Of a stretch of DNA of 64,000 nt, positions 1 through 64,000 are shown piece by piece. Under the pieces are notes generated by a model. That model saw only the letters and a list, made by a program, of their open reading frames with translations, was not told the DNA's origin and did no database searches. Numbering within the stretch: position 1 is the first letter of the stretch; every line of letters begins with the position of its first letter. The translations under genes were made by a program, and so were the position numbers. The stretch is taken from positions 22,597-86,596 of the forward strand of contig JAHJCO010000052.1 of the NCBI GenBank assembly GCA_018831265.1, given 5' to 3'. This DNA comes from Actinomycetota bacterium (GTDB lineage: Bacteria > Actinomycetota > Geothermincolia > Fen-727 > Anoxymicrobiaceae).

Positions 1-1383
1 GCCATAGGGGCCAAGCCCTACGTTCCCGGGGAGGGTAACCGCTGGAGCTACGACGGCGCCTCGGACGTCTTCACCTCTCTGGAGGTGGAACGGCTGCTGA
101 GCTCGGCGGGGCCCACGGGTGGAGAGCTTCTCAGGCGCAGCAACGGGCAGGTGCCCGAGCAGGTCGCCTTCGTCCAGTGCGTAGGCTCCCGAGACCCTGA
201 CGAGAACCCGTGGTGCTCGCGGATCTGCTGCCTCAACACCATCAAGCAGGCCTGCCAGGTCAAAGCCAGGTACCCCGAGGTGAAGGTCTCCGTGTACCAC
301 GGCGACATACGGCTGTACAAGAAGGAGCACGAGGACTTCTACAGGCTCGCCCGCGACCAGGGCATCGTGTTCATGCGCTCGCACGTCGAGGAGGTGGCAC
401 CGAGGGGCGATCGCCTCGAGGTGCGGGCGATCGACGAGCTGCTGGACGGCCCGACCGCCCAGGAGGTGGGGATGGTCGTCCTGGCCTGCGGGCTCACCCG
501 CACCGACGACGCGCAAAAGCTCCAGGACATGCTCAAGGTTCCGAGCAGCGCGGACGGCTTCCTGCTGGAGGCCCACCCCAAGCTGCGGCCGCTGGAGACC
601 GCCATCGACGGGGTGATGCTGGCGGGAACCTGCCAGTTCCCGAAGGACATCGGCGACTGCATGCTGCAGGCGAGCGGGGCCGCCGCCAAGTGCATGGGGA
701 TGCTTTCCAAGGACAGCATCGAGCTGGACGGGATAATCTCTTCAATAGAACAGGACCTGTGTAACGGGTGCATGGTATGCGTCAAGAAGTGCCCGTTCGG
801 CGCGGTCACCACCGACGAGGTGGAGGTCGAGGGCAAGATGAAGAAACGCGCCCGCGTCATCGAGGCCTCCTGCAAGGGGTGCGGGGTATGCGTGGCGCGC
901 TGCAAGCAGGGCGCTATCCAGGCGCACGGCTTCACCGACGAGCAGATCTTCGCGCAGATAGACGCGGCGCTGGAGGAGGACCCGGGGGGCAGGATCCTCG
1001 CGCTCGTCTGTCACTGGTGAACTTACGGCGGAGCTGACCAGGCGGGGGTCAGCAGGTTCCAGTACCCGGCGAGCGCCAGGCTCATCCGGGTCATGTGCAC
1101 GGGACGTATAAGCCAGGAGATGGTCCTGCACGCGTTCGAGAGGGGCGCCGGCCTGGTGCTGATCGGCGGATGCCATCCCCCAGGCGACTGCCACTACATA
1201 AACGGCAACATCCAGTGCGAGGAGATGATCGCCAGGCTGAAGAAGAAGGCCCTCCCCGAGATGGGTGTCGACCCCGAGAGGCTGCGCCTGGAGTGGGTCT
1301 CATCGGCCGAGGGAACGGTCTTCCAGAGGATAATGAAAGAGATGGACGGGCAGCTCGAGGCACTGAAGGCGGCGAGACAATGA
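1..1383 (+). CDS. hdrA: HdrA-like heterodisulfide reductase subunit A (C-terminal part, 5'-partial) fused through an in-frame UGA (probable selenocysteine, nt 1018-1020) to an MvhD-like domain
   Basis: Frame 1 is open from nt 1. The HdrA motif FVQCVGSRD...NPWCSRICC and two C-x2-C-x2-C-x3-CP ferredoxin motifs are present. The ORF ends ...LALVCHW at TGA, and the same frame continues TYGGADQAGVSRFQYP...RVMCTG (ORF 1093-1383), which is the MvhD consensus CNWC-S-YGGADLAGVSR. The TGA therefore sits exactly where the second Cys of the MvhD motif is expected. A perfect 7-bp hairpin GCTGACC-aggcggg-GGTCAGC lies 13 nt downstream (1033-1053), the position of a bacterial SECIS. Gene callers will split this into two ORFs. 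Confidence 0.7.
1033..1053 (+). other. SECIS-like stem-loop immediately downstream of in-frame UGA 1018-1020
   Basis: GCTGACC / GGTCAGC is a perfect inverted repeat with a 7-nt loop, 13 nt 3' of the TGA, within the coding sequence. Confidence 0.5.
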
Positions 1384-3005
1384 GACCTGTGGTGTTTGTC
1401 TGCACGACTCCGGAGGAGCGCAGGGACGAGCTCCGCTCCCTGGCCGGGATCCTTGAGCGCAGGGGTGTCGAGGTACACGTGAGCAAGGACTTCTGCCACC
1501 CCAAGGGGCAGCGGTTGATCCGCGAGAACGTGGGCGCGGACAAAGAAGTGGTCCTGGTGTGCAAGCGGAAGCTCACCCGGGACGTCTTCGAGCACAACTT
1601 CCCTCCCAGGATGGACTACGTCTCCCACGCGATGGAGGGCGACCCGGACGAGCTCGCGGCAAGGATCCGCTCCGAGTCCGCGCCCGGCGAGCCGGCCGGG
1701 GACGGGGAGCAGCCCATGCTTCAGAAGGTCATGGTGATCGGCGGCGGGGTGGCGGGCGTGTACGCCGCGCTCGACGTGGCCGAGCAGGGATTCCAGGTGA
1801 CGCTGGTCGAGAGCGACCCCTCGATCGGGGGGATAATGGCCGCGCTGGACAAGACCTTCCCGACCATGGACTGCTCGATATGAATCCTGGGCCCGAAGCT
1901 GGTGGAGTCAGCTAAGCACAGGAACATAGAACTGGTCACCAACGCCCAGGTCACCTCGGTGGAGGGCGAGCCCGGCAACTTCCGCGTAGGGCTCCTGCAT
2001 CAACCGTGGTACGTGGATACCGACCGGTGTACCGGGTGCGGAGCCTGCATCGACGTATGCCCGGTGTCCGTACCCCACGAGTGGGAGATGGACCTGAAAC
2101 CCCGCAAGGCCATATACGCGCTGTTCCCGCAGGCGGCGCCCCTCAAGTACGTGATAGACAGGGAGCGGTGCATCGAGTGCGGCTTGTGCATGCAGGCCTG
2201 CGGGCTGGACGCAATAGACCTGTCGCAGGAGCCGGGCGAGAGCGTCGTTGAAACGGGCGCGATCGTGGTGGCGACCGGAGCCGGTGTCTTCGACCCGTCC
2301 GCGATCCCCGAGTACGGGTATCCCGAGCACGAGAACGTCGTGACCAACATGGAGTTCGAGCGGATCTGCAACGCGTCGGGGCCGACCGAGGGCGAGCTGG
2401 TGAGACCGGACGGCAAGGCTATCCACAGCGTGGTGTTCGTCCAGTGCGTGGGCTCTCGCGACCTGGAATACAACGTGTGGTGCTCCTTCTACTGCTGCAT
2501 GGCCTCCGTCAAGGGCGGGCGCCTGGTGATGGAGCACGCGCCCGGCGCGGACGTGACCGTCTTCTTCAACGACCTGCGGGCGTGCGGCAAGGGGTTCGAG
2601 GAGCTGTACAGACGCTCGATCGACGAGGGGATGCGGTTCATCCGCTCCATGCCCTCGATCCGGTACGACCACGAGACCAACGACCCCATAGTCATCTACG
2701 AGGATCCCGAGGTCGGCGGCACGGTCGAGAAGAGGGTGGACCTGGTGGTGCTCGCCTGCGGGATGCAGGGCTCGGAGGGGACCAGGAGCATACGCAGGAT
2801 ACTGGGGCTGGAGCGAGACACCTACGGCTTCCTGAGCGAGGAGCACCCCGTGGACGGGCTCGCCGAGACCGGGCGCCCGGGGATATACCTGGCGGGGACG
2901 TGCCAGGGGCCCAAGGACATCCCGGATTCGGCGACCCAGGGGAGCGCGGCGGCGGCGAAGGTGGGGATACTCCTCTCGAGGGGTGAGCGATGGCTGCCCA
3001 GATGA
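1380..3005 (+). CDS. hdrA: HdrA-like FAD/Fe-S flavoprotein with in-frame UGA (probable selenocysteine, nt 1881-1883); lacks the C-terminal ferredoxin and MvhD part
   Basis: The ATG at 1380 overlaps the upstream stop (ATGA). GxGxxG FAD motif VIGGGVAGVYAALDVAEQG is present. ORF 1380-1883 ends ...KTFPTMDCSI-TGA, and the same frame continues ILGPKLVESAKHRNIELV (ORF 1902-3005). This reconstitutes the conserved HdrA stretch FPT-DCS-(C/U)-IL-PKLVE. Downstream motifs: CTGCGACIDVCP, VVFVQCVGSRD, AGTCQGPKDIPDS. A nested stem-loop (tcctg...cagga enclosing agctg-gtggagt-cagct) lies at 1885-1926. Confidence 0.7.
1885..1926 (+). other. SECIS-like nested stem-loop downstream of in-frame UGA 1881-1883
   Basis: Inner stem AGCTG/CAGCT (1897-1913) and outer stem TCCTG/CAGGA. 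This is a weaker structure than the hairpin at 1033. Confidence 0.35.
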
Positions 3006-3277
3006 AGACCGGAGAGGGGCTGGTCCGGGTGGAGTTCTTCGGGCCCTTCAGGGAGTTCGGCCACCGGGTCGACCTGACCGTGCCGTCGGAGGTCTCGTTC
3101 GAGGAGCTGGTATCCCTCCTGGAGGAGCGCGTGGGCCCCGGGTTCGCGGACCGCGCCGCCAGGCGGAACACGACCTTTATACTCGACAGCAGGATAGTCC
3201 CGCCGCAAGCGCTGGGCGAGGTGCGCGTGTGCCCGGGCGACCGGGCCGCGTTCGCCCTGCTCGTCGGTGGCGGTTGA
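2990..3277 (+). CDS. MoaD/ThiS-family small sulfur-carrier-like protein (C-terminal GG)
   Basis: 95 aa ending ...LVGGG, a ubiquitin-like beta-grasp pattern. It sits immediately upstream of the tungsten AOR gene. Confidence 0.55.
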   Translation: MAAQMKTGEGLVRVEFFGPFREFGHRVDLTVPSEVSFEELVSLLEERVGPGFADRAARRNTTFILDSRIVPPQALGEVRVCPGDRAAFALLVGGG

Positions 3278-3299
3278 TAATGCCGCACGCTACATCCTC

Positions 3300-3461
3300 G
3301 AGCTGGAGCAGCCCAGATGCCTGTGTCTGTGGGGTCGGACGTTTGCAGTGCCGTTGGAGTAGGTCGATTCATTTGAGGTCATTACGCAATGAAAACGTCC
3401 GACGCCACTCATCATTTGAAATCTTCATTAGGAAAAGACCACGGAGGAAGGGAGAGATGAT
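3300..3461 (+). promoter_or_regulatory. AT-richer leader upstream of aor with an 11-bp inverted repeat (GTCGGACGTTT / AAACGTCCGAC, 3336-3402), TCATTTGA direct repeats and RBS GGAGGAAGGGAGAG
   Basis: Only sizeable non-coding gap in the hdrA-aor cluster; the repeats were seen directly. Confidence 0.35.
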
Positions 3462-5294
3462 ATGAAGGGGTACACCGGGAAGTATCTGAGAGTGGACCTC
3501 ACCACCGGTGACATCCGCACGGAGCGCCTGCCGGAGGAGGTCGCGAGGAAGTATCTCGGGGGCTACGGCTTCGTGGGCTGGACGCTCTACGAGGAGGTGC
3601 CCGCCGGCACCGACCCTCTTTCTCCCGAGAACGTCGTGTGCCTGTGGACCGGACCGGTGGCGGGTACCCCGGTTCCCGTGTCCTCGAAGTACATAATGGG
3701 CGCCCTCTCCCCCGCCACGGGGTTCATCGGGTTCGGTATAGCCTCCGGCGGGATCGCCTCGGAGCTCAAGGCGGCGGGCTTCGACGGGATCGTGGTCACG
3801 GGCAAGGCCCCGTCGCCGCAGTACATCCTCGTTCAGAACGGGCGCGCCGAGCTCCGTGACGCCTCGGACCTGTGGGGAAAAACCACCTGGGAGACCGAGG
3901 AGCTCATCCGCGAGGAGCTCTCCGACGACGAGGTCAGGGTATCGTCGATAGGGCCGGCCGGTGAGCTCCTCTCTGTGCTGGCCAACGTCACCAACGACCG
4001 GAACCGGCAGGTCGGGCGGTCGGGAATAGGCTGCGTGATGGGCTCCAAGAACCTCAAGGCGATCGCCATACGGGGGACCGGCGACGTCGAGGTGGCCGAC
4101 CTGGACGGGCTCATGGAGTTCTCCAGGGACCTCTACAAACGGTGCAGGGGGCCGGCCACCGAGAAGTACAGGGTGTTCGGGACGCCCGCAAACATGCTGG
4201 TCCACAACAGGCTGGGTTGCCTTCCCTCCTATAACTTCCAGAAGGGCACCTTCGAGAAGGTGGAGGACGTCTCCGGCGAGAGGATGCTGGAGACCATGGT
4301 GAAGAAGATCACCGCGTGCCCATCGTGCCCCATCGCCTGCGACCACATAAACGAGGTCAAAGAGGGGCCCTGGGCGGGCACGGTCTCGTCGATGGACTAC
4401 GAATCGCTCGAGCTCCTCGGCCCCAACTGCGGGGTCTCCGACCTCAACGCCATCACCAAGGCGGTCGAGCTCTGCGACACCCTGGGCATAGACACCATAT
4501 CGGCCGGGGTGACCGTCTCCTGGGCTATGGAGGCGTTCGAGAGGGGACTGCTCACCAGTGAGGACGTCGACGGCCTCGACCTGCGCTTCGGGAACGGCGA
4601 GGCGATGGTGGAGGCGGTGCGGCGGATGTCCCTGCGCGAGGGCAATCTCGGCGCACTGATCGCCGACGGCTCCGCGCGGGCGGCGGAGAAGCTGGGCAAG
4701 GGCTCGGAAAAGTTCGCCATGGTCAACAAGAAGCTGGAGTGGGGCGCGTACTCGCTCCGTCCGCTGCAGACGGCAACCCTGGGGTTCGCCACCAGCGTGC
4801 GGGGCGCCTGCTACCTGCGCTCCGGCTCCTACCAGCCCGACGTGAAGGGCACCGTGGACCGGTACCACCTGGACAGCTCGCGGGGAAAGGTCGTCTTCGA
4901 GGGAGAGAACCTGTACGCGATAATCGACTCGCTCATCATCTGCAAGTTCACCCGGGGCATATACAAGGACAACACCGAGTTCACCAAGCTCATAAAGCTG
5001 GTCACCGGGTTCGACTGGAGCGTAGAGGAGATGATCAAGACCGGCGAGCGCATCCACAACCAGGCCAAGCTCTTCAACGTGAGGTTCGGCGCCAAGCGCG
5101 CCGACGACTACCCGCCGCCGCGCGCGTTCGAGGAGAAGCTGTACGACGATGTGAGCGACGGTGCGATCATCATCCGCGCGGAGTACGACGAGGCGCTCTC
5201 CGGCTACTACGAGGAGCGGCGCTGGGACGAGGAAGGCATACCGACGAAGGCGCTCCTCGAGGAGCTCGGCCTCGACGCGACCCTGGGGGTGTGA
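3462..5294 (+). CDS. aor: aldehyde:ferredoxin oxidoreductase (tungsten-containing AOR family)
   Basis: 610 aa with N-terminus MKGYTGKYLRVDLTTG..., typical of the AOR family. Size and domain order match a W-pterin AOR. Confidence 0.85.
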   Translation: MKGYTGKYLRVDLTTGDIRTERLPEEVARKYLGGYGFVGWTLYEEVPAGTDPLSPENVVCLWTGPVAGTPVPVSSKYIMGALSPATGFIGFGIASGGIASELKAAGFDGIVVTGKAPSPQYILVQNGRAELRDASDLWGKTTWETEELIREELSDDEVRVSSIGPAGELLSVLANVTNDRNRQVGRSGIGCVMGSKNLKAIAIRGTGDVEVADLDGLMEFSRDLYKRCRGPATEKYRVFGTPANMLVHNRLGCLPSYNFQKGTFEKVEDVSGERMLETMVKKITACPSCPIACDHINEVKEGPWAGTVSSMDYESLELLGPNCGVSDLNAITKAVELCDTLGIDTISAGVTVSWAMEAFERGLLTSEDVDGLDLRFGNGEAMVEAVRRMSLREGNLGALIADGSARAAEKLGKGSEKFAMVNKKLEWGAYSLRPLQTATLGFATSVRGACYLRSGSYQPDVKGTVDRYHLDSSRGKVVFEGENLYAIIDSLIICKFTRGIYKDNTEFTKLIKLVTGFDWSVEEMIKTGERIHNQAKLFNVRFGAKRADDYPPPRAFEEKLYDDVSDGAIIIRAEYDEALSGYYEERRWDEEGIPTKALLEELGLDATLGV

Positions 5295-5299
5295 GGTAG

Positions 5300-5776
5300 A
5301 TGGAAGCCAAGAAGATAATCGTCTGCGACACCGAGAAGTGCACCGGATGCGAGATCTGCGAGTACGCCTGCTCCATCTACAAGGAGAAGAGGATCAACTG
5401 GTCCCGGTCCCGGATAAGGCACGTCCGCATCGAGCCCACCTTCGACATCGCCATAGCCTGCCGCAAGTGCGAGGAGCCCCTCTGCATCAAGGCGTGCCCG
5501 CGTGACGCGGTGGTGGTGCTCTCCGACGGGTCCGTGAAGATCGACAAGGATAAGTGCAACGGCTGCGGCTGGTGCATAGAGGCGTGCAACTTCGGGGCGC
5601 TGAAGCTCGACTGGGAGAAAAAATGCGCGTTCACCTGCGATTTCTGCGCGGACCTCGGCACCCCCATGTGCGTCGAGGTCTGCCCGTATGAGGCCCTGGA
5701 GTACACCACGCTGGACCAGGTGGGCCACGAGGCGGGCAAGAAGGCGTTCAAGAGGATAATCGAGGAGCTGAGCTGA
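5300..5776 (+). CDS. 4Fe-4S poly-ferredoxin (AOR-associated electron-transfer subunit)
   Basis: 158 aa with four CxxCxxCxxxCP-type motifs; 5 nt downstream of aor. Confidence 0.8.
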   Translation: MEAKKIIVCDTEKCTGCEICEYACSIYKEKRINWSRSRIRHVRIEPTFDIAIACRKCEEPLCIKACPRDAVVVLSDGSVKIDKDKCNGCGWCIEACNFGALKLDWEKKCAFTCDFCADLGTPMCVEVCPYEALEYTTLDQVGHEAGKKAFKRIIEELS

Positions 5777-5820
5777 GCCGACATTTGCAGGCTTGAGGCC
5801 TCTTTCTCTGATATCCTAGT

Positions 5821-5841
5821 CGGTGCCCATGCCGGGGCACG
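5821..5841 (+). terminator. GTGCCC-atgccg-GGGCAC hairpin between the ferredoxin gene and the next gene
   Basis: 6-bp GC stem, then AGGAGG RBS and the GTG start of the 5858 gene. Confidence 0.3.
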
Positions 5842-5857
5842 AAGATAGGAGGTCGTC

Positions 5858-8056
5858 GTGAAGAGGTCGCTCGTCTCGCTGTCGATCGCAACCCTGCTCC
5901 TGTTCTCTACCGTTCCCCTGCTCCCTCAGGCCGCCGTGGCGGCGGACCTGCAGGGCTGGGTGCAACAGGTGTCGGGCGTGACCGAGAACCTGGTGGACGT
6001 ACAGGCGCTCGACGCCGATACGGCCTGGGCGGTCGGCTGGAGCGACACCATCCTGAAGACCACCAACGGGGGGGCGGACTGGAACCCCCAGGTGTCCGGG
6101 ACGACGAGCAAGGACCTGCAGGATATCTCCGCGGTGAACGGCAACACGGCCTGGGCGGTCGGTCACGGCGGGACGATCATCGTGACCGTCAACGGTGGAA
6201 CAACCTGGACACCGCCCCTGACGGCTCCTCCGATCGCCACCACCAACCTGGCCGGAGTGCACGCCTTCAGCGCGCTCTCGGTATGGGCGGTCGGCGGGTC
6301 CGGCACGGTGATAAGGACCAACAACGGGGGGCTGACCTGGGACGACCAGGCCACTCCCACCACGCGGGACCTGTTCGCGATATCGGCGGCGGACACGCTC
6401 AACGCCTGGGCTGTGGGAAACGAAGGAGCGCTCATCCACACCACCAACGGCGGCGCCACCTGGGTCGCACAGACCGCCACCTCGCAGAAGCTCCGGGGCG
6501 TCCACGCCCTCAGCCCCACTGTGGCATGGATCTGCGGGTTCAACGGCGAGATCTACAAGACGTATGACGCCGGAGCCACCTGGAACCGTCAGCCGACGCC
6601 GACCGACAACATACTCTATGACATCTGGGCCGTGGACAACGACGTGGCCTGGTCCGTGGGCTACGACGACTTCGTCCTCGACGAGGGGATAACCCTGAAG
6701 ACGACCGCGGACGGGGCCGACTGGCACTTCCAGTACGGCTCGACGCAGAACCTGCTCGGGGTGAGCGCGGTGAACTCGCAGATCGCCTGGGCGGTCGGCA
6801 TGAACGGCGAGATACTGAAGACGACCAACGGGGGCGAGTGGTACAGGACCTGGTATCTCGCCGAGGGAGCGACCCTGGGCGGCTTCGAGACCTGGGTGCT
6901 GGTGCAAAACCCGGGCACGAACCCGGCGGACGTCAACATCACCTACATGACGGACCAGGGCGCGGTACAGGGCCCTGTGTTCCAGCTCGCGCCGGAGAGC
7001 CGCACGACCGTGAACGTCGCGGAAACGGTACAGACCTTCGACGTGTCCACCTACGTATCGAGCAATGCCCCGGTGGTGGCGGAGCGCGCCATGTACTGGT
7101 TCAACCGCAAGGCCGGCCACGAGTCCATTGGAACGGTGGCTCCGGCCACGACCTGGTACCTGGCGGAGGGAGCCACCCAGGGAGGCTTCGAGACCTGGGT
7201 GCTCGTGCAGAACCCGGGTGCGGCCACCGCTAATGTGAACCTCACCTACATGACCGAGAATGGGGCGGTGCCCGGACCCCCGCTGCAGATACCGGCTCAG
7301 AGCCGGCAGTCGGTGCCGGTGAACGCGACCGTGACCACCTACAAGGTCTCGACGCTCGTGTCGAGCGACCAGCCGGTCATCGCCGAGCGGGCGATGTACT
7401 GGAACAACAGGTTCGGCGGCCACGACTCCATAGGCGTGAACGGGCCGGACAACGACTGGTACCTGGCCGAGGGGGCCACCCTGGGAGGATTCGAGACCTG
7501 GGTGCTTGTGCAGAACCCGGGGGCTGCGGCCACCAACGTAACCTTGAACTTCATGACGGAGAACGGTCCCGTGACCGGCCCGACCTTCTCGCTTGGGGCC
7601 ATGAGCAGGGAGTCCATCGACATCTCGCAGTGGGTCCAGACCTTCAAGGTCTCCACTCGCGTGACGAGTACACCCGGTCCTGTCATCGCCGAGAGGGCGA
7701 TGTACTGGAACGGCCGTATCGAGGGGCACGACTCGATCGGTGTCACCATGCCCTCGGACACCTGGTACCTGGCCGAGGGGGCCACGCTGGGGGGCTTCGA
7801 GACCTGGATCCTGGTACAGAACCCCGGTCCCATCGCGGTCGACGTCGACCTCACCTACATGACGGACCAGGGTGAGGTGACAGGGCCGCATTTCTCGCTC
7901 GAGGCGAACAGCAGGGAATCCATCGACGTCGGGGCCGACCTGCAGACCTACAACGTCTCGACCAGGGTCACAGCGAGCGCGCCGGTGATAGCCGAGCGGG
8001 CGATGTACTGGAACAACCGCATCGGCGGCCACGACTCGATCGGCCTGGGGCTCTAG
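5858..8056 (+). CDS. secreted protein: signal peptide + BNR/Ycf48-like beta-propeller repeats (TAWAVG..GTIxKTTNGGxTW, about 7 blades) + four copies of the ~105-aa WYLAEG...AERAMYW module
   Basis: Signal peptide MKRSLVSLSIATLLLFSTVPLLPQAAVAA. Modules start at WYRTWYLAEGATLGG, TWYLAEGATQGG, DWYLAEGATLGG and TWYLAEGATLGG. Each ends AERAMYWxNRxGGHDSIG. Confidence 0.8.
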   Translation: MKRSLVSLSIATLLLFSTVPLLPQAAVAADLQGWVQQVSGVTENLVDVQALDADTAWAVGWSDTILKTTNGGADWNPQVSGTTSKDLQDISAVNGNTAWAVGHGGTIIVTVNGGTTWTPPLTAPPIATTNLAGVHAFSALSVWAVGGSGTVIRTNNGGLTWDDQATPTTRDLFAISAADTLNAWAVGNEGALIHTTNGGATWVAQTATSQKLRGVHALSPTVAWICGFNGEIYKTYDAGATWNRQPTPTDNILYDIWAVDNDVAWSVGYDDFVLDEGITLKTTADGADWHFQYGSTQNLLGVSAVNSQIAWAVGMNGEILKTTNGGEWYRTWYLAEGATLGGFETWVLVQNPGTNPADVNITYMTDQGAVQGPVFQLAPESRTTVNVAETVQTFDVSTYVSSNAPVVAERAMYWFNRKAGHESIGTVAPATTWYLAEGATQGGFETWVLVQNPGAATANVNLTYMTENGAVPGPPLQIPAQSRQSVPVNATVTTYKVSTLVSSDQPVIAERAMYWNNRFGGHDSIGVNGPDNDWYLAEGATLGGFETWVLVQNPGAAATNVTLNFMTENGPVTGPTFSLGAMSRESIDISQWVQTFKVSTRVTSTPGPVIAERAMYWNGRIEGHDSIGVTMPSDTWYLAEGATLGGFETWILVQNPGPIAVDVDLTYMTDQGEVTGPHFSLEANSRESIDVGADLQTYNVSTRVTASAPVIAERAMYWNNRIGGHDSIGLGL

Positions 8057-8059
8057 TAC

Positions 8060-8158
8060 GGTGCCAGGCACATTAGCCCGAAAGTATTAGCCTCGATGAA
8101 CTCTTTCCTGTCGGGGAGAGAGCAGGACTAATAATCCAGAGGTAATGTGCCTGGCACC
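8060..8158. mobile_element. MITE-like element: 16-bp perfect terminal inverted repeats GGTGCCAGGCACATTA / TAATGTGCCTGGCACC flanking about 67 bp
   Basis: Lies between two convergent genes. The arm core GGTGCCAGGCAC recurs in other palindromes of the window. Confidence 0.45.
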
Positions 8159-8171
8159 GGGTATTAGTCGG

Positions 8172-8957
8172 CTACCTGCCCTTGAAGTCGGGGGGACGCT
8201 TCTCCATGAAGGCGGTCACGCCCTCGACAACGTCCGCGGTCGCCACCGCGATGCCCTGGCAGCTACCCTCGCGGTCCAGGCAGCCCGCCAGGTCGGACTC
8301 GAAGGACTTGTTGAGCATCCCCTTCATCATGCCGATGGCCCGTGTCGGCCCCGCCGCAAGCCGGTCGGCGATCTCCATGGCCTTGTTCATCAGCTCCTCC
8401 TGTGGGACGACCGCATTGACCAGGCCCATCTCCAGGGCCTTCCGCGCCGGGACGTCATCCCCGAAGAACATGAGCTCCTTGGCCTTCGCCAGGCCGATAA
8501 GCCTGGGCAGGAAGTAGGTCCCACCCAGGTCGGCGATCAGCCCGCGGCGCACGAACACCTGTATGAACTTCGCCTTCTCGGAGGCGACCAGCAGGTCACA
8601 GGAGAAGGCGAGGTTGCAGCCCGCTCCGGCGGCGACCCCGTTGATGGCGCCGATTATCGGCTTCTCCAGCACCCACATGGCGTGACAGAGCCGAGAGTAG
8701 GCGAAGCAGGTTATCCGCATGCCCGGCGCGGTGAAGGCGTCCTCCCGGCCGCCTCCGCCCGACAGGTCGGCCCCGGTGCAGAAGCCGTCCCCCGCGCCGG
8801 TGACCACCACGGCGCGCACCTCATCGTCGAACTGCAACTCGTGCATCACCGCGCCCATCTCCTGGACCAGGTCCATCGTGAAGGCGTTCTTCTTCTCGGG
8901 GCGGTTCAGCGTGAGGACCTCGACCGCGCCTTTCCTCTCCCGCAGCAGCTCGTCCAT
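8172..8957 (-). CDS. enoyl-CoA hydratase/isomerase (crotonase family)
   Basis: Start at internal ATG (MDELLRERKGAVEVLTLNRPEKKNAF) preceded by GAAAGGAAGG RBS. C-terminal crotonase end ...FMEKRPPDFKGR. Confidence 0.8.
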   Translation of the reverse strand: MDELLRERKGAVEVLTLNRPEKKNAFTMDLVQEMGAVMHELQFDDEVRAVVVTGAGDGFCTGADLSGGGGREDAFTAPGMRITCFAYSRLCHAMWVLEKPIIGAINGVAAGAGCNLAFSCDLLVASEKAKFIQVFVRRGLIADLGGTYFLPRLIGLAKAKELMFFGDDVPARKALEMGLVNAVVPQEELMNKAMEIADRLAAGPTRAIGMMKGMLNKSFESDLAGCLDREGSCQGIAVATADVVEGVTAFMEKRPPDFKGR

Positions 8958-9010
8958 GGGCCTTCCTTTCTCATGCAGCCACTCAGCGGTGGCGAACTCG
9001 CGACGCCCAA

Positions 9011-9571
9011 ATGATATCATTTGAGGCCAACGGTATCTTTCCACGACTGGAGGTGCGTGACATCACCGAGCCATCACTCTTCAACCGCAAGATAGAGGTC
9101 GACGCGAACGACGAGGACGGCCGCCTGCGCATGAAGGGCAGCCTGCTCGACACGCGGATGGGCGAGCCGCTGCACGGCATAGAGGTGGAGATGATCGTGG
9201 ACGCGCTCGAGGGCTCCATACTGGAGATATCGGGCTCCTTTGCGGTCTGGCCGCTGGAGGAGTGCAAGCAGGGGCTGCAGGCGCTCCAGGAACTGGTCGG
9301 CGCGAAGATAATGCCCGGGTTCACGGACTTCGTGAAGTCCACGGTCGGCTCCAACCGCGGATGCACCCACATGGCTGCCCTCATCATGACCATGGGAAAC
9401 GTGTCCGTGCAGGGACGCGGCGCCTGGCTGCGCAAGTACATACCCAACGACACCGACCTGGCGCATGCCATGGAGCACAGCGCGAAGGCCCTCGGCCTGG
9501 TGGACAGCTGCGTGAGCTGGGCCCTGGACGGCCCGATACTCACCAGGTACCGCCAGGGCCTCGAGAAATAA
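9011..9571 (+). CDS. hypothetical protein
   Basis: 186-aa ORF divergent from the crotonase. No recognisable family from the sequence alone; the start is uncertain. Confidence 0.4.
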   Translation: MISFEANGIFPRLEVRDITEPSLFNRKIEVDANDEDGRLRMKGSLLDTRMGEPLHGIEVEMIVDALEGSILEISGSFAVWPLEECKQGLQALQELVGAKIMPGFTDFVKSTVGSNRGCTHMAALIMTMGNVSVQGRGAWLRKYIPNDTDLAHAMEHSAKALGLVDSCVSWALDGPILTRYRQGLEK

Positions 9572-9618
9572 CCTCAACCATCTTTTCTCACGAGTGATGA
9601 GAAAAGATGGTTGAGGTT
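9570..9618. terminator. bidirectional intrinsic terminator-like hairpin (21-bp perfect arms AACCTCAACCATCTTTTCTCA / TGAGAAAAGATGGTTGAGGTT, loop CGAGTGA) with symmetric AAATAA/TTATTT flanks
   Basis: It sits between, and overlaps, the stops of convergent genes 9011-9571 (+) and 9624-10421 (-). A paralogous copy lies at 45304-45354. Confidence 0.6.
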
Positions 9619-9623
9619 ATTTC

Positions 9624-10421
9624 TCACGAGCCTTTGAAGTCGGGGGGGCGCTTTTCAACGAAGGCGCGCATACCCTCCGCCGCGTCGTCGCTGCGCATCG
9701 CCTCGGACGCCAGGTACGCTATCTCGTCGGCCTCGCCCGGCGGCAGCGCCGGCCCCTTCGCAAGTGCCGCGAGAATGCGCTTGTGGCCTTTCATGGATAG
9801 TGGAGCGTACGAGGCGAGCGCGGCTGCCAGGTCCCATGCGCACTCCTCGAGATCGTCGGACTCCACCACCGAGTCCAGCATCCCCATCTCGAGCAGCCTG
9901 TCGGCCCCGAAGCGCTCCGCTGTGTAGAAGAGTCGCCGGGTGACGGCCAGGCCGAGGATCCGCACGAACCGTTCTATCCCCTCGGCCGGGTAGACTATGC
10001 CGATCCTGGCGGGTGGCATCCCCATCAACGCGTTCAGGGCCCCCAGGCGCAGGTCGCAGGAGACGGCCAGCTCGCAGGCCGCGCCCAGAGCGTACCCGTT
10101 GATAGCGGCCAGCACCGGGTAGGGGTACTCCTCGATCGCCGCGATGGCCGCGAGCAGCGGGCCTCCGGGGCTTATCAGGCGCAGGCCTTCCGCCGGCGTG
10201 TACTCCGACATCGCCTTGAGGTCCATGCCCACAGAGAACGCCCTGTCGCCGGCGCCTTTCAGGATGGCCGCCCGCGTGGTCCCCTCCGAGGCAAGCTCTA
10301 TCAGCGTCTCCCTGAGACTCACCAGCATCGATTCGGTCAACGCGTTGGAGACCTCGGGCCTGTTCAGGGTCAGCGCGGCGATGGCGCCTCGCCTCTCCAG
10401 GAGCAACTCGTCCGTCGGCAT
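9624..10421 (-). CDS. enoyl-CoA hydratase/isomerase (crotonase family)
   Basis: Internal start MPTDELLLERRGAIAALTLNRPEVSNAL. C-terminal ...FVEKRPPDFKGS. The long upstream extension in the ORF track overlaps the radical-SAM gene and is rejected. Confidence 0.75.
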   Translation of the reverse strand: MPTDELLLERRGAIAALTLNRPEVSNALTESMLVSLRETLIELASEGTTRAAILKGAGDRAFSVGMDLKAMSEYTPAEGLRLISPGGPLLAAIAAIEEYPYPVLAAINGYALGAACELAVSCDLRLGALNALMGMPPARIGIVYPAEGIERFVRILGLAVTRRLFYTAERFGADRLLEMGMLDSVVESDDLEECAWDLAAALASYAPLSMKGHKRILAALAKGPALPPGEADEIAYLASEAMRSDDAAEGMRAFVEKRPPDFKGS

Positions 10422-10429
10422 GACCGCCC

Positions 10430-12064
10430 CTACCGGGCCCGGCCGGTCCCGCCGCGATCGCCGGCCAGCTCCATCCGGCCACTCGCGACCTCGGCCTGCG
10501 CGGGCAGCTCGAGACGCTCGCGGTCCATCTGCTCCTGCTTGCGGTGCGCCTTCTCGGCCTTGGACGCCTGCCGCTCGGCCTTGTAGCGGTGTTTGAGCTC
10601 TGAGATGTAGTAGCGGTTCATACTCTTCCACCTGGTGATTGTGTGGTGCGCGTAGATGCTTATCGCCATGTCCTTCCAGCGGAACGACATCCCCAGCTTC
10701 CAGCACTGGAAGACGGAGTAGAACCTTCGCATCGCCTTCAGGCCTATCTCCTTCTGGAGCTTGAACGGTGACATCTTGGCGGGCTCATAGACCACGTGGT
10801 GCCCGCTGAACTTGGACCAGTCGTCCACGAAGATGCGCCCCTCGCTGCACAGCTCGTCGTAGGTCTCGGTCCCCGGAAGCGGGGTCAGCACCAGGAACTG
10901 TACGGTATCTATCCCCGACTTGCGCGCGAAGCGGACCGTGTCCCTTATGGTCTGCTTGTCGTCCTCGTCCGAGCCGAGCACGAACATGCCGTGCACCCTG
11001 ATCTTGTACTGGTGCAGGACCTCGACCGCGCGCCTGATGTCATCCACGGTCTGTGACTTGCGGAACGCCTCCAGGGTCGCCGGGTTGATCGACTCGACGC
11101 CCAGGAAGAGGTTCTTGCAGTTGGTGTCGCGCATCAGCTCCATGAGCTCGAGGTCCTCGACCACCTCGACCCGCGCCTGGGCCATCCATCGCTGGGTCAG
11201 CCCCTTCTCCTTCATCTTGCGGAGGAGCTCCTTGGTGTGCGACGGCGAGGCGGTGAAGTTGTCGTCGTAGAAGAAGACCGTGCGGTTGGGCTGCCTCTCG
11301 CAGAGCACCTCCAGCTCCGCTATCACGTCATCGGTGTCGCGGAACCGGTACCTGCGCCCGAACATGCTTGTCACCGAGCAGAACTTGCAGTCGTACGGGC
11401 AGCCGCGCGAGGTCTGTAGTGGGATGACCTTGAATCTCTCGAATCCCTCGATGAGGGTGAGGTCCGGCCACGGCAGCGCCGTGAGGTCCTTTACCCTCTC
11501 GCGGTCGGGGTTGTGCCGGAACCCGTCGCCGTCGTGGTAGGAGAGGCCCTCGATGTCCGAGAGCTCGCCCTCACCGGCCGAGAGTTGCTCTATCAGCTCG
11601 ACGAACGTCTCTTCACCCTCCCCGCGGACTACGAAATCGGCCCCCGCTGCGAGAGCCTCGTCCGCGAGGAACGACACGTGCGGACCACCCAGGACCACCG
11701 GGATATCACTCGAGGCCTTGATGCGCTCGATCAGGTCGTAGGCGACCGGCGCCGTCGGAGTTACGGTCGATATACCGACCAGGTCGGCCGTCGCCACCTC
11801 GCCCCAGTCGATCTTCGCCACCTCCTGGACGTAGATCTTGACCTCGATGCCCTTATCAACGAGAACAGCTCCCAGCAGGGGCAGCCCCAGTCTCGGGAGC
11901 TTGAACTTCGAGAAGACGTGGAACCCCGGGGCCCTGGGTTCGATAAGGACGACCTTGCGGATTCCGTCATACCCTGGCTGTGCATGCAGGCTGCACAAGT
12001 CCCGCGTATCGTGGCGCGGCCCGATATGCCCGCCTGATCGACCTGGCTCTTCAGAGGTATTCAT
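10430..12064 (-). CDS. B12-binding-domain radical SAM protein
   Basis: N-terminal cobalamin-binding-like domain (VVLIEPRAP...VVLGGPH) followed by a radical SAM core with the CPYDCKFC (CxxxCxxC) motif. The start overlaps the vapC stop by a few codons. Confidence 0.75.
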   Translation of the reverse strand: MNTSEEPGRSGGHIGPRHDTRDLCSLHAQPGYDGIRKVVLIEPRAPGFHVFSKFKLPRLGLPLLGAVLVDKGIEVKIYVQEVAKIDWGEVATADLVGISTVTPTAPVAYDLIERIKASSDIPVVLGGPHVSFLADEALAAGADFVVRGEGEETFVELIEQLSAGEGELSDIEGLSYHDGDGFRHNPDRERVKDLTALPWPDLTLIEGFERFKVIPLQTSRGCPYDCKFCSVTSMFGRRYRFRDTDDVIAELEVLCERQPNRTVFFYDDNFTASPSHTKELLRKMKEKGLTQRWMAQARVEVVEDLELMELMRDTNCKNLFLGVESINPATLEAFRKSQTVDDIRRAVEVLHQYKIRVHGMFVLGSDEDDKQTIRDTVRFARKSGIDTVQFLVLTPLPGTETYDELCSEGRIFVDDWSKFSGHHVVYEPAKMSPFKLQKEIGLKAMRRFYSVFQCWKLGMSFRWKDMAISIYAHHTITRWKSMNRYYISELKHRYKAERQASKAEKAHRKQEQMDRERLELPAQAEVASGRMELAGDRGGTGRAR

Positions 12065-12503
12065 CCAGCACCATCACCTTCATCCCATTGAAACCGGTCA
12101 GCTCGGGGTCGTCAGTCACGAACGCGCTGGCGCCTGCCTCCGCAGCACTCGCCAGCAGGATGCTGGATGCCATCTCCAGCTTGCCCATCGAGCGAATCCC
12201 GGCGGCGCGGGCGGCCACTGCCGGATCCATCGCCACCAGCTCGAGGTTCGGCATCTCGTGGAACAGCACCCGGTACAGGTCGGCGAGGCTCTCCAGCCCC
12301 AGCTCCAGGGGCCTGGCCATCACCTCCGCCAGGGTCACCGTGGAGACGGTGCCCCTCACGTGCCCGTCCTGGACCTGCCCCAGCACCACCGAGGTCAGCT
12401 CGGAGAGCTCATCGCCCCCGAAGTGGTGGATGAAGACGCCGGTGTCCAGCCCCACCACCTTGTGGTCGCCCAGGTCCTTCTTGAGTCTCTTCACTTTGTC
12501 CAC
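12051..12503 (-). CDS. vapC: PIN-domain ribonuclease toxin (VapC-like)
   Basis: 150 aa with a PIN acidic-residue pattern (VVGLDTGVFI.., ..TDDPEL). Overlaps the upstream antitoxin gene by about 4 codons. Confidence 0.65.
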   Translation of the reverse strand: MDKVKRLKKDLGDHKVVGLDTGVFIHHFGGDELSELTSVVLGQVQDGHVRGTVSTVTLAEVMARPLELGLESLADLYRVLFHEMPNLELVAMDPAVAARAAGIRSMGKLEMASSILLASAAEAGASAFVTDDPELTGFNGMKVMVLDEYL

Positions 12504-12727
12504 GGTTCCCTCACGCTCCTGAGGTACGCCCTGGGGTCGATCCCCTCCCAGGCCTCGGCACCCAGGCCCCGCATGAACGAGGCGAAGTCCTCGGGCCGGG
12601 CCAGCATGACCACGACGCCGTCCCGGTAGTCGAAGATCACCTTGTCGCCCGCCTTGATGCCCAGGGCATCTCGGGCTTGCCGGGGGATCACCACCTGGTA
12701 TTTGCTGCTGACCGTCGCCGTGTCCAT
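12491..12727 (-). CDS. vapB: AbrB/MazE/SpoVT-family antitoxin (VapB-like)
   Basis: Internal start MDTATVSSKYQVVIPRQARDALGIKAGDKV, a swapped-hairpin antitoxin signature. The track ORF begins at an upstream TTG; the ATG is preferred. Confidence 0.6.
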   Translation of the reverse strand: MDTATVSSKYQVVIPRQARDALGIKAGDKVIFDYRDGVVVMLARPEDFASFMRGLGAEAWEGIDPRAYLRSVREPWTK

Positions 12728-12832
12728 CCGTCTCTCCGTTCGTGTTGCTGCCATGCGTAGGTGGACATTAGCATCTGTAATACGACAGGTCAATAGGTAA
12801 AGGGATTATCACTATCGCTTTGCGCTGATCTC

Positions 12833-13102
12833 TCGAGCGGCCACGATGTGACTAACCAGGGGGTCAGGCACAATTCAAGTCACACAGGCCAGGTCGTACT
12901 GACGTTCATCTCGGGCCGCACCCCGCTGCCCTGCTCTTGCTCGACCTACATACAGGGTCACGATGTGACTGGTTGAGTAGCCTGAAATTGAATGCTTTTC
13001 TCGAGCAACCACCAAGTGACTAGGCTTGGGGTCAGGCACAATTCAAGTCACACCATACAGGTTGTCCAGCATTGAAGCTGACATTGAATTGAGCCTGACC
13101 CC
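12833..13102. mobile_element. MITE-like non-coding element, copy A (about 270 bp). Imperfect terminal inverted repeats GGGGTCAGGCACAATTCAAGT / ATTGAATTGAGCCTGACCCC, with internal repeats of GGGGTCAGGCACAATTCAAGTCACAC and GTGACT-containing units
   Basis: About 90% identical, in inverted orientation, to 44091-44356. The 3' half is repeated at 50997-51100. Fragments occur at 18351-18397. Confidence 0.65.
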
Positions 13103-13212
13103 ACTTTATTCACATACCCTCTTCACACTTTAGACATATCTCAATGCTAGACTGTGCTCCATGAAATACTATTAATCCAATAGACTTTGTAGTCTGAGGA
13201 GCCTGGAGGGGC

Positions 13213-13614
13213 GTGATGAAGAAGACAGTCGTAGTGTTGATAGCGCTGGCGTTGCTGGGTGGCGCGGTAGCCGTCGTCGCGGGCTGCGGGGGTTCCGGGC
13301 TCAGGGCCGGCGCGGAGATCCCCGCGGACACGGCTGTGGTCGGTATCGCTGAGATCAACGAGAAGCCCACCGCCTACGCGGGCAAGTCGGTCGTGACCTC
13401 CGGTTATTACGGGATCGGGCTCTGCTCCGATTGCTTTCTCATCAAGGACGGCGTCGCGACCCTCAGGGTGGAAGGCTCGCAGACGGTGCCGGTGCCGTCG
13501 AAGTCGTACCTGAACAAGCCCCTCAGGGTGTACGGCACGGTCGATGTTACCGAGGGGGCCGGGGGGACCGAGCAGGCTATCACGCTGAAGGCCGAAGGCC
13601 TCGAGTTCCAGTAG
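13213..13614 (+). CDS. small lipoprotein (signal peptide with lipobox VAGC) preceding a MacB-type ABC transporter
   Basis: MMKKTVVVLIALALLGGAVAVVAGCGG...; 133 aa. ATG at 13216 or GTG at 13213. Confidence 0.6.
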   Translation: MMKKTVVVLIALALLGGAVAVVAGCGGSGLRAGAEIPADTAVVGIAEINEKPTAYAGKSVVTSGYYGIGLCSDCFLIKDGVATLRVEGSQTVPVPSKSYLNKPLRVYGTVDVTEGAGGTEQAITLKAEGLEFQ

Positions 13615-13624
13615 TGATCGTGCC

Positions 13625-14779
13625 ATGAGACTCCACACGCTCGCTCTGAAGAACCTCAGGCGGCACAGGGTGCGAAGCATCCTGACCGTCGCCGGTATCG
13701 CCATCTCGGCCATAACGCTGTTCTCCATACTCTCGTTCAACTCCGGGTACGACCGGGCGCTCAAGGAGGAGATATCGGGCTCGGGTATCCACATCTACGT
13801 CTCGCGGGAAGGCTGCCCGCTCGAGGCCGCCTCGCTCATCATCCACGGAGGCGAGATACCCGAGTACCTCGACGAGGGGCTGCTCCCCCAGGTTCAGTCC
13901 ATCAGCGGGGTCAGGGCGGCCGGCGGGATGCTGATAGCCACCGCGATAACCGGCGGGATGGCCGACCTCTTCTACGGCATCACCCCCGAGGTGCGCTCGC
14001 TCAAGCCGAACTGGCGCCTGAAGGGTCAGTGGTTCCAGGACGGAGGCTCGGCGGTCCTCGGGGCCAAGGTCGCCGCCAAGATGAAGAAAGGGGTCGGCGA
14101 CACCGTCGAGGTCCCAAGCGTGGGCAGGAGCTTCAAGGTGACCGGCGTGCTGGAGCCAACCAACGGAGAGGACGACGGCTTCTACTACCTGCCGCTCGCC
14201 ACGGCCCAGGAGCTCTTCGGGAAGCCCGCCAAGCTCACCGCGGTGGGAATCCAGCTCGACGACGTGACCACCCTCGCGCAGGTGAGGCGTGACATCGAGA
14301 AGCTGCCCGGGGCGTACGTGGTCCCGGCCGAGGATATGAGCAACCGGGTGCTGGAGATAGTGGGCGGGACCAAGTCCATCATGTTCGCGATCATGGTCAT
14401 CGTACTGGTGGTGGCCGGCCTGGGCGTGTTCAACATCGTTCTCATGGCGACGTTCGAGCGCAGGGAGGAGTTCGGCTACCTTCGCTGCGTGGGAGCCGGC
14501 AGGGGTTCCATATTCAGGATGATAGTCATAGAGACCCTGGCCCTGAGCCTGCTCGGGTTCGCCGCGGGCCTGGGGGTTGGCTGGGCGGCTTCCTCCGGCA
14601 TCGACCGCTGGATAAGGCACTTCGTGGCCTACGTCCCCTCCGGCCGCCTGATACGGCCCGACCTGTGGTCGGTTCTCATAACCGCGGGGGTCGTCCTGGC
14701 GCTGGGACTGCTGGCGGGGCTCTACCCCGGCTACCGCGCATCGAGCGTACCTCCGATGGAGGCGATACGAAGTGAGTGA
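13625..14779 (+). CDS. ABC transporter permease, FtsX/MacB family
   Basis: N-terminal TM (LKNLRRHRVRSILTVAGIAI), a periplasmic domain and a C-terminal FtsX 3-TM bundle. Confidence 0.8.
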   Translation: MRLHTLALKNLRRHRVRSILTVAGIAISAITLFSILSFNSGYDRALKEEISGSGIHIYVSREGCPLEAASLIIHGGEIPEYLDEGLLPQVQSISGVRAAGGMLIATAITGGMADLFYGITPEVRSLKPNWRLKGQWFQDGGSAVLGAKVAAKMKKGVGDTVEVPSVGRSFKVTGVLEPTNGEDDGFYYLPLATAQELFGKPAKLTAVGIQLDDVTTLAQVRRDIEKLPGAYVVPAEDMSNRVLEIVGGTKSIMFAIMVIVLVVAGLGVFNIVLMATFERREEFGYLRCVGAGRGSIFRMIVIETLALSLLGFAAGLGVGWAASSGIDRWIRHFVAYVPSGRLIRPDLWSVLITAGVVLALGLLAGLYPGYRASSVPPMEAIRSE

Positions 14780-15443
14780 CACCGCGTTCGAACTCATCGA
14801 CGTCCAGAAGGTGTACCACCGCGGCTCCGAGGAGGTGCGGGCGGTGGACGGCCTGTCGCTATCCGTGCCGGCCGGCGAGTATCTCTCGATAACAGGGCCC
14901 TCGGGATCCGGCAAGTCCACCCTGCTGAACCTGATAGGGTGCGTGGACACCCCGACCGCCGGCCTGGTCAGGGTCGATGGGCTCGAGGTGGCGGGCATGA
15001 AGGAGAACGAGCTGAGGCGCATCCGCTCGAAGCGGATCGGGTTCGTCTTCCAGCAGTTCTTCCTGCTCCCGACGCTGACCGCGCTGGAGAACGTGATGGT
15101 GCCGGGGGTCTTCTACGAAGGCCCCAACGGTTCGCTGCGGGCTCGGGCGGAGGGCCTGCTGCAGACGGTCGGGCTCGGGAAGCGTGTCGCGCACAGGCCC
15201 TCCGAGCTGTCGGGGGGCGAGATGCAGCGGGTGGCGATCGCCAGGTCGCTCGTGAACCGACCTTCGATACTGCTGGCCGACGAGCCCACGGGCAACCTGG
15301 ACATAAGGAACTCGGGCGAGATAGTAGAGCTGCTGGAGGGTTTCAACGCCGAGGGCCTGACCCTGATCGTGGTCACCCACAACCCTGAGCTGGCCGCCCG
15401 CGCCGGCCGTGGCATCTCCCTGGCCGACGGCCGAATAGCGTGA
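14772..15443 (+). CDS. ABC transporter ATP-binding protein (MacB/LolD-like)
   Basis: Walker A GPSGSGKST, signature LSGGEMQRVAIARSL, Walker B ILLADEPTGNLD. Confidence 0.85.
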   Translation: MSDTAFELIDVQKVYHRGSEEVRAVDGLSLSVPAGEYLSITGPSGSGKSTLLNLIGCVDTPTAGLVRVDGLEVAGMKENELRRIRSKRIGFVFQQFFLLPTLTALENVMVPGVFYEGPNGSLRARAEGLLQTVGLGKRVAHRPSELSGGEMQRVAIARSLVNRPSILLADEPTGNLDIRNSGEIVELLEGFNAEGLTLIVVTHNPELAARAGRGISLADGRIA

Positions 15444-15517
15444 AAGAAAACCTCAGACCAAAACTTTCAACGAAGGCTTGTTCGAGGCTGCTGATGAAAG
15501 AAATGGTCTGAGGTTTT
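15436..15517. terminator. inverted repeat GAAAGAAAACCTCAGACC ... GGTCTGAGGTTTTCTTGC (45-nt spacer) between convergent genes. The element begins at the TGA stop of the ABC ATPase gene
   Basis: Seen directly. The same 18-mer arm recurs at 22937 and 22968. Confidence 0.5.
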
Positions 15518-15524
15518 CTTGCAC

Positions 15525-16157
15525 TCAAGCGCAGAAGCCTTCGAAGATGCGGACCGCCTCCACCGCATCGCGGCCCAGCGCGTCGATGCCATACCTGTCG
15601 GCGAGCTCCTGGGTGGTGCATGCGCCACCGATGGCTATCTTGACCTTTTCGCGCAGCCCCGCCGATTCCAGCGCCTTCACCACGTCGCCGATGGAGTCAA
15701 CCATGGAGGTGAGCAGCACTGAGAGCGCGACCGCGTCGGCGTCGTTGGACCGCACGGCCTCGACTATCCTGTCCTCGTGCACGTCCACGCCCAGGTCGAC
15801 CACGTCGAACCCGGAGGTGGAGAGCATGGTGCATACCAGGTTCTTGCCTATATCGTGGATGTCGCCCTTGACCGTGCAGGCTACGACCTTTCCCTTCTTC
15901 TCCAGCGCCTCACCGACCAGCAGCGGCTCGAGGATCGCGACGCCCTCCTTCATCCCCTCACCCGCCAGGACCAGGTCCGCCAGGTAGTACTCTCCCTGCT
16001 CGAACAGCTCGCCCACCTTCGCCATCCCGGAGCACATTGCCCCCAGTACGTCCTTCGGAGCCTGGCCGGCGTCCAGCGCCTCCCTGACCAGCGGGGCTAT
16101 GTTGTCCAGGTCCAGATCCGAGACCGCCGCCTGCACCTTTTCCAGTTGCTCTGCCAC
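15525..16157 (-). CDS. corrinoid (cobalamin-binding) protein of methyltransferase systems (MtaC/MtbC/MttC family)
   Basis: B12-binding DxHxxG motif GDIHDIGKN with a Rossmann-like C-terminal half, plus an N-terminal helical cap domain; 210 aa. Confidence 0.8.
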   Translation of the reverse strand: MAEQLEKVQAAVSDLDLDNIAPLVREALDAGQAPKDVLGAMCSGMAKVGELFEQGEYYLADLVLAGEGMKEGVAILEPLLVGEALEKKGKVVACTVKGDIHDIGKNLVCTMLSTSGFDVVDLGVDVHEDRIVEAVRSNDADAVALSVLLTSMVDSIGDVVKALESAGLREKVKIAIGGACTTQELADRYGIDALGRDAVEAVRIFEGFCA

Positions 16158-16220
16158 TTGAGCCTCCTTGCCCTGCCGCCGCCGCGCGGTCGGCTCACCG
16201 CCGGGAACGATTTTATCTCC

Positions 16221-17390
16221 TCAAACCTTCAAAGGGTAATGCCCGTACTCCTCGACCGCCTCCAGCATCCAGCGCAGCCGCTCCAGGCGCATCCCGGGAT
16301 GGCTGTTCGTGGGAGCGACGATGTAGCCGCCGCCCTTGCCGGCATCCGCTATGCGCTGCTTGATGTCGGCGAAGACCTCCTCCCTGGTGGCGTCCACCAG
16401 TATGTGGGTGACGTCGACATTGCCGAGCAGGCACATGCGGTCGCCCACCATCTCCTTGACCTTCGCCAGCTCTACCCCCGCCGTAGGCTCGAGCGCGTGC
16501 ACGCCGTCGAACCCGCAGTCGGCAAACCACCCTATCAGCGGGTAGACGTCGCCGTCCGTATGAACGACTATCTTCATGCCCAGCCTGTGCGCGGTCTCGG
16601 TGATGCGCCTGAACGAGTCGCCGAAGAACTCCTCCATCATCTTCGGGTTGAGCATGGGCCCGGAGCGGTACGCCTGGTCGTCGGAGTACACCGCGCCCGG
16701 CAACCCCGCGTCGGCCCACGCCTCGATCATCATGCAGTAGAGGTCCTCGTAGAACTTGATGTAGCGCCGCATGAACTCCTTCTCGCGCCGGATCATCACC
16801 GCGAAACGTTCGAAGCCGAACGGCTGCCAGCAGGTCTCGAAGAGCCCGAACAGGAAGCTGCCCAGGATGAAGATGTCATTGCCGAAGTCTTTCTGGATGT
16901 GCGAGAAGGCCCTGTTGGCCCGCTCGGGCAGCCGCAGTATGTCCTTCTTGTCCCACGCGTCCCAGTCATCGGGGCCCGACAGCAGCCCTCCCCTGTACAT
17001 CGGAGTCCCGATGTTGCCCTTGTGGTCCACTACGAGGTCGTAGTAGCGGCCGTAGATGTCGGTGGCGGTCTTCGAGTCCGGGAACCGCCAGATCGGAACG
17101 TGCATGGTCCAGACGGAGTCGTAGCCCATCCTGACCGAGGCGTCCACGCGGTCGTGGGAGAAGTGGTCCATCTCCCTGTCGATCAGGTGAAGCTTGTTGA
17201 CCAGAGGGCAGGCCAGGTCGAAGAGCCTGGAGGCGTACTTGTTGTCGACGAGGAACCCCAGCGGGACCGGCTTCTTGCCGAGTATCTCGTAGATGTTGGA
17301 GTACTCCTCCATCACATCCATGGTGGGTACGCGGTCCGGCTCGCGGAGCTCGAGGGCCGCCGTCACCCTCTCTATACTGGACATCGCCAT
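16221..17390 (-). CDS. uroporphyrinogen decarboxylase (URO-D) family methyltransferase (MtaA/CmuA-like, methylcorrinoid methyltransferase)
   Basis: 389 aa. URO-D/MT2 fold markers: ...VHTDGDVYPLIGWFADCGFDGVHALEP... Confidence 0.65.
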   Translation of the reverse strand: MAMSSIERVTAALELREPDRVPTMDVMEEYSNIYEILGKKPVPLGFLVDNKYASRLFDLACPLVNKLHLIDREMDHFSHDRVDASVRMGYDSVWTMHVPIWRFPDSKTATDIYGRYYDLVVDHKGNIGTPMYRGGLLSGPDDWDAWDKKDILRLPERANRAFSHIQKDFGNDIFILGSFLFGLFETCWQPFGFERFAVMIRREKEFMRRYIKFYEDLYCMMIEAWADAGLPGAVYSDDQAYRSGPMLNPKMMEEFFGDSFRRITETAHRLGMKIVVHTDGDVYPLIGWFADCGFDGVHALEPTAGVELAKVKEMVGDRMCLLGNVDVTHILVDATREEVFADIKQRIADAGKGGGYIVAPTNSHPGMRLERLRWMLEAVEEYGHYPLKV

Positions 17391-17425
17391 TGTCGCGTCC
17401 TTTCGTCGGTGCCGAGGTTACTATA

Positions 17426-18094
17426 TCAAGAAAGCTGCGTGGAGAAGTCCTCGAAGCGGATCTCCACTCCCGGCTCCACGACCACGAACTCGTCGGTCCA
17501 TTCGCCTGCCAGCAGCATCTCCAGCATCCGGTTCGAGCCGGGTATCTCCACGAACTGAAGTTCCAGGAACCCGGCCATGGCGCGCGCGAAGTCGCGGTAC
17601 TCGTCCATGTGGTAGTTGCCGGTGTCGATCAGCGCCACGGTGGTGTAGTTGACGAACAGCACGCGGGCCACCTTGAGGGCGCGCTCCGGCCCGTAGCGCT
17701 CGACCAGGCGTTCATACTCCGCGACCGTCCCCTCCTGGGCCTCCACCCAGCCCTTGGTCAGGTAGTAGGTGCCGGGCTCGGCGCGAAGCCTCTCCATGTG
17801 GGCGGCGCGGGACCCCAGGAATAGGGCGATGCAGTCGTCCACCTTCGGTATGACGAGCCTGTGGGTCGGTGAGGACAGGCTTACCACTGCGTTCGAGCAC
17901 AACCCGTATCCGAGCAGGATGTCGCACTCGCCGGGCACGGCCTCGACGGCCGCCTTCAGCTCCGACTTCAGCTTCTCGGGCTCCGCGTGCAGCCCGAACT
18001 CGAGCACGGTCAGGCGCTCCTCGGTCACCCCCAGGCGGCGCAGCTCCTCGGCCACGGTCGCGCAGGATATGACGTGGTAGTCATCGGTTCTCAT
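17426..18094 (-). CDS. DUF1638-domain protein (commonly encoded with corrinoid methyltransferase genes)
   Basis: Internal start MRTDDYHVISCATV.... Co-oriented and tightly spaced with the MtaA-like and corrinoid protein genes. Confidence 0.5.
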   Translation of the reverse strand: MRTDDYHVISCATVAEELRRLGVTEERLTVLEFGLHAEPEKLKSELKAAVEAVPGECDILLGYGLCSNAVVSLSSPTHRLVIPKVDDCIALFLGSRAAHMERLRAEPGTYYLTKGWVEAQEGTVAEYERLVERYGPERALKVARVLFVNYTTVALIDTGNYHMDEYRDFARAMAGFLELQFVEIPGSNRMLEMLLAGEWTDEFVVVEPGVEIRFEDFSTQLS

Positions 18095-18350
18095 CGCACC
18101 CGGCTCTCGCTGTCCGGGTAGCTCCGCTTCCCGGTCCATCGACGCTGCCTTTCACCTGGTCCCAGAAGGCTTCCCGTATGAATAACGCGATTTTAACCCG
18201 CGGCTAACGGCCGTTTCACCCGCGTGCCCGATTATCCTCCCAGGGACCGGGTAGATGGAACCGGTCTGGAATCGGGCCGGGTGGCGCGGCTTCATACTCC
18301 CCCACTCACTCCCCGCGCCGCCCGGCTTCCCCTCCACTTTGAGTACCCAT

Positions 18351-18424
18351 GAGGTGACTGGGCTGGGGGTCAGGCACGATTCAAGTCACACCATACAAGA
18401 ATAGAATGGTGCCTGGCACCATTC
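18351..18424. repeat. MITE fragment (GTGACTGGGCTGGGGGTCAGGCACGATTCAAGTCACACCATACA) plus palindrome GAATGGTGCC-T-GGCACCATTC
   Basis: Matches the 5' end of the copy at 44091-44356 in reverse complement. The palindrome shares the GGTGCCnGGCACC core. Confidence 0.55.
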
Positions 18425-18427
18425 AAT

Positions 18428-19219
18428 TCACTTCTTGAGGCCGATGTAGTAGAGGCGGTTGAAGCTCACCGTCACCAGCCCGTCGCGGGCGTCCGTCTCC
18501 ATCTCCTCACGGACCGCGCGGTTGAACGCCTCTACGTAATCGTCACCGATCTCGACGTCGTAGGCGGCTCCGTCCACGAAGCCCCGCGCCGCACCCGTGA
18601 TGTAGATGCCGTAGGCCTCCTCGACGGTGTGCTCGCTCGTCTCCACCTCGATCGCCGCATGCGTGGTGGCGAAGCCGCAGCGCTCGAACAGCGTGCGGTA
18701 CTGATCCAGGCCCGGGAGCTGGAACCACGGGTTGCACCAGTGGGCCCAGGTTGGTGCCAGGTCGGCTCGCTCCCCCGCGCGCGCCACCATGGTGTTGAAC
18801 CAGGGGGCGAAGTCGGGTGTCGCGGGACAGCACACGCCCAACCGCCCGGGTCTGGCAAGGGCCTGGTACATCGCGGAGATAGCCCCCACCGCGTTGCCGA
18901 ACCACTGCAGCGTGGAGTTGCAGAAGACGACGTCGAACTCCTCCTCGTAGTCCAGGTCCTCGGCCGCCACGCACCTGAATTCCATACCCGGGTGACTGGA
19001 GCGGGCCTTCTCGATCATGCCCTCCGAGATGTCGGCACCGACCACCCGTCCGCCGGTCCTGCGCGCGAGCTCCGCGGTGATATGTCCCGGGCCGCAGCCC
19101 ACGTCCAGCACCGACTTCCCCGGCTTGAGGTCCAGCAGGTCCATGAGCCGGTCGGCCGCTTTCCGCTGCACCACGGACTTCGCGCGATAGTCGCCGGACA
19201 CCGGATCGAACACTCCCAT
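18428..19219 (-). CDS. class I SAM-dependent methyltransferase (Tam/UbiE-like)
   Basis: Internal start MGVFDPVSGDYRAK.... Motif I VLDVGCGPG; motif post-I VVGADISEGM. Confidence 0.7.
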   Translation of the reverse strand: MGVFDPVSGDYRAKSVVQRKAADRLMDLLDLKPGKSVLDVGCGPGHITAELARRTGGRVVGADISEGMIEKARSSHPGMEFRCVAAEDLDYEEEFDVVFCNSTLQWFGNAVGAISAMYQALARPGRLGVCCPATPDFAPWFNTMVARAGERADLAPTWAHWCNPWFQLPGLDQYRTLFERCGFATTHAAIEVETSEHTVEEAYGIYITGAARGFVDGAAYDVEIGDDYVEAFNRAVREEMETDARDGLVTVSFNRLYYIGLKK

Positions 19220-19317
19220 CGGAAACCTCCCTTCAAGGAGATGATATACGACCGGCGCGGTCGTGCGCCTGTCGCGGCTCAATGTCACCCGGAGGGCATT
19301 CCGTGTATCATGTCGCC

Positions 19318-20235
19318 ATGAAGTCTACTCGTGGACCCCTCGGGCCAAGCCGCGGGAAGGCCCTGCTCTCGGTCACAATGGCCGTGCTGCTGCTGTCTCT
19401 GGTCGTAGCCCTGTCACCCGGGTGCGGCTCGAAGAACGCCTCCGTGCCGACCCTGGACCCCTTCAAGGGGCTCGACTCAGGCCTTGCCTCGGCCTCGGGG
19501 CTGTCGTCGGGCGGGTTCGTGGTGGACGGGTGCCTGTTCACCACGAGGCAGGGCGACGAGCTCGAGGGCGTGCTTCCCCCCGTCAAGCCCCAGGTCCTGA
19601 GCAAGGGCAATACCAACGTGAAGAAGGTCGCCCTGACCATCGACGACGGCTGGAACGCCGACATGCGCATCCTACAGCTCCTCAAGGACAGCAAGGTCAA
19701 GTTCACGGCCTTCCTCATCGGGGGGCGAAACATGGTGGAGAGCAATCCCGATTTCGTGCGGCAGATACAGGAGGCCGGGGGCGAGGTCTGCTCTCACACC
19801 TGGGACCACTACGTGATGCGGGGCAAGGACGAGGCGACCGTCATGATGGAGATCTGGAAGTCGCAGGGAATTATCACCGACATCACCCACCGGGTCCTGC
19901 CGTACATCCGGTTCAGCGGGGGGGCGTACGACCAGCCGGCGCTCGACTGGACCGCGCGCGAGGGCTACTGGGTCGTCAACTGGAGCGCCTCCGACAACGA
20001 CACCGCCAGCGGGGTGACCGTGGACTCGCAGGTGGCGGCGCTGCTCTCCGGGTGCTCGAACGGCGCCATACTGCTGTGCCACTGGGGCGGGCACAACACC
20101 TATGAGGTCCTGGCGCGCGCCATCCCGGAGATACAGAAGCGCGGCTTCGAGGTGACCTCGCTATCCGAGGTCATGGAGGGCACCCCGTACGTGCTCACCG
20201 AGAAGGCCTACCGGGAGCACAACAAGAAGAAGTAG
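19318..20235 (+). CDS. polysaccharide deacetylase (NodB-homology) lipoprotein
   Basis: Signal plus lipobox ...VALSPGCGS. NodB motifs TIDDGW, GGRNMVE, HTWDH, LLCHW. Confidence 0.75.
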   Translation: MKSTRGPLGPSRGKALLSVTMAVLLLSLVVALSPGCGSKNASVPTLDPFKGLDSGLASASGLSSGGFVVDGCLFTTRQGDELEGVLPPVKPQVLSKGNTNVKKVALTIDDGWNADMRILQLLKDSKVKFTAFLIGGRNMVESNPDFVRQIQEAGGEVCSHTWDHYVMRGKDEATVMMEIWKSQGIITDITHRVLPYIRFSGGAYDQPALDWTAREGYWVVNWSASDNDTASGVTVDSQVAALLSGCSNGAILLCHWGGHNTYEVLARAIPEIQKRGFEVTSLSEVMEGTPYVLTEKAYREHNKKK

Positions 20236-20258
20236 TGTGCAAAAGTGCCAGGCACTTT
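20228..20258. terminator. palindrome TGCAAAAGTGCC-A-GGCACTTTTGCA overlapping the deacetylase stop
   Basis: 12-bp perfect arms. Same family as TGCAAAAGGGTCAGGCCCTTTTGCA at 33443. Confidence 0.45.
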
Positions 20259-20350
20259 TGCACCATCTGCCGGGGAAACCGCCTTCCTTATAGAATTAAG
20301 CCTCGAGGGCCGGACGGCCCGCGGTCCTTCAAACGGGGTGGGAGAAGCGG

Positions 20351-22060
20351 ATGGCGGTCAGCAACTCCGAGATAGCGGCGGTGCTGGACGAGGTCGCCGC
20401 CCTTCTCGAGATCAGCGGCGCCTCCTTCTTCCGGGTCCGCGCCTACGAGACGGCCTCCCGGGTCGTCAGGGACCTCTCGCGCCCCGTATCCCGGATGATA
20501 AAGGACCCCGACGCCGACCTCACCGAACTTCCCGGCGTGGGCAAGGACCTCGCCTCCAAGATCACCGAGATAGCGACCACCGGCGACCTGCCGCTGCGCA
20601 GGGAGCTGGAGGAGCAGGTGCCCACCGGCCTGATGGACGTCACGAAGATCGCCGGGCTGGGGCCGCGCAAGGCGTACGCACTCTACCTGGCCTTGGGCGT
20701 CACCGACCTGGACAGCCTGCTGGAGGCCGCCCGCTCCGGAAAGGTCAAGACCGTAAAGGGGTTCGGGCCTAAGACCGAGGCGAACATCCTGGAGGGTATC
20801 TACGCGGTGAAGGGTCTCGGCCGCCGGCTGCTCTGGTCGGACGCCGAGCCGATCGCCGCGCGGGTGGTCGAGCACATGAAGGCCCTGGCCGGCGTCGAGC
20901 GGGCGGTCGCCGCGGGCAGCTTCAGGCGGCTCAAGGACACCGTGGGAGACCTGGACGTGCTGGTGGTGTGCGCGGACGCGGAGGCCGCCGGGGAGCACTT
21001 CGTGTCCCTCCCCGGGGTCACCCGGGTCATCGCAAGGGGGCCTACCCGGAGCAGCGTGGTGGTGGACGACGGGGTGCAGGTGGACATCCGGGTGGTGGAG
21101 GCGGGGTCCTGGGGCTCGGCGCTCCAGTACTTCACGGGCTCGCAGGCGCACAGCATCGCGCTCCGCAGCATGGCGCTGCGCAAGGGCCTCAAGCTCAACG
21201 AGTACGGCGTCTTCCGCGAGGAGGACAGGGTCGCGGGAGAGACGGAGGAGGATGTCTACGCCTCGCTGGGCCTGCCCTGGATAGCGCCCGAACTCAGGGA
21301 GAACCGTGGGGAGATCTCGGCCGCCTTCGAGGGATCGCTGCCCTCGCTGGTCGAGCTCCGCGATATCCGTGGCGACCTCCACGTGCACGTGGAGACCGGC
21401 GAGGACGGCGGCACCCTGGCCGAGATCGTGAAGGCGGCGCGGCGCAAGGGCTACCTCTACATCGCGGTCACCAACCGTGCCGGGTCGGAGGCCGACGGCA
21501 AGGCGCTGCTGGAGACCTGGAAGCGCATCGACAGGGTCAACCAGACGGGGAGCGGCCTGCACGTGCTTCGAGGGGTGGAGGTGGAAATCCTATCCAGCGG
21601 GACGCTGGCCCTGCGCGACGAGTTGCTGTCCCACGCGGACATAGTCGTGGCCGCGATCCACACCGATACCCGGATGAACAGACCGCGCATGACCCGCAGG
21701 GTAATCAAGGCGATGTCACATCGGCACGTGGACGTGCTGGCGCACCCTACGGGCAGGGTCCTGGGAGAGACCCTGCCCTACCAGGTCAGCATGGACGAGG
21801 TCATCGCGGCGGCGGCCCGCTACGACGTAGCCCTGGAGCTGAACGCCTGCCCGCGCAGGCTGGACATAGACGACCTGGCGTGCCACTCGGCGCGCGACCA
21901 CGGGGTAAAGATCGTGGTCGCCACCGACGCGCACTCCGCGCGTGAGCTGGATTACATGCGCTTCGGCATCCACCAGGCGCGGCGCGGCTGGCTGGAGAAG
22001 GGCGACGTGCTGAACACCATGACCTACCGCTCACTAGTGAAGTACCTGCGCCACCGCTGA
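20351..22060 (+). CDS. polX: DNA polymerase X family protein with C-terminal PHP phosphoesterase domain (PolX)
   Basis: N-terminal Pol-beta-like HhH and 8-kDa region (FFRVRAYETAS, LPGVGKDLA), a nucleotidyltransferase domain, and PHP His motifs (HVHVETGEDGG..., HTD..., AHP). Confidence 0.8.
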   Translation: MAVSNSEIAAVLDEVAALLEISGASFFRVRAYETASRVVRDLSRPVSRMIKDPDADLTELPGVGKDLASKITEIATTGDLPLRRELEEQVPTGLMDVTKIAGLGPRKAYALYLALGVTDLDSLLEAARSGKVKTVKGFGPKTEANILEGIYAVKGLGRRLLWSDAEPIAARVVEHMKALAGVERAVAAGSFRRLKDTVGDLDVLVVCADAEAAGEHFVSLPGVTRVIARGPTRSSVVVDDGVQVDIRVVEAGSWGSALQYFTGSQAHSIALRSMALRKGLKLNEYGVFREEDRVAGETEEDVYASLGLPWIAPELRENRGEISAAFEGSLPSLVELRDIRGDLHVHVETGEDGGTLAEIVKAARRKGYLYIAVTNRAGSEADGKALLETWKRIDRVNQTGSGLHVLRGVEVEILSSGTLALRDELLSHADIVVAAIHTDTRMNRPRMTRRVIKAMSHRHVDVLAHPTGRVLGETLPYQVSMDEVIAAAARYDVALELNACPRRLDIDDLACHSARDHGVKIVVATDAHSARELDYMRFGIHQARRGWLEKGDVLNTMTYRSLVKYLRHR

Positions 22061-22136
22061 ACACGAGGCTCGGCGTCGGTTGCGCACTGTCAGCCCTGGG
22101 GAATAGACTCGGCACAGGCATCAGGGAGGTGGCGAC

Positions 22137-22934
22137 ATGGAAAACAGCCAGTGGATCGTGGTAGGGGTCGGGGCCGGTGCGTTCATCCTGGGGATCATCT
22201 TCATCGTCATGGGCGTCCTGTCGCGCAGGAAGCTCACCGCGATCCGTGAAACCCCCACGGTGAAGGCGGACCAGGCGTGCCGGATGGCGGACCCGACAGG
22301 CTCAAAGCTGGTGGAGATAACAGGAAACACGGAGTCTCCGACCCCGCTGACGGCGCCGGCGGGGGGTCGCGAGGTCCTCTATTACAGGCACAAGGTCGAG
22401 CGCATGGAGCGCCGCAGGGTGACCGACTCCAGCGGCAACGAGCGCTGGGAGGAGAACTGGCGCACGGTCCGCGACGACAAGCAGGACACCTCCTTCATCG
22501 TCAAGGACGAGACCGGGCAGGTGTGGGTGAATCCCGACGGTGCTGACTTCGTGCCCGAGCTGATCATGAACGACCAGCCCGGGGCATACGGTTACGACAC
22601 CAGCGCGGGCTCGAGCGTGGGAGGCGTACTGGGCAGCGTTCTGGATACGGTGACCGACGTCGCGAGCGGCTCCTACGGCGATTACTACCGGACCTCGGAG
22701 TGGATAATCCCGCTCGGCGCCCCGGTGTACGTGCTGGGCGGCGCCTGCTCAGGCCAGACCGGCGCACAGATCGTGAAGAGCCAAGGGAAGCCGTTCATAA
22801 TCAGCTACAAACCTGAGACGGAGCTCACGAAGAAGTACACCTGGCACTATGTCCTCTGGTGGGCCTTCGGCGGGCTCCTGGGTGCCGGCGGCATCGCGGC
22901 CGCGGTCTACGGCGCGGGCTTCATGAAGAAATGA
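22137..22934 (+). CDS. membrane protein with N- and C-terminal TM helices flanking a soluble domain (possibly GIDE-like); function unknown
   Basis: TM1 WIVVGVGAGAFILGIIFIVMGVL and TM2 WHYVLWWAFGGLLGAGGIAAAVYGAGF. Confidence 0.45.
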   Translation: MENSQWIVVGVGAGAFILGIIFIVMGVLSRRKLTAIRETPTVKADQACRMADPTGSKLVEITGNTESPTPLTAPAGGREVLYYRHKVERMERRRVTDSSGNERWEENWRTVRDDKQDTSFIVKDETGQVWVNPDGADFVPELIMNDQPGAYGYDTSAGSSVGGVLGSVLDTVTDVASGSYGDYYRTSEWIIPLGAPVYVLGGACSGQTGAQIVKSQGKPFIISYKPETELTKKYTWHYVLWWAFGGLLGAGGIAAAVYGAGFMKK

Positions 22935-23090
22935 AAGAAAACCTCAGACCATTTCTTTCAATTGAAAGAAGACCTCAGACCATTTCTTTCATCAGCGGCT
23001 CTTTACCACCTGGGTGAAAGTTTTGGTCTGAGGTATTCTTTCATGGGTGAAAGTTTTGGTCTGAGGTATTCTTTCATTAGAATTGTCGTA
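22934..23090. repeat. array of four small hairpin units. Two direct copies of GAAAGA(A/G)AACCTCAGACCATTTCTTTCA are followed by two direct copies of their reverse-complement relative GGGTGAAAGTTTTGGTCTGAGGTATTCTTTCAT
   Basis: The array starts at the TGA stop of the upstream gene. The whole region can form a long cruciform. Not CRISPR: only two copies, units are self-complementary, and there are no spacers. Confidence 0.55.
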
Positions 23091-23100
23091 GGAGCGGCTG

Positions 23101-24261
23101 TTGATCAAGTACATTCTTCGTAACATGTGGCGCCGCAAGGCGCGGACCTTCCTGACAGTCTTCGGGATAGTCGTCGGCATCTTCGCCCTGACCGTGCTGG
23201 GGGGTCTATCGGCCCGCCTGACCCAGCAGGTCCAGGGAGCCCGCTCCTGGTTCACCAGTTCAATCTCCGTGGTGCCGTCGGGCTCGGGCCTGTTCGGCGG
23301 CGGGGAGAACCAGTTCTTCGACCTGAAGAAGGTGGAAGAGGTTAAGAACGTGCCGGGCGTCGAGAAGGCGTCGGCGGGGCTGGGGGTGACGCTCGCGGAA
23401 CAGGGCGGGGGGTTCTCCTTCGGCGCACCCGACCTGTTGATAGGGCTTGACCTCTCCGAGGGATCCGGACTGCTGGAGCAGCTCGCGATCGGCGAAGGCC
23501 GGCCCCTTCAGCCGGGCGACCGCGGCAAGGTGACGCTGGGCTCGGTGCTCGCCGAGAAGCGGGACGCACGGGTCGGAGACACCGTGAAGCTGCGGGGAGA
23601 GCCGTTCGAGGTGGTGGGCATCTACCGGCCCACCCTGTCCGCCCCCGACACCTTCGCCTTCGCCGCCTACGAGGACGTCCTGCCGGTCTTCCTGGAAGCG
23701 AACCCCTTCCTGCAGAAGAAGGCGATATCCAGCGTCGTATACGTGATATGGGAGCCGGGGGCGGACCCGGAGGCGGTCGCGGCCCGGATCAAGGACGAGG
23801 TCGAGGACGTCAACGTTATCTCACCCCGCAGGGCCGAGCAGCAGATATCGCAGTTCAGTCTCATCTTCAACGCGATCCTGCTGGGCATCGCGCTCATCGC
23901 CCTTCTGGTGGGCGGGCTCTCGGTGATAAACACCATGATCATGTCGGTGTCGGAACGCACGCGCGAGATAGGCCTGAAGCGGGCCATCGGCGCGGAGACG
24001 CGGACCATCCTGTCGGAGTACCTGCTGGAGTCGGCCACAATCGGGTTGCTGGGCGGCCTGGTAGGCATGCTCCTGGGGCTGGTCGTCATCTGGCTGCTGA
24101 ACAGCGCGACGGCCTCGCAGAACGTGTCCGTGTTCGCCATCACCGTGACGGTGGTCGTCGGCCCGGTGATTTTCGCCACAGTACTGGGGACGGTCGCGGG
24201 CATCTTTCCGGCACTGCGGGCGGCGCGCCTGCGGCCGGTCGAGTCCCTGAAGGAGGATTGA
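23101..24261 (+). CDS. ABC transporter permease, FtsX/MacB family
   Basis: TTG start 7 nt after AGGAG. MIKYILRNMWRRKARTFLTVFGIVVGI followed by a C-terminal FtsX 3-TM. Confidence 0.75.
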   Translation: MIKYILRNMWRRKARTFLTVFGIVVGIFALTVLGGLSARLTQQVQGARSWFTSSISVVPSGSGLFGGGENQFFDLKKVEEVKNVPGVEKASAGLGVTLAEQGGGFSFGAPDLLIGLDLSEGSGLLEQLAIGEGRPLQPGDRGKVTLGSVLAEKRDARVGDTVKLRGEPFEVVGIYRPTLSAPDTFAFAAYEDVLPVFLEANPFLQKKAISSVVYVIWEPGADPEAVAARIKDEVEDVNVISPRRAEQQISQFSLIFNAILLGIALIALLVGGLSVINTMIMSVSERTREIGLKRAIGAETRTILSEYLLESATIGLLGGLVGMLLGLVVIWLLNSATASQNVSVFAITVTVVVGPVIFATVLGTVAGIFPALRAARLRPVESLKED

Positions 24262-24264
24262 ACC

Positions 24265-24990
24265 TTGAGCTCGATCACCCTGGAGGACCTCCACAAGGTG
24301 TACGGGGAGGGCGGCGGCGAGGAGGTGCGCGCAGTGGACGGCATCGACCTCTCCGTGGACAGGGGCGAGTTCGTGGCCATAATCGGGCCGTCGGGCTCCG
24401 GGAAGTCGACCCTCCTGAACCTCATCGGCGGGCTGGACGTGCCCACCTCCGGGCGCGTGGAGGTGGACGGCATGGACACCGGGGGGCTCTCTGACAGGGA
24501 GCTGACCCGGCTGCGCCGCGAGAAGATCGGGTTCGTGTTCCAGGAGTTCAACCTGCTGCCCGTCTTGAATGCGCTGGAGAACGTACAGCTTCCCCTGCGT
24601 TACCTGAAGGTGAACCCGAAGGAGCGCAGGGAACGAGCGATGGAGGCGCTGGAGAAGGTGGACCTGGTGAACCGCGCCGGGAACAGGCCGTCGCAGCTCT
24701 CGGGGGGCGAGAGGCAGCGGGTGGCCATCGCGAGGGCGCTTGTGACGACGCCCGCCCTGGTGCTCGCCGACGAGCCTACCGGCGAGCTCGACACCGCCAA
24801 CACCTGCAGGATAATCGAGTACATGAGGGTTCTGAACAGGGAGCTCGAGCAGACCTTCGCCATCGTCACCCACGACCCCATGGTGGCCCGCTACGCAGGG
24901 CGCGTCATCACGCTCAGGGACGGCCGGGTCGCCTCCGACGAGCCGGGCGAGGATGCCCCGCTCACCTGCGACGACCTCAAGCCGGTCTAG
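24265..24990 (+). CDS. ABC transporter ATP-binding protein (MacB/LolD-like)
   Basis: AAGGAGG RBS then TTG. Walker A GPSGSGKST; signature LSGGERQRVAIARAL. Confidence 0.85.
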   Translation: MSSITLEDLHKVYGEGGGEEVRAVDGIDLSVDRGEFVAIIGPSGSGKSTLLNLIGGLDVPTSGRVEVDGMDTGGLSDRELTRLRREKIGFVFQEFNLLPVLNALENVQLPLRYLKVNPKERRERAMEALEKVDLVNRAGNRPSQLSGGERQRVAIARALVTTPALVLADEPTGELDTANTCRIIEYMRVLNRELEQTFAIVTHDPMVARYAGRVITLRDGRVASDEPGEDAPLTCDDLKPV

Positions 24991-25014
24991 TCGGGCTCCG
25001 CACCCGGGAGTGGT

Positions 25015-25437
25015 TCAGAGCCAGTATACGGGGAGCGACAGATTGCTCTCGAGGATCGAGAACTCGGGGTCGCCGGTGACGAGCACTGCGTCTTCCCTCT
25101 CGGTCAACGCGGCGGCGAAACAGTCCGCGTATGCGATCGGACAAAGAGCCTTGATGTGGGCGGCCTCTAAACAGAGCTGCTTGTCGACGGCAACGATCTC
25201 TATCGGCAGCTCCTCGATCTTTGCGAGCGTCTTCTGTGCGCCCGACAGTCCCCTGTTCCTTTCGCTGACGTACATTACCTCGCCGAGATTGACACCGCTC
25301 ATCATGAGCTTGATGCGACCGCTCCGAGCCTTCCGTAAGAGGTCGGTGACCTCCTCGAACCCGCTCTCCTGCCCGAGGAACGCCACAACGGCGTGGCTAT
25401 CGAGCACGTAGGCGGGTTGCCGCACTGCGGGCATCAC
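25015..25437 (-). CDS. vapC: PIN-domain toxin (VapC-like)
   Basis: 140 aa. PIN acidic residues (VLDSHAVV, ...VTGDPEF). Overlaps the antitoxin stop by 4 nt. Confidence 0.65.
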   Translation of the reverse strand: MMPAVRQPAYVLDSHAVVAFLGQESGFEEVTDLLRKARSGRIKLMMSGVNLGEVMYVSERNRGLSGAQKTLAKIEELPIEIVAVDKQLCLEAAHIKALCPIAYADCFAAALTEREDAVLVTGDPEFSILESNLSLPVYWL

Positions 25438-25673
25438 TCAGCCTCTCTTTCCGCTTCCTCCCGCCGGCTCTTCAGCAAGGCTTCTACTAAAGAGGGGTCA
25501 CCTTTCAGCATCCCGAGCGATTCCTTCACGGGGTCGCGTGACGCCGGTACGACCGCTATCACACCGGCGTAGTCCACGAAGACCACCTTATCCCCCTTCT
25601 TCAGCCCGTAGCGGGTTCGGAGTTCCTTCGGGATGACCACCCATCCTTTCTCTGACAAGGTCGCTGCTCTCAT
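25434..25673 (-). CDS. vapB: AbrB/SpoVT-family antitoxin (VapB-like)
   Basis: MRAATLSEKGWVVIPKELRTRYGLKKGDKV, a SpoVT/AbrB swapped-hairpin. Confidence 0.65.
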   Translation of the reverse strand: MRAATLSEKGWVVIPKELRTRYGLKKGDKVVFVDYAGVIAVVPASRDPVKESLGMLKGDPSLVEALLKSRREEAEREAE

Positions 25674-25689
25674 GGTTATACACCTCCGT

Positions 25690-25745
25690 AATTAGTATAT
25701 ACGATTCTTTGAATTATATATACGCGATTCAAGAGGTGTCGGAGC
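25690..25745 (-). promoter_or_regulatory. candidate vapBC promoter/operator: AT-rich with direct repeats TATATACGATTC / TATATACGCGATTC
   Basis: Immediately upstream of vapB. AbrB-type antitoxins autoregulate through repeated operator half-sites. Confidence 0.35.
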
Positions 25746-25909
25746 TTTGCGTAACATCAACAACAGCAGTTGAACAACGAATCAGCAGCCACAGAAATCG
25801 CCCCGGCGTAGGCCGTGGGACCACCCGGCCTGTTATTCAAGTTACTCCACTTGAATAGTGATAAAACAGTTGTTTATCGTGATTCAATTCTCCGACACCG
25901 CGGCCGCCC

Positions 25910-28306
25910 TCAGTCGTCGAAGCCGCCGATCGTGTCCGTGCCCGCGCCCCGGGAGTTCCAGTACATGGCACGCTCGCACATGATGCGCCCTCCCGCAGTC
26001 AGCGACTCCACCATCACCGCCGCCCGACCTCCTGGCAGGTGGTCGGCCATGTTGAAGGTGACACGCGAGTTCGCGGGGACCTCGGAGTCGAACTGCGGGC
26101 TGCCCAGCCCGTCCGGCGTCATGTAGGTCACCCTCACCGTGACAGGCACGTCGTTGGGATTCTGCACGAGCGTCCAGGTCTCGTGGCCGTTGGCCGTCTC
26201 GCCGTCGGGCAGGAAGAACTTCATGTGACGGTTTGCCATGCCGATCGAGTCGTGGCAGGCCTCCCCCGCCCCGGCGTCCCAGTACATGGCTCTCTCGGTG
26301 ATGATGCTCTGCGAGCCGTGGGCGTGGGTGGAGAAGTCGGGAACGTTCATGCTCGGTGACTCCTGGTTGACGTTGACGGTCCGCCTGGAGTTGGGGGGCA
26401 TCTGGAACGAGGTCTGAGTACTGTCCTGGGGCGTCATGAACGTCAGGGTGACGTCCGTGACCGTGTCGTGCGGGTTCTGCACCAGCACGTAGGTGGTGAA
26501 CCCCCAGCCGACCGAGCCCTCCGCGAGGTAGCAGTCGACCGCCGGGGTCGTGGTCCCGGTGGAGTCGTGACCCTCCCTCCTGCCGTTGCGGTACATCGCC
26601 CGCTCGGGGATGACCGGCACGCTGGAGGTGACCATGATGGACGCGTCGGCGCTCCCGATGTCATCGACCATGCCGAAGCTGCTCCGCGAGTTCGCCGGCA
26701 CCACGTGGTTCACCGGAACCGGCTCGCCGCCCTCGACCATGTAGGTCACCGTGCAGTATGCGTCCTGGGTGTTGGGGTTCTGGATGAGCAGCCAGGTCTC
26801 GAAACCCCACTTCGAGCTTCCCTCGGGCATGTACCAGGTCCGGGCCGGAGCCGTGACCCCCACCGAGCAGTGCCCCTCCGGCGAGAGCGCTCCCTGGCCG
26901 GTCCACATCATGCGGCGGTCCACCGCGATGGTCCGTCCCTCCTTACAGACGACCCTGGTGGAGAAGTCGGCCGTGCCGATGTCGTTCCTGGGGTTGATCA
27001 CGGTCTGGCTGTTCGCGGGGAGCCAGACGTCGGGCCTCTGGGTGGGCCCGGACGGCGTCATGTAGGTCACGGCGGCCGTGGACGCCTGGGCGCTCGGGTT
27101 CTGTATGGTCACGTAGGTCTCGAACCCCCAGTCGCTGGACCCCTCGGCCAGGTACCATGTCGAGAAGTACGCCTTGGTGACGGTCAGGGCTCCCACCCCG
27201 GTCGCGGACTCCCCGTCCGGGTTGCGCACGGTCACGTCCCAGGTCCCGAGCGCCGCCCCGGTCAGGTCCACGTAGCACACAAGCCCCTGCGTATAAGCGA
27301 CCGCCTCGCCGGTCGCCTCGATATCGCCCTGCCCGCTCCTCTCCAGGACCACCTGCGCGCCCTCGTCGAACCCCTGGCCGGCGATGTTCATGGACACCGA
27401 GCCGTTGTTCGGCGCGGTCGACGGCTGCACGTTGCTGACCGACATCTCCGGCTCGGGCTCGGGCTCGGGTTCCGGCTCCTCCTCGATGAACGCCGCGTAG
27501 GCGTCGTTCAGCAGGGGCACGAACTCGGCTGTCGCCTTGAGGTTGCCGGCCTGCGAGGGGTGGTCGTCACCGGTGGGGTAGGCCAGCGTGTTCCCACCGC
27601 CGTCGGTCTTGTGCTGCACCGCGCCGTTCCACCAGCGGTGGTGGTTACCGTTCGCGCTCCCCAGGTCGTTGGTGTCCGGGTCCCCGCCGTTGCTGGTCAG
27701 CACGTTGTAGAAGTCGAATACGAGCACGTTGCCCGTTTCGTAGGAGTCCAGCCAGTCGTTCACCAGCCACTGGTTGAAGGCGCGCGCGTTCGCCGCCCAG
27801 GTCGAATCGCTCAAGGGTGGGGCGGCGATGACCACGAACAGCCTGTCCGATTGCGTGGCGAAGTAATCCAGCAGGGCGATGTAGATACCCTTGGCGTTGG
27901 CCACCGTGTGATACTGAGACCCGCAGGCCTGGCTTCTCAGGGGATTCGAACCGATGGGTGGGACCGGGTCGGAGGGGTTTCCCCTAAGGCCTGAGTTCGG
28001 GAAGCACGACTTGAAGACGACCACCTCGTTCTCGCCGGTGGGATCCGGGTTGGAGGCCATCCGCGAGTAGGAGCAGTTCTGGCCGGACTGGTCGTAGAGC
28101 GCCGCGGTGTAGGTGTCCCGCGAGGGCCCCAGGAACCAGTCGTACCAGTGGCCGATGTCCGTGCGGTCCCCGATGGCATCCGGCCCCCACCCGTAGTTGG
28201 TATCGCTCACGTAGTAGTTGCCGTCCCGCAGGGCCAGCCCGAGGCCGCCGTTGCCATCGGCGAGCCAGTTCTGGCCGGTGGAGTGGTGGACGAAGACGAG
28301 CCTCAC
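25910..28306 (-). CDS. secreted modular protein: N-terminal about 300-aa putative hydrolase-like head, EPEPEPEPEPE linker, IPT/TIG-like Ig domain, and a 4-module WYLAEG...AERAMYW block ending GTDTIGGFDD
   Basis: Modules: STWYLAEGSSDWGFETYVTIQNP, RTWYMPEGSSKWGFETWLLIQNPN, VDCYLAEGSVGWGFTTYVLVQNPH, MKFFLPDGETANGHETWTLVQNPN. The true N-terminus probably extends to about 28411: the in-frame upstream peptide IRRAIAIAVAAGLLCLASPFVPAALAADP is a signal peptide with GGAGAAGGAGG 5 nt before an ATC codon and no canonical start. Confidence 0.75.
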   Translation of the reverse strand: MRLVFVHHSTGQNWLADGNGGLGLALRDGNYYVSDTNYGWGPDAIGDRTDIGHWYDWFLGPSRDTYTAALYDQSGQNCSYSRMASNPDPTGENEVVVFKSCFPNSGLRGNPSDPVPPIGSNPLRSQACGSQYHTVANAKGIYIALLDYFATQSDRLFVVIAAPPLSDSTWAANARAFNQWLVNDWLDSYETGNVLVFDFYNVLTSNGGDPDTNDLGSANGNHHRWWNGAVQHKTDGGGNTLAYPTGDDHPSQAGNLKATAEFVPLLNDAYAAFIEEEPEPEPEPEPEMSVSNVQPSTAPNNGSVSMNIAGQGFDEGAQVVLERSGQGDIEATGEAVAYTQGLVCYVDLTGAALGTWDVTVRNPDGESATGVGALTVTKAYFSTWYLAEGSSDWGFETYVTIQNPSAQASTAAVTYMTPSGPTQRPDVWLPANSQTVINPRNDIGTADFSTRVVCKEGRTIAVDRRMMWTGQGALSPEGHCSVGVTAPARTWYMPEGSSKWGFETWLLIQNPNTQDAYCTVTYMVEGGEPVPVNHVVPANSRSSFGMVDDIGSADASIMVTSSVPVIPERAMYRNGRREGHDSTGTTTPAVDCYLAEGSVGWGFTTYVLVQNPHDTVTDVTLTFMTPQDSTQTSFQMPPNSRRTVNVNQESPSMNVPDFSTHAHGSQSIITERAMYWDAGAGEACHDSIGMANRHMKFFLPDGETANGHETWTLVQNPNDVPVTVRVTYMTPDGLGSPQFDSEVPANSRVTFNMADHLPGGRAAVMVESLTAGGRIMCERAMYWNSRGAGTDTIGGFDD

Positions 28307-28505
28307 GGGATCGGCGGGCGCAACGGGGTCCGCTGCCAGCGCCGCAGGGACGAACGGGGAAGCCAGGCAGAGAAGCCCGGCCGCTACCGCGATGGCGATT
28401 GCTCTTCTGATGAGAACCTCCTTCTCCGACTCCTTTGCTGTTTATATCGGACTAACGCGTCGTTACTAAAGTGTTATAATCCGCGCACGGGAAGACAGGG
28501 GGACG

Positions 28506-29447
28506 ATGGAAGACACCGGCGACGTCATCATCGAGGTGCGGGACCTCGTCAAAGTCTACGGCGCGACCCACGCGGTCAACGGCGTCTCCTTCGACGTCCG
28601 CGAGGGTGAGGTGTTCGGCCTGCTGGGGGAGAACGGCGCCGGAAAGACCACTGCGCTCGAGATAATCGAAGGCCTGCGCCAGCCCACCGGCGGCACCACC
28701 CGCGTCTTCGGCCTCGACAGCCGCACCGACATCGCGAGAATACGCGAGCGCATCGGGGTGCAGCTGCAGGCGTCGGCCTACTTCGAGGAGCTGACCCTCT
28801 TCGAGATACTCGACCTGTTCGGCTCCTTCTACCGCAGGCACCGGGAACCCGAGGAGCTCCTCTCGCTGGTCAACCTCCAGGGCAGGGCCCAGAGCAGGGT
28901 CGGTGAGCTTTCGGGGGGCATGAGGCAGCGATTCTCGCTCGTGGCCGCCCTGGTCAACGACCCCGAGCTGGTGTTCTTCGACGAGCCGACCACCGGCCTG
29001 GACCCGCTCGCCCGCCAGAACATCTGGGAGCTCATACGCAGCATACAGGCCGCGGGCAAGACCCTGGTCCTCACCAGCCACTACCTGGAGGAGGTCGAGT
29101 CGCTGTGCGGGCGGGTCGGTATCCTCAAGGACGGCGAGCTCATCGCGCTCGACAGGGTGAGCGACCTGGTGATGACCCTTGCCGACCCCATCAGGGTAGA
29201 CTTCCTGCCCCGTACCGCGATGTCTGATTCGACCGGGGAGTTTCTCGAGAAGGTGGGCAGGCTCGAGCGCTCCACCCGGCGCGCGGGCGAGTTCACCCTC
29301 TACCTGGCCGACCGCGACACCCTCAAGCGCGCCATAAGGGAGCTGGACCGGGTGGACCTGGACCGCCTGACGGTCAGCACCGCCAACCTGGAGGACGTGT
29401 TCGTGAAGCTGACCGGCGGAACGATCCGCGTCGAAGAGGAGTCCTAG
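28506..29447 (+). CDS. ABC transporter ATP-binding protein (ABC-2/DrrA-like)
   Basis: Walker A GENGAGKTT; signature LSGGMRQRFSL; Walker B VFFDEPTTGLD. Confidence 0.85.
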   Translation: MEDTGDVIIEVRDLVKVYGATHAVNGVSFDVREGEVFGLLGENGAGKTTALEIIEGLRQPTGGTTRVFGLDSRTDIARIRERIGVQLQASAYFEELTLFEILDLFGSFYRRHREPEELLSLVNLQGRAQSRVGELSGGMRQRFSLVAALVNDPELVFFDEPTTGLDPLARQNIWELIRSIQAAGKTLVLTSHYLEEVESLCGRVGILKDGELIALDRVSDLVMTLADPIRVDFLPRTAMSDSTGEFLEKVGRLERSTRRAGEFTLYLADRDTLKRAIRELDRVDLDRLTVSTANLEDVFVKLTGGTIRVEEES

Positions 29448-30551
29448 TTGGGCGAGAGCACGGAGAAAGAACCGACACTGGACAGGGCCAGGCGAAAGGG
29501 CACGGTCCCCAAGCTGCTCGGGGCCAGCATAAAGATGCTCTATCGCGACCGCACGGGCCTGTTCTGGGCGCTGGTGTTCCCCCTGCTGTTCGTGTTGGTG
29601 TTCGGGCTGTTCGGCAAGACCAGCTCGGTGGGCACGGTCACCATAGTGGACGAGGCCAGGAACGAGTCCTCGGCCGCCATTAAAACCGCCTTCGAGGAGG
29701 CCAAGTCGTTCACGGTGAAGGCCGACGACTACAGCGTCGAGGAGGCCCGCGAGGCCATCAAGGACAACAAGACGGGCTTGGTGGTCATAATCCCGAGGGA
29801 CTTCCAGATAGGCGCGGCCGCGCCCGAGCTCACGGTGGTGTCCGGGAGCGGCAACGTGCTCGTCAACAGCTCGGCGATGAACCTGCTGACCAACCTGGGC
29901 GCCCAGCGGGTCATCGCGCTGAAGAGTGACGAGACGACGACCAACACCGTCACCTACTTCGACTTCGTGTACGCCGGCATCCTGTGCCTCGCGCTCATGA
30001 ACTACAACATCACGAACGTAGACACGCAGCTCACATCCTTCAGGGAGCAGAAGATACTCAAGCGGCTGCAGACCACACCTCTGCCGGTCTGGAAGTTCAT
30101 GACGGCGCAGATAGGCTCGTTCCTGGTGCTGAACGTCTTCCAGGTGATCGTGCTTCTGATTGTCGGGGTCGCGATGTTCGGCGCCCACATCTACGGGAGC
30201 TATGCGGGTGTCGTTGTGCTGTGCCTCATCGGGGCGGTGCTGTTCCTCGCCTTCGGGTTCTTCCTGGCGAGCTTTACGAAGACAATACGGGCGGCGTCCG
30301 GGCTGTCGGTCTCCATATCGATAATCTTCATGTTCATGTCGGGCGTCTTCTTCCCGCTGTCGGGGCTGCCGAACGCCATCTACCAGGTGGTGCGGTGGCT
30401 GCCGCTCTCTCCGATGATCCAGGCCATGAGGAACGTCGCGCTGGACGCCCAGCCGCTGGCCGACCAGTGGTCCTACATACTCATCATGCTGGGGTGGCTG
30501 GTGGTGCTGGTGGTCGCCAGCGCCTTCACGTTCCGATTCTCGGAGGAGTAG
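29448..30551 (+). CDS. ABC-2 family transporter permease
   Basis: 367 aa, 6 TM. Adjacent to and overlapping the ATPase stop (TTG start). Confidence 0.75.
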   Translation: MGESTEKEPTLDRARRKGTVPKLLGASIKMLYRDRTGLFWALVFPLLFVLVFGLFGKTSSVGTVTIVDEARNESSAAIKTAFEEAKSFTVKADDYSVEEAREAIKDNKTGLVVIIPRDFQIGAAAPELTVVSGSGNVLVNSSAMNLLTNLGAQRVIALKSDETTTNTVTYFDFVYAGILCLALMNYNITNVDTQLTSFREQKILKRLQTTPLPVWKFMTAQIGSFLVLNVFQVIVLLIVGVAMFGAHIYGSYAGVVVLCLIGAVLFLAFGFFLASFTKTIRAASGLSVSISIIFMFMSGVFFPLSGLPNAIYQVVRWLPLSPMIQAMRNVALDAQPLADQWSYILIMLGWLVVLVVASAFTFRFSEE

Positions 30552-30571
30552 TCCCCCTCTAGAGGTGGCAG

Positions 30572-32125
30572 ATGGACCCGGTAGACCGCGAAGAAGACCT
30601 TCCGCCGCGAGACGAGGTGGAGCTGGTCGGCTCCGCCTTCCAGGCGGTCGCCGACGCCTTCATAGTCTATGACCTCACCGGCAAGCCCCTGGTATGGAAC
30701 GGCGCTTACAACCGGATGGTCAACTGCTCCGACGAGGAGATCCGTGCACGCATGGCCTGGGACTTCCACCCCCCTGAGGACGTCGAGTTCGTCGCCGGGA
30801 CCTTCTTAGAGGTCATCGAGTCCGGGGAGCCCTCCTACATCGAGGCCGGCGTAAAGACCCGTACCGGCAGGGTCATCCCCTGCGGGCTCACCGGCTCGGC
30901 GCTGAAGAACGGCCACGGCGAGACCATCGCGCTCTGCGGCGTCGGGCGGGACCTTACCCAGCAGAAACGCGCGGAGGCCATCTACGGCATGGTGCTGAGG
31001 AGCACGCTCGAGGGATTCTGCGTCCTCGACCTTGACGGTACCATGCTGGAGGTGAACGACGCCTACTGCGAGATGCTCGGGTACAGCCGCGAGGAGATCC
31101 TGGGTATCGACATCGCCGACGTCGAGGTCAATGAGAGCCCCTCCGAGGTGAAGGAACATGTGCAACGTATCCTGGCCACCGGACACGATCGTTTCGAGAC
31201 GCGCCACCGGAGGAAGGACGGCGGCATCATGGATGTCGAGGTGAGCGTCTCCTTCAAGGATGTGGACCACGGCAGGTTCTACAGCTTTACGCGGGACATC
31301 ACACAGCGGAAGAGGATCGAGGCCGAGCTGCGGGAGCACAGGGACAACCTCCAGGGGCTGGTGAGGGAGAGGACGCGCGAGCTCGAGGAACTCAACGCGC
31401 AGCTCGTCCACGAGATAACCGAGCGCGGGCTGGCCGAGAAGGAATTGCGCAGGGTCAACCAGGAGCTGGAGGAGTACGCGCAGACGGTGTCGCACGAGAT
31501 ACGGACGCCTCTGTCCGGCATATTCCTGGCTCTCGAGTACCTGGAGCGGCTCGCCGGCACCATGTCACCCGGCGGGCTGGACCAGGAGATGGCGGGGATA
31601 GTCCAGAGCGCCAAGAGCGCCGTCTCTACGACCGAGGGCCAGGTGGACCGCCTGCTCAAGCTCGCGAGGGCCGGGCAGGTGCCCGAGGAGGTCGGCCCGG
31701 TCGACATCTCGTCAGTGGTCCAGGGCGTGCTCTGTGATCTGCAGGAGGAAGCGGTCCGGGCCAACGCCACCTTCGACGTTCGCGGCGACCTCGGGTCCAT
31801 TCGGGCGGACACTCTTCACGTGCAGCAGGTTTTCTCCAACCTGATCGCAAACGCCATCAGGCACAACAGCGGCGGCGACCCGGAGATACGGGTCTCTAGG
31901 CTGGATGGCCCCGGGCACCGTTTCATGGTCAGGGACAGCGGCATCGGACTTCCCGAGGAACTAACCGGAAACCTCTCCGACCCCGTGACACTGGGGAAGA
32001 GAGTGAAGGCTGGCCTGGGGCTCGCCATAGTGGGCAAGATCGTTCGGGTCTACAACGGCTCGCTGAAAGCCTACAACGACGGGGGCGCCTGCTTCGAGTT
32101 CGTGCTCTACGACTACCAGCGTTAG
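30572..32125 (+). CDS. cytoplasmic PAS-domain sensor histidine kinase (2 x PAS, HisKA, HATPase_c)
   Basis: PAS repeats; H-box SHEIRTPLSGI; N/G boxes ...NLIANAIRHN..., DSGIGLP, GLGLAIV. No TM and no adjacent response regulator. Confidence 0.8.
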   Translation: MDPVDREEDLPPRDEVELVGSAFQAVADAFIVYDLTGKPLVWNGAYNRMVNCSDEEIRARMAWDFHPPEDVEFVAGTFLEVIESGEPSYIEAGVKTRTGRVIPCGLTGSALKNGHGETIALCGVGRDLTQQKRAEAIYGMVLRSTLEGFCVLDLDGTMLEVNDAYCEMLGYSREEILGIDIADVEVNESPSEVKEHVQRILATGHDRFETRHRRKDGGIMDVEVSVSFKDVDHGRFYSFTRDITQRKRIEAELREHRDNLQGLVRERTRELEELNAQLVHEITERGLAEKELRRVNQELEEYAQTVSHEIRTPLSGIFLALEYLERLAGTMSPGGLDQEMAGIVQSAKSAVSTTEGQVDRLLKLARAGQVPEEVGPVDISSVVQGVLCDLQEEAVRANATFDVRGDLGSIRADTLHVQQVFSNLIANAIRHNSGGDPEIRVSRLDGPGHRFMVRDSGIGLPEELTGNLSDPVTLGKRVKAGLGLAIVGKIVRVYNGSLKAYNDGGACFEFVLYDYQR

Positions 32126-32207
32126 GGTCAAACCTGAAATCTTGCATTTCTTGCATCGGGGGTCAGACCTGAAACGCAAATTATGCAAGATTTCAGGTTT
32201 GACCCCT
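32125..32207. terminator. 22-bp perfect inverted repeat GGGTCAAACCTGAAATCTTGCA / TGCAAGATTTCAGGTTTGACCC around a diverged third copy; bidirectional terminator or MITE between convergent genes
   Basis: Seen directly. The inner segment contains GGGGTCAGACCTGAAACGCAAATTATGCA. Confidence 0.5.
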
Positions 32208-32225
32208 TTTGGCCTTTTGGCCTTT

Positions 32226-33431
32226 TTACGGGGCGCGGCTGCAGTCCCTCCCGCAATCGATTATCCACGGCTCGAACGGGAGGTTCGACATCACCTCGTT
32301 GCCGGTCTCGGTTATCAGCAGCGGGCGCTCGAGTCGGAACCCGGCCACGCCCGGCCTGTTGCAGATCACCGCTATCATCTGGATGTACCCCGGCTCGAGC
32401 ACGTAGTCGGGCTCGTTGTTGCCGGGGGACTCGGCCTCCGCCACGCACGGGTACCACTCGTGTCCGAAGTGACCTATTCCGTGGCCGTAGCCGGGGAGCA
32501 CCCACTCCCCCCAGCCGTTCTCCTGGACGAACGCGTTGCAGTTGCGCGTGACCTCGGCCAGGCTCCTGCCCGGCTGCATCTCCTCGACGACCTTGTAGCA
32601 GACCTTGGTGTATGCGTCGATGACCTCGCGCTGCTCGAGTGACGGCCTGCCCATTATCGCGTTGTGGGCCACGTCGCCCAGCATCAGCCAGTACATGCCG
32701 TGCAGGTCGATCATCACCGGCTCACCGCACTGGACGCGCTTGTCGGTCGCCGGCGTGCAGCCTCCCCAGAACCACCAGGTGCGGTACCCCGAGGCGATCT
32801 CCTGGCCGCCGGTGAAGGTCCAGGCGAACTGGCTGCCCAGGTCTCGCATGACCGCCTCGGCGATCCCGGCTATCTCCTTCTCGCTGATCCCCACCCGCAG
32901 GGCGTCGTGCACCTCCTCGTGGGCCGTATCGCAGATAGCGGTCGCCTGCCGCATCAGCTTTATCTCCTCGGGCTCCTTCACCAGGGTGAAGCGGTCCATC
33001 AGCTCGACGGCGTTCCTGAAGGTCGCATCGGGAAAACGCTCGCGCAGCTGCTCGTACTCGTACAGGGTGATGAAGCCGTCCGGCAGGTAGTTGGAGGTCC
33101 CGCTCTCGTAGCCTATGACGCCCTTCGCCAGCCCCAGCTCGTTGATGCGCAGGGATATCATGTCCAGGAAGTCCATGCCGGGAAGGCCGCCGTAGCCGAC
33201 CACGTTGTCCAGCCAGGACTCCTCCTTGAGCCGCCCGGCGTCCAGCAGCGAGGTTATGAGCTGGACCTCGCCCTCCGCCGGCACTATGACTACGCTCCGC
33301 CAGGGGACGAAACCGCCCGACATATGCGTTATGGTCTTCAGCTTGGTGCCGACCAGCACGTCGATACCCGCGTTCTTCAGCTCGTCCTGGAAGCTCGCGA
33401 TGCGCCTGGGGAAGTTGATGAAGGTCATCAT
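32226..33431 (-). CDS. M24-family metallopeptidase (Xaa-Pro aminopeptidase/creatinase-like)
   Basis: Start at MMTFINFPRRIASFQDELKNAGIDVLVG with GAGGAGG RBS. Creatinase N-domain plus pita-bread C-domain with His/Glu metal ligands (HGIGHFGHE). Confidence 0.75.
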   Translation of the reverse strand: MMTFINFPRRIASFQDELKNAGIDVLVGTKLKTITHMSGGFVPWRSVVIVPAEGEVQLITSLLDAGRLKEESWLDNVVGYGGLPGMDFLDMISLRINELGLAKGVIGYESGTSNYLPDGFITLYEYEQLRERFPDATFRNAVELMDRFTLVKEPEEIKLMRQATAICDTAHEEVHDALRVGISEKEIAGIAEAVMRDLGSQFAWTFTGGQEIASGYRTWWFWGGCTPATDKRVQCGEPVMIDLHGMYWLMLGDVAHNAIMGRPSLEQREVIDAYTKVCYKVVEEMQPGRSLAEVTRNCNAFVQENGWGEWVLPGYGHGIGHFGHEWYPCVAEAESPGNNEPDYVLEPGYIQMIAVICNRPGVAGFRLERPLLITETGNEVMSNLPFEPWIIDCGRDCSRAP

Positions 33432-33442
33432 GTGAACCGCCT

Positions 33443-33472
33443 CCTCGAATGTTGCAAAAGGGTCAGGCCCTT
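33443..33472. repeat. palindrome TGCAAAAGGG-TCAGG-CCCTTTTGCA in the M24 peptidase 5' region
   Basis: 10-bp perfect arms. Sibling of the 20228 and 48722 hairpins. Confidence 0.45.
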
Positions 33473-33500
33473 TTGCACATTCTATACGATGACTCAGATT

Positions 33501-33581
33501 GGGGTCAGGCAGCATTCAATTCACGCCCGTCGTTGTCGCACACAGGCAATTGCGCGCGCATTGAAAGTGCTGCCTGACCCC
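33501..33581. mobile_element. short MITE-like element with terminal inverted repeats GGGGTCAGGCAGCA... / ...TGCTGCCTGACCCC (about 80 bp)
   Basis: Same GGGGTCAGGCA terminal inverted repeat family as 12833, 44091 and 52846. Abuts the stop of the 33581 gene. Confidence 0.55.
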
Positions 33582-36439
33582 TATGGAAGCGGTTTGCCGT
33601 CCACGCAGCCCGGCGCCGGCCAGCCCATGATCTCGTAGATGGTGGGGGCGATGTCCCCTATCTCGACCTCCCGGTCGTAGACCCGGCCCGGCGCGTACGC
33701 GTCCGTCCCTGCCGGCGCCTTGAAAACCAGCGGCACGTAGGCGGTCTGCAGGCCGCCGTGGATGCCGGGCAGGCCGAACTGCACCGACTCCGGGACGTTT
33801 ATTCCGAAGCCGATCCCCACGTTGTTGATTCCGCTCGCGAGTGCGTCGCCGTGCGCCAGGGTCTGGTAGTTGTAGAGCGGGAAGACGAAAAGGTCGGGCC
33901 ATTCCTCGCCGTTGTCGGAGTCGGGGTGGTTTATCCACCACTCGCTGTACAGCTCCCGGGGCCTCACCCTCCCGGCCTCGCCGAAGTCCTTGCCGTCGAG
34001 CATCTCCTGCCGGTTCAGCACGGTGAGCGGCTTCACGGGGCCGAGGACCTGGTCGGTGACCGTGTACTCCTCCAGCACCTTCTGGATGTCGGCCGCCCTC
34101 TCAGGCTTCAGGACCCAGAGGCAGTTCATAGCCGTACCGCCGACCTCCTCGTAGTCCTCGTGCCTCAGGTAGCCGCGGTCGCGGAGGACGCTGCGCAGGT
34201 CGATGGCCTCGTAGCCGTCCTTGGGGTCCTTGGCGTTCTCCATCCCGTGGTCGGAAAGGACGACTACGATGCTGTTGTCGTAGACTCCACGCTCCTTCAG
34301 CTTATCCAGGAACTCCCCGAACAACACATCGGCTTCGCGGGCGATGTCGAAGCACTCGTCGCGGCGCATCCAGGGGCTGTAGATGTCGGTGTCGTCGGAA
34401 GGCGAGTCCTTCCCCTTCTTCCACTCGTTCTGCGGCCAGGACGCACCGGTGAAATGCCCGGTGTTGTCGAGATCGGCTATGTTGACGTAGGAAACGTCGG
34501 GGTCCTCCTCCTCCAGAGAGCGGAAGAACCCGTCCGCCAAGTAGCGGTCCTCCGCATGGAGGCCGGGATTCTTGCCGAAGAACAGCGACAGCGGGGCGCT
34601 TAGCAGCCGCGTGCCTACGACCAGGTCGAACTGCCCCAGCAGGGTGGGGATGAGCACCGCGCGCGTGTTGTTGCTGTGGAAGGCGCACTTTATGTTCGCC
34701 GATAGCCTGTCCTCGGGATCGGTATCGGTCTGCGGGTCGCCGGCGGCGCTGTACTTGTAGGGCGGCTTGTAGAACAGTGGGTGCTTCTCGGAGGTCCCCT
34801 CGATGTCCACGCTGCGCTCCGCCTCGAGGTCGGCCAGCCAGTTCTTGTTGGACCAGAAGCCGGTGGTGGCCTTCCCCCCGGTCTGCTGCTTGGCGACCTC
34901 GTACATGCGCTCCACCGGAAGCCCGTCCGGCCCGTAGCGGAGCAGGTCGAGCGTGTTAGGCCCGGAAAGCGTCTCGTCGTGCGGGCCGAAGCCCTTGAAG
35001 GTCCCACCGACCATGTACACACCCATGGTCCCGGTGTAGGTCCCGGCCAGCGCGTTGGTATGGTTCATGTCTGTAGCCGACGGCAGGTAGACCCGCGCGT
35101 CGGTGTAGTTGGTGCCCTCCGACAGGAACGCCTGTGTCTCGGGCATCAGCCAGTCCCCGTCCTTCCCCGGCCCGGTGCCCTTCTCGTCCAGGTAGAGGTA
35201 CTCGGGGTCCATGGAGTCGATCGACCAGTAGTAGATGTTGCGTACGTCGGTGACCTCCGCGGCGAGACGGGAGGTCTCGGTGCGACCGGAGGTGCTCTTC
35301 GCCGTCACGGTGATGCCGAGCCGCTCACCGGCAGGCGCCGCTCCCGGTGCGGTGGCCCGCACCACGACCTCATCTGTCTTGCCCGGCGCCAGGCCCTTTA
35401 TGTCCCCTGATTCCGGCTTCACGTCCCACCCTTCGGCGTCCTCCTCCACTGTGAGCTTGATATCCTGGCTGTCGGCCTCCAGGTTCGTGACGTGCAGGAT
35501 GAACGAGGTCTGCTCGCCTGGCATCACCTGGTGGGCACGCGGTTTGAGCCCCCCGAGGTCGTTCAGGCAGAAGAGCATCCCGGGGTTCACAAGGCTGACC
35601 TTCACCTCGGAGGTCTCTTCGGTGTACTTCCCCGGTCCCAGGAGGAGGGTGACCTCCTTGACCTCGTTCCTGGGGAGCGGCTCGGTCGGGACGACCTCAA
35701 CCGACATCTCGTACGGCTTCGAGAAGAGCAGGTTCCTGGTGCGCCCGTTGACCTTCGCGTTCCTTATGACCTTTCCGTTGATGTCCTTCCAGGTCACCTT
35801 GCAGGGGAAGTCCGCCCGGCTGCCGAGCTCGTATGTCTCGTCGGAGGCCCCCTCGTTCTTCGCGCTGAGGTGCCAGACCACGGGGTCCCCGACGTACTCC
35901 TGGAGCTCGGGGTCGAGGTACCCCTGGCCCGTGAACGGGATGCCGCGCGAGGTCTGGAGCAGGGGCCTGGAGTCAAGCGCCGTGCACTTGAGCCAGATGT
36001 GGTGGGCCTCCTCGCCGCGCGTTCCGATGACCTTTATCCAGCCGACGGTGTCCTCCGGCGTGCCCTTTTCGCACTCGACCGCTACGCGGGTGCTCGCGAC
36101 GCCGTCCTCTCCCTTCGGGGTGAGCTTCGGGTTGTCGACGCCCACCTTGAAGTAGCCCGAGTCGCACGACGGGACAAGGCCGACCTCTCCGGAAGCCTGG
36201 CCGATGTTGCGCACGTCCAGGGGCATGAACGTGCTCAGCTCTCCTGCCTGTGGCGCGACATACTGCTCCGGGTACATGCTGAAGAAGTCGAAGGTGGCGC
36301 CCCCGTTGGGGGTCTGCGCCCGGGCGCTGGTCCCCGCGCCCGCTGGTAAGAACCCCGCGCACAGCGCCGCGGCCGCCAGCACCGCGGCGACCATCCTCGC
36401 CTTTCCGGACACGGCCGGCCTCTTGTAGCCTCTCATCAT
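33581..36439 (-). CDS. large secreted protein: N-terminal Ig-like/beta-sandwich region + C-terminal alkaline-phosphatase-superfamily domain (type I phosphodiesterase / nucleotide pyrophosphatase-like)
   Basis: Signal peptide MMRGYKRPAVSGKARMVAAVLAAAALCAGFLPAGAG (GGGAG RBS before ATGATG). C-terminal NPP-like motifs WSIDSMDP, LSDHGM, GIHGG. Confidence 0.6.
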   Translation of the reverse strand: MMRGYKRPAVSGKARMVAAVLAAAALCAGFLPAGAGTSARAQTPNGGATFDFFSMYPEQYVAPQAGELSTFMPLDVRNIGQASGEVGLVPSCDSGYFKVGVDNPKLTPKGEDGVASTRVAVECEKGTPEDTVGWIKVIGTRGEEAHHIWLKCTALDSRPLLQTSRGIPFTGQGYLDPELQEYVGDPVVWHLSAKNEGASDETYELGSRADFPCKVTWKDINGKVIRNAKVNGRTRNLLFSKPYEMSVEVVPTEPLPRNEVKEVTLLLGPGKYTEETSEVKVSLVNPGMLFCLNDLGGLKPRAHQVMPGEQTSFILHVTNLEADSQDIKLTVEEDAEGWDVKPESGDIKGLAPGKTDEVVVRATAPGAAPAGERLGITVTAKSTSGRTETSRLAAEVTDVRNIYYWSIDSMDPEYLYLDEKGTGPGKDGDWLMPETQAFLSEGTNYTDARVYLPSATDMNHTNALAGTYTGTMGVYMVGGTFKGFGPHDETLSGPNTLDLLRYGPDGLPVERMYEVAKQQTGGKATTGFWSNKNWLADLEAERSVDIEGTSEKHPLFYKPPYKYSAAGDPQTDTDPEDRLSANIKCAFHSNNTRAVLIPTLLGQFDLVVGTRLLSAPLSLFFGKNPGLHAEDRYLADGFFRSLEEEDPDVSYVNIADLDNTGHFTGASWPQNEWKKGKDSPSDDTDIYSPWMRRDECFDIAREADVLFGEFLDKLKERGVYDNSIVVVLSDHGMENAKDPKDGYEAIDLRSVLRDRGYLRHEDYEEVGGTAMNCLWVLKPERAADIQKVLEEYTVTDQVLGPVKPLTVLNRQEMLDGKDFGEAGRVRPRELYSEWWINHPDSDNGEEWPDLFVFPLYNYQTLAHGDALASGINNVGIGFGINVPESVQFGLPGIHGGLQTAYVPLVFKAPAGTDAYAPGRVYDREVEIGDIAPTIYEIMGWPAPGCVDGKPLP

Positions 36440-36514
36440 CACTCCCATCCTGTACGGTCTTTCGCGTCGGATTCGCATCGGGGTCTCAACGCCGATGCGA
36501 AAACCCGGGCGGCT

Positions 36515-36799
36515 CTACTTCGCAGCGATCTCCTGGAGCGCCGTGTGGATGTCCCTGCCCATCCGGGCGAGGTACACCAGCAGGGCCCCGCTCCCGGCGA
36601 ACAGCCACACCGACAGCAGCATCATTACCATCGCCATGTAGAGAGCCGGGCTCTGGGTCCCGCCGTACTCGGTGATGGTCGCTGAGATCTTGACCATCAT
36701 CCCGATGACACCCACGGTCCCCAGCACCGCGATCACGGCGCACCCGATGAGCACCGCCTTGTGCCATGCCGCGTAGCCCGCCTTCTTTACCTCGTTCAT
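36515..36799 (-). CDS. small two-TM membrane protein (possible RdhB-like membrane anchor)
   Basis: About 94 aa from MNEVKK. TM helices AVLIGCAVIAVLGTVGVIGMMV and ALYMAMVMMLLSVWLFAGSGALLVYL. Lies immediately downstream of, and overlaps, the RdhA/QueG-like gene. Confidence 0.45.
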   Translation of the reverse strand: MNEVKKAGYAAWHKAVLIGCAVIAVLGTVGVIGMMVKISATITEYGGTQSPALYMAMVMMLLSVWLFAGSGALLVYLARMGRDIHTALQEIAAK

Positions 36800-36815
36800 C
36801 TGCCCCTCCTCTTCG

Positions 36816-38195
36816 TCAGTCGATCTTCCCGTCACCCCTGCCCGCCGCGGACCGAAGTCCGCGCCCGGGCGCTCCTTCCCTTACCGCCCTTCTCAGCCGC
36901 AGCCCGTATGCGATACCGCCGAAGAAAGACCGCGGCTCGAAGCCGAAGTAGTACCGGTGCCACAGCCACGCGGACTGCAGCCCGTCCCAGCGCATCGCTC
37001 TCCGCTTCACCCTGTGGGATCTCCTGCCCATGACCTCGAGCGCTTCGGCGTAGTCTTTCACCTTCACCATCTCGTCGGGCGCCTCGCCGGGGACCACGAT
37101 CCCCCCGGAGTGCAGCGCCTCCAGCCTCCGCTTTGTCTCGGCCACGGTCGGCCCGCACACCAGGGCGCAATGCCCGCAGGTGAGCACGTTCGGGTCCCGC
37201 AGCCTCTCCACACCCAGCACCCCCGTCGCGCGCGCGTTCTCCATCAGCAGGCGGTTGCTCCCGGCACGGTCCTCCGCCATCGCCTCACCGGGGCGGGGCA
37301 GCCGGTCCAGCAGCTCACGCGGCTGCAGCAGCGCCCCGTTGCGCCGGATGAGGTCGTACCGCGGGGTGGCGTCGCCCGTGGTGCCCCCGCGCCGCATGAG
37401 CGCGAGGCGTAGCGCGAGCTTTCCACCCGACGGCCTGCGCCCGACCCAGTCCTCTATCCAGTGCTTGCCCCAGGTGCTCCAGGTCCGCTCGGGGCTGATG
37501 GAGTGCAGCCCGAAGCAGGATGCGTTGCACAGGTCCAGCCCGTTCCTCTTCGCCCGGGGATGAAGCTCACCGTTCAGCAGCACGTACTCCTCGCCCTCAG
37601 GCTCGAACATGCACGCCACGCAGGTCTGCGCGCATACCTTGCAGGAGCGGCACGGGCCGTCCACGAAATGACGCGGGTTCAGAGGCGGGTCGCTCTCGAG
37701 GACCGCTTCCGTCACCACGGTCCCCAGGTAGACCGCCGCCCCGTGCTCGGCGGTCATCACGTTGCCGGACCAGCCCTGGGCGCCTACGCCCGCGGCGATC
37801 GCCCCGAAGCGGTGGGAGAAGCCGGGGCGCGTGGAGAACACGTCGAGCGAGCGGCGGTAGGTGTTGTTGGGCGGGACCACCTCCGCGCGGTGACCCCGCG
37901 AGCGGATGAACCCGGCGACCTGTTCGCAGCAGGATCGCATGCGCTGATTCCCCAGCAGCTGATCGAGGTTATGGGGCGTGGGCGTCTCCTTGGACAGGAA
38001 CGCGTAGATCGCCTCGACGTCCATGGGTAGTGCCATGCTGACGATCGAGCGCGCGCCTTTCATGGTGTAGGCGGGGTCGAGGGAGGGCGGGCCGGACAGC
38101 CTGTCCGGGCCCGCCACTCCCACGATGTCAACGCCGCGGCTCCTCGCGTACTCCTTGATCTCCTCCTCGAAGCGCTCCACTACCCCACCCTTCAT
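36816..38195 (-). CDS. RdhA/QueG-like iron-sulfur protein (epoxyqueuosine reductase / reductive dehalogenase superfamily; 2 x 4Fe-4S)
   Basis: 459 aa. N-terminus ...RGVDIVGVAGPDRL. Cys clusters CRSCKVCAQTCVACMF and CGHCALVCGP. No Tat signal. Confidence 0.45.
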   Translation of the reverse strand: MKGGVVERFEEEIKEYARSRGVDIVGVAGPDRLSGPPSLDPAYTMKGARSIVSMALPMDVEAIYAFLSKETPTPHNLDQLLGNQRMRSCCEQVAGFIRSRGHRAEVVPPNNTYRRSLDVFSTRPGFSHRFGAIAAGVGAQGWSGNVMTAEHGAAVYLGTVVTEAVLESDPPLNPRHFVDGPCRSCKVCAQTCVACMFEPEGEEYVLLNGELHPRAKRNGLDLCNASCFGLHSISPERTWSTWGKHWIEDWVGRRPSGGKLALRLALMRRGGTTGDATPRYDLIRRNGALLQPRELLDRLPRPGEAMAEDRAGSNRLLMENARATGVLGVERLRDPNVLTCGHCALVCGPTVAETKRRLEALHSGGIVVPGEAPDEMVKVKDYAEALEVMGRRSHRVKRRAMRWDGLQSAWLWHRYYFGFEPRSFFGGIAYGLRLRRAVREGAPGRGLRSAAGRGDGKID

Positions 38196-38770
38196 CAGGC
38201 CACCAGGTTGCCCAGGCTCATCGCGAACGGCATGTCGCCCTCTATCTTGAGCTTGCCGGACATAAACGCGGTCACCCCGACCAGCTCCCCCTTGCTCATG
38301 AGCACCCAGTCGTCCAGCGTCAGGCGGAATGTCACCGCGGGCGACTCCGCACCGCCGAATACGATCTTTATTGGGATGTTCTCCGCCCCCTCGTGCGAGA
38401 GGTCCAGGTTGAGCGTCCCCCTGGTGGTCTTGAGCATGTCGTACTTGGCCTTGTTGGCGAGCTGCGCCGTGTCGGTGAACATGTCCACCGCCCCCGCCAC
38501 CTTGCCGGTGACCGCATCGCGCCAGTCGTCCTCGCGGATCTCCACCGTCACGTCGGGGCTGTCGGCGGGCCCGCCCTTGACCTCCAGGTCGCGCGCGTCT
38601 TTGATGGCGATGTTGTAGGTCTGCTTCCCGGCGCCCGTGACATCGAACTGCAGGACGAACTCTGTGCCCTCCATGCCCAGCACCGGGCTCTTCGCGAGTT
38701 CCTCGGCGAAGATCCTCGGGACCATCTCCTCGAAGTACTCCTTCACCGTGATGTCGTCAGCGATCTCCAT
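38195..38770 (-). CDS. SCP2 sterol-carrier-like domain protein
   Basis: C-terminal SCP2 signature ...FMSGKLKIEGDMPFAMSLGNL. Confidence 0.7.
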   Translation of the reverse strand: MEIADDITVKEYFEEMVPRIFAEELAKSPVLGMEGTEFVLQFDVTGAGKQTYNIAIKDARDLEVKGGPADSPDVTVEIREDDWRDAVTGKVAGAVDMFTDTAQLANKAKYDMLKTTRGTLNLDLSHEGAENIPIKIVFGGAESPAVTFRLTLDDWVLMSKGELVGVTAFMSGKLKIEGDMPFAMSLGNLVA

Positions 38771-39446
38771 CTCCTCGACCCCCTTTTTCCGCGGGCGCGC
38801 GCTTCGCGGCCCGATCTTTCCGTTGCCGCTCCCTCGCGGCGCCGGTACCTTCGCCCGTCAGGGCCCTCGTGTGGTACTCCATGAACTCGTCGGCGAGCCG
38901 CTCTATGTCCGGCCGGACTCCCCTGACCACCAGCTCCATGATGCCGTAGACGGCGGACCCCATGACTATGGTCGTGACCACGTCGACGTCGCAGGACCGT
39001 ATGAGCCCGTGCTCCTGCAGCAGGCTGAACCCCTGATTCAGCTGCTTGCGCGCCACGTCGGAGAGCTCCTCCATCCGGGCGGAGAAGTGCTCGTCGGAGC
39101 CGAGCGCGTCGCGGTAGATGACCCTTGTCAGGTGCGGGCGGCTGCTGTGGTACTCGAGGATGCTCAGTACGTTGGCACGCCAGGTTGCCATGATGTCGCC
39201 GCAGGCGGTGACCGCGGCCGAGAGCTGCCGGTGGTTCTCCTCGAGCAGCTGCTGGAACTCGGTGAAGTAGGTCTCGATCAGCTCGAGGAAGACGTCCCGC
39301 TTGGACTCGAAGTACAGGTAGAAGGTGCCGCGCCCTATCCCCGCTCCCTCGACTATGTCGCTGACGGTGGCCGCACGGTAGCCCTTCTCCGAGAAGACCT
39401 GTGCCGCCACGGAGAGCACCTGGTCGCGCCGGTCCTCGGGCCGCAT
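38757..39446 (-). CDS. TetR/AcrR-family transcriptional regulator
   Basis: Internal start MRPEDRRDQVLSVAAQVFSEKGYRAATVSDIVEGAGIGRGTFYLYFESK (HTH). Confidence 0.75.
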   Translation of the reverse strand: MRPEDRRDQVLSVAAQVFSEKGYRAATVSDIVEGAGIGRGTFYLYFESKRDVFLELIETYFTEFQQLLEENHRQLSAAVTACGDIMATWRANVLSILEYHSSRPHLTRVIYRDALGSDEHFSARMEELSDVARKQLNQGFSLLQEHGLIRSCDVDVVTTIVMGSAVYGIMELVVRGVRPDIERLADEFMEYHTRALTGEGTGAARERQRKDRAAKRAPAEKGGRGDGDR

Positions 39447-39588
39447 CCTGGTGCGACGCCTCGTCCCGTCCTTGCTCTCGGTCTTCACGTCCAGGGCCTG
39501 CTTCACAAAGCTCCTCCAGGCCGGGCGGATTACCCCATCCGGCCGGCTGTCTGACGGGTGCGTCAGCAACTGACACGTGCCCACCGCG

Positions 39589-39606
39589 GTACTGACATGT
39601 CAGTAC
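39589..39606. promoter_or_regulatory. perfect 18-bp palindrome GTACTGACATGTCAGTAC (candidate TetR operator). Nearby palindromes CTGACGGGTGCGTCAG (39551-39566) and ATATCCA-C-TGGATAT
   Basis: About 140 nt upstream of the TetR start, in the only non-coding gap of that operon. Confidence 0.4.
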
Positions 39607-39768
39607 TCTACATATGGGTGTCCGTCGAGTCAATAGATATCCACTGGATATTGTTAAAGCGATGGTTATCTATTTGCCGCGCCAGTCACAGTCAACCCTG
39701 GAAGTTGACCCCTCCGGAACAGCCAGGTTGCCGATGGCGTCTATCTTGTGCGGTCCCGTCCCGAGCGA

Positions 39769-40605
39769 TCAAAGCCGCTTCTCAAGGAAGCGAAGCGTGT
39801 ACTTCAGCCCGACCACGTTGAGGCGTCGGCTCAGGCGCCAGATAAAGTCGGCAAGCTTGGTCTCCGGCCCCACGTTGATCACGAACCTGTTGCGCTCCAC
39901 AGCGCGGACCACCGACTCGGCCGCCCTGCTCGGGGACGCCTTCAGGCCGGTCATGAAGCGGTCCACCTTCCCGCCCAGCTTCTCCCGGTTGCTGCGTCTG
40001 GTCTCCGAGCAGAACCTCATGCTGCGGGCGATGCTGGTGCTCATGAAACCGGGGCACACGGCCGAGATGCCCACCCCGCAAAGCGCTCCCTCGGCGCGCA
40101 GGTTCGCCGAGAACGAGAGGACCGCGGCCTTCAGCGAGCAGTAGGTGGTGAGCAGCGGCAGGGGTCCGTACGCGGCGGCCGAGGCGATGTTCACGATGTG
40201 GCCGCTCCCCCGCTCCTTCATCCCCGGGTAGAAGAAGTGGCACCCGTGGACGACCCCCCAGTAGTTCACTCCCACGATCCACTGCCAGTTCTCCAGAGAT
40301 ATGTCCTCGAACCGCCCGCCGCACGCCACCCCGGCGTTGTTGACCACGACGTCGACGTGATCGCAGCGCTTGAGGACGTTGTCTCGGAACTCCTCCATCT
40401 GCCACGCCTGCGATACGTCCACGACCTCGGTGGAGACCTCGGCACCCATTGCCTCACATTCGGTCTTGATCTCTCCCAGGCCCTCCCCGTCGACATCGCA
40501 AAGCTCCAGGCGAGCGCCCCTGCGCGCAAACGAACGCGCGACCTCGGCCCCCAGGCCGCTCGCCGCCCCCGTTACCACAACTACCTTCCCGCGAAAGTCA
40601 TCCAC
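39769..40605 (-). CDS. SDR-family short-chain dehydrogenase/reductase
   Basis: TGAASGLG NAD(P)-binding motif; NNAG; YxxxK region. Confidence 0.85.
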   Translation of the reverse strand: MDDFRGKVVVVTGAASGLGAEVARSFARRGARLELCDVDGEGLGEIKTECEAMGAEVSTEVVDVSQAWQMEEFRDNVLKRCDHVDVVVNNAGVACGGRFEDISLENWQWIVGVNYWGVVHGCHFFYPGMKERGSGHIVNIASAAAYGPLPLLTTYCSLKAAVLSFSANLRAEGALCGVGISAVCPGFMSTSIARSMRFCSETRRSNREKLGGKVDRFMTGLKASPSRAAESVVRAVERNRFVINVGPETKLADFIWRLSRRLNVVGLKYTLRFLEKRL

Positions 40606-40778
40606 GATGAGGGACCTTCCTTTCCTTCCGGTGTTTCACAGTATCCTAGTGCCCCACCGCGCGGGCGGTCAAACAGGGTTCGTGGCCTTCATCGTCAACC
40701 CGAGCACAGGATGGCACTCGCTTCAAACTGATATAATCAAACAGGCGTATGCAACTACTTGGAAGGCGGTGTTACGCT

Positions 40779-43700
40779 ATGCGTACTCACCTGAGGGCTC
40801 ACCATGCTACGTTTGCCGTGCTGGTTCTCTCAGCGCTTGTGCTCTGCTCGGCGATCGCCTTCGCGGGGACGCGCTGGGCCTCAAACGGGGTCGTGGTTTG
40901 CAACGTGGACAATCACCAGAACCTGCCGGAGGCGGTCTCGGACGGGACCGGCGGTGTTATCGTGGTATGGCAGGACACGCGCACGGCCGGTACCGACTAC
41001 AGCGTCTATGCGCAGCGGCTCAACTCGGCGGGGCAGCCCCAGTGGACCGCGGGCGGTCTACAGATCGCGGCGGCACAGGGGCAGGTTACCTTCGCGCAGT
41101 ATCCCTACCCAAAGATCGCGACCGACGACGCGGCCGGAGCTTACATAGTCTGGACAAACAAGTCGGGTGCCAACTGGGATATCTGCGCCAGGAGGGTCCT
41201 CGCCGACGGCTCGCTGCCATGGGCGACTGTCAACGTCTGTGGAGCCGCCGGCAACCAGAGGAACCCGGTGGTCTGCGCGGACGGCTCCGGCGGAGTCCTT
41301 GTCTCCTGGGAAGACCAGCGGGCCGGCGGGCCGTGGCGGGTCTATGCCCAGAGGTTGAACTCCAGCGGAGTAGCCCAGTGGACCGGCGATGGGGTGGCGC
41401 TGAGCGCGCTGGCCAGCGACCAGCAGGCGCCCTGCATCGCCGCCGACGGTGCGGGAGGGGCGGTGGTCGCCTGGCAGGACGACCAGGCGCCGCTGGTGCT
41501 GTTCAACATCTACGCGATGCACGTCGACCAGCTCGGCGCCAAAGACCCGTTGTTCGGGCCCAATGGCCTGCCCGTGGCCGCGTCGGCCCAACCGCAGGGA
41601 ACCCCCGTACTGGTCGACTCCGGCTCGCAGAGCTTCGTCACCGCCTTCACCCAGGACCCGGGCGGAGGAGTGACAGACATATACGCGCAGAAGTTCGACC
41701 TGACCGGCGCCTTCCCGTGGGGACTCTCCGGCGCTACGGTGTGCACCGCAGCGGGTATGCAATACGAGCAGCAGATAATCGGTGACGGCGCGGGCGGAAC
41801 CTACGTGGCCTGGCGCGACCAGCGTGGCGCGCCCGACTACATCTACGCTCAGCACCTGCAGTCCGGTGGAACTCCGTACTCGGGCTGGGATCCAGACGGC
41901 CTGCACATGGCAGGCATGGGCCTCGGCAACCAGCAATCCCCCAGGCTCACTTCCGACTCCCTGACCGGCGCCTACGTGACCTGGCACGACTACCGCGACG
42001 ACCCCGCCAACCCCGACATCTACGCACAGCGGGCCACTTCGGGTGGCACGCGCGTCTGGGGCACCACCGGCCTGGCCATATGTACCGCGACGGGTTGGCA
42101 GGGATTCCCGGTGATCGCGGGCGACGGCTCATACGGAGCGATGATCGCCTGGGAAGATGGGCGGAACGACACCCCCTCCGGGACGGGCTACGATATCTAC
42201 GCGCAGCGCACGAGCAACGATGCGCCGACAGTTACCGGGATAACCCCTGCCAAGGGACTCAACAACAGCAGTATTGACTGTACGGTGACCGGCACCAACT
42301 ACTACACACCCGGAACGCTCGCCAAGCTCAAGAGAGGCAATACCTATATCACCGGCACCAACAATACGGTTGTGAACAGCACGACTCTGACCAGCAGGTT
42401 CGACCTGGCCGGGAAAGCCTATGGAACGTACGACGTGCTCGTCTACAGCGGCGACGGGCAATCAGGCTCGAAGGCAGGATCGTTCACCGTCAAGTCCTCC
42501 GTACCCGTGATGGAGACGCTGCTTCCCCTGAACGCCACCCCGGGAGACACGGTGACGATTACCGGAGGCGGCTTCGGCGACAACCAGGGGGCCGGCAGCG
42601 CAGGTGGAGCCGCATCGTTCGTCTCATTCTCGGGTGTCAGTGCAACCGTGTACAGCGAATGGACGGATACCAGGATCAAGTGCGAGGTCCCGGTCGGGGC
42701 CGGCAGCGGGGACGTTTCCGTAACCACCTCGACTGGTACCTCCAACACCAGGACCATCACCGTGGTCTACCCCACCTGGTTCCTGGCCGAGGGCAGCACC
42801 TCGTGGGGATTCGATACATACATAGCCATCGAGAATCCAAATACCGTCGGGGTGGATGCGCAGGTGACGTACATGACCACCGGCGGCGAGGTCGACGGGG
42901 GCACCATCAACCTGCCCGCCGGCTCGCAGACCACGATCCATCCCAAGGACCTGTTGGGAGAGCAGGACTTCTCGACCAGGGTGGCCTCCCTGGACACCTC
43001 CAGGGATATCTGCGTCGACAGGACCATGACCTGGTACTCGGGGTACGGGAACGGCAACGCCTGGCACGGCTCGGTCGGGGTGACCGGTTCGGCTGCTACC
43101 TGGTACCTGCCCGAGGGCTCCTCCAACTGGGGATTCGAGACCTGGCTCCTGATCCAGAACCCCAACACCGTGGAGGCGAACTGCCAGGTGACCTACATGA
43201 TCGAGAACGATGTGCCGCAGACGGTCACCCACGTCGTCCCCGCGAACTCGCGCCGGACCTATAACATGGCCGACGACATAGGCTCGAAGGACGCCTCGAT
43301 AATGGTCCAGGCCGACGTGGGCGTCATACCCGAGCGGGCGATGTACCAGATGAGCACCGGGCAGTACGCCGTGCCGGACTCTCGCCGGGAGGGCCACGAC
43401 TCCATCGGGACCACGCTGCCCGACACCGACTACTACCTGGCCGAGGGGACGAGCGCCTGGGGCTTCACCACCTACGTACTCATACAGAACCCGAACGCGG
43501 TCGCGGCGAACGTTGACGTCACTTACATGACCGGCGCAGGCCCACAGCCTCAGGCGCAGTTCGAGATGCCGGCCAACTCGCGCAAGACCATCCGGGTGAA
43601 CGACGTCCCCGGGATGGGAAGCGTCGACTTCTCGACGCAGGTGCACGCCGACGCGCCGATCATCGCGGAGCGGGCGATGTACTGGCAGCCTGGAAGCGCC

Positions 43701-44084
43701 GACTCGAACCAGGCCATGCACGACTCCATCGGGATGAGCGCTCCGCACAAGGTCTTCTACCTGCCGGACGGTGAGACGTTCCTCACCGACGAGGGACCTT
43801 ACGACATCGAGACGTTCACGCTGGTACAGAATCCCAACGGCGTGGCCGTCGAGATCGAGATCAGCTACTTCCCCGAGGGAGGCGGGACCCCTGTCACCTG
43901 GAAAGACACCGTGCCCGCCAACTCCCGGATGACCTTCAACATGAGGGACCGGTTCCAGGCCAATGCCAGGGCGGCGATCAAGGTGGAGTGCCTTACAGCC
44001 GGCCGGAAGATAATGGTCGAGCGCTCGATGTACATGCAGGACAGATGGGGTGGTACCGACACGATCGGTGGATACAGCGACTAG
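40779..44084 (+). CDS. secreted modular protein: signal peptide + about ten 47-aa repeats (DIYAQR..G...W...G......Q..P.I..DG.GGA.V.W.D.R) + two IPT/TIG-like domains + 4-module WYLAEG...AERAMYW block ending GTDTIGGYSD
   Basis: Start MRTHLRAHHATFAVLVLSALVLCSAIAFAG. Modules: PTWFLAEGSTSWGFDTYIAIENPN, ATWYLPEGSSNWGFETWLLIQNPN, TDYYLAEGTSAWGFTTYVLIQNPN, KVFYLPDGETF...ETFTLVQNPN. Confidence 0.8.
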   Translation: MRTHLRAHHATFAVLVLSALVLCSAIAFAGTRWASNGVVVCNVDNHQNLPEAVSDGTGGVIVVWQDTRTAGTDYSVYAQRLNSAGQPQWTAGGLQIAAAQGQVTFAQYPYPKIATDDAAGAYIVWTNKSGANWDICARRVLADGSLPWATVNVCGAAGNQRNPVVCADGSGGVLVSWEDQRAGGPWRVYAQRLNSSGVAQWTGDGVALSALASDQQAPCIAADGAGGAVVAWQDDQAPLVLFNIYAMHVDQLGAKDPLFGPNGLPVAASAQPQGTPVLVDSGSQSFVTAFTQDPGGGVTDIYAQKFDLTGAFPWGLSGATVCTAAGMQYEQQIIGDGAGGTYVAWRDQRGAPDYIYAQHLQSGGTPYSGWDPDGLHMAGMGLGNQQSPRLTSDSLTGAYVTWHDYRDDPANPDIYAQRATSGGTRVWGTTGLAICTATGWQGFPVIAGDGSYGAMIAWEDGRNDTPSGTGYDIYAQRTSNDAPTVTGITPAKGLNNSSIDCTVTGTNYYTPGTLAKLKRGNTYITGTNNTVVNSTTLTSRFDLAGKAYGTYDVLVYSGDGQSGSKAGSFTVKSSVPVMETLLPLNATPGDTVTITGGGFGDNQGAGSAGGAASFVSFSGVSATVYSEWTDTRIKCEVPVGAGSGDVSVTTSTGTSNTRTITVVYPTWFLAEGSTSWGFDTYIAIENPNTVGVDAQVTYMTTGGEVDGGTINLPAGSQTTIHPKDLLGEQDFSTRVASLDTSRDICVDRTMTWYSGYGNGNAWHGSVGVTGSAATWYLPEGSSNWGFETWLLIQNPNTVEANCQVTYMIENDVPQTVTHVVPANSRRTYNMADDIGSKDASIMVQADVGVIPERAMYQMSTGQYAVPDSRREGHDSIGTTLPDTDYYLAEGTSAWGFTTYVLIQNPNAVAANVDVTYMTGAGPQPQAQFEMPANSRKTIRVNDVPGMGSVDFSTQVHADAPIIAERAMYWQPGSADSNQAMHDSIGMSAPHKVFYLPDGETFLTDEGPYDIETFTLVQNPNGVAVEIEISYFPEGGGTPVTWKDTVPANSRMTFNMRDRFQANARAAIKVECLTAGRKIMVERSMYMQDRWGGTDTIGGYSD

Positions 44085-44090
44085 CAACTG

Positions 44091-44356
44091 GGGTCAGGCT
44101 CAATTCAATGTCAGCTTCAAGTCCACCCGACTTGGGTGGTGTGACTTGAATTGTGCCTGACCCCTGGCTTAGTCACTTGGTAGTTGCCCAAGAAAAGCAT
44201 TCAATTTCGGGCTATTCAACCAGTCACATCGTGACCCTGCATATAGGTCAAGCAAGAGCAGGGCAGCGTGGTGCGGCCCAAAATGACAGTCAATACGACC
44301 TGTATGGTGTGACTTGAATTGTGCCTGACCCCCAGCCTAGTCACATCGTGGCCGCT
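44091..44356. mobile_element. MITE-like element, copy A' (inverted orientation relative to 12833-13102, about 90% identical)
   Basis: Begins 7 nt after the stop of the 40779 gene. Its reverse complement aligns end-to-end with copy A. Confidence 0.65.
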
Positions 44357-44494
44357 CAAGTACGGAAGCCCCCGCTTTTTACCCCGTTTTTACAGGGGCG
44401 CAATCCCTTTTTCACTCAAATGCGTGTAAATATAGGCGTACACTGTCGTATAGATATGCGGCAGACGTTCGTCGGACGGCACGGGGAGGGAGCC

Positions 44495-45040
44495 ATGAAG
44501 AAAGGTGTCATGACCGCGGCGATCGCCCTGGCGATGATGCTCGCCGTCGGCACCGCCGTCGCCGGCGGGGAGCAGCCCAGGGCCAGCTACCCCAGGAGCA
44601 GCGCCGCCGAGGAGCGCCAGGACGCGCGCTCGGAGATGCTCCAGCAGAGGATAGACCTGGTCATTACGCGCTTCAACAACAACAAGGAGCGCCACGTCGC
44701 GACCTACCAGGCGATGAAGGCCGAGGTCCAGCAGTTGATAAGCACACTGGCTGCGCAGGGTTACGACGTGGCGAAGATCACCTCCGACCTGCAGACCTGG
44801 GACCAGATGATAATCAAGTTCGCGCAGGACTACGTGAGCTTCATCAATCTCCTCGAGGCGACCAAGGCGTACATCCCCTACGAGTCGGAGGGGCAGTTCG
44901 CCGCGGCCCTGGAGCAGGCGAGGGCTCAGCTACGCGTGTGCAGGCAGGACTCGCTGGACATCCGGCTCTACTACCAGCAGACCATCCGCGCCGACATCGC
45001 CGAGCTGGCTTCCCAGAAGCCCGGCTCGACCGCGCCTTAG
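44495..45040 (+). CDS. secreted hypothetical protein (signal peptide, predicted all-alpha)
   Basis: GGGGAGGGAG RBS; MKKGVMTAAIALAMMLAVGTAVAGG.... Confidence 0.55.
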   Translation: MKKGVMTAAIALAMMLAVGTAVAGGEQPRASYPRSSAAEERQDARSEMLQQRIDLVITRFNNNKERHVATYQAMKAEVQQLISTLAAQGYDVAKITSDLQTWDQMIIKFAQDYVSFINLLEATKAYIPYESEGQFAAALEQARAQLRVCRQDSLDIRLYYQQTIRADIAELASQKPGSTAP

Positions 45041-45043
45041 GGG

Positions 45044-45295
45044 GTGAGCACGATGATTAAGTGCACCAGGATCTCCATCGCGGCTCTAGTTGTCCTTGCG
45101 CTGCTCCTCGTGGCGCTGGTCGCCACCTCCTGCGGCGGCAGGACCACCACTCAGCAGGGCGCGGGGACCCAGGGCGTGAACACAGGGAACCCGACAATAG
45201 ACAACGCCATCGAGAAGCTCGACGGTCAGATGGACTCGGTGAGCTCCGATGACTTCAACGACAGCCAGTTGAACGACTCGGAACTCGGCCTCTAA
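45044..45295 (+). CDS. small lipoprotein (lipobox ATSC), Ser/Asp-rich
   Basis: MIKCTRISIAALVVLALLLVALVATSCGG.... Confidence 0.5.
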   Translation: MSTMIKCTRISIAALVVLALLLVALVATSCGGRTTTQQGAGTQGVNTGNPTIDNAIEKLDGQMDSVSSDDFNDSQLNDSELGL

Positions 45296-45303
45296 CGAGA
45301 AAA

Positions 45304-45354
45304 GACCTCAACCATTATTTCTCACCTCTTTGGTGAGAAATAATGGTTGAGGTC
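45304..45354. terminator. bidirectional terminator-like hairpin, 23-bp perfect arms GACCTCAACCATTATTTCTCACC / GGTGAGAAATAATGGTTGAGGTC; paralog of the 9570 hairpin
   Basis: Lies between convergent genes 45044-45295 (+) and 45366-47504 (-). Confidence 0.6.
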
Positions 45355-45365
45355 AATTCCCAATC

Positions 45366-47504
45366 CTAGGGCAGCGGCTTCTCCGGGGGCATGGGCTCCT
45401 CGGGTAGGTTCCTGTCCTCGGGGAGATTCCGCAGCTCAGGCAGCTCCCGCTGCTCGGGTAGCCGCTGCTCGACGGGAGGCATCGGGGCCGGCGGCTCAGT
45501 ATCGGGCTTCGGTCCAGGTCCGGGCTCCTTCTTCTGCCTCGGCGGCTTCTCCGCGCCCCCCGAGAACCCGAGCGGACCCTTCGCCCCGGACTGGCTCTTC
45601 TCCAGCACCCCCATCAGCTGCGCGGCCAGCCCCTCCAGCGTCTGCCCGCCGCCGACCACCAGTATGCTTGGAACGAACGTCTGGCCGCTGCGGGAGAGGG
45701 CGTCCACCGCGTTGACCATCGCAGTGGGTACCGAGCCCAGCGCCTGCACCTGTGCCTGGTACGCCTTCGCCCGGGCCATACCGACCGCCTCCACCTCGGC
45801 GCCCATCGCGCGCCCGGTCTCGGCGATGTAGGTGGCCTCGCCGTCGGCCTGTGCCTTGCGGGCGTTGGCGTTGTTGATGTTTATGTCCACACCGACCTTC
45901 GACTGGGCCAGTTGCGCCTGCATATCGGCGGTGCCCCGCGCCTGCTCCGTCTCGATCCTCTGGGTCTGGGCGTCCTTCTGCTTCTGGTAGGTCTCTATCT
46001 CCTGCCTGGCGATCTCCCGTTCGGTCAGCACCCGGACCATGTCCGGCGGGAAGACCACGTCCTGGATGTACACTCCCCTGGTCTCGACCTGGTAGTCGTC
46101 CAGCTTCTCCTTGATGTGCTCGAAGGCCTGCTCCTGGACCTGCTGCCTGGTCTCTATGAACTGCACGGCCTGCATGCTCTGCAGCTTGTCCCTGAAGTGG
46201 TTGCCGACCGCCGCCTGTAGAACCTCGTTGACCAGGTTCTGCATGGTCCCGACCATGGAGATGACCTTGGGCGCCCGCGTGTCCGGCACGTGTATCTGGA
46301 CCTGCAGGTCGATGGCGAATACGAAGCCCTCGCGGCTCTTGGCGACTATCTGCTTGAGCTGCCGGTCCAGGTTGTGCGCCTCGGAGCTGGCCTCCGCCCA
46401 GTTGAGGGTGAGGATGGCCGTGGGCACTATCTCGGACTGGTACACGCGCGGGTTCAGGGGGTACTTGCCGGTGCGCAGCGGCTCCTGCCAGATGCCGCGG
46501 TGGCCCGGCTTCACCAGCGAGCCGAACTTGAACATCTCGCCGGAGGTGTCCTCGGTCGCCAGGCCCACGTAGGCCTTGATGACCGCCACCTCGCCCTGGT
46601 TCACCACCAGCATCGGTATCAGCTCGACGCTGACCAGGAACGGGTTCAGAGCGTAGGCCCCGTAGAGCAGCGGGTCGTGCTGGAGGCCGATCTTGCCCCC
46701 GTTGTCCAGGAACGCCTGGTAGTCCTGGTAGTTGTTGTGTACCGCGTTCTTGCTGCCCAGGAGGTTCTCGATGAGCTCCAGGTCGCCCGCTCCCTGCTGC
46801 TCCAGGACGTCGACGTCCTGGAAGCCGCCCAGCCGGTTCGCGATGTCACCGCTGGGAAGAGGCTCGCCCTCGAAGGTGGTGACTATTCCCACCATGTCGA
46901 TGACGTCGTCCGTCTGCGGGCTGGGCTGCGGCGCTATCCGAACCAGGTAGAGCTGGTCCGGGTAGAGCCCGAACGTCTCGGGGGTCAGCCCCTGCTCGTT
47001 CGCGATCTGCTGGAACTCCGGGGCGATGGGAATGCCGTAGATCTTCTCCCTGGTGATGACCAGGAAGCCGATGGGGTGGACGGGGGCCGATGTACCCGGC
47101 GGGAGCACCGGGCGCTGGACGCCCTTCTGGCCTCCGCTCGCTACGAACCCCTCGAGATCGGAGAAGTTGCCGAACTCATTGCGGTAGACCGCGGACTTCG
47201 CCCCTATCGGCAACGGCAGGCCGACCTGCGCGATGACCACGCCTATCTCCCCGGCCGGCACCTGGACCCACGGGAGCTTCTGCACTTTGTATACGATCCA
47301 GAACTTCCAGCGCCAGCCCGGCATCAGCATCTCTGACTGGTAGCCGGCCTCGCCGTTGAAAGCGACCGGGTTGTCCTCGCCCAGCTTCTTGAAGGAGAAC
47401 CTCTTGATGACGAGTCCCACCTGCGTGGGTCCGATCCTGCGGATGGACGGGACCACGAGCGCGATGGCAAGCAGCACTGCGAGGATGATGATGAGCGCGG
47501 TCAT
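45366..47504 (-). CDS. SPFH/band-7 (flotillin-like) membrane protein with long coiled-coil and Pro/Glu-rich C-terminus
   Basis: N-terminal TM MTALIIILAVLLAIALVV; SPFH domain; EA-rich coiled coil (AQTQRIETEQARGTADMQAQ...). Confidence 0.7.
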   Translation of the reverse strand: MTALIIILAVLLAIALVVPSIRRIGPTQVGLVIKRFSFKKLGEDNPVAFNGEAGYQSEMLMPGWRWKFWIVYKVQKLPWVQVPAGEIGVVIAQVGLPLPIGAKSAVYRNEFGNFSDLEGFVASGGQKGVQRPVLPPGTSAPVHPIGFLVITREKIYGIPIAPEFQQIANEQGLTPETFGLYPDQLYLVRIAPQPSPQTDDVIDMVGIVTTFEGEPLPSGDIANRLGGFQDVDVLEQQGAGDLELIENLLGSKNAVHNNYQDYQAFLDNGGKIGLQHDPLLYGAYALNPFLVSVELIPMLVVNQGEVAVIKAYVGLATEDTSGEMFKFGSLVKPGHRGIWQEPLRTGKYPLNPRVYQSEIVPTAILTLNWAEASSEAHNLDRQLKQIVAKSREGFVFAIDLQVQIHVPDTRAPKVISMVGTMQNLVNEVLQAAVGNHFRDKLQSMQAVQFIETRQQVQEQAFEHIKEKLDDYQVETRGVYIQDVVFPPDMVRVLTEREIARQEIETYQKQKDAQTQRIETEQARGTADMQAQLAQSKVGVDININNANARKAQADGEATYIAETGRAMGAEVEAVGMARAKAYQAQVQALGSVPTAMVNAVDALSRSGQTFVPSILVVGGGQTLEGLAAQLMGVLEKSQSGAKGPLGFSGGAEKPPRQKKEPGPGPKPDTEPPAPMPPVEQRLPEQRELPELRNLPEDRNLPEEPMPPEKPLP

Positions 47505-47617
47505 ACCGACCTCCCTGGGGTGATGGTGTCCCGAAGGACCGCTTCTTGCCGCCTTCCCCGGCGGTGGTGTGTAGTATATTCCTTGCGGGACGGCAATCCA
47601 AGGAGAGTGGAGGCGCG

Positions 47618-48721
47618 ATGCGGAGGCGGGCCGTTGACAGGCAGGGGGTCCCCGGGAATCGCGGGGGGGACGCGTTGAACGTCGGCCTGACCCCCGCGGA
47701 CGACGCCCGGCACCGCATGAGGGCTCCGCTGAGCTACGAGTGGTGGTACTTCGACGCAGCCTTCTCCGACGGGCACGGCGTGGTGGCGATAATCTGGCCC
47801 ATGAACTACTCCAAGCCGTGGCGGAGGCAGTGCACGGTGCAGCTCTCCATCTATACCCCGGAGGGCGGATGCCACAAGGACTACGCCTTCCCCGCGCGCC
47901 GGCTCTTCAGCGCCTCATACAATACGTGCGATGTCACGGTTGGCGATTCCTTCATGCGCGGCGCCTGGCCCCGCTACGAGGTGCGGGTCGCCTCCGGTGG
48001 CCTGGAGGTGGACCTCGAGTTCGAGGCTCGCACGCCCGGCTGGAAGCCCGGCACCGCCGTGAACTACCTGCCCTTCCCGTTGTTCAAGAGCATGGGCTGG
48101 CTGGTGCCCCTGCCGGTCGCGTCCGTCAGCGGGATGCTGCGCTACGGAGGCCGCGAGTTGTCCGTCGAGGGCCACGGCTACCACGACCACAACTGGGGCG
48201 AGGCGCCGATCTTTCACATGGTGGACAACTGGAACTGGGGACACCTGGTCTCCGGTGACCTGGCGGTGACATGGGCCGACATCACCATGTACCGGGGTAT
48301 TGGGTTCGAGCGGACCTACATGCTGCTGGTGAGCCATGGCGACCGTCTCGTCTACGAGTCGCCGTCCCTCCGAGTCGATTACTCCGACTGGCGGCGCGAG
48401 CCCGGGTACCTGCACCCCTACCCTGCGACCGTCTCCGTCTCGTTCGGGTCCAGGAGCGAGCCGGTGAACGGCGCACTGACCATGAGCGTGCAGCGGGTGG
48501 TGGAGACCCAGGACCTGCTCCAGATGGTCGGCATACCGGACCTGCTGGAGCGGCTGGTGCACAGGTTCATAGCGAAGCCCTACTACTTCCGCTGGGACTC
48601 ACTGGTGAAGGGCTCGGTAGAGATGGAGGGGCGGCGGTTCGACATCGACGGGCGGACCATCCACGAGCAGATGCTCTTCAGAGGCCGGATGCCGGAGCGC
48701 CTCGCCCGCGACGCACTGTAG
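47618..48721 (+). CDS. CrtC/AttH-like lipocalin-fold protein (hydroxyneurosporene synthase-like)
   Basis: AAGGAGAGTGGAGG RBS; motif PLSYEWWYFDAAFSDGHG is characteristic of the CrtC/AttH family. Confidence 0.55.
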   Translation: MRRRAVDRQGVPGNRGGDALNVGLTPADDARHRMRAPLSYEWWYFDAAFSDGHGVVAIIWPMNYSKPWRRQCTVQLSIYTPEGGCHKDYAFPARRLFSASYNTCDVTVGDSFMRGAWPRYEVRVASGGLEVDLEFEARTPGWKPGTAVNYLPFPLFKSMGWLVPLPVASVSGMLRYGGRELSVEGHGYHDHNWGEAPIFHMVDNWNWGHLVSGDLAVTWADITMYRGIGFERTYMLLVSHGDRLVYESPSLRVDYSDWRREPGYLHPYPATVSVSFGSRSEPVNGALTMSVQRVVETQDLLQMVGIPDLLERLVHRFIAKPYYFRWDSLVKGSVEMEGRRFDIDGRTIHEQMLFRGRMPERLARDAL

Positions 48722-48750
48722 CAAAAGGGTCAGACCATTTTGCTACAGTC
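48722..48750. terminator. hairpin GTAGCAAAAGGGTCAGACCATTTTGCTAC directly after the stop
   Basis: Imperfect GCAAAAGGG/CCATTTTGC arms around TCAGACC. Confidence 0.4.
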
Positions 48751-48776
48751 CCGCAGTACGCCCTGATCCTTGCGAG

Positions 48777-49520
48777 TCAGTCCGGGCTTACACCGGTGAA
48801 AACAGGCGAGGCGAAGACGGTGTACACCGCGCCCCCATATGACCAGTACGGTTCGGCCGCCGCGCCGGACGAATAACCCTCGTTCAGTTCTTTCCAGGCC
48901 GTCGTCGCCGTGTCGCCCGTCACCACCATCCCGTCCGGCTGGGCCGCAGAGGCGCCCAGGTCCGGCGCGCCCGCTGGCCACGCTGATACCTGCGCTCCCT
49001 CCGGCGGGCCCGCCGCCGTCGCGTGAAGCCTTATCTTGTCCGGGACGTACGCGGCACCGCCCGGAACCGGAACCGCCATCACGGCCTTGACGATCTTGTC
49101 CCAGTTCGCGGGCGTGGCGGGGCGATCCGTCGAGGTGGTATAGGTGCCGGTGAGGATGACTACCGAGAGGGTCTCCCTGGCCCCTCCCGGCAGGGGCTTG
49201 CCCGTGTAGACCTTGTTCAGACCGAAGAACCCGTAGCCGTCCAGCGTCCTGAGCAGCTCGTCTATCTGCGACGCGCTTATCTTCCCGCTGATGAACTGGT
49301 AGGGCCCCTGTTTCTTGATCACGGTTCCGTCCTGGTAGACGAGGACCACGGGGACCGTCGGGTTGTAGGCCGGCGATATCGCCTTGACCGACCGGTAGTC
49401 GACGACCGGCAGGTCCTTGCATGTTGAGAGCGACAGGTCGCGGGTCCCGCAGCCTCCGGCGGCCGGCAGGGCGAGCGAAATAATGATGGTTATCGCGATC
49501 GCGGCCGTCCTTCTTCGCAT
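48777..49520 (-). CDS. lipoprotein, function unknown
   Basis: MRRRTAAIAITIIISLALPAAGGCG... lipobox. Confidence 0.5.
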   Translation of the reverse strand: MRRRTAAIAITIIISLALPAAGGCGTRDLSLSTCKDLPVVDYRSVKAISPAYNPTVPVVLVYQDGTVIKKQGPYQFISGKISASQIDELLRTLDGYGFFGLNKVYTGKPLPGGARETLSVVILTGTYTTSTDRPATPANWDKIVKAVMAVPVPGGAAYVPDKIRLHATAAGPPEGAQVSAWPAGAPDLGASAAQPDGMVVTGDTATTAWKELNEGYSSGAAAEPYWSYGGAVYTVFASPVFTGVSPD

Positions 49521-49663
49521 GACGCTCTCCTCTCTTATTCACTGATAATCTATCCGAAACCGGGCTCGATTTCGAACCGGCGGCGTTCTTCGTTTGCCCA
49601 CCGGCCCTGCGGCATATAGGATAATCGTCGGGGCCGTCGGCCTGGCGGCTCCCGGCGAAGGGG

Positions 49664-50932
49664 GTGGCAATGGACGACGAGAAAGCCTACGGCCTGTATC
49701 GATACCGCTGGGTGGTGCTCGGGGCGTTCATGGTGGTGGGGGCCCTCACCCAGCTGATGTGGCTCAACTACGCGGCAATAACCGTCTCCACCAACGAACT
49801 TACCGGCGTGGCTGAGATCATGGGCCGCAGCGAATCGAGCATCACGCTCCTGGCGACGATGTTCCCCCTCCTCTATATCCCCGTATCGATACCGGCCGGC
49901 ATAATCATAGACCGGAAGGGATTCCGCTTCGCGGTCCTGCTGGGCGCCGTGCTCACCGCCGGCTTCTCGTTCCTGAGGTTGTTCGCCGGCAACTACCCGC
50001 TGGTCCTGATCGGCATGATAGGCATCGCCATAGGGCAGCCTTTCGTCCTGAACAGCATCACCAAGATGGTGTCGGCCTGGTTCCCCACCGAGGAATCGGC
50101 CCTGGCAACGGGCATCGCCACACTGTCGCTGTTCCTGGGGATGATAGTAGCCCTCGCCCTCACCCCGGCTCTGCTGAAGGGGTTCGGCGACGACCTCAGC
50201 GCCGTCCGCTGGATCGTGCTGGTCTACAGTCTCGCCGCCGCAGGGGGTGCCGTACTGTTCGCCCTGCTGGCCCGCGCCAAGCCGCCGAAGCCGCCGAAGC
50301 GCACCGAGGAAGAACTGCAGGGAGAGGATGCGGCCATCAACTGGGGCAGTCTCCGCGCGATATTCGACCTCTATAACTTCCGGCTACTCTGCGCAATCAT
50401 ACTGATAGGCAACGGGGCCTTCGTGGGGATACTCCAGCTCATCGACCAGATACTCAAGCCGAAGGGCATCTCGCAGGACACCGCGGGTTTCATCGGCGCC
50501 GTGATGGTCATGGCGGGGGTCGTCGGCTGTGTGGTCATCCCCGGCCTGTCGGACAAGTACAGGCGGCGCAAGCCGTTCCTGCTGATTGCGGCGGGAGTGG
50601 CCATACCCACCCTTTTCCTGATCGCGCAGCTCCAGAGCGCCGCGCAGATATACGTCGTCGCGGCTTTCACGGGATTCTTCCTGTTCAGCGCCTTTCCGCT
50701 GGTGCTCACCTTCGCGGAGGAGACCACCGGTCACGCCCTCACCGGCACGGCGACCTCGATCCTGCTGTTGCTGGGAAACGCCGGCGGGGTCATCCTCACG
50801 CTGTTGATGATCGCGCTCAAGAACGTGACCGGCACGCCGTTCTACCTGTCGATGATAATGCTGGTCGTCCTCTTCGGCGTGGCGCTCCTCATCGCGACGT
50901 TCCTCAAGGAACCCGTGGCGAAAAAGGTCTGA
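49664..50932 (+). CDS. MFS transporter
   Basis: 12 predicted TM helices; MFS-like loop motifs. Confidence 0.75.
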   Translation: MAMDDEKAYGLYRYRWVVLGAFMVVGALTQLMWLNYAAITVSTNELTGVAEIMGRSESSITLLATMFPLLYIPVSIPAGIIIDRKGFRFAVLLGAVLTAGFSFLRLFAGNYPLVLIGMIGIAIGQPFVLNSITKMVSAWFPTEESALATGIATLSLFLGMIVALALTPALLKGFGDDLSAVRWIVLVYSLAAAGGAVLFALLARAKPPKPPKRTEEELQGEDAAINWGSLRAIFDLYNFRLLCAIILIGNGAFVGILQLIDQILKPKGISQDTAGFIGAVMVMAGVVGCVVIPGLSDKYRRRKPFLLIAAGVAIPTLFLIAQLQSAAQIYVVAAFTGFFLFSAFPLVLTFAEETTGHALTGTATSILLLLGNAGGVILTLLMIALKNVTGTPFYLSMIMLVVLFGVALLIATFLKEPVAKKV

Positions 50933-50938
50933 CTAGAT

Positions 50939-50986
50939 GGGTGCCAGGCAGGATTCAAGTCACATGACTTGAATCCTGCCTGGCAC
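50939..50986. repeat. 48-nt perfect palindrome GGTGCCAGGCAGGATTCAAGTCA-CA-TGACTTGAATCCTGCCTGGCACC
   Basis: Seen directly. It combines the GGTGCCAGGCA core with the TTCAAGTCACA motif of the MITE. Confidence 0.55.
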
Positions 50987-50996
50987 CGTTTTGTTT

Positions 50997-51100
50997 CTCG
51001 AGCAACTACCAAGTGACTAGGCTTGGGGTCAGGCACAATTCAAGTCACACCATACAGGTTGTCCAGCATTGAAGCTGACATTGAATTGAGCCTGACCCCC
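50997..51100. mobile_element. partial MITE copy (3' half; near-identical to 13000-13102)
   Basis: CTCGAGCAACTACCAAGTGACTAGGCTTGGGGTCAGGCACAATTCAAGTCACACCATACAGGTTGTCCAGCATTGAAGCTGACATTGAATTGAGCCTGACCCC. Confidence 0.65.
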
Positions 51101-51104
51101 TCGG

Positions 51105-52775
51105 TCAATCCGCAAACCCTCCGATGGTGTCCGTGCCCGATCCCCTGGAGTTGGAGTACATGGCCCTCTCGCACATTATCTTCCGACCGGCCGTCCGCGA
51201 CGTCACCATCACCGAGGCCCTGCCCACGGGCAGCTTCTCGGCCATGCTGTAGGACTTCCGGGAGTTGGGCTGCAGGGTGTCGGATAGCGTCAGGGATGCA
51301 CCCCCGTTCTCCGGCAGGTAGTACAGGTCTATGGCCACCGACACAGTGTTGGGGTTCTGGACGAGCGTCCAGGTCTCCCAGCCGTCGGAGGTCTGACCGT
51401 CCGGGAGGTAGAACGTGGTGTGGGGTGATGGCATCCCCACCGAGTCGTGGCATGCCTCGCCGGTCCCGTTGTCCCAGTACATGGCCCGCTCGGCGATTAT
51501 GGGGCGTGAGCCGTGGACCTGTGTGGACAGGTCGTGCCCGGGCAGCACGTTGTTGACGTTGATGGTCATCCTCGAGTTGGCCGGCATGGTCACAGGCGGC
51601 TGGGGCTGCGGACCGAAGTCTGCCGTCATGTAGGTCACCGTGACCTCGGCCGGCTCGCTGTCCGGGTTCTGTACCAGCACGTAGGTGGTGAACCCCCAGT
51701 CGGTGGTCCCCTCGGCCAGGTAGTAGTCGGTCGCCGGGGTGGTGGTCCCGATGGAGTCGTGGCCCTCGCGCCGGTTGTTGCGGTACATGGCCCTCTCGGG
51801 TATCACCGGCACGTCGGAGACCACCCGGATGGATGCGTCGGCCTCACCTATGTCTTGCGCCATGTTGAAGGTGGCCCGGGAGTTGGGGGGGACAACCTTG
51901 TCGAAGGTGGCCGGACCCGCTCCCTCTATCATGTAGGTGAGGGTCAGGTGGGCCTCGCTCCCGTTGGGGTTCTGCACCAGCAGCCAGCACTCGAAGCCCC
52001 AGTCGCTGGAGCCCTCGGCCAGGTACCAGGTGTCGTCCGGTGAGGTGACCCCCACCGAGGAGTGGGACTCGGGAGACGAGGCGCCCCCTCCCGTCCAGGT
52101 CATGGTGCGGTCCACGGCGATGGTCTCACCCTCCAGGCAGGTCACCCGGGTGGAGAAGTCACGCGCCCCCAGGTCGTCGGCCGGGAAGAGGGTGGTCTGG
52201 GAGAGGGGGGGCAGGGTTATGTCGGGCCTGCCCACCGGGCCGTCTCCGGTCATGTAGGTGACGCGGGCGATGACCGGCTCCTCGTTGGGGTTCTGGATGG
52301 ATATGCGGGTCTGGAACCCCCAGTCGGTGGTACCCTCGGCGAGGTACCAGGTGGGGGTAGGCTCAGAGGTAGGCTCAGGCGGCGGCTCCGGTGGCACGGT
52401 GACCGTAAAGTCGACAGCGTTGCTGTCCCCGCCTGCCGCGTGTACCAGCACCGGTCCGCTGGTCGCGCCGGACGGCACCGCGCAGATGACCTGGGTCGGG
52501 GCCCACGTGGTGTACGAGGTCGCGGCTTTCCCATTGAAGGTCACGGTGTTGGTCGCCTGGGTCTCGTTGAAGTTGGTCCCGGTCAGTGTCACAGGCGAGC
52601 CTACGGGCCCCGACGGCGGGTTGATGCCCGAGATCGCGGGGGCGGGAACGGTCGCGCTCGAGACGCTGTCCGGCCGCCTCGTGGCGTGAACCGAAAACAG
52701 GGCCAGCCCGGCTACCAGGCCGACGACCAGGACGAAGGATATCGCGTGCTTACGCCTCATTTGTGAAACCTCCAT
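51105..52775 (-). CDS. secreted modular protein: signal peptide + IPT/TIG-like domain + 4-module WYLAEG...AERAMYW block ending GTDTIGGFAD
   Basis: Modules: PTWYLAEGTTDWGFQTRISIQNPN, DTWYLAEGSSDWGFECWLLVQNPN, TDYYLAEGTTDWGFTTYVLVQNPD, TTFYLPDGQTSDGWETWTLVQNPN. Confidence 0.8.
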   Translation of the reverse strand: MEVSQMRRKHAISFVLVVGLVAGLALFSVHATRRPDSVSSATVPAPAISGINPPSGPVGSPVTLTGTNFNETQATNTVTFNGKAATSYTTWAPTQVICAVPSGATSGPVLVHAAGGDSNAVDFTVTVPPEPPPEPTSEPTPTWYLAEGTTDWGFQTRISIQNPNEEPVIARVTYMTGDGPVGRPDITLPPLSQTTLFPADDLGARDFSTRVTCLEGETIAVDRTMTWTGGGASSPESHSSVGVTSPDDTWYLAEGSSDWGFECWLLVQNPNGSEAHLTLTYMIEGAGPATFDKVVPPNSRATFNMAQDIGEADASIRVVSDVPVIPERAMYRNNRREGHDSIGTTTPATDYYLAEGTTDWGFTTYVLVQNPDSEPAEVTVTYMTADFGPQPQPPVTMPANSRMTINVNNVLPGHDLSTQVHGSRPIIAERAMYWDNGTGEACHDSVGMPSPHTTFYLPDGQTSDGWETWTLVQNPNTVSVAIDLYYLPENGGASLTLSDTLQPNSRKSYSMAEKLPVGRASVMVTSRTAGRKIMCERAMYSNSRGSGTDTIGGFAD

Positions 52776-52845
52776 AGTCCGACGCTAACCGGAAATGGTG
52801 TTTGCCACGCATTTTGTTACGGAAGTCGCAAAGGGGAGTTGCGAA

Positions 52846-52975
52846 GGGGTCAGGCACGAATGCAACAGTCGTCGCATCCTTGCTGTGAATGTAGGCTGTA
52901 CAAGACCCGCATATTGTTGTGCGGCCTGATGTAATCGCCTAATCGACCTGGCTGACTTGAATGGTGCCTGACCCC
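52846..52975. mobile_element. MITE-like element (about 130 bp) with terminal inverted repeats GGGGTCAGGCACGAATGCAA... / ...GACTTGAATGGTGCCTGACCCC
   Basis: Same terminal inverted repeat family but a different internal sequence. Confidence 0.55.
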
Positions 52976-52983
52976 GGTTTGAG

Positions 52984-53628
52984 TCAGAGGTCGAGGCGGT
53001 AGATATACCCTCGTACGTCCTCGCCGGGAAGCGAGTAGAAGAACATCTTGAGGGGGAACTCCCGGACACGCCGGAACCCGTAACGCTCGTAAAAGCCCCA
53101 GCTCACCGTGGAGTCGGTGGAGACGGTCGTGGAATCATAGCCGCGCTCCCGGACCCTGGTCACCCATTCGTCCATCAGCGCCCGCCCTATGCCGCCCCGG
53201 TATTCCTTCTGGGATGAGAGAAGCAGCACCTCGGCGCGGGTGTCCGTGTGCCTTATGACGAAGGAGATCTCGCCCTTGTGGTGGCGCCAGAACGCCGCCC
53301 TGCCGAACGGTGTCATGCAGTACCGGCGCAGCAATACTCTCAGGGTAAACCGGGCGGTCTCGACCAGGGACCGCAGCAGGGTGAGCCCCTCGCGCGGGAA
53401 GTAGCCGAAGAGCACGCCCCGGGCTTCTCCGTCCACCTCGGCGACCAGGGAAACCTGGGACATGCGTGCCGCCATCAGGATGGAGTCGGTCAACAGGCGC
53501 TTCTCGGCGTGGTCGATGAGCGGCCAGGAGTTGTGGTAGAAGCCGCTCACGAAGCACTCGTACGCTCCCTCTATGTCGCGGACCGGGTCGAACGCCCTGA
53601 CGTCGAACCCGTCATGCCCATCATCCAT
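52984..53628 (-). CDS. GNAT-family N-acetyltransferase
   Basis: Acetyl-CoA binding region ...RGGIGRALMDEWVTRVRERGY... Confidence 0.65.
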   Translation of the reverse strand: MDDGHDGFDVRAFDPVRDIEGAYECFVSGFYHNSWPLIDHAEKRLLTDSILMAARMSQVSLVAEVDGEARGVLFGYFPREGLTLLRSLVETARFTLRVLLRRYCMTPFGRAAFWRHHKGEISFVIRHTDTRAEVLLLSSQKEYRGGIGRALMDEWVTRVRERGYDSTTVSTDSTVSWGFYERYGFRRVREFPLKMFFYSLPGEDVRGYIYRLDL

Positions 53629-53942
53629 CCGCTCGCTCCTCGCGCCCGCACCGTACTACCATCCCAGTATAGACCGACCGCGGCCCGACGCGGGCGGGGG
53701 CAAGACTATCTTCTTCGCGCCGGATATCGTGTACATCCACGAACGCTCCGAGGCTCTCGGAGGGGTGGACCTCTACGTCGGGGACGGTGCCACCCTGGCC
53801 CGCCCCATCATACGAAAGCGAGACGAGGCGTTGATAGCCTACGACGGAATGGTGATGGATGTCTGACGCCGCGCTCCGACCCTGCACGCCCGGTCAAGAA
53901 GCCTTATGCTAACTGGCAAGAGCGACAGAAAGGGGTACGGAG

Positions 53943-54308
53943 ATGAGCAGCAGGACGAGGGCGGTTGTCCTTGGCATCCTGGTCATCGCGCTGCTGGCAC
54001 TGGCGGGCTGTGGCGGCGAGACCAGGACGACACCGACCACGCCGGGGACGTCACCCGGGTCGACCACCGGGAAGTCGGTCAGTATCAAGAACTTCTCGTT
54101 CGACCCATCCTCCCTCACGGTAGACGTCGGTGATAGGGTGGTCTGGACCAACGACGACGACGTCGATCACACCGTCACCGGTACGGGCCTCGACAGCGGG
54201 ACGCTCAAGCCGGGAGACACCTACTCGTTCACCTTCGACACCGCGGGCACGTACAACTACCAGTGCACATTGCACCCCGCCATGCAGGGCCAGGTTGTGG
54301 TCGAATAA
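53943..54308 (+). CDS. cupredoxin (type-1 blue copper protein, plastocyanin/amicyanin-like) lipoprotein
   Basis: Lipobox LALAGCGG. Copper ligands H (DHTV) ... C-T-L-H-P-A-M. Confidence 0.75.
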   Translation: MSSRTRAVVLGILVIALLALAGCGGETRTTPTTPGTSPGSTTGKSVSIKNFSFDPSSLTVDVGDRVVWTNDDDVDHTVTGTGLDSGTLKPGDTYSFTFDTAGTYNYQCTLHPAMQGQVVVE

Positions 54309-54373
54309 CCCAATAGCGGTCCCCGTTGGGGGGCGCTCTCTGACTCCGTTCAGCCGGCCCGTCCGCCTGCCAT

Positions 54374-54727
54374 CTACTGCGGGGGCGTAGGTCCCGTGTT
54401 GGTGTCCGGCGCGGGGGCCGGGGCCGGCGCAGGCTCGGGGGCCGGGGCTGGAGCCGGTTCCGCGGTAGGTGCCGGGGCCGGCTCGGGAGGGGGGGCCGCC
54501 TCCTGCGAAGGCTCGGGCTCAGGAGCGGGGGCCGGGGTCGCCTCCGGGGCGGGGGCCGGCGTCGTGGCAGCAGGTTGCGGCTGCGTGGACTGAGCCTCGG
54601 GCGTTTTCGAACCCGCCTCCTTCGTGGACTGCTTGGACGAGGTCACCGCCCCACACCCCGCCAGGACGAGGGCGCTGAGCGCCGCGATGACCGCGATGGC
54701 TATGAGGATCTTTGCTCTGCTCTGCAT
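54374..54727 (-). CDS. lipoprotein with Pro/Ala/Glu-rich low-complexity tail (PAPAPEP repeats)
   Basis: Lipobox LVLAGCG followed by about 80 aa of PAPAPEPAP repeats. Confidence 0.5.
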   Translation of the reverse strand: MQSRAKILIAIAVIAALSALVLAGCGAVTSSKQSTKEAGSKTPEAQSTQPQPAATTPAPAPEATPAPAPEPEPSQEAAPPPEPAPAPTAEPAPAPAPEPAPAPAPAPDTNTGPTPPQ

Positions 54728-54945
54728 CTGCTGTACCCTCCAGGGTCCGCCGGCACTTGGTTCACCTGTAGATGGGGGTTTGCGCCGGCGCGTTACGGGG
54801 ATCTACGTTTGCAGGGCGTGGAGTTCGTTCCGCCTGGGCCTTGAACGCAAAATTCACTCCGCGATGGCGAACATCAACGGACCGGGAACGAATTCCCGGC
54901 CCGGGGGTCGACGGATAGTGAGGGACTGAAGTCGCGGCTCAATGT

Positions 54946-55353
54946 CTAATCGGTGTAGCCTCCAATCGTATTGGCGGCCGCCTGCCTGCCGTTCCAGTAC
55001 ATGGCGCGCTCCACCATGATGTCCTCGCCGCTCGTGCAGGTGACTTTTACTGCGCCCCTTCCGCTCGCGAGGTCGTTCATCAGGAACGTCGCGCGGCTGT
55101 CGGGGTCCAGCGTATAGATGTGTGACGAGTTCCCGACGCCTCCCTCCATGAGGTAGTCGATCCTGACGTCCACCGGAACCCCGTTGGGGTTCTGCACCAG
55201 GGTGTAGGTCTCGCATCCGTCCGTCGTCTGGCCGTCGGGCAGGAAGAAGACGTTGTGGGTCGCGCTGAACCCTATCGAGTCGTGGCATATCTCCCCGGTG
55301 GGCGAAGGCAGGTACATGGCGCGCTCCGCGATTATCGGGAGCGTTCCCTCCAC
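54946..55353 (-). pseudogene. gene fragment: terminal module only (FFLPDGQTTDGCETYTLVQNPN ... ERAMYWNGRQAAANTIGGYTD) of the modular secreted-protein family; no signal peptide or head
   Basis: It begins mid-module (..IIAERAMY) and lies directly downstream of an unrelated gene on the same strand. Confidence 0.5.
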
Positions 55354-55394
55354 GATGGACAGGTCCGGCCCTGCCGGCCCGCGAGTAGCTCTGC

Positions 55395-55763
55395 TCAGGC
55401 TATCGGCTGGACGCCAAGCTGACCCAGCAGCGTATTGACCTCCTTGCGCAACTTGTTGCGCGGTATGAAGCCCTTCTTCCCCGCTTCGGATTCGATGCGG
55501 GCCTCGTCGGGCAGCATGCCCAGGGACATGACCCTGTTAATCATCGGGAAACGTACCCACGCCTCCATCCGGTATGCGTTGCCTGTCCGTGCGACGGCGA
55601 GCATCATCGGAGGGACAAGGATGTTCTCCCCCTTCTGGTAAACCCGCCACGTTCCGTCCTGGGTCTTCAGCAGGTACTTGTTTTCCCCGGCCCACCGCTC
55701 GATCGCAGCCGACACGTCCGCGTCGGACTGAAACTCGACGACCGTCCTGCCTTTGATGCTCAT
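55395..55763 (-). CDS. hypothetical protein
   Basis: Start MSIKGRTVVEFQ preceded by GGAGGAGG. Confidence 0.45.
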   Translation of the reverse strand: MSIKGRTVVEFQSDADVSAAIERWAGENKYLLKTQDGTWRVYQKGENILVPPMMLAVARTGNAYRMEAWVRFPMINRVMSLGMLPDEARIESEAGKKGFIPRNKLRKEVNTLLGQLGVQPIA

Positions 55764-55907
55764 GCATCCTCCTCCAGTGATACCCCTCCCATGAATACGA
55801 CTGCACTCTCCATATGCTGTATTGTACAGTCCCGTGCCCCTGTGCTGGCCCAACTCCGGGTTGTGGACCTGATGTCTTACCCCGGCGTCTTGTGGCGCCG
55901 CGTCGTA

Positions 55908-57521
55908 CTAGACCGGCTGTCCTCCCTTGACCTGTATCTTCCTGGGGTATTTCTCGAACGTCTTCACGTGCGCGGCCGTCAGCGCCGCGAACAGCGGCAT
56001 GTAGACGAGCTTGCGGATCGTGAAGCTATGCTCCTCCTTTGGATCCAGGAACAGGTTGAAGACCTTGCCGTAGGTGAGGGCTACGTCGTGCCCCGAGAAC
56101 CCTCCGGGTGTCACCGTGTCCCGGATGTCCCGCTCCGTCGCGTGGTTGAACGCCTTCCAGGGACCGATACGCGCGCACGATTGCCGGTCCAGCAACCACC
56201 CGAACACCGCCGCGCGGTTGGACATCCACGCCGGGTCCGCGCCCCAGTGTGTGCCGTCTGGCGCGGGTTCGGCCAGCAGGAAGGCCCTCTGGTCCACCCC
56301 GTCGATGTACCTGTCCTCGGGCAGGTCCTCGACCCCGGCCAGCTCGCAGAGAGTGGGCAGCACGTCACAGAAGTCGAACAGGCCGTCGGACACGCGCCCG
56401 GGCTCTACCATGCCCTTCCAGTAGAAAACGCCCGGCACCCTGATGCCGCCGTCCCAGGTGGTCCCTTTCGAGCCACGGAACGGCGTGTAGGAGCTGTCGG
56501 GCCACGACTCCATCTCCGGGCCGTTGTCCGATGTGAGGAAGATGAGAGTGTTCTCCAACTGGCCGGTCTCCTCGAGCGCCGCGAAGAGACGCCCGAAGAT
56601 GTCGTCGCACTCGACCAGCACGTCGTGGAAGGGGTACTTGCACCGGGACTTGCCCTTGAACCTGTCGGGGGGGTAGTTATCGAAGTGGCATCCCCGGGTG
56701 CCGTGGTAGAGGAACCACGGCTCCTGTGAGTCTTTCATCGACTTGATGAAATCGACGGAGTAGTCGGCCCAGTTCTCGTCCAGGTCCTTGACGGTATCAA
56801 GGTCTATCTCCTCCTGCTCTATCCCGGGGATGTCGAACTGGCCAGCCTTCGCCTTGATCACGTGTTTGTTGAACTTCGCGTTCAGTATCGCGTTGAAGAT
56901 AAGCGGGTCGTTGACGATCTCCGGGTAGAAGTAGTTGTCGCGCCACTCCGTGTACATGTCCGAGACTCCGTAGAAGCCGTAGAACTCGTCGAAGCCCTTG
57001 TTCTGGGGCACCGACTCCGCGTTCTCCCCGCAGTGCCACTTGCCGACCGCGCGCGTGACGTAACCGGCCTTCTTGAGCAGCTCCGCGAGCGTCACCTCGT
57101 CCTGCAGGCCTCCCGGTTGGCCGTACATCGGCGGGGTCAGGATGCCGTGGCGGATGGGCAGGCGCCCCGTCATCAGGGTCGCCCTCGACGGGGAGCAGCT
57201 CGGCTGCGAGTAGCAGGACGTGAGCTTCAGGCCGTCCTCCGCCAGCCTATCGAAGTTCGGGGTTGGAGCCCCCCTCAGGTGCCCTCCCCCGTAGCACCCG
57301 AAGTCACCCCAGCCCACGTCGTCCAGTACGAATACGAGGAAGTTGGGTTTCCTCCCGGTCTTCTTCTCGAGCTCAGAGAGTTTCTTCTCCGCGGCTTCCT
57401 GCCATCCGGGGTGCAGGAGCCGGGGCTCGCGGTTCTCCGCGTAGATGTCGACCGCCCCGCCCAGGACACGTTCACCTCCGTCCGGCGGGATCGCACCGCT
57501 GTCGATCCAGTGGTCGGCCAT
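55908..57521 (-). CDS. Cys-type sulfatase (arylsulfatase family, alkaline phosphatase superfamily)
   Basis: AAAGGAGAAGG RBS then MADHWIDSG.... Sulfatase signature with formylglycine site CSPSRATLMTGR; PNFLVFVLDDVGWGDFG. No signal peptide detected. Confidence 0.8.
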   Translation of the reverse strand: MADHWIDSGAIPPDGGERVLGGAVDIYAENREPRLLHPGWQEAAEKKLSELEKKTGRKPNFLVFVLDDVGWGDFGCYGGGHLRGAPTPNFDRLAEDGLKLTSCYSQPSCSPSRATLMTGRLPIRHGILTPPMYGQPGGLQDEVTLAELLKKAGYVTRAVGKWHCGENAESVPQNKGFDEFYGFYGVSDMYTEWRDNYFYPEIVNDPLIFNAILNAKFNKHVIKAKAGQFDIPGIEQEEIDLDTVKDLDENWADYSVDFIKSMKDSQEPWFLYHGTRGCHFDNYPPDRFKGKSRCKYPFHDVLVECDDIFGRLFAALEETGQLENTLIFLTSDNGPEMESWPDSSYTPFRGSKGTTWDGGIRVPGVFYWKGMVEPGRVSDGLFDFCDVLPTLCELAGVEDLPEDRYIDGVDQRAFLLAEPAPDGTHWGADPAWMSNRAAVFGWLLDRQSCARIGPWKAFNHATERDIRDTVTPGGFSGHDVALTYGKVFNLFLDPKEEHSFTIRKLVYMPLFAALTAAHVKTFEKYPRKIQVKGGQPV

Positions 57522-57535
57522 AGCGCCTTCTCCTT

Positions 57536-58471
57536 TCATGCCTGCCGCACGCCCTGGGGCGCCAGCTCGTCGAGCAGGTCGAACAGGTTGAACAGCCGTG
57601 GGTATTCGAACACGATCATCTCGGAAACAAGGGATCCATCGAAGTACAAGACCTGGATGGAGTGCGAGGCGAACGGTTGCCGCGAGCCCATGCACACGTA
57701 GGCGCCGAACGCCATCTGCCCGTTCGCGCGCCTGGGGAGCAACCGCCACAGCGGACCCTCGCCGCGCCTCAGCGGACCGGTGGCGAGATGGCGCAACACC
57801 TCGTCCCTACCGATGAAGCATTCCCCCGAGGGCACGTTCTGCAGTACCACGCCGTCTGAGAGCATGGCTTCCATTCCTTCGGGGCCCGCCGACTCCCAGT
57901 TGAAGATGTATCTCATGAGCAACGGCCCGGCATCCGCCTCGGGCGGCGGCTCCCGCCTGCCTGCTTCCCGGTCGTACGCGTACTCGAAGGCCGCGTGGTC
58001 GGCTTCGATGTCGGCGGGCGGCGAATCCTCATGCCCGAGGAGCAGCCGGGCCCGGGCGGGCGGCGAAAGGCCCTGCAGCGCCCCCACGAACTCGAGGGAA
58101 ACACTCTCCCGCGGTTCGTAGGGCGGGATCTCGAGCCCCGTCTGGGGCAGCAGGTCATCCGGGAAAGGCTCCAGCCACCCGACATCGCCCGGCGAGGAAG
58201 GTGCCGGCCCGACACCCCGCGGGTGGGAGGCATCGACCCACGACGGTAGAGTGCGGCCCCGGCCCACATCGGGCATCGAGACGCAAAGGTCGGTCATTGT
58301 CCCGAGAAGGAACTCCCTCACGGCGCCTTCGCCCGGCGGGCACTCCCGTTCGGCTCGACGCGTCGTCTCTGCCAAGAGTGCCTCGGCCACAAACAGCGAC
58401 CCCGAAATCCTGTAGGCGAAGAGCCTCAGTCCGTCCAGGGGAGTTCGCTCAGGCGCCGGACTCGATCTCAT
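57536..58471 (-). CDS. ECF/SigJ-like sigma-70 factor with C-terminal NTF2/SnoaL-like domain
   Basis: Region-2-like LRLFAYRISGSLFVAEALLAETTRRA and region-4-like LQGLSPPARARLLLGHEDS. Confidence 0.4.
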   Translation of the reverse strand: MRSSPAPERTPLDGLRLFAYRISGSLFVAEALLAETTRRAERECPPGEGAVREFLLGTMTDLCVSMPDVGRGRTLPSWVDASHPRGVGPAPSSPGDVGWLEPFPDDLLPQTGLEIPPYEPRESVSLEFVGALQGLSPPARARLLLGHEDSPPADIEADHAAFEYAYDREAGRREPPPEADAGPLLMRYIFNWESAGPEGMEAMLSDGVVLQNVPSGECFIGRDEVLRHLATGPLRRGEGPLWRLLPRRANGQMAFGAYVCMGSRQPFASHSIQVLYFDGSLVSEMIVFEYPRLFNLFDLLDELAPQGVRQA

Positions 58472-58600
58472 TCACCCGTTCCGTTTCTCCTCGAGAAGGA
58501 GTATCTCCGAGACCACACGATACCATTTTCCTCTCCGCCGTGTACCAGCACGTAGTCCGCCACCGACATCGACCTCCATGATTAGAGACGTGTCTGTAGT

Positions 58601-58834
58601 ATGAACGACAAATGCCCCGCTTGTGGAGGGACGATCAGAGAAGACAAAGTCAGGCACCCACCGGAACATGAAGGCAGAATTGTCATCATCGAGAATATGC
58701 CTGTGCTCGTCTGCAACCAGTGTGGTGAAATCCTCTTGCGACCTGAAACGATGAAGAAGATCCAGAAGCTGGTCTGGTCGGGATCCGAGCCTGAACGCAC
58801 GGAGTCAATCCCCGTCTACGACCTCGCGGTTTGA
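58601..58834 (+). CDS. YgiT-type zinc-ribbon protein (MqsA-like antitoxin N-terminal domain family)
   Basis: CPACGG ... CNQCGE zinc ribbon; 77 aa. Confidence 0.5.
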   Translation: MNDKCPACGGTIREDKVRHPPEHEGRIVIIENMPVLVCNQCGEILLRPETMKKIQKLVWSGSEPERTESIPVYDLAV

Positions 58835-58851
58835 TGGCTCCAGGGGGAGGT

Positions 58852-59214
58852 CTACCCCGCCGGCTCCTTGGCCCCCTCCGTTATGGCGTTGGCGATGATG
58901 AGGGCCTGGTTGCGGTCCTCCATGCGGTTGGCGTCCTCGAGGGACGAGCCGTTGAGCGCGGCGTTGAAGGCGTCCTTTGTCATGCGCAGGCCGAACTTGT
59001 TCTTGGAGCACATCACCGCCGCCATCGCCCTGGCCGCGGGAAGCAGGTCCTCGCGGGTGTGCACGTGGTTGGCAAGCCCCAAGCGGTAGGCCTCGTCGGC
59101 GGGGACCCTCTCTCCGGTGAGGCGCACCTCGGCGGCCTTGCCCCAGCCCACAGTTTGGGCAGGAAGAAGCTGGAGGACAGGTCGGCCCCGCCGGTCACGA
59201 ACACCCTGGATCAA
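58852..59214 (-). pseudogene. crotonase (enoyl-CoA hydratase) C-terminal fragment
   Basis: ...VRLTGERVPADEAYRLGLANHV...AMAAVMCS..FGLRMTKDAFNA... matches only the last third of a crotonase. Confidence 0.5.
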
Positions 59215-62200
59215 TCGGAATACGCACCTATAGTGTCCGTTCCGAAACCACGATCACCCCAGTACATGGAGCGCTCGACCACGATGGGTCTGGCACAGTT
59301 GACCGCTACGGATGCCCTGCTGCTCTTCATCCAAAGGCTCATGTCACAGGTCTTACGGCTGTGAGCGGGCAGAGTTTCCGAGAAGGTCACCCCGCCCTGG
59401 CCGGTCGCGGTCAGGTAGGACACGGTGACACTTACCGGCGTGCTATTGGGGTTGGCTACCAGGGTGTAGGTCTCCCTTCCCTCGGAACTCTGGCCGTCGG
59501 GCAGGTACCAGGAGGCGTGCGGTGCCGGGCTCCCTATGGAGTCGTGGCAGGCCTCCTTTTCCCCGTTGTTCCAGTACATGGCCCTCTCGGCGAGTATCGG
59601 TACCGTCCCGTGTACGTGGATGGAGCAATCCACGCCCGCCATGCCCGGTACATCGTTCACCTTGATTGATTTCCTGGAGTTCGCCGGCAGCGTTAACGGG
59701 TCCTGGTTGACCGGACCTCCAGGGGTCATGTAGGTAACGTTCACCTGCGCATCGGTGGGGTTCGGGTTCTGCATCAGCACCCAGGTCGTGAAGCCCCAGG
59801 CGGTGGTACCTTCCGCAAGGTAGTAATCTTCGGCCGGCGCGGTCGAACCCACCGAGTCGTGTCCCTCCATCCTGTCATACCGGTACATGGAACGCTCGGG
59901 GATGACAGGCAGGTCCGAGGTCACTGTGGTGGAGGCGCTCTGCTCGCCGATGTCGGCGGCCATGCTGAACGTATGCCGCGACTTCGCCGGCACGACCTTG
60001 TCGAACGAGTTCGCGCCGCCGCCTTCCACCATGTACGTCAGCTTTACGTTGGCGGGGGCGTCGTTAGGGTTCTGGATGAGGGTCCAGGTCTCAAAACCGA
60101 ACGCCGAGCAGCCCTCGGGCAGGTACCAGGTATCGGCTGCGTAGTTCACTCCTACCGAGTTGTGGGCCTCTTCCGCCCAGCTCATGGTCCTGTCAACAGC
60201 GATGGTCCTGCCCTCGAGGCATTCAACCTTCGTGGAGAAGTCGGAAGAGCCTACTGCGTCGCCCGGGTTGACGGTGAGCTGCGACTGCGGGTTAACCCTG
60301 AACGTGCCGCCGTCCACCGCACCGCCGGGTGTCATGTAGGTGAACTTCACGCTAACGGCGCAGTCGTTGGAGTTCACGGCGGTCACATAGGCGCTGAAAC
60401 CCCAGGCGGTGGAGCCTTCGGGCAGGTACCAGGTGGGCGTGAGGACTTCGAACGCTTTCCCGTTGGAGGTGCCGTGATCTGTGGTGACGGTGACCGTGCA
60501 ACCGCCGGATACCCCCGTTGGCACCTTGCACGTCACTTCCCCTTCGGTCCATTCACCGTATTCCACGGCCTTCGTCCCGCCGAAGCTGACGTATGAACCT
60601 CCTCGCGCGTCCCCGAAGCCGCTGCCTTTCACGGTAACGGTCGTTCCGGCGGGCCCACTCTGAGGTGACATGGAGTCGATGACGGGTGGCGCGACCGATA
60701 TCCTCCACACCTCGCATCCCGAATCCCAGTTTGACGTGCCGACGAAGAGGCTTTCTCCGTTGGCGATCATGGACCGTGCGTTCCTGTTCCCGGGGCTCCC
60801 GAACCCATAAGTGGCCGCGCGGGTCCACTCGTGCCCGTCGTAGCAGAACACGCCGCACCCCTTGTCGTCGTTCTGCGTCCCGACGTAGAGCCGCGAGTCG
60901 AATGCCGCCATCGACCAGGCTACGTCGTTTTCCGCGTCTCCGAAGCCTCCCTCCGAGATCTTCGACCACGTGGTGCCGTCGTAGCTCCACACCTGGCAGC
61001 CATCATTGTTCTGCGCGCCCGCGAAGAGGGCGTTCCCCATTACGGCCATGGCATAGATCCCGGCGTTGTCCGGGTCCCCGAAGTGGTCAACGTTCATCTG
61101 GGTCCACGATGTACCGCCGTCGTACCGGTAGACCCGCCCTTCGGGAGTACTCGCGTAGAGGCGCCCGCGGAACTCCACGAGTTGAGTGACGCAACTGCTG
61201 TCATCATGGATCGGTCCCTCCGCCACGCTGTTCCAGGTCGACCCGTCGTAGCTCCAGACCTGCGCTCCCGTGCCATTCCACGTACCGACATGGAGACGGT
61301 CATCGAACACGCTCATGCATACGGGTTCCGCATTGCCGATGTCTCCGAAACCATCCTGGTTCACCTGCGCCCATGACGAGCCGTTGTATCGCCAGATCTG
61401 GCAACCGCCATAGTCCTTCTCCGCTCCGACATACAGGTTGCCCTGGTACTCGCAGGCCGAGGCAATGATGCTGACGAGGTTGCTGCCGAAGCCCGGTTCA
61501 GCGATACGCGACCACGATTGCCCGCTCGCCGACTCCATGAATACCTGCCCCCTGCTGGCTACTGCGGCCGTTCCCACGGCAAGCCGCCCATCGAAGAAGG
61601 CCATTCCGAAGGCGTCGGTGTCATTGTGTGCCGATAATCCGAGCGGGGCCGCAAGCGGCCAGTCGGTGCCACCCGCGTATCTCCTGACCTCACCGCTTGA
61701 CCCTGTATCGGCGCAGTGTGTCGAGCAGTAGAGTTCGGGGCCGTAGTTGAGGAGACTGCAGACGACGACGGTCTGCCTGCGGCCTGGTCCCTGCGGATCG
61801 TTCTGTTCGTCGAAGGAGGGCTCCGAGACGGGCTTGATCTCGTCCATGGAAGGGTCATAATTCCAGATCTCGCAACCTACATCTTCGTTGTAGGTGCCCA
61901 CGACAAGGCAGTCCTGGTAAGAGGTCATCGACCACGCGATGGTGTTGCTGGGATCGCCGAACCCCTGGCCTGCCGCGCCGACATTGTTCCATGAGTCTCC
62001 GTCATAGCAGTAGACCTTGCATCCTCCGTCAATCTCACCCCTGGCCGTTCCCGCGTACAGCTCGCCCGCGACAGTCGCCAACGATGTCACGCTGCCGTTC
62101 GTGGGGTCATCGAAGCCTCCCGACGCCGACCTCGTCCAGCTGGAACCGTCGTAGCGCCAGACGTCCGCCCCGGCAACGGGGTTATCCGTCCCTGCATATA

Positions 62201-62894
62201 GCGCGCCGTCGTATTCGGCCATGCTCAAGACAGTATGGGTAGCAATGGTCCATGGGTTGAGGCCGGCCGAACCGACGCAGGTCCATACCGACCCGTCGTA
62301 GCGCCACATCTGCGCACCGTCCGGGTCATTCCCCACCCCCGCGTAGAGGGCATCGTTGAAGACGAACATCGACATGACGTTCACATTGTCGTCGTCCCCG
62401 AATCCGCTGGCGTTGACCTGAGTCCAGGACGTCCCGCCGTTGTACCGGAGGACCTGGCAACCATCCGTCCCGTTGAGGGTGCCTGCATAGAGGCGCGACC
62501 TAAACGAAGACATCGAGTAGACGATCCAGTTCTCCTGATCTCCCAGGCCGTTCGAGCCGACCATCTGCCAGCTAGACCCGTCATAGCTCCACACTGAACC
62601 GCCCGCGTTCCCTGCGGCGTCCCCCGTACCCACATAGAGGTTAGAGCCGTTGATCGCCATGCATTGCACGGCCTTGTAGCAGGGCACATAGCTCCCGTCG
62701 ATCCCTCCCGTGGCAATCCTTACCCAGTCGTCCGCGAAGGCGGGCTGGTTCCCACAGAGACCGGACGATAGGAGCAGGCAAATGGCCAGAATGGCCATGA
62801 GAAAGGAGCATACACGCACCATAGCAGGCCTCCTTTGCCTTCTGCACCCTTCAGTACTAGGAAATCGGCAACTTGTCGAGAACGCTGAAGTCAA
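59211..62894 (-). CDS. giant secreted modular protein (1227 aa): signal peptide + about 13 copies of a 50-aa DGSSW/LYAGT propeller-like repeat + IPT/TIG domain + 4-module WYLAEG...AERAMYW block ending GTDTIGAYSD
   Basis: Signal MVRVCSFLMAILAICLLLSSGLCG. Repeats ...G.FGD..N..V.SM..F...LYAGT.N...G..VW.YDG..W.... Modules: PTWYLPEGSTAWGFSAYVTAVNSN, DTWYLPEGCSAFGFETWTLIQNPN, EDYYLAEGTTAWGFTTWVLMQNPN, ASWYLPDGQSSEGRETYTLVANPN. Confidence 0.8.
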   Translation of the reverse strand: MTSAFSTSCRFPSTEGCRRQRRPAMVRVCSFLMAILAICLLLSSGLCGNQPAFADDWVRIATGGIDGSYVPCYKAVQCMAINGSNLYVGTGDAAGNAGGSVWSYDGSSWQMVGSNGLGDQENWIVYSMSSFRSRLYAGTLNGTDGCQVLRYNGGTSWTQVNASGFGDDDNVNVMSMFVFNDALYAGVGNDPDGAQMWRYDGSVWTCVGSAGLNPWTIATHTVLSMAEYDGALYAGTDNPVAGADVWRYDGSSWTRSASGGFDDPTNGSVTSLATVAGELYAGTARGEIDGGCKVYCYDGDSWNNVGAAGQGFGDPSNTIAWSMTSYQDCLVVGTYNEDVGCEIWNYDPSMDEIKPVSEPSFDEQNDPQGPGRRQTVVVCSLLNYGPELYCSTHCADTGSSGEVRRYAGGTDWPLAAPLGLSAHNDTDAFGMAFFDGRLAVGTAAVASRGQVFMESASGQSWSRIAEPGFGSNLVSIIASACEYQGNLYVGAEKDYGGCQIWRYNGSSWAQVNQDGFGDIGNAEPVCMSVFDDRLHVGTWNGTGAQVWSYDGSTWNSVAEGPIHDDSSCVTQLVEFRGRLYASTPEGRVYRYDGGTSWTQMNVDHFGDPDNAGIYAMAVMGNALFAGAQNNDGCQVWSYDGTTWSKISEGGFGDAENDVAWSMAAFDSRLYVGTQNDDKGCGVFCYDGHEWTRAATYGFGSPGNRNARSMIANGESLFVGTSNWDSGCEVWRISVAPPVIDSMSPQSGPAGTTVTVKGSGFGDARGGSYVSFGGTKAVEYGEWTEGEVTCKVPTGVSGGCTVTVTTDHGTSNGKAFEVLTPTWYLPEGSTAWGFSAYVTAVNSNDCAVSVKFTYMTPGGAVDGGTFRVNPQSQLTVNPGDAVGSSDFSTKVECLEGRTIAVDRTMSWAEEAHNSVGVNYAADTWYLPEGCSAFGFETWTLIQNPNDAPANVKLTYMVEGGGANSFDKVVPAKSRHTFSMAADIGEQSASTTVTSDLPVIPERSMYRYDRMEGHDSVGSTAPAEDYYLAEGTTAWGFTTWVLMQNPNPTDAQVNVTYMTPGGPVNQDPLTLPANSRKSIKVNDVPGMAGVDCSIHVHGTVPILAERAMYWNNGEKEACHDSIGSPAPHASWYLPDGQSSEGRETYTLVANPNSTPVSVTVSYLTATGQGGVTFSETLPAHSRKTCDMSLWMKSSRASVAVNCARPIVVERSMYWGDRGFGTDTIGAYSD

Positions 62895-62906
62895 AGGCTG
62901 TCCCTG

Positions 62907-63398
62907 TCACTCGCAGAGCCATTCCCCCTGGAGTTTTTCCAGGGAACCGTCTTCCTTCATACGGTCAAGGACCTGGTCGAGCCGGTCAAGTAATGGCGCG
63001 TTGCCTTTCTTGACGCCGAAGCCCCACTCTGTGGGTTCCCCGACCTCGCCGATGCTGGTATTCTCGCCTGTTCCCCTGTTCCGCCAGGCGTACTCCACCG
63101 ACGGGCTCACGATCACATCGACTGTACCGTCTGCAAGCGCCGCATACATCTCGTCGTCGTGCGGGAAAACCCTGACATCACGAATCCCAGGAATCGCCTG
63201 CGCCAGTTTCAAGGCTCGCGAACTCTCGACGGCACCCACCAGTTTGCCTTCGAGGTCTTCCTGGCCTTTAAGCGGCGACTGCCGGGGTACTACCAGCTTG
63301 AACGCTGTGCTGGAGGACCGACACCACCCTGGGCACATGCCTTGAGGAGTGGATTCAGCTTGAAGAACGTTCGTTGATTGTTGGAAAATGGCAACCAT
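62907..63398 (-). pseudogene. fragment of a family-3 solute-binding protein (C-terminal lobe only)
   Basis: ...KLVGAVESSRALKLAQAIPGIRDVRVFPHDDEMYAALADGTVDVIVSPSVEYAW...GFGVKKGNAPLLDRLDQVL... without an N-terminal lobe or signal peptide. Confidence 0.4.
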
Positions 63399-63843
63399 TC
63401 ACAACTACAGCATTGTTAACGTCCGCTTTAGATGCCGGTCACCAATTCTCGTGAAAACCAAGGATTTCCTGCGCGTACCCGACGACGCAGATCGGCGACA
63501 TGATGAACTGATAAAAGAGAAACCGATTGCTCCGTTTGCTCAGCTCCGGCGGCGTAGCGCCGGCATCCTGCCGGCATAATCGTAGGTCGATGCCGCCTGG
63601 AAGGCGGCGCTACGAGCTCACTGCCGCCGGAGCTGCGCAAAGTGGTTAATTGTAAAGAGAATGTACACCAGCCCGCCGAAACGGTTCCGCCTGACTTCAA
63701 GCCCAGGATGTCGAAGACCTTCTTCTCCGCAATCCGGACAAACTGTTATATCGTGCTCAGGGGATATGTATCGGTTCTGTATCTGTGCCCCATAGGATTC
63801 TATTGAATTCCACGGGGCACAGCGGTCTCAGACCGTGTTGTTA

Positions 63844-64000
63844 CTAGTACATCCAGAACCCTATCGAATCGTGCGCCGCCTGACGGTACACGCCTGTCAC
63901 GGGCATCCAGTACATCGCCCTCTCGGCAATGATGGGCTGGTCGGACGTCACGGTGGTGGAAACGCTGAACGCATTCGCGACCGCGGGCGTGCTGGCGATG
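63844..64000 (-). CDS. 3' end of another member of the modular secreted-protein family (5' part lies beyond the window)
   Basis: The minus-strand translation ends ...DQPIIAERAMYWMPVTGVYRQAAHDSIGFWMY* with a TAG at about 63844. This is a module end motif and is not in the ORF track because it runs off the edge. Confidence 0.5.
   Translation of the reverse strand, partial: IASTPAVANAFSVSTTVTSDQPIIAERAMYWMPVTGVYRQAAHDSIGFWMY

Follow-up and report, generated by a model that had tools for sequence, protein, structure and literature searches.

The window (the whole 64-kb stretch of DNA analyzed here) begins inside HdrA1, and frame 1 of its forward strand is open from base 1, running as ...EEDPGGRILALVCHW into a TGA at 1018-1020. 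Beyond this TGA the same frame continues as TYGGADQAGVSRFQYPASARLIRVMCTGR... until a TGA stop at 1381-1383; the residues ahead of the first TGA are ...DAALEEDPGGRILALVCHW, those behind it are TYGGADQAGVSRFQYPASARLIRVMCTGRISQ..., and the junction reads ...LALVCHW-TGA-TYGGADQAGVSR.... The open reading frame that the initial annotation had described as ending in ...LVCHW-TGA at base 1020 is therefore present where it had been placed. Ahead of the TGA are encoded the end of a thioredoxin-reductase-like domain, the C-terminal 2x[4Fe-4S] ferredoxin domain (Pfam Fer4) and the first 9 residues of an MvhD domain, including the first Cys of a CHW-U motif, and the first in-frame ATG, GTG or TTG downstream of the TGA is the ATG at 1093-1095 (codon +25). 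Full-length relatives carry 665-690 aa ahead of the TGA. Judged from comparative sequence evidence, bases 1-1383 are very probably the 3' part of a fused HdrA-MvhD gene of ~795 aa in which the TGA at 1018-1020 is read as selenocysteine (Sec). The ATG of the next gene, which encodes a second HdrA-like protein (HdrA2), lies at 1380 and overlaps the preceding stop (ATGA). The features of the locus are collected in Table 1.

Table 1. Features at the HdrA1-MvhD/HdrA2 locus, with positions in the window
Feature	Position	Strand	Basis
HdrA part of the fused HdrA-MvhD gene, C-terminal 339 codons; 5' end cut by the window start	1..1017	+	Translation, Pfam, NCBIfam
In-frame TGA, predicted Sec codon, CxxU motif CHWU	1018..1020	+	Alignment to Cys16 of 5odc_D, codon conservation
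Rest of the MvhD ([2Fe-2S] adaptor) domain, 120 codons plus TGA stop 1381-1383	1021..1383	+	PF02662, 5odc_D match
SECIS-like hairpin, stem 1033-1039 with 1047-1053, G-rich loop 1040-1046	1033..1053	+	Pairing, conservation
Second HdrA-like gene (HdrA2), 541 codons, in-frame TGA 1881-1883	1380..3005	+	Translation, 5odc_A alignment
Second SECIS-like hairpin, AGCTG / loop GTGGAGT / CAGCT	1897..1913	+	Invariant stem
Small ThiS/MoaD-like ORF, 95 aa	2990..3277	+	PF02597, E 1e-3, weak, under cut-off
Tungsten-type aldehyde:ferredoxin oxidoreductase (AOR), 610 aa	3462..5294	+	AFOR_N, E 1e-70; AFOR_C, E 1e-119
4Fe-4S ferredoxin-like subunit after AOR, 158 aa	5300..5776	+	Fer4_11 and other Fer4 families

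When the TGA is translated as one residue, residues 332-455 of the read-through product match positions 1-122 of the 123 in the Pfam profile of FlpD/MvhD (PF02662; E 5.7e-43; 146 bits against a cut-off of 22.3). Since this match begins at residue 332 and the TGA is residue 340, the MvhD domain starts 9 residues 5' of the TGA and extends across it. Among solved structures, the domain is also matched by MvhD from the Mvh-Hdr complex (5odc_D, E 1.6e-39) and by four other MvhD/VhuD chains; in all five, the residue aligned with the TGA is the second Cys of CNWC. The proposal that the TGA takes the place of the second Cys of the MvhD CxxC pair is borne out by this alignment, in which its partner in 5odc_D is Cys16 of the CCNWC motif; the MvhD motif and the TGA are in register in each of the five chains. 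The other Cys motifs of the domain, VMCTG, GGCH and GDCHY, are kept in the same alignments. The best NCBIfam match of the fusion is HdrA2 (NF040770, a model of the fused HdrA-MvhD), which is covered from profile position 325 to 773 of 777; the score, obtained with a 460-aa fragment cut by the window start, is 500.6 bits and lies below the curated cut-off of 1100.

DNA of relatives was taken from four Actinomycetota MAGs (two labelled Candidatus Anoxymicrobiaceae), from eight contigs reached by exact protein look-up and from 80 metagenome loci. The aligned codon is TGA in 31 orthologous loci of Geothermincolia (Actinomycetota), representing 20 distinct sequences and sharing the motif CHW-U-TYG[GA]AD, and also in 4 loci of a second, unrelated lineage of lower G+C content, in which the motif is C[NI]W-U-GYAGAD (CNW-U-GYAGAD). 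Cys-type homologous loci, 60 in number, have TGT or TGC at this codon, and neither TAA nor TAG occurs there in any of the 35 TGA loci or the 60 Cys-type loci. Farther homologues (47-54% identity), from Thermodesulfobacteriota and Syntrophales, are unbroken HdrA-MvhD fusions of 775-800 aa with Cys at the site, and these single proteins uphold the description of the locus as an HdrA-MvhD fusion. Around the TGA, the 100 codons on its 5' side and the 109 codons on its 3' side can be aligned across 21 orthologues with neither gaps nor additional stops, and codons +1 to +24, which contain the motif TYGGAD-AGVSR, are among the best conserved in the protein. No in-frame start codon precedes +25; therefore, separate initiation cannot account for the conservation of codons +1 to +24.

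These patterns can be set against the view that the TGA is a true stop and that the locus yields two polypeptides, an HdrA ending in ...CHW and a shortened MvhD initiated at ATG 1093. Gene callers do split every relative exactly in this way, and separate HdrA and MvhD subunits are found in many organisms (PMC2702500). The ~30 nearest protein clusters (63-90% identity, 665-690 aa), many of them named 'heterodisulfide reductase subunit A', cover 74% of the query without PF02662 and all terminate in ...LALVCHW or ...LALTCHW. After each of the ~30 'HdrA' clusters ending in ...LALVCHW a FlpD fragment of 97-112 aa is called, which is the kind of mis-annotation that the initial annotation had anticipated. 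Likewise, public calls, including an NCBI record for Candidatus Solincola, show an HdrA cut at ...CHW followed by a headless MvhD fragment, with HdrA2 split in two. However, the domain said to start at codon +25 already begins ahead of the TGA, the 24 intervening codons, TYGGAD-AGVSR included, are highly conserved, and a fragment starting at Met +25 would miss both CxxC/U residues. Additionally, all 35 loci have TGA, none has either of the other two stop codons, and the Cys-type homologues are uninterrupted. Two separate polypeptides are thus a very unlikely product of this locus.

The E. coli fdhF element, like the criteria used by bSECISearch, comprises a stem-loop within the coding sequence about a dozen nt 3' of the UGA and a G in the apical loop. 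The 1033-1053 hairpin shares these three traits and differs from the fdhF-type SECIS in having no sequence similarity to it and in that SelB binding is here putative. It consists of GCTGACC and GGTCAGC, forming 7 perfect base pairs around the loop AGGCGGG, and its first stem base is the 13th nt after the TGA; the perfect 7-bp hairpin reported earlier as beginning 13 nt downstream is hence found at its exact coordinates, at the usual position of a bacterial SECIS element and with its sequence conserved in relatives. Relatives whose proteins share 73-75% identity show almost no change over the ~40 nt 3' of the TGA, even at the third positions of ACT, GGA and GCT, unusual codons in a genome with a coding GC3 of ~0.9. 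Synonymous diversity reaches its minimum at codons -2 to +13 (0.30 vs a median of 0.45; 210 codons, 21 sequences).

Three variants of the hairpin occur in the Sec lineage, types A, B1 and B2. Type A, which includes the window, reads GCYGACC-AGGCNGG-GGUCRGC and shows one compensatory change, a synonymous GCU to GCC substitution that accompanies AGC (Ser) to GGC (Gly) and converts a U-A pair to C-G. Type B1 retains 5 of the 7 pairs. In type B2, a switch of the Val and Ser codons (GUG UCR) shifts the helix, which here has 9 bp and the loop GGUG. Across 18 distinct sequences, 82.5% of cells are paired in the named stem vs 9-46% when the partner strand is slid by 1-3 columns, and the covariation score of the stem is matched by none of 500 shuffles, which ignore relatedness. 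In the second Sec lineage, the corresponding place is taken by an unrelated hairpin that is also stronger (GCCGGC...GCCGGC, -22 to -27 kcal/mol). Folding is better for Sec than for Cys sequences (p = 4e-4, by a statistic that ignores phylogeny). The peptide GAD-AGVS enforces part of the stem, and the mean number of pairs kept is 3.9 of 7 in Cys-type vs 5.9 of 7 in Sec-type sequences. Compared with shuffled sequences, the folding energy was not significant either for the window hairpin (z = -0.17, dinucleotide shuffles) or across the Sec sequences (mean z = -0.74). RNAalifold, applied to all 18 distinct sequences, returned a weak and different consensus (-1.27 kcal/mol); given the three hairpin variants, a single consensus structure is inappropriate for this lineage. 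The whole window gave no match to Rfam at gathering thresholds, which says little because, to our knowledge, Rfam holds no curated bacterial SECIS family. The hairpin is real and conserved, and it is supporting rather than decisive for a putative SECIS role, because its energy does not exceed that of shuffles and the peptide dictates part of the complementarity.

HdrA2 contains an in-frame TGA of its own, in the context FPTMDCSI-U-ILGPK. This TGA aligns with Cys197 of the solved HdrA (5odc_A, E 8e-135), a position occupied by Sec197 in the HdrA of Methanococcus maripaludis, in which cryo-EM revealed a Cys-Sec selenenylsulfide (PMC13518236). Of the loci with the first TGA, 30 extend over this site, and each of them has TGA here. 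It is followed, after a gap of 13 nt to the first stem base, by a second hairpin, AAGCUG-GUGGARN-CAGCUAAG, whose stem and flanking AAG...AAG are invariant in 19 of 19 distinct sequences of the first-TGA lineage, with variation in the loop. NF040770 is the best NCBIfam match of this gene too (profile 131-564 of 777; 519 against the cut-off of 1100). Similar to the Sec-containing HdrA of M. maripaludis and those of bacteria (Syntrophobacter, Desulfobacterium), HdrA2 has its TGA exactly at the Cys197/Sec197 position in a DCSxU motif; it differs from them in lacking the N-terminal cluster domain, the C-terminal ferredoxin domain and MvhD, and it has an unrelated 105-aa N-terminus. By alignment, the product of 1380-3005 is a second predicted selenoprotein, with Sec at the Cys197 position (DCSI-U). 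The presence of a second Sec codon in the very next gene, on which the initial annotation is silent, makes the case for the first one stronger. That one lineage has several Sec-type sites, independent of one another, speaks for Sec decoding in it.

The residue inserted at a UGA is not identifiable from sequence alone, and the codon might accordingly be recoded to Trp, Gly or Cys through an altered code or near-cognate read-through. Against this, TGA acts as an ordinary stop elsewhere in the window, ending many genes where full-length domain matches end, as in the AOR gene, which stops 6 residues past a full-length AFOR_C match. Moreover, a window-wide six-frame scan returned three TGAs with coding-like sequence on both sides (at 1018, 1881 and 24259), two of which occupy known Sec positions of known families and are followed by conserved hairpins. 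The third, at 24259-24261, was considered as a further Sec codon and rejected, because it marks an ordinary junction of two genes, one for an FtsX permease and the other for an ABC ATPase. Recoding to a residue other than Sec is thus extremely unlikely. A nonsense mutation, a pseudogene or an assembly error in one sequence, which would explain nothing beyond a stop within a domain, has a negligible probability and is already refuted by the sequence comparison, since independent metagenomes and MAGs yield the same TGA in 20 distinct sequences, with protein identities down to 63% and the downstream frame intact in all. The preferred reading, Sec insertion at 1018-1020, draws on features observed directly, namely the codon, its alignment register, the conservation of the TGA, the coding constraint downstream of it and the conservation of the hairpin.

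The Sec decoding machinery was sought at several scales. SelA, SelB and SelD are absent from the ~45 ORFs of the 64-kb window (Pfam), ARAGORN found no tRNA of any kind, and hence no tRNA-Sec, in the window or in 30 related loci, and selA, selB, selD and tRNA-Sec were not found in ~0.25 Mb of flanks of the related loci.

The genes around the Hdr pair place it in a redox context. In relatives, the order is ferredoxin, a stand-alone Cys-type MvhD paralogue, an Fe-S protein, the formate dehydrogenase alpha subunit (TIGR01591, 880 bits) and polyferredoxin, continuing with HdrA1-MvhD[Sec], HdrA2[Sec], a ThiS-like gene, AOR and a ferredoxin subunit. Both the ThiS-like gene and the ferredoxin-like subunit of the window keep their positions in relatives. 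The location of the Hdr genes between Fdh/polyferredoxin and AOR/ferredoxin in relatives suggests one HdrA-based electron-bifurcating module. The closest solved structure to the AOR is P. furiosus AOR (1aor, E 6e-121, full length), and BamB (4z3w) matches residues 5-424 only, with E 7e-62. This makes the AOR a classical rather than a BamB-like enzyme, and on this ground identification of the cluster as a class II benzoyl-CoA reductase was rejected. The upstream stand-alone MvhD paralogue was considered as a Cys back-up for the Sec domain and was also rejected; with an identity of 24-29% to that domain, it is more likely a different adaptor. Separately, a split Prx/SelL-like gene on the contig of a relative reads GTW-U-PFC, a typical UxxC selenoprotein signature.

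Sec insertion, a redox role for the Sec residue and complex formation are what we infer for this module. If recoding follows the known bacterial route to Sec, SelB-GTP-Sec-tRNA(Sec) would be bound by the 1033-1053 hairpin, and this complex would compete with release factor 2 in delivering Sec to the UGA. The resulting C-H-W-U at the start of the MvhD domain would adjoin the [2Fe-2S] cluster site. In methanogens, VhuD/MvhD conveys electrons from hydrogenase or formate dehydrogenase via [2Fe-2S] to the bifurcating FAD of HdrA (PMC6019823). In the BamE/BamF system two HdrA units act together, Sec19 of BamF lies near the [2Fe-2S] cluster, and the Cys at this position has been proposed to serve the switch between one- and two-electron transfer (bioRxiv 10.64898/2026.04.10.717634). 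By analogy with MvhD/VhuD and BamF, the Cys/Sec pair may form a thiol/selenol redox relay that would help electrons pass between the one-electron [2Fe-2S] cluster and the bifurcating FAD of HdrA, and the Sec of the fusion could then have the same one-/two-electron role as that proposed for BamF Sec19.

A more speculative scheme, to which we assign a rather low probability, is that HdrA1-MvhD and HdrA2 form the heterodimeric HdrA core of an undescribed Fdh-AOR bifurcating complex in which the two Sec residues would be the thiol/selenol relays. Such a core would resemble, by analogy, the fused HdrA dimer of BamE, and in Geothermincolia the complex would link formate dehydrogenase with a tungsten aldehyde:ferredoxin oxidoreductase of the classical type. 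Additionally, the UGA could tie production of the HdrA-MvhD fusion to selenium supply.

The kind of selenoprotein found here is already well known. MvhD/VhuD/FrhD (PF02662, CxxU) and HdrA (CxxU) are listed selenoprotein families, in agreement with the statement of the initial annotation that VhuD and HdrA are known selenoproteins; they ranked third and fourth by selenoprotein number in a 2006 survey of sequenced bacterial genomes, and MvhD/HdrA selenoproteins are known from Methanococcales, Deltaproteobacteria and Clostridia (PMC13188914, PMC1794560, PMC2702500). Similar to the VhuD/MvhD/FrhD selenoproteins, the domain studied here has CxxU at its N-terminus and the motifs VMCTG, GGCH and GDCHY. 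Unlike them, it is fused to the C-terminus of HdrA rather than forming a separate subunit, and the UGA therefore lies ~673 codons into a long gene; it has one Sec vs the 2 listed for the family (PMC13188914); and its host belongs to Geothermincolia, an actinobacterial class, and is not a methanogen, a deltaproteobacterium or a clostridium.

Methanosarcina HdrA2 (NF040770) has the same fused domain order and is the best NCBIfam match for both genes, but the scores (500 and 519 vs 1100) are far below its cut-off, the first gene being cut by the window start, and the context here is Fdh and AOR, not HdrB2C2. The BamE/BamF part of the class II benzoyl-CoA reductase of Geobacter metallireducens is likewise comparable in combining an HdrA-type module with a Sec-bearing MvhD-type adaptor (BamF being compared by description) and in its link to an AOR-family tungsten enzyme with a ferredoxin subunit. 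It differs in that the AOR of the window is much nearer to classical aldehyde oxidoreductase than to BamB, and in that the HdrA units of the window are separate genes, one of them fused to MvhD; homologues of BamD and BamGHI were not seen.

No new kind of element is revealed by these results. What is new is the host lineage (class Candidatus Geothermincolia, Actinomycetota), the location of Sec in the MvhD domain of an HdrA-MvhD fusion, and the Fdh-HdrA-AOR context; the literature search found no paper naming both Geothermincolia and selenocysteine. Two complete redox proteins are recovered once both TGAs are read as Sec. The locus also adds natural variants of the Cys/Sec pair, whose role in HdrA-type bifurcation has been described as unresolved (PMC13518236; bioRxiv 10.64898/2026.04.10.717634). 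Geothermincolia, an uncultured class of Actinomycetota, is also indicated by this locus to use Sec in its energy metabolism, which widens the range of HdrA and MvhD selenoproteins.

The gene that follows the fused HdrA-MvhD gene (HdrA1), here called HdrA2, is itself predicted from sequence to be a second selenoprotein gene (see table). Its in-frame TGA falls at the Cys197/Sec197 position of HdrA (numbering of 5odc_A and the Methanococcus maripaludis protein), within the motif DCSI-U-ILGPK, and this TGA is kept in all 30 of 30 related loci, in which the stem of the hairpin 3' of it is also invariant. Both selenoproteins are systematically mis-annotated in public databases. In the NCBI record P0028, from Candidatus Solincola, as in some 30 further database clusters, HdrA is annotated to end at ...CHW and is accompanied by a called FlpD fragment, headless and 97-112 aa long, while HdrA2 is cut in two, one piece being 167 aa long and the other about 369 aa.

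The HdrA1 and HdrA2 paralogues share 41% identity, a pairing that brings to mind BamE, the HdrA-type subunit of class II benzoyl-CoA reductase, whose two halves are unequal, one bifurcating and the other non-bifurcating. In P0002, a full-length relative of HdrA1, the counterpart of the DCSI-U site (residues 195-210) reads MEHVSC, with His in place of the first Cys and Cys at the second position. Outside the Geothermincolia lineage the Sec positions of MvhD and HdrA2 are not always coupled, since the related locus L050 carries Cys (TGT) at the MvhD site (about 3357), yet TGA at the downstream DCSxU site. TGA also occupies the MvhD site (C[NI]W-U-GYAGAD) in a second lineage, of lower G+C and 47-54% identity, where it is followed by a strong hairpin (GCCGGC...GCCGGC) that differs from the Geothermincolia one. 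Additionally, an AhpC/Prx-like (SelL-related) gene on a relative's contig, L010, is split by an in-frame TGA at GRGTW-U-PFCRRY, a typical UxxC selenoprotein signature that makes it a third Sec candidate of the lineage.

Coordinates of the features discussed (strand in brackets where reported)
Feature	Sequence	Coordinates
HdrA2, HdrA-like selenoprotein gene directly 3' of HdrA1	window	1380-3005
HdrA2 TGA	window	1881-1883
HdrA2 hairpin	window	1897-1913
ThiS/MoaD-like small ORF, AOR, ferredoxin subunit, 3' of both HdrA genes	window	2990-5776
DUF5719 proteins	window	5858-8056 (+), 25910-28441 (-), 40737-44084 (+), 51105-52784 (-), 59211-62906 (-)
B12-binding radical SAM protein	window	10430-12073 (-)
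Corrinoid (B12-binding) protein, URO-D-like methyltransferase, DUF1638	window	15525-18151 (-)
Stand-alone MvhD paralogue	L003	4782-5243
	L010	5777-6223
	L011	2026-2475
	L013	5793-6269
AhpC/Prx-like gene	L010	21419-21928
Second-lineage MvhD TGA	L038	601
	L039	679
	L040	1315
	L071	165

Elsewhere in the window, five large proteins (about 560-1230 aa) have a DUF5719 domain in common, several of them also with IPT/TIG or BNR repeats; they constitute an expanded family and are probably surface or secreted proteins. The radical SAM gene and the corrinoid protein cluster look like a corrinoid-dependent methyl-transfer system.

The order HdrA genes, ThiS/MoaD-like ORF (a weak match), AOR and ferredoxin subunit is common to all relatives, and the AOR of the window is a classical tungsten-type aldehyde:ferredoxin oxidoreductase. 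Upstream of the HdrA genes, the relatives encode a true formate dehydrogenase (Fdh) alpha subunit and a polyferredoxin, and the same cluster holds, also upstream, a stand-alone MvhD paralogue of ~150 aa, which has Cys at both CxWC positions and shares no more than 24-29% identity with the Sec domain of the fusion. The Fdh, HdrA and AOR genes may form an undescribed bifurcating module.

Follow-up and report, generated by a model that had tools for sequence, protein, structure and literature searches.

Since 2006, HdrA and FrhD/MvhD have counted among the established selenoprotein families of bacteria (Zhang et al. 2006). Under NF040770, HdrA is listed as a CxxU selenoprotein family, and MvhD/VhuD is likewise a known CxxU family. 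In M. maripaludis HdrA, Sec197 forms a Cys-Sec pair beside FAD, the role of which was left open by a 2026 structure paper on this organism. The bSECIS consensus comprises an apical loop of 3–9 nt, an upper stem of 4–16 bp, a distance of 16–37 nt between the UGA and the loop, a G in the first two loop positions, mostly with G or U next, and a stable structure with a minimum free energy not above −7.5 kcal/mol (PMC13188914). The BSepDB text gives no detail by lineage, and no report of selenocysteine for Geothermincolia, Solincola or Anoxymicrobium was found in the literature library searched.

The 64-kb stretch of DNA analysed here (the window) begins within a tandem pair of hdrA genes, both of which contain an in-frame TGA. 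The shorter gene, 1380–3005 on the forward strand, is read as a single gene that encodes an HdrA-like FAD/iron-sulfur flavoprotein of 541 residues, in which UGA 1881–1883 is decoded as Sec168; the probability of this reading is estimated at about 0.87. The gene very probably belongs, as an ordinary member, to a known selenoprotein family, and public annotation of the lineage divides the gene in two.

Organization of the tandem hdrA genes

The features of the locus, all on the forward strand, are as follows.

1..1383, +: 3' part of the upstream hdrA-mvhD fusion, truncated where the window begins, with thioredoxin-reductase-like, C-terminal ferredoxin and MvhD/FlpD domains (Pfam FlpD, E 5.7e-43; Fer4)
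1018..1020, +: first in-frame TGA, probable Sec codon, CHW-U-TYGGAD in the MvhD domain (TGA kept in 20/20 loci; known CxxU family)
1033..1053, +: hairpin after the first TGA, GCUGACC-AGGCGGG-GGUCAGC, with a 7-bp stem and a 7-nt loop, starting 12 nt past the UGA (fold)
1380..3005, +: short hdrA-like gene, 541 aa by readthrough, with a degenerate HdrA N-terminal domain and a FAD/thioredoxin-reductase-like domain with an inserted 2x[4Fe-4S] ferredoxin (Pfam, NCBIfam, 5ODC, hhalign)
1740..1757, +: GGGVAG dinucleotide (FAD) binding motif, residues 121–126 (Pfam Pyr_redox_2, FAD_oxidored and related, from about residue 113–119)
1872..1883, +: CxxU motif, Cys165-Ser-Ile-Sec168 (5ODC alignment)
1881..1883, +: in-frame TGA, codon 168, proposed selenocysteine codon (frame, ortholog conservation)
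1896..1931, +: suppressed synonymous variation, codons 173–184, covering the hairpin and an unexplained tail of ~18 nt (synonymous-variability scan)
1897..1913, +: putative bacterial SECIS mini-hairpin, AGCUG (1897–1901) pairing with CAGCU (1909–1913), apical loop GUGGAGU (1902–1908) (RNAalifold, bSECIS geometry)
2010..2231, +: inserted ferredoxin domain, residues 211–284, with two CxxCxxCxxxC motifs (2028–2063, 2169–2204) (Pfam Fer4 families)
2445..2498, +: CVGSRD...CSFYCC, cluster-binding motif in the thioredoxin-reductase-like domain of HdrA (aligned with its counterpart in 5ODC)
2990..3277, +: ThiS/MoaD-like small protein, sharing 16 nt with the 3' end of the short hdrA gene (weak Pfam ThiS match, E 1e-3)
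3462..5294, +: tungsten-type aldehyde:ferredoxin oxidoreductase (AOR) (Pfam AFOR_N, AFOR_C; closest solved structure P. furiosus AOR 1AOR, E 6e-121)
5300..5776, +: poly-[4Fe-4S] ferredoxin subunit after the AOR gene (Pfam Fer4_11 and related; NCBIfam)

The short gene starts at ATG 1380, which overlaps the stop TGA 1381–1383 of the upstream hdrA-mvhD gene (ATGA overlap), and ends at the terminal TGA 3003–3005. Its frame contains one internal stop, TGA 1881–1883 at codon 168, around which it reads ...KTFPTMDCSI-TGA-ILGPKLVESAKH... At the nucleotide level, positions 1869–1916 are GAC TGC TCG ATA TGA ATC CTG GGC CCG AAG CTG GTG GAG TCA GCT AAG, translated as D-C-S-I-stop-I-L-G-P-K-L-V-E-S-A-K. Readthrough of this TGA yields the 541-aa protein, which, with Cys placed at the TGA, matches the NCBIfam HdrA2 model NF040770 as a single stretch (residues 106–536, E 2.6e-155). 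It also aligns with the HdrA chain of PDB 5ODC (residues 113–536 on chain positions 142–569, E 8e-135). Since there is no gap across the TGA junction, the counterpart of residue 168 in 5ODC is Cys197, and the CxxU motif Cys165-Ser-Ile-Sec168 aligns with C194-S-I-C197.

The short paralog had been described beforehand as having neither ferredoxin nor MvhD and as carrying a different N-terminal extension. The C-terminal ferredoxin and MvhD domains are indeed missing, whereas the inserted 2x[4Fe-4S] ferredoxin at residues 211–284 is kept (Pfam); the supposed extension is instead an HdrA N-terminal domain in shortened and degenerate form (hhalign probability 97.5%). With NF040770 the 541-aa product scores 519 bits, compared with a family cut-off of 1100, and there is no CCG-domain (HdrB/HdrC) gene in the window operon or in the operons of relatives. 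The CoB-CoM heterodisulfide reductase HdrABC combines a full-length HdrA scoring above this cut-off with HdrB/HdrC partners, and the present protein is named HdrA-like and not a heterodisulfide reductase.

The upstream hdrA-mvhD fragment covers positions 325–773 of the 777 of the NCBIfam HdrA2 model (E 7e-150), and its full-length relatives have about 790 aa. Its TGA 1018–1020, a probable Sec codon judging by motif and conservation, lies 863 nt 5' of TGA 1881–1883 and is kept in 20/20 loci, in support of the two probable Sec-UGAs within 900 bp that the preliminary description had placed in tandem hdrA paralogs. The hairpins of both TGAs start at nearly the same distance (12 nt for 1018–1020, 13 nt for 1881–1883), and the stem at 1033–1053 shows a compensatory change from a U-A to a C-G pair in L001 and L008–L011.

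Conservation of the UGA and of its coding context

The TGA at codon 168 is retained not only in the window but in every one of the 21 related loci with coverage of the site, which belong to Geothermincolia-type Actinomycetota. The MAGs that carry related loci include DATCGY01, PMDX01, PMJJ01, MU158670 (Ca. Solincola tengchongensis) and JACVIX01 (Ca. Geothermincola primus). The 22 TGA-bearing sequences derive from independent genomes and metagenomes and are 62–100% identical at the protein level; purifying selection is seen on both sides of the codon. In the ortholog alignment, the coding pattern of diversity is seen both upstream and downstream of TGA 1881–1883, and codons 169–172 (ILGP) show diversities of 0, 0 and 0.62 at codon positions 1, 2 and 3, changes being confined to third positions. 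Judging from these sequences and from the unbroken matches to HdrA2 and 5ODC, the TGA pattern at 1881–1883 is not a chance feature. A second in-frame TGA in L021 proved to be only apparent and due to a frameshift.

Cys occupies the site in all 84 homologs that span it among the 120 matches listed, within the motif DC[SA]xC; this includes all of the more distant full-length homologs among these matches (43–58% identity). The best 30 of the 120 listed homologs are gene calls that end just after the TGA. The preliminary description had suggested looking for Cys codons in related genomes, and TGT (Cys) is present at the site in L024–L026, compared with TGA in the 21 related loci above. It had also named separate N- and C-domain subunits in orthologs as the observation that would speak against its reading; the Cys-type orthologs are continuous genes of 546–551 aa. 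The ATA codon preceding the TGA was considered as a Sec-specific feature and rejected, since Cys-type orthologs have the same ATA in front of their TGT.

A candidate SECIS hairpin downstream of the UGA

A 17-nt hairpin, AGCUG-GUGGAGU-CAGCU (1897–1913), begins 13 nt past UGA 1881–1883 and constitutes a putative bacterial SECIS. Its five pairs are kept in 22/22 sequences (RNAalifold consensus), and the 7-nt loop, the 5-bp stem and the 18-nt spacing between UGA and apical loop (1884–1901) are all within bSECIS limits. The loop sequence is GUGGAGK in 17 of the 22 sequences and GUGGAAG, GUGGAAA or GCGGAGU in the other five; G comes first in 22/22, in agreement with the consensus G in the first two loop positions. 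The hairpin region of the window folds with −14.8 kcal/mol, which is not significant in comparison with shuffled sequence (z = −1.65), and the consensus hairpin alone reaches −6.0 (RNAalifold). The minimum-free-energy fold satisfies the bSECIS model in 13/22 orthologs, compared with a base rate of 27% at random in-frame codons. No covariation was found in the 1897–1913 stem among the 22 sequences, because the stem is invariant.

The segment nevertheless appears to be constrained at the RNA level. Among 351 seven-codon windows, those at codons 173–184 have the lowest synonymous variability (0.03–0.04, median 0.32), and third-position diversity is 0.05 at 1896–1931 versus 0.47–0.51 elsewhere in the gene. 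In the hairpin stretch, the A/T-ending codons TCA/GCA and GCT are fixed, although the GC3 of the gene is 0.90. The hairpin sequence occurs only once in the window and is absent from the two distinct Cys-type orthologs examined. The GGUGGAG of the loop was also considered as a Shine-Dalgarno sequence for an internal start and rejected, as there is no ATG, GTG or TTG in range and L017 has GCG in place of GTG 1902. Together with the Cys197/Sec197 alignment, the invariant TGA and the Cys of the listed site-spanning homologs, the SECIS-like hairpin supports the earlier proposal of a Sec-UGA at the conserved DCSx(C/U) motif of the second hdrA paralog.

Selenocysteine machinery and alternative readings of the UGA

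Neither tRNA-Sec nor any RNA family was detected in the 64-kb window (Rfam gathering thresholds, ARAGORN), and ARAGORN found no tRNA-Sec in 23 related loci. Likewise, Pfam detected no SelA, SelB or SelD among ~35 window ORFs scanned, and selA, selB, selD and tRNA-Sec were found neither in the window nor in the related loci retrieved. TGA terminates 24 of the 39 confidently called window genes, including both hdrA genes, indicating that the codon is not reassigned. A scan of the window for same-frame ORF pairs split by one stop returned five cases besides the two hdrA sites, four with TAG and one with TGA; the latter was rejected as a Sec site because it is an ordinary gene boundary between an ABC permease and an ATPase. 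In-frame TGAs with a coding signal on both sides are thus limited, in the window, to the two hdrA sites.

The undetected Sec machinery in these loci would also suit a decoding of the UGA by a near-cognate or suppressor tRNA (Trp, Cys or Arg), in which the downstream block serves as a read-through stimulator instead of a SECIS. The weak, non-canonical nature of the 1897–1913 hairpin and the known UGA-to-Trp decoding in Eggerthellaceae, which are also Actinomycetota, point in the same direction. This explanation is improbable, however, as the codon is located exactly at the Sec/Cys position of the family, the MvhD domain of the neighbouring gene has a second UGA where Sec is known to occur, and TGA is the main terminator of the window. 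Moreover, TGC would serve if Cys were needed at a site that is Cys in every site-spanning homolog listed.

Even less likely is a true stop at 1881–1883, separating a 167-aa N-terminal subunit from a C-terminal subunit of ~367 aa that starts at GTG 1902. Among the matches listed, the public gene calls of close relatives are all split in this way, but the split would cut the FAD-binding fold within its most conserved motif, and codons 169–172, located between the TGA and GTG 1902, evolve as coding sequence. GTG 1902 is replaced by GCG in L017 and has no Shine-Dalgarno-like sequence 5' of it, and the Cys-type orthologs are single genes. A pseudogene mark or a sequencing or assembly error, for which the frameshift further downstream in the same gene of contig L021 could be cited, is effectively refuted by the same TGA in 22 sequences with protein identities down to 62% and under purifying selection on both sides. 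A genome-wide reassignment of UGA to Trp or Gly, for which precedents exist in some Actinomycetota among others, is already refuted by stop usage and by the restriction of coding-flanked in-frame TGAs to the two hdrA sites.

Proposed decoding and function

If UGA 1881–1883 is decoded as Sec168 by the bacterial pathway, SelB-GTP with Sec-tRNA(Sec) would bind the 17-nt hairpin at 1897–1913 as the ribosome translates and, competing with release factor 2, would bring Sec into the A site. The Cys165-x-x-Sec168 pair would then sit in the thioredoxin-reductase-like FAD domain, where M. maripaludis HdrA has its Cys-Sec197 pair, and could act as a redox-active thiol/selenol (selenylsulfide) couple. The ATGA overlap couples translation of the short hdrA gene to that of the upstream hdrA-mvhD gene, and the two HdrA paralogs probably pair as a heterodimer that makes up the HdrA core of an electron-bifurcating module.

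In relatives, the operon combines the HdrA module with a Fdh-like molybdoenzyme, Fe-S proteins and an aldehyde:ferredoxin oxidoreductase, and the ThiS/MoaD-like gene is also found downstream of the short hdrA gene. BamB-type class II benzoyl-CoA reductase modules include Sec-containing HdrA/MvhD-like subunits, but an assignment of the AOR cluster to this type was rejected, because its AOR matches P. furiosus AOR with E 6e-121 and BamB only with E 7e-62 over part of its length. A more speculative and rather doubtful extension is that the clade decodes Sec via a lineage-specific minimal SECIS, AGCUGGUGGAGKCAGCU plus the constrained tail of ~18 nt, and a divergent SelB, with selenium in this operon present only in the HdrA/HdrA-MvhD halves and Cys in its Fdh-like enzyme and free MvhD. 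If this were true, and if the genome were also devoid of Sec-FdhA and Sec-SelD, the clade would depart from the rule by which bacteria keep the Sec trait through FdhA or SelD.

In public gene calls, the two selenoprotein genes of the clade appear as four fragments, and C-terminal fragments such as P0031 and P0033 carry the NCBI label '4Fe-4S binding protein'. As a consequence of these split gene calls, metabolic reconstructions of these Wood-Ljungdahl-pathway Actinomycetota would miss an intact selenium-dependent HdrA/HdrA-MvhD module and the selenium requirement.

Comparison with known systems

The minimal SECIS of E. coli fdhF is reportedly a 17-nt upper stem-loop located 11 nt past the UGA. 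It shares with the element described here a size of ~17 nt, a position 11–13 nt past the UGA and a G that opens the apical loop, while the loop is GUGGAGU here and GGUC there, the bulged U is missing here and SelB binding is putative. A canonical hairpin, GGAUGCC-GGUC-GGCAUCC, follows the same codon in both HdrA genes of L028, which belongs to another lineage, in contrast to the 5-bp stem and GUGGAGK loop of the present clade.

The HdrA proteins of Methanococcales (Sec197 in M. maripaludis, Cys197 in M. thermolithotrophicus, 5ODC) share with the short HdrA-like protein the FAD/thioredoxin-reductase-like fold with an inserted ferredoxin and the motif DCSx(C/U)ILxPK, in which Sec is the second residue of the CxxU pair beside the flavin. 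The archaeal SECIS is located in the 3'-UTR, whereas the element proposed here is placed inside the coding region, like those of bacteria. With HdrBC and Vhu/Mvh as its partners, archaeal HdrA possesses both a complete N-terminal cluster domain and a ferredoxin domain at the C-terminus. The short HdrA-like protein has no C-terminal ferredoxin domain, its N-terminal domain is degenerate (CxC replaced by CTT), and there is no hdrB or hdrC among the neighbouring genes.

The bacterial Sec-HdrA and FrhD/MvhD genes of Syntrophobacter, Syntrophus, Moorella, Carboxydothermus and Desulfotomaculum (Zhang et al. 2006) likewise have the UGA at the same motifs, tandem hdrA-hdrA genes, Sec-HdrA co-occurring with Sec-MvhD/FrhD and a SECIS inside the coding region; the lineage differs, being Geothermincolia-type Actinomycetota here. 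The present site leaves the knowledge of HdrA selenoproteins unchanged in kind. It makes a further bacterial lineage available for studies of the Cys-Sec pair next to the bifurcating flavin.

The Cys-type orthologs P0023, P0024 and P0028, from Thermodesulfobacteriota and other MAGs, share the architecture over 98–99% of their length and likewise have an hdrA-mvhD fusion (781–788 aa) as upstream partner, which itself follows a 277-aa Fe-S protein. They differ in having TGT at the codon, no AGCUG/CAGCU hairpin and an N-terminal domain that retains CxC. Downstream, they are followed by FeS-domain, molybdopterin and amidohydrolase genes, and the present gene by ThiS, AOR and ferredoxin genes. The clade thereby offers a putative non-canonical SECIS and a natural comparison with close Cys-type orthologs.

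The internal TGA of short hdrA

The short hdrA gene (window 1380-3005, plus strand) follows an hdrA-mvhD fusion gene. From the ATG at 1380 its frame reads ...ALDKTFPTMDCSI, meets TGA at 1881-1883 and continues as ILGPKLVESAKHRNIELV... until TGA 3003-3005. The preliminary description had this right: the TGA at codon 168 is the sole stop inside the frame, and a second in-frame TGA lies 863 nt away in the upstream gene.

1018-1020, plus strand: in-frame TGA of hdrA-mvhD (CHW-TGA-TYGGAD, MvhD/FlpD domain)
1380-1383, plus strand: ATGA, overlap of the hdrA-mvhD stop and the short hdrA start
1881-1883, plus strand: in-frame TGA, codon 168 of short hdrA
1897-1913, plus strand: putative SECIS hairpin AGCUG-GUGGAGU-CAGCU (RNAalifold)
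2990-3005, plus strand: 16-nt overlap of the short hdrA end and a ThiS/MoaD-like ORF

The three genes appear to be translationally coupled. Codon 168 is very probably decoded as selenocysteine (Sec), in support of the preliminary interpretation; a probability of about 0.87 is assigned to this prediction. It is supported by alignment to a known Cys197/Sec197 position and by the conservation of TGA and Cys among relatives. No selA, selB, selD or tRNA-Sec gene was found within the 64-kb window or the fetched loci, and the lineage-specific literature found does not mention selenium.

Conservation across the TGA

Six related loci came from GTDB genomes (Ca. Anoxymicrobiaceae, Ca. Solincola tengchongensis, Ca. 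Geothermincola primus and two fen Actinomycetota MAGs) and 17 from metagenomes. Of these, 21 include the site, and each has TGA at codon 168. Among the best 120 homologs listed from 5.8 billion searched proteins, 84 extend across the site (43-58% identical where a value is given), and every one of these carries Cys in a DC[SA]xC motif.

Gene callers divide the gene at the TGA. The best 30 of the 120 listed homologs (65-88% identity) are 328-400 residues long, cover about two thirds of the query or less and begin at (V/M)E(S/A)AKH, directly past the TGA. Two genuine genes are nevertheless excluded by several observations. Among 14 distinct orthologs, the N-terminal fragment shows the coding pattern of nucleotide diversity over the three codon positions (0.28, 0.23, 0.51), as does the C-terminal one (0.21, 0.14, 0.47). 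The Ile-Leu-Gly-Pro codons that separate the TGA from the first potential start after it give 0, 0 and 0.62, and only their third positions vary in the 22-sequence alignment. The internal GTG chosen by gene callers is GCG in one locus (L017), and no ribosome-binding site is seen upstream of it. Finally, the Cys-type orthologs of Thermodesulfobacteriota-type MAGs, which have TGT at the codon, are single genes of 546-551 aa behind the same partner, an hdrA-mvhD of 781-788 aa. They contradict the true gene boundary that the preliminary description had allowed for. A pseudogene or sequencing error is excluded by TGA in 21/21 loci and the coding pattern on both sides, and genome-wide reassignment by the use of TGA as terminator in 24 of the 39 window genes.

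In locus L021 (FWPV01012403.1), an apparent second TGA site at ~5800 is instead a frameshift in short hdrA, probably an assembly error. The C-terminal fragments of this clade (P0031, P0033) are named '4Fe-4S binding protein [Candidatus Geothermincolia bacterium]' at NCBI. Public annotation leaves the selenoprotein unrecognised, with its gene calls split in this lineage.

Identity of the protein

For protein searches, Cys was substituted at codon 168 of the 541-aa product. It matches NCBIfam HdrA2 (NF040770) in one stretch (residues 106-536, E 2.6e-155) and M. thermolithotrophicus HdrA (5ODC) over residues 113-536 (E 8e-135). The latter alignment is ungapped over the junction, so that residue 168 falls on Cys197. 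In the M. maripaludis Hdr-Vhu-Fwd assembly (2026 cryo-EM), the corresponding residue is Sec197, paired with a cysteine and located between flavin and cluster A3.

Residues 121-126: GGGVAG FAD motif
Residues 165-168: C165-S-I-U168 motif
Residues 211-284: inserted 2x[4Fe-4S] ferredoxin domain
Further cluster motif: CVGSRD...CSFYCC

The protein had been described as having a different N-terminal extension and neither ferredoxin nor MvhD domain. A domain search indeed detected no C-terminal ferredoxin or MvhD domain, but the inserted ferredoxin domain does not fit this description, and roughly the first 80 residues (~80) show homology to the N-terminal domain of canonical HdrA (hhalign probability 97.5%, E 7.5e-12), with the CxC pair replaced by C-T-T in this clade. 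Since the NF040770 score of 519 bits stays below the family cut-off (1100), and neither hdrB nor hdrC occurs among the neighbouring genes, the product should be called HdrA-like rather than heterodisulfide reductase.

Operon context

In relatives, the operon runs ferredoxin, FlpD, Fe-S protein, Fdh-like molybdoenzyme (682 aa), Fe-S protein (270 aa), hdrA-mvhD, short hdrA, ThiS/MoaD-like, AOR and ferredoxin. The window opens inside hdrA-mvhD and contains the last five genes. The AOR is a standard one, closest to 1AOR, and a BamB-type identity was rejected. Three genes are located in a relative's operon (L027):

2836-3285: free FlpD (CRWC)
4150-6198: Fdh-like molybdoenzyme (HCARLCH)
7104-9482: hdrA-mvhD (paralog 1)

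The HCARLCH Cys presumably occupies the Sec position of FdhA. As this protein and free FlpD both carry Cys, Sec is, judging from sequence, limited to the two hdrA genes within this operon. The paralogs share 37% identity; paralog 1 has MERISC in place of MDCSIU, so that of the CxxU pair it lacks the leading Cys and keeps only the Sec-equivalent Cys. The two may associate as a heterodimer that serves as the HdrA core of a module for flavin-based bifurcation, in which the Cys165-Sec168 couple would act next to the short subunit's FAD.

Elsewhere, the window encodes five large proteins with DUF5719 plus TIG or BNR-type repeats, a paralogous family unusually abundant for 64 kb, and a set of proteins (B12-binding radical SAM, corrinoid protein, MtaA-like URO-D methyltransferase, DUF1638) that looks like a corrinoid-dependent methyl-transfer system:

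5858-8056 (plus), 25910-28306 (minus), 40749-44084 (plus), 51105-52775 (minus), 59211-62894 (minus): DUF5719 proteins
10430-12064 and 15525-18139 (both minus): corrinoid-related genes

Hairpins downstream of the two UGAs

TGA 1018-1020 is kept in 20/20 related loci. Twelve nt past it lies the hairpin GCUGACC-AGGCGGG-GGUCAGC (7-bp stem, 7-nt G-rich loop), in which five loci (L001, L008-L011) show a compensatory U-A to C-G change. A sub-clade (L012, L013, L020, L021) has other sequence at this site. Each UGA falls on an established Sec position in its own known selenoprotein family and is followed by an equally spaced hairpin, so that the two sites support one another.

After codon 168, the RNAalifold consensus is exactly the 5-bp hairpin at 1897-1913, with all five pairs in 22/22 sequences. 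Its dimensions fall within the bacterial SECIS model quoted in PMC13188914: apical loop 7 nt (3-9), stem 5 bp (4-16), UGA-to-loop spacing 18 nt (16-37) and G within the first two loop positions (here G, then U). The strongest support for the putative element is evolutionary constraint on its sequence. In a codon alignment of 14 orthologs (62-100% protein identity), seven-codon windows across codons 173-184 rank lowest in synonymous variability among 351 (0.03-0.04, median 0.32), and third-position diversity is 0.05 in the hairpin block versus 0.47-0.51 elsewhere. TCA/GCA and GCT, which end in A or T, are fixed in this gene with a GC3 of 0.90, and the two distinct Cys-type sequences have other bases at these synonymous positions and lack the hairpin. 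The suppression runs ~18 nt further (1914-1931, to codon 184; CAC, AAC, ATA and GAA nearly fixed), where no conserved pairing explaining it was found.

Fold stability does not differ significantly from shuffled sequence (z = -1.65), the 22 sequences show no covariation within the hairpin, and the minimum-free-energy fold fits the model in 13/22 orthologs versus 27% of random in-frame codons of the same genes. In L028, a metagenome contig of another lineage, two HdrA genes (sites at 2983-3040 and 8088-8145), likewise split by gene callers, have the TMDCSI-TGA-ILGP junction, each followed 27 nt past the UGA by a canonical GGAUGCC-GGUC-GGCAUCC SECIS with a 7-bp stem. Constraint weighed against these points makes the 1897-1913 hairpin a probable, non-canonical SECIS.

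HdrA and FrhD/MvhD have been recognised as bacterial selenoprotein families since 2006, tandem hdrA-hdrA arrangements included, and NF040770 (HdrA alpha subunit) and PF02662 (MvhD/VhuD) both appear as CxxU selenoproteins in a 2026 review. Short HdrA, as predicted, is an additional member of the HdrA family with a probable SECIS of non-canonical form: the GGUC-loop elements of the L028 genes are of textbook form, whereas the window hairpin has a GUGGAGU loop on a 5-bp stem.

Follow-up and report, generated by a model that had tools for sequence, protein, structure and literature searches.

SLH triplets, as in Bacillus anthracis and others, and CWB2 triplets, as in the Cwp family of Clostridioides difficile, are tandem repeats that form a pseudo-symmetric unit for binding wall polymers. 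Both support large paralogous families of surface proteins in which the functional heads are exchanged, wall hydrolases and proteases among them, and their ligands and binding have been demonstrated experimentally.

The domains closest in fold to those reported here belong to the ASRAH superfamily, CBM4-like β-sandwiches for which De Souza, Iyer and Aravind predicted sugar binding computationally in 2009, and whose hallmarks are a Trp that opens strand 1 behind a polar residue, together with a near-invariant Asn closing strand 2 (PMC2739507). [quoted passage not shown] Secreted ASRAH domains occur as dyads or as tetrads fused to a cell-wall amidase (PMC2739507). The tetrads (family 2 of De Souza et al.) were reported from a few genomes of Chloroflexi and always together with the amidase. 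Family 3 is an actinobacterial lipoprotein predicted to bind wall glycan; its ASRAH dyad is flanked by N- and C-terminal extensions peculiar to the family, it has a lipobox cysteine, and its gene lies in a conserved neighbourhood with WhiB and a glycosyltransferase (PMC2739507). Because the Pfam DUF5719 profile spans about two modules, we infer that DUF5719 proper corresponds to this dyad family.

Geothermincolia are uncultured, anaerobic, deep-branching actinobacteria. The stretch of Geothermincolia DNA analysed here (64,000 nucleotides, hereafter the window) holds seven loci of a paralogous family of secreted proteins: five complete genes, one truncated remnant and one 3′ partial gene. A six-frame scan of the whole window with a profile of the shared module found no copies beyond these seven, fewer than the "at least eight" counted in an earlier note on this DNA, and at least three further loci lie just past the window end. 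The loci, with the two types of module block (A and B) distinguished below, are as follows.

5858..8056, plus strand: gene 5858, 732 aa; signal peptide, Ycf48/BNR-like β-propeller, type B block (modules at 6848-7144, 7148-7450, 7451-7753 and 7760-8047)
25910..28411, minus strand: gene 25910; signal peptide, SGNH-fold hydrolase head, (PE)n linker, Ig-like domain, type A block (modules at 27160-26846, 26839-26543, 26536-26228 and 26221-25919)
40779..44084, plus strand: gene 40749 (also called 40779), 1101 aa; signal peptide, YAQR propeller-type repeats, two Ig-like/TIG domains, type A block (modules at 42774-43088, 43098-43424, 43428-43748 and 43752-44078)
51105..52760, minus strand: gene 51105, 551 aa; signal peptide, one TIG domain, type A block (modules at 52352-52035, 52031-51735, 51728-51420 and 51419-51111)
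54946..55536, minus strand: truncated remnant; end of module 3 and a whole type A module 4 (the gene call, 54946-55353, gives 135 aa)
59211..62822, minus strand: gene 59211, 1203 aa from the called ATG; signal peptide, DGSSW propeller-type repeats, TIG domain, type A block (modules at 60434-60141, 60131-59835, 59828-59517 and 59513-59217)
63844..64000, minus strand: 3′ partial gene; last 51 codons of a member running past the window end

At the end of each complete gene stand exactly four modules in tandem, each 99-111 aa long; they score individually at i-E 4e-31 to 9e-43 against a profile built from the modules themselves. Sec-type signal peptides can be read from all five translations, in which inspection revealed no transmembrane segment, lipobox or sortase motif. 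The five genes lie where the earlier note had placed them, with some starts revised, and the module profile, the signal peptides and the unrelated heads bear out its picture of a secreted paralogous family with a shared C-terminal four-module block and swapped heads. Its suggestion of a major cell-surface system is very probably correct.

The module is an eight-stranded β-sandwich of the ASRAH type (TM1070/ASRT-like), the fold family that Pfam models as DUF5719. DUF5719 (PF18986, cut-off 26.2 bits) matched genes 5858 (63.1 bits), 25910 (54.6), 51105 (48.2) and 59211 (53.2), with gene 40749 (25.7) and the remnant (16.1) below the cut-off, and the modules fit an eight-stranded β-sandwich with TM1070 topology. 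The module profile aligned the WFFPDG...N motif of TM1070 at an E-value of only 0.021, and the ASRT profile (PF07100) gave no match to window modules even at E up to 10, while some close family members exceed its gathering cut-off (35-54 bits against 25). Both superfamily hallmarks occur in the modules, namely the strand-1 Trp and the Asn that closes strand 2; the latter is invariant in 21 of 21 window modules, and the aromatic of W-[FY]-x-[AP]-[ED]-G is likewise shared with the prototypes. The earlier note had not recognised the module as a named domain. It belongs to a named family within a superfamily described in 2009, for which sugar binding has been predicted computationally, and this answers by half the note's question whether the module matches a well-characterised domain.

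TM1070 and ASRT have four units per assembly, as the block does, but there as separate chains, whereas the window genes join four diverged copies in one secreted chain, and in place of the SHEshChhN pocket signature of ASRT the window modules have G-F-E-T-[WY]-x-L-[VI]-Q-N. The window proteins share secretion and an actinobacterial origin with the family 3 lipoprotein but have four modules instead of two, no lipobox and no WhiB or glycosyltransferase neighbours. Compared by description with the Chloroflexi tetrads, they are alike in being secreted with exactly four tandem domains; the latter are joined to a peptidoglycan hydrolase, whereas none of the window genes carries an amidase. Blocks of the window type serve, within an actinobacterial class, as an all-purpose tail for dozens of unrelated heads in each genome, and include a derived, position-differentiated version (type A) unlike the family 2 tetrads.

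In the type A block, found in genes 25910, 40749, 51105 and 59211, each module is closest to the module at the same position in the other genes (48-70% identity, against 23-47% at other positions). Because module n matches module n across these four genes, the type A block was duplicated as a unit, as the earlier note had proposed for all paralogs; gene 5858 departs from this pattern. Its four near-identical modules (type B) are 57-69% identical to one another, more than to any module elsewhere, and only 28-49% identical to those of type A. On these sequence differences, the two types could bind different ligands. Polar residues are kept at fixed sites within each module, every position having its own invariant set. 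Modules 1 and 2 of the window genes carry T/D-W-Y-L-A-E-G, and in most type A modules 3 and 4 Tyr or Phe replaces the Trp of this strand-1 motif, the exceptions being module 4 of gene 59211, which retains Trp, and module 3 of gene 25910, which has Cys. The signatures once held to be universal, DYYLAEGT in module 3 and FYLPDG in module 4, fail for gene 5858 at both positions, for gene 25910 at both (DCYLAEGS and FFLPDG) and for gene 59211 in module 4 (WYLPDG).

The heads are mutually unrelated. Gene 5858 encodes a Ycf48/BNR-like propeller (PSII_BNR, E 2e-19) ahead of its DUF5719 match (E 3e-17, 63 bits), and the propeller-type repeats of genes 40749 and 59211 are of two kinds; these repeats had been noticed before, with periods given as 47 and 50 aa, and we find about 56-59 aa for YAQR (40749) and 46-49 aa for DGSSW (59211). 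Matches of gene 40749 to TIGR04275 and of gene 59211 to DUF6242 and Rax2 were weak. An IPT/TIG domain, reported earlier for four paralogs, is significant in Pfam for three, including 40749 (E 7.5e-6) and 59211 (E 1e-15); the match in gene 25910 is weak (E 0.08), although this stretch shares 30% identity with the first of the Ig-like domains in 40749. Gene 51105, with only a TIG domain before the block, is a minimal "headless" member whose orthologues are 65-80% identical, and this layout is conserved across MAGs.

The family comprises more than 7,700 protein clusters, and copy number per genome is very high. Module number comes in fixed steps: of 362 relatives, 348 carry exactly four modules and six carry eight (240 and six of 250 in one set, with four modules in 108 of 112 type B relatives). 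Among 79 related loci, 82 ORFs have exactly four, lower counts falling mostly at locus ends, and in 80 of 88 cases only 1-3 residues separate the block from the stop codon. Heads include S8, C1 and C39 peptidases, GH5, GH10, GH39 and GH42 glycosidases, lipases, phosphatases, a deacetylase and propellers; those on type A blocks are proteases, glycosidases, esterases and propellers. Among the 120 relatives best matching the 5858 block, hmmscan confirmed fusions to Peptidase_M23, Amidase_3, YkuD L,D-transpeptidase, Peptidase_M99/Csd4-like carboxypeptidase and Beta-lactamase2; P0381, P0385 and P0397, which match that block at E about 1e-130 to 1e-140, bear Amidase_3. These relatives of the 5858 block thereby repeat the layout of the Chloroflexi tetrads, with M23, YkuD and M99 domains as well as the amidase. 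In such peptidoglycan-enzyme relatives the block can be N-terminal.

We lean towards the view that the four-module block is a non-covalent cell-wall-binding anchor, functionally like the SLH or CWB2 triplets. Use as an anchor is suggested by the unrelated secreted enzymes and binders that carry the block, by the many copies in each genome, by its position next to the stop codon and by the SGNH head of gene 25910, which elsewhere has other tails or none; the peptidoglycan-enzyme fusions of type B relatives suggest the wall. Four tandem ASRAH-type modules would make up a single, fixed unit that probably reproduces within one chain the homotetramer of the stand-alone proteins, with predicted sugar-binding pockets on module faces and at module interfaces. 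After Sec export this unit would attach to a repeating glycan in the wall of the cell that made it, be it peptidoglycan or another polymer associated with the wall, and the variable head (esterase, protease, glycosidase or propeller), usually at the tip of an Ig-like TIG spacer, would thus be kept at the cell surface non-covalently. A fixed repeat number, a shared unit and swapped heads are common to the block and the SLH and CWB2 systems, although the resemblance is functional only, the folds and sequences being unrelated, with three repeats there and four here, and with a ligand that for the block is inferred. General use of the domain as an anchor has not been described; its name and predicted sugar binding had been published.

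The earlier note called the block a stalk, that is, a rod of Ig-like beads that passively keeps the head off the cell. A tandem run of all-β modules that follows the heads towards the C terminus, often with TIG domains before it, would suit such a spacer, but we regard this as very improbable. Spacers usually vary in repeat number, whereas the count here is four or eight in 354 of 362 relatives, and this quantised number favours a fixed four-module unit over a variable, bead-like stalk. The fixed unit is also favoured over beads on a string because the fold's prototype forms a homotetramer and the structure predicted for the 551-aa chain of gene 51105 has a whole-chain pTM of 0.84, although a rigid rod as well as compact packing may agree with this value. 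The invariant polar residues specific to each position and the N-terminal block of some peptidoglycan enzymes also argue against a stalk, and a protein with no transmembrane segment, lipobox or sortase motif would have nothing else to attach it.

Several observations count against an anchor, and there are two further explanations, each of which we consider unlikely. Sugar binding by secreted ASRAH domains is a computational prediction of 2009; the peptidoglycan-enzyme fusions are on the type B block and not on the type A block, which four of the five genes carry; the gene at the window end, P0402 and P0469 make up a subfamily with three modules; and no genes for wall-polymer synthesis or secretion adjoin any of the paralogs, the neighbours being unrelated metabolic, ABC-transporter and toxin-antitoxin genes. 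Glycoside-hydrolase heads equally suit substrate targeting, in which the modules would be carbohydrate-binding modules (CBMs) tying secreted enzymes to environmental polysaccharides and not to the cell. That the modules are CBM4-like predicted sugar binders, and that many relatives have GH5, GH10, GH39, GH42, esterase or lipase heads, fits this explanation, but a substrate-specific CBM should change with its catalytic head, whereas one genome places a block that is 55-70% identical and conserved at each position on proteases, propellers, phosphatases and headless proteins alike, and the nearest type B relatives act on the cell's own peptidoglycan. Blocks might otherwise bind one another, as ASRT and TM1070 do, and assemble into a sheath or an S-layer-like lattice with the heads standing out from it. 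The oligomerising fold, the very high copy number, the conserved headless members, proteins consisting of two blocks and nothing else (P0127, P0160 and P0207) and a sub-threshold match of P0207 to the S-layer family Slr4 (22.6 bits, cut-off 25) are consistent with this possibility. Modules that satisfy each other's interfaces within the chain, however, would leave few lattice contacts, and the peptidoglycan-enzyme fusions indicate the wall as partner. A surface layer would be compatible with the anchor model. The cellulosome-like scaffold once suggested finds no counterpart in the window proteins, in which Pfam detected no cohesin, dockerin or SLH signature; SLH, CWB2, LysM and choline-binding matches were likewise absent from six proteins at E up to 0.01.

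An extension of the anchor model, which we offer tentatively and consider rather doubtful, is that the type A block derives from the ASRT/TM1070 homotetramer by covalent fusion of its four units and their divergence from one another, and that it serves as the main surface display of the whole class, holding much of the exoproteome on a lineage-specific wall polymer in the role played elsewhere by sortase/LPXTG, SLH or CWB2. A unit that truly mimicked the ASRT tetramer would clearly exemplify the conversion of a homo-oligomer into a single-chain pseudo-oligomer. If the block is an anchor, it would give secreted ASRAH/DUF5719 domains, also present in a conserved lipoprotein of pathogenic actinobacteria, their first testable function, and would tell which hydrolases work at the cell surface and which are free. 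One recognisable tail could then flag surface-exposed Geothermincolia enzymes directly in metagenomes, and the block is possibly usable as a display tag.

The two incomplete loci are family members, as previously proposed. The remnant has neither head nor signal peptide, and no more traces of modules were found upstream of it in any frame; its module 4 is nearest to module 4 of the other genes (46-54% identity). The 3′ partial gene ends in a module, and its full gene (locus L086) encodes a signal peptide, YAQR repeats and only three modules, which are nearly identical and resemble those of 5858; the protein ends in AHDSIGFWMY*. For gene 25910 the most probable start is ATC 28411, downstream of a GAAGGAGG ribosome-binding site; this start supplies a signal peptide, while GTG 28306 gives none. 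Other phyla also have the SGNH head of this gene, either by itself or joined to different tails, one of them a T9SS sorting domain.

The window (GC ~64%) carries five open reading frames, named here by coordinate, whose translations each carry, at the C-terminal end, four tandem repeats 99-111 aa long. A profile made from the 21 modules and searched against the window in all six frames assigned exactly four to every one of these genes (i-E 4e-31 to 9e-43), in agreement with the C-terminal architecture that had been described from the sequence; the same search found two partial loci, and no further modules in the window. The family proposed in the earlier note is therefore real, although it numbers seven loci in the window and not at least eight, and that observation is sound, details aside. 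All five proteins have a Sec-type signal peptide at the N-terminus, and none of the five contains a lipobox, transmembrane anchor or sortase motif. Gene 25910 was called from GTG 28306 (- strand) without a signal peptide; an in-frame ATC at 28411 (- strand), five bases past GAAGGAGG, gives it a canonical signal peptide and is likely its non-canonical start codon.

Heads of the five full genes, and partial loci from the six-frame profile search
Gene 5858: BNR/Ycf48-like propeller (PSII_BNR, E 2e-19)
Gene 25910: divergent SGNH-fold hydrolase, assigned by fold only
Gene 40749: YAQR repeats of about 56-59 aa, then two Ig-like domains
Gene 51105: TIG only
Gene 59211: DGSSW repeats of about 46-49 aa, then a TIG domain
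54949-55536: module remnant, 1.3 modules
63856-63975: module tail

A true Ycf48 was rejected for gene 5858 (NCBIfam equivalog score of 76.7 bits vs a cut-off of 326), and the head of gene 25910 gave no Pfam match and no PDB sequence match.

The module, which had not been recognised as any named family, is Pfam PF18986 (DUF5719), matched above the gathering cut-off by all full genes except 40749, which scores 25.7 bits; the fragment, at 16.1 bits, is also below the cut-off. Single modules searched against Pfam at E up to 10 returned only weak DUF5719 and DUF7356 matches. The module profile also weakly matched TM1070 (E 0.021), a stand-alone prototype of the ASRAH fold, with WFFPDG...N aligned to W-Y-L-[AP]-[ED]-G...Q-N, and several close members of the family exceed the Pfam PF07100 (ASRT) cut-off, with 35-54 bits. 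The ASRAH superfamily was defined by De Souza, Iyer and Aravind in 2009, with two hallmarks, a Trp where strand 1 begins and a near-invariant Asn where strand 2 ends (PMC2739507); both are present in the modules, and the Asn is invariant in 21/21. The same study described ASRAH domains as probably sugar-binding, TM1070 as a tetramer in which the dimer interface walls part of the pocket, and two secreted forms: dyads, in an actinobacterial lipoprotein that is linked to WhiB and a glycosyltransferase, and, in Chloroflexi, tetrads joined to a peptidoglycan amidase (PMC2739507). Our literature search found no paper after 2009 on the secreted ASRAH versions and none on DUF5719 or PF18986, and the Geothermincolia papers that it found do not mention surface proteins. 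Both a name and a published prediction for the domain were already on record; the novelty lies in its use, massive and lineage-specific, as a shared tail, and in the differentiated type A block.

Type A comprises the blocks of genes 25910, 40749, 51105 and 59211, in which each module is closest to the same-position module of the other genes (48-70% identity), which shows that the block was copied as a unit. The earlier proposal of duplication as a unit holds for these four genes; gene 5858 (type B) is different, its own four modules resembling one another (57-69% identity). At the DNA level the blocks are only 65-70% identical, which makes them old paralogs, and this divergence, along with the occurrence of the same proteins on independent contigs, rules out a recent amplification or assembly artefact. 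For 80 of 88 type A blocks, 1-3 residues separate the block from the stop codon, and the terminus IGG[YF]SD is conserved.

Beyond the window, 7,762 proteins among 1.84 billion 50%-identity representatives match the module profile at E up to 1e-3 (3,222 of them at E up to 1e-30), and GTDB species representatives contain 384 related loci, the best 79 of which are spread over 17 Actinomycetota MAGs, a single MAG contributing as many as 15. Module number is quantised: 82 ORFs of the best 79 of 384 loci have exactly four, those with fewer being mostly cut by locus ends, and among 250 relatives four modules are found in 240 and eight in 6. Type B relatives have four in 108 of 112 cases; two genuine three-module proteins among these 112 have a YAQR head in common. 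This fixed number of four, the tetrameric prototype and a high pTM together suggest that the four modules may pack as an intramolecular pseudo-tetramer. Three relatives from outside the window (P0127, P0160 and P0207; eight modules, about 880-906 aa) have no domain besides a signal peptide and a pair of four-module blocks; they may be bivalent cross-linkers or have a structural role in the wall. P0207 gave a sub-threshold match to the S-layer family Slr4.

On sequence context, we regard as decisive the fusions found when relatives of the type B block were sought with the block of gene 5858. Among the best 120 of these relatives are proteins in which the block is fused to peptidoglycan-acting enzymes of five kinds, namely Peptidase_M23, Amidase_3, YkuD L,D-transpeptidase, Peptidase_M99/AstE (Csd4-like carboxypeptidase) and Beta-lactamase2, with the block often N-terminal of the enzyme. 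In relatives, type A blocks are joined to S8, C1 and C39 peptidases, to GH5, GH10, GH39 and GH42 glycosidases, and to lipases, phosphatases, a polysaccharide deacetylase, a caspase-like domain and many propellers. In other phyla, the SGNH head of gene 25910 is found either by itself or combined with fn3, CARDB, PKD, BACON or a T9SS sorting domain, which is what one would expect were the tail an interchangeable module for localisation. Within the window, the paralogs lie scattered and mostly monocistronic among unrelated metabolic genes, which rules out an operon or a secretion/anchoring locus; the prospect of co-localised secretion or anchoring genes was not borne out, as none lies near the paralogs in the window.

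Taken together, the peptidoglycan-enzyme fusions, the swapped heads and the SGNH tail pattern lead us to favor, with some reserve, the reading that the four-module block is a non-covalent cell-wall-binding unit, which would keep secreted proteins at the cell surface. In this reading the block would be a functional counterpart of SLH and CWB2 triplets. By the TM1070 register, the pocket-facing side of strand 2 would present E/T, W/Y, L and Q, residues that would be compatible with a sugar site. That the block serves as a substrate-targeting CBM array is unlikely beside the fusions to peptidoglycan enzymes. A self-assembling S-layer or matrix, which is compatible with the anchor model, is similarly unlikely as the explanation, and the passive stalk implied by the earlier note seems very improbable. 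A C-terminal sorting signal was rejected, because the block, with its ~420 aa and four folded domains, exceeds the size of a T9SS-CTD-like signal and because it is often N-terminal in peptidoglycan enzymes.

Locus L086, a related-loci entry, carries the contig past the window end and shows that the partial gene there truly starts at an internal Met (MKIRRSTQLL) with a signal peptide, and encodes YAQR repeats and three modules only, near-identical and type B-like. At L086 5878-6500 (window-equivalent about 66300-66945), the annotated 1033-aa gene proves to be a chimera, in which 1.4 modules left over from a third subtype (ERPMYFDY...GGS), without a start codon or signal peptide of their own, lie upstream in the same frame and are followed by ~60 junk codons and then the real gene. 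Two more members follow, one a four-module, 1288-aa paralog of gene 59211 and the other 1560 aa long, so that the window and L086 together contain at least ten loci in about 73 kb. Gene 59211 and its 1288-aa paralog each have a short enoyl-CoA hydratase (ECH_1) fragment immediately downstream, which suggests an old segmental duplication carrying a piece of the neighbouring gene.

Other features among the surface-protein genes
58852-59127, - strand: ECH_1 fragment, 91 aa
L086 5076-5387: ECH_1 fragment, 103 aa
33581-36436, - strand: phosphodiesterase/sulfatase-superfamily protein, 951 aa
55908-57521, - strand: phosphodiesterase/sulfatase-superfamily protein, 537 aa
12051-15443: MazE/PIN pair with MacB/FtsX permease and ABC ATPase
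23101-25673: MazE/PIN pair with MacB/FtsX permease and ABC ATPase

The two phosphodiesterase/sulfatase-superfamily proteins match Pfam Phosphodiest and Sulfatase. A MazE/PIN toxin-antitoxin pair adjoins a MacB/FtsX permease and ABC ATPase pair at two places, the two arrangements being inverted relative to each other, and their ABC genes are ~68% identical at the DNA level. A ~275-bp intergenic repeat is likewise present in two inverted copies (87% identical), one directly past the stop codon of gene 40749 (44086-44360) and the other upstream of a MazE/PIN pair (12832-13106). Rfam gave no match in the window, this repeat included. Its hairpin arms are GGGGTCAGGCTCAATTCAA / TTGAATTGTGCCTGACCCC, the right arm is present once more as a direct copy, and the repeat may belong to the MITE- or REP-like elements.
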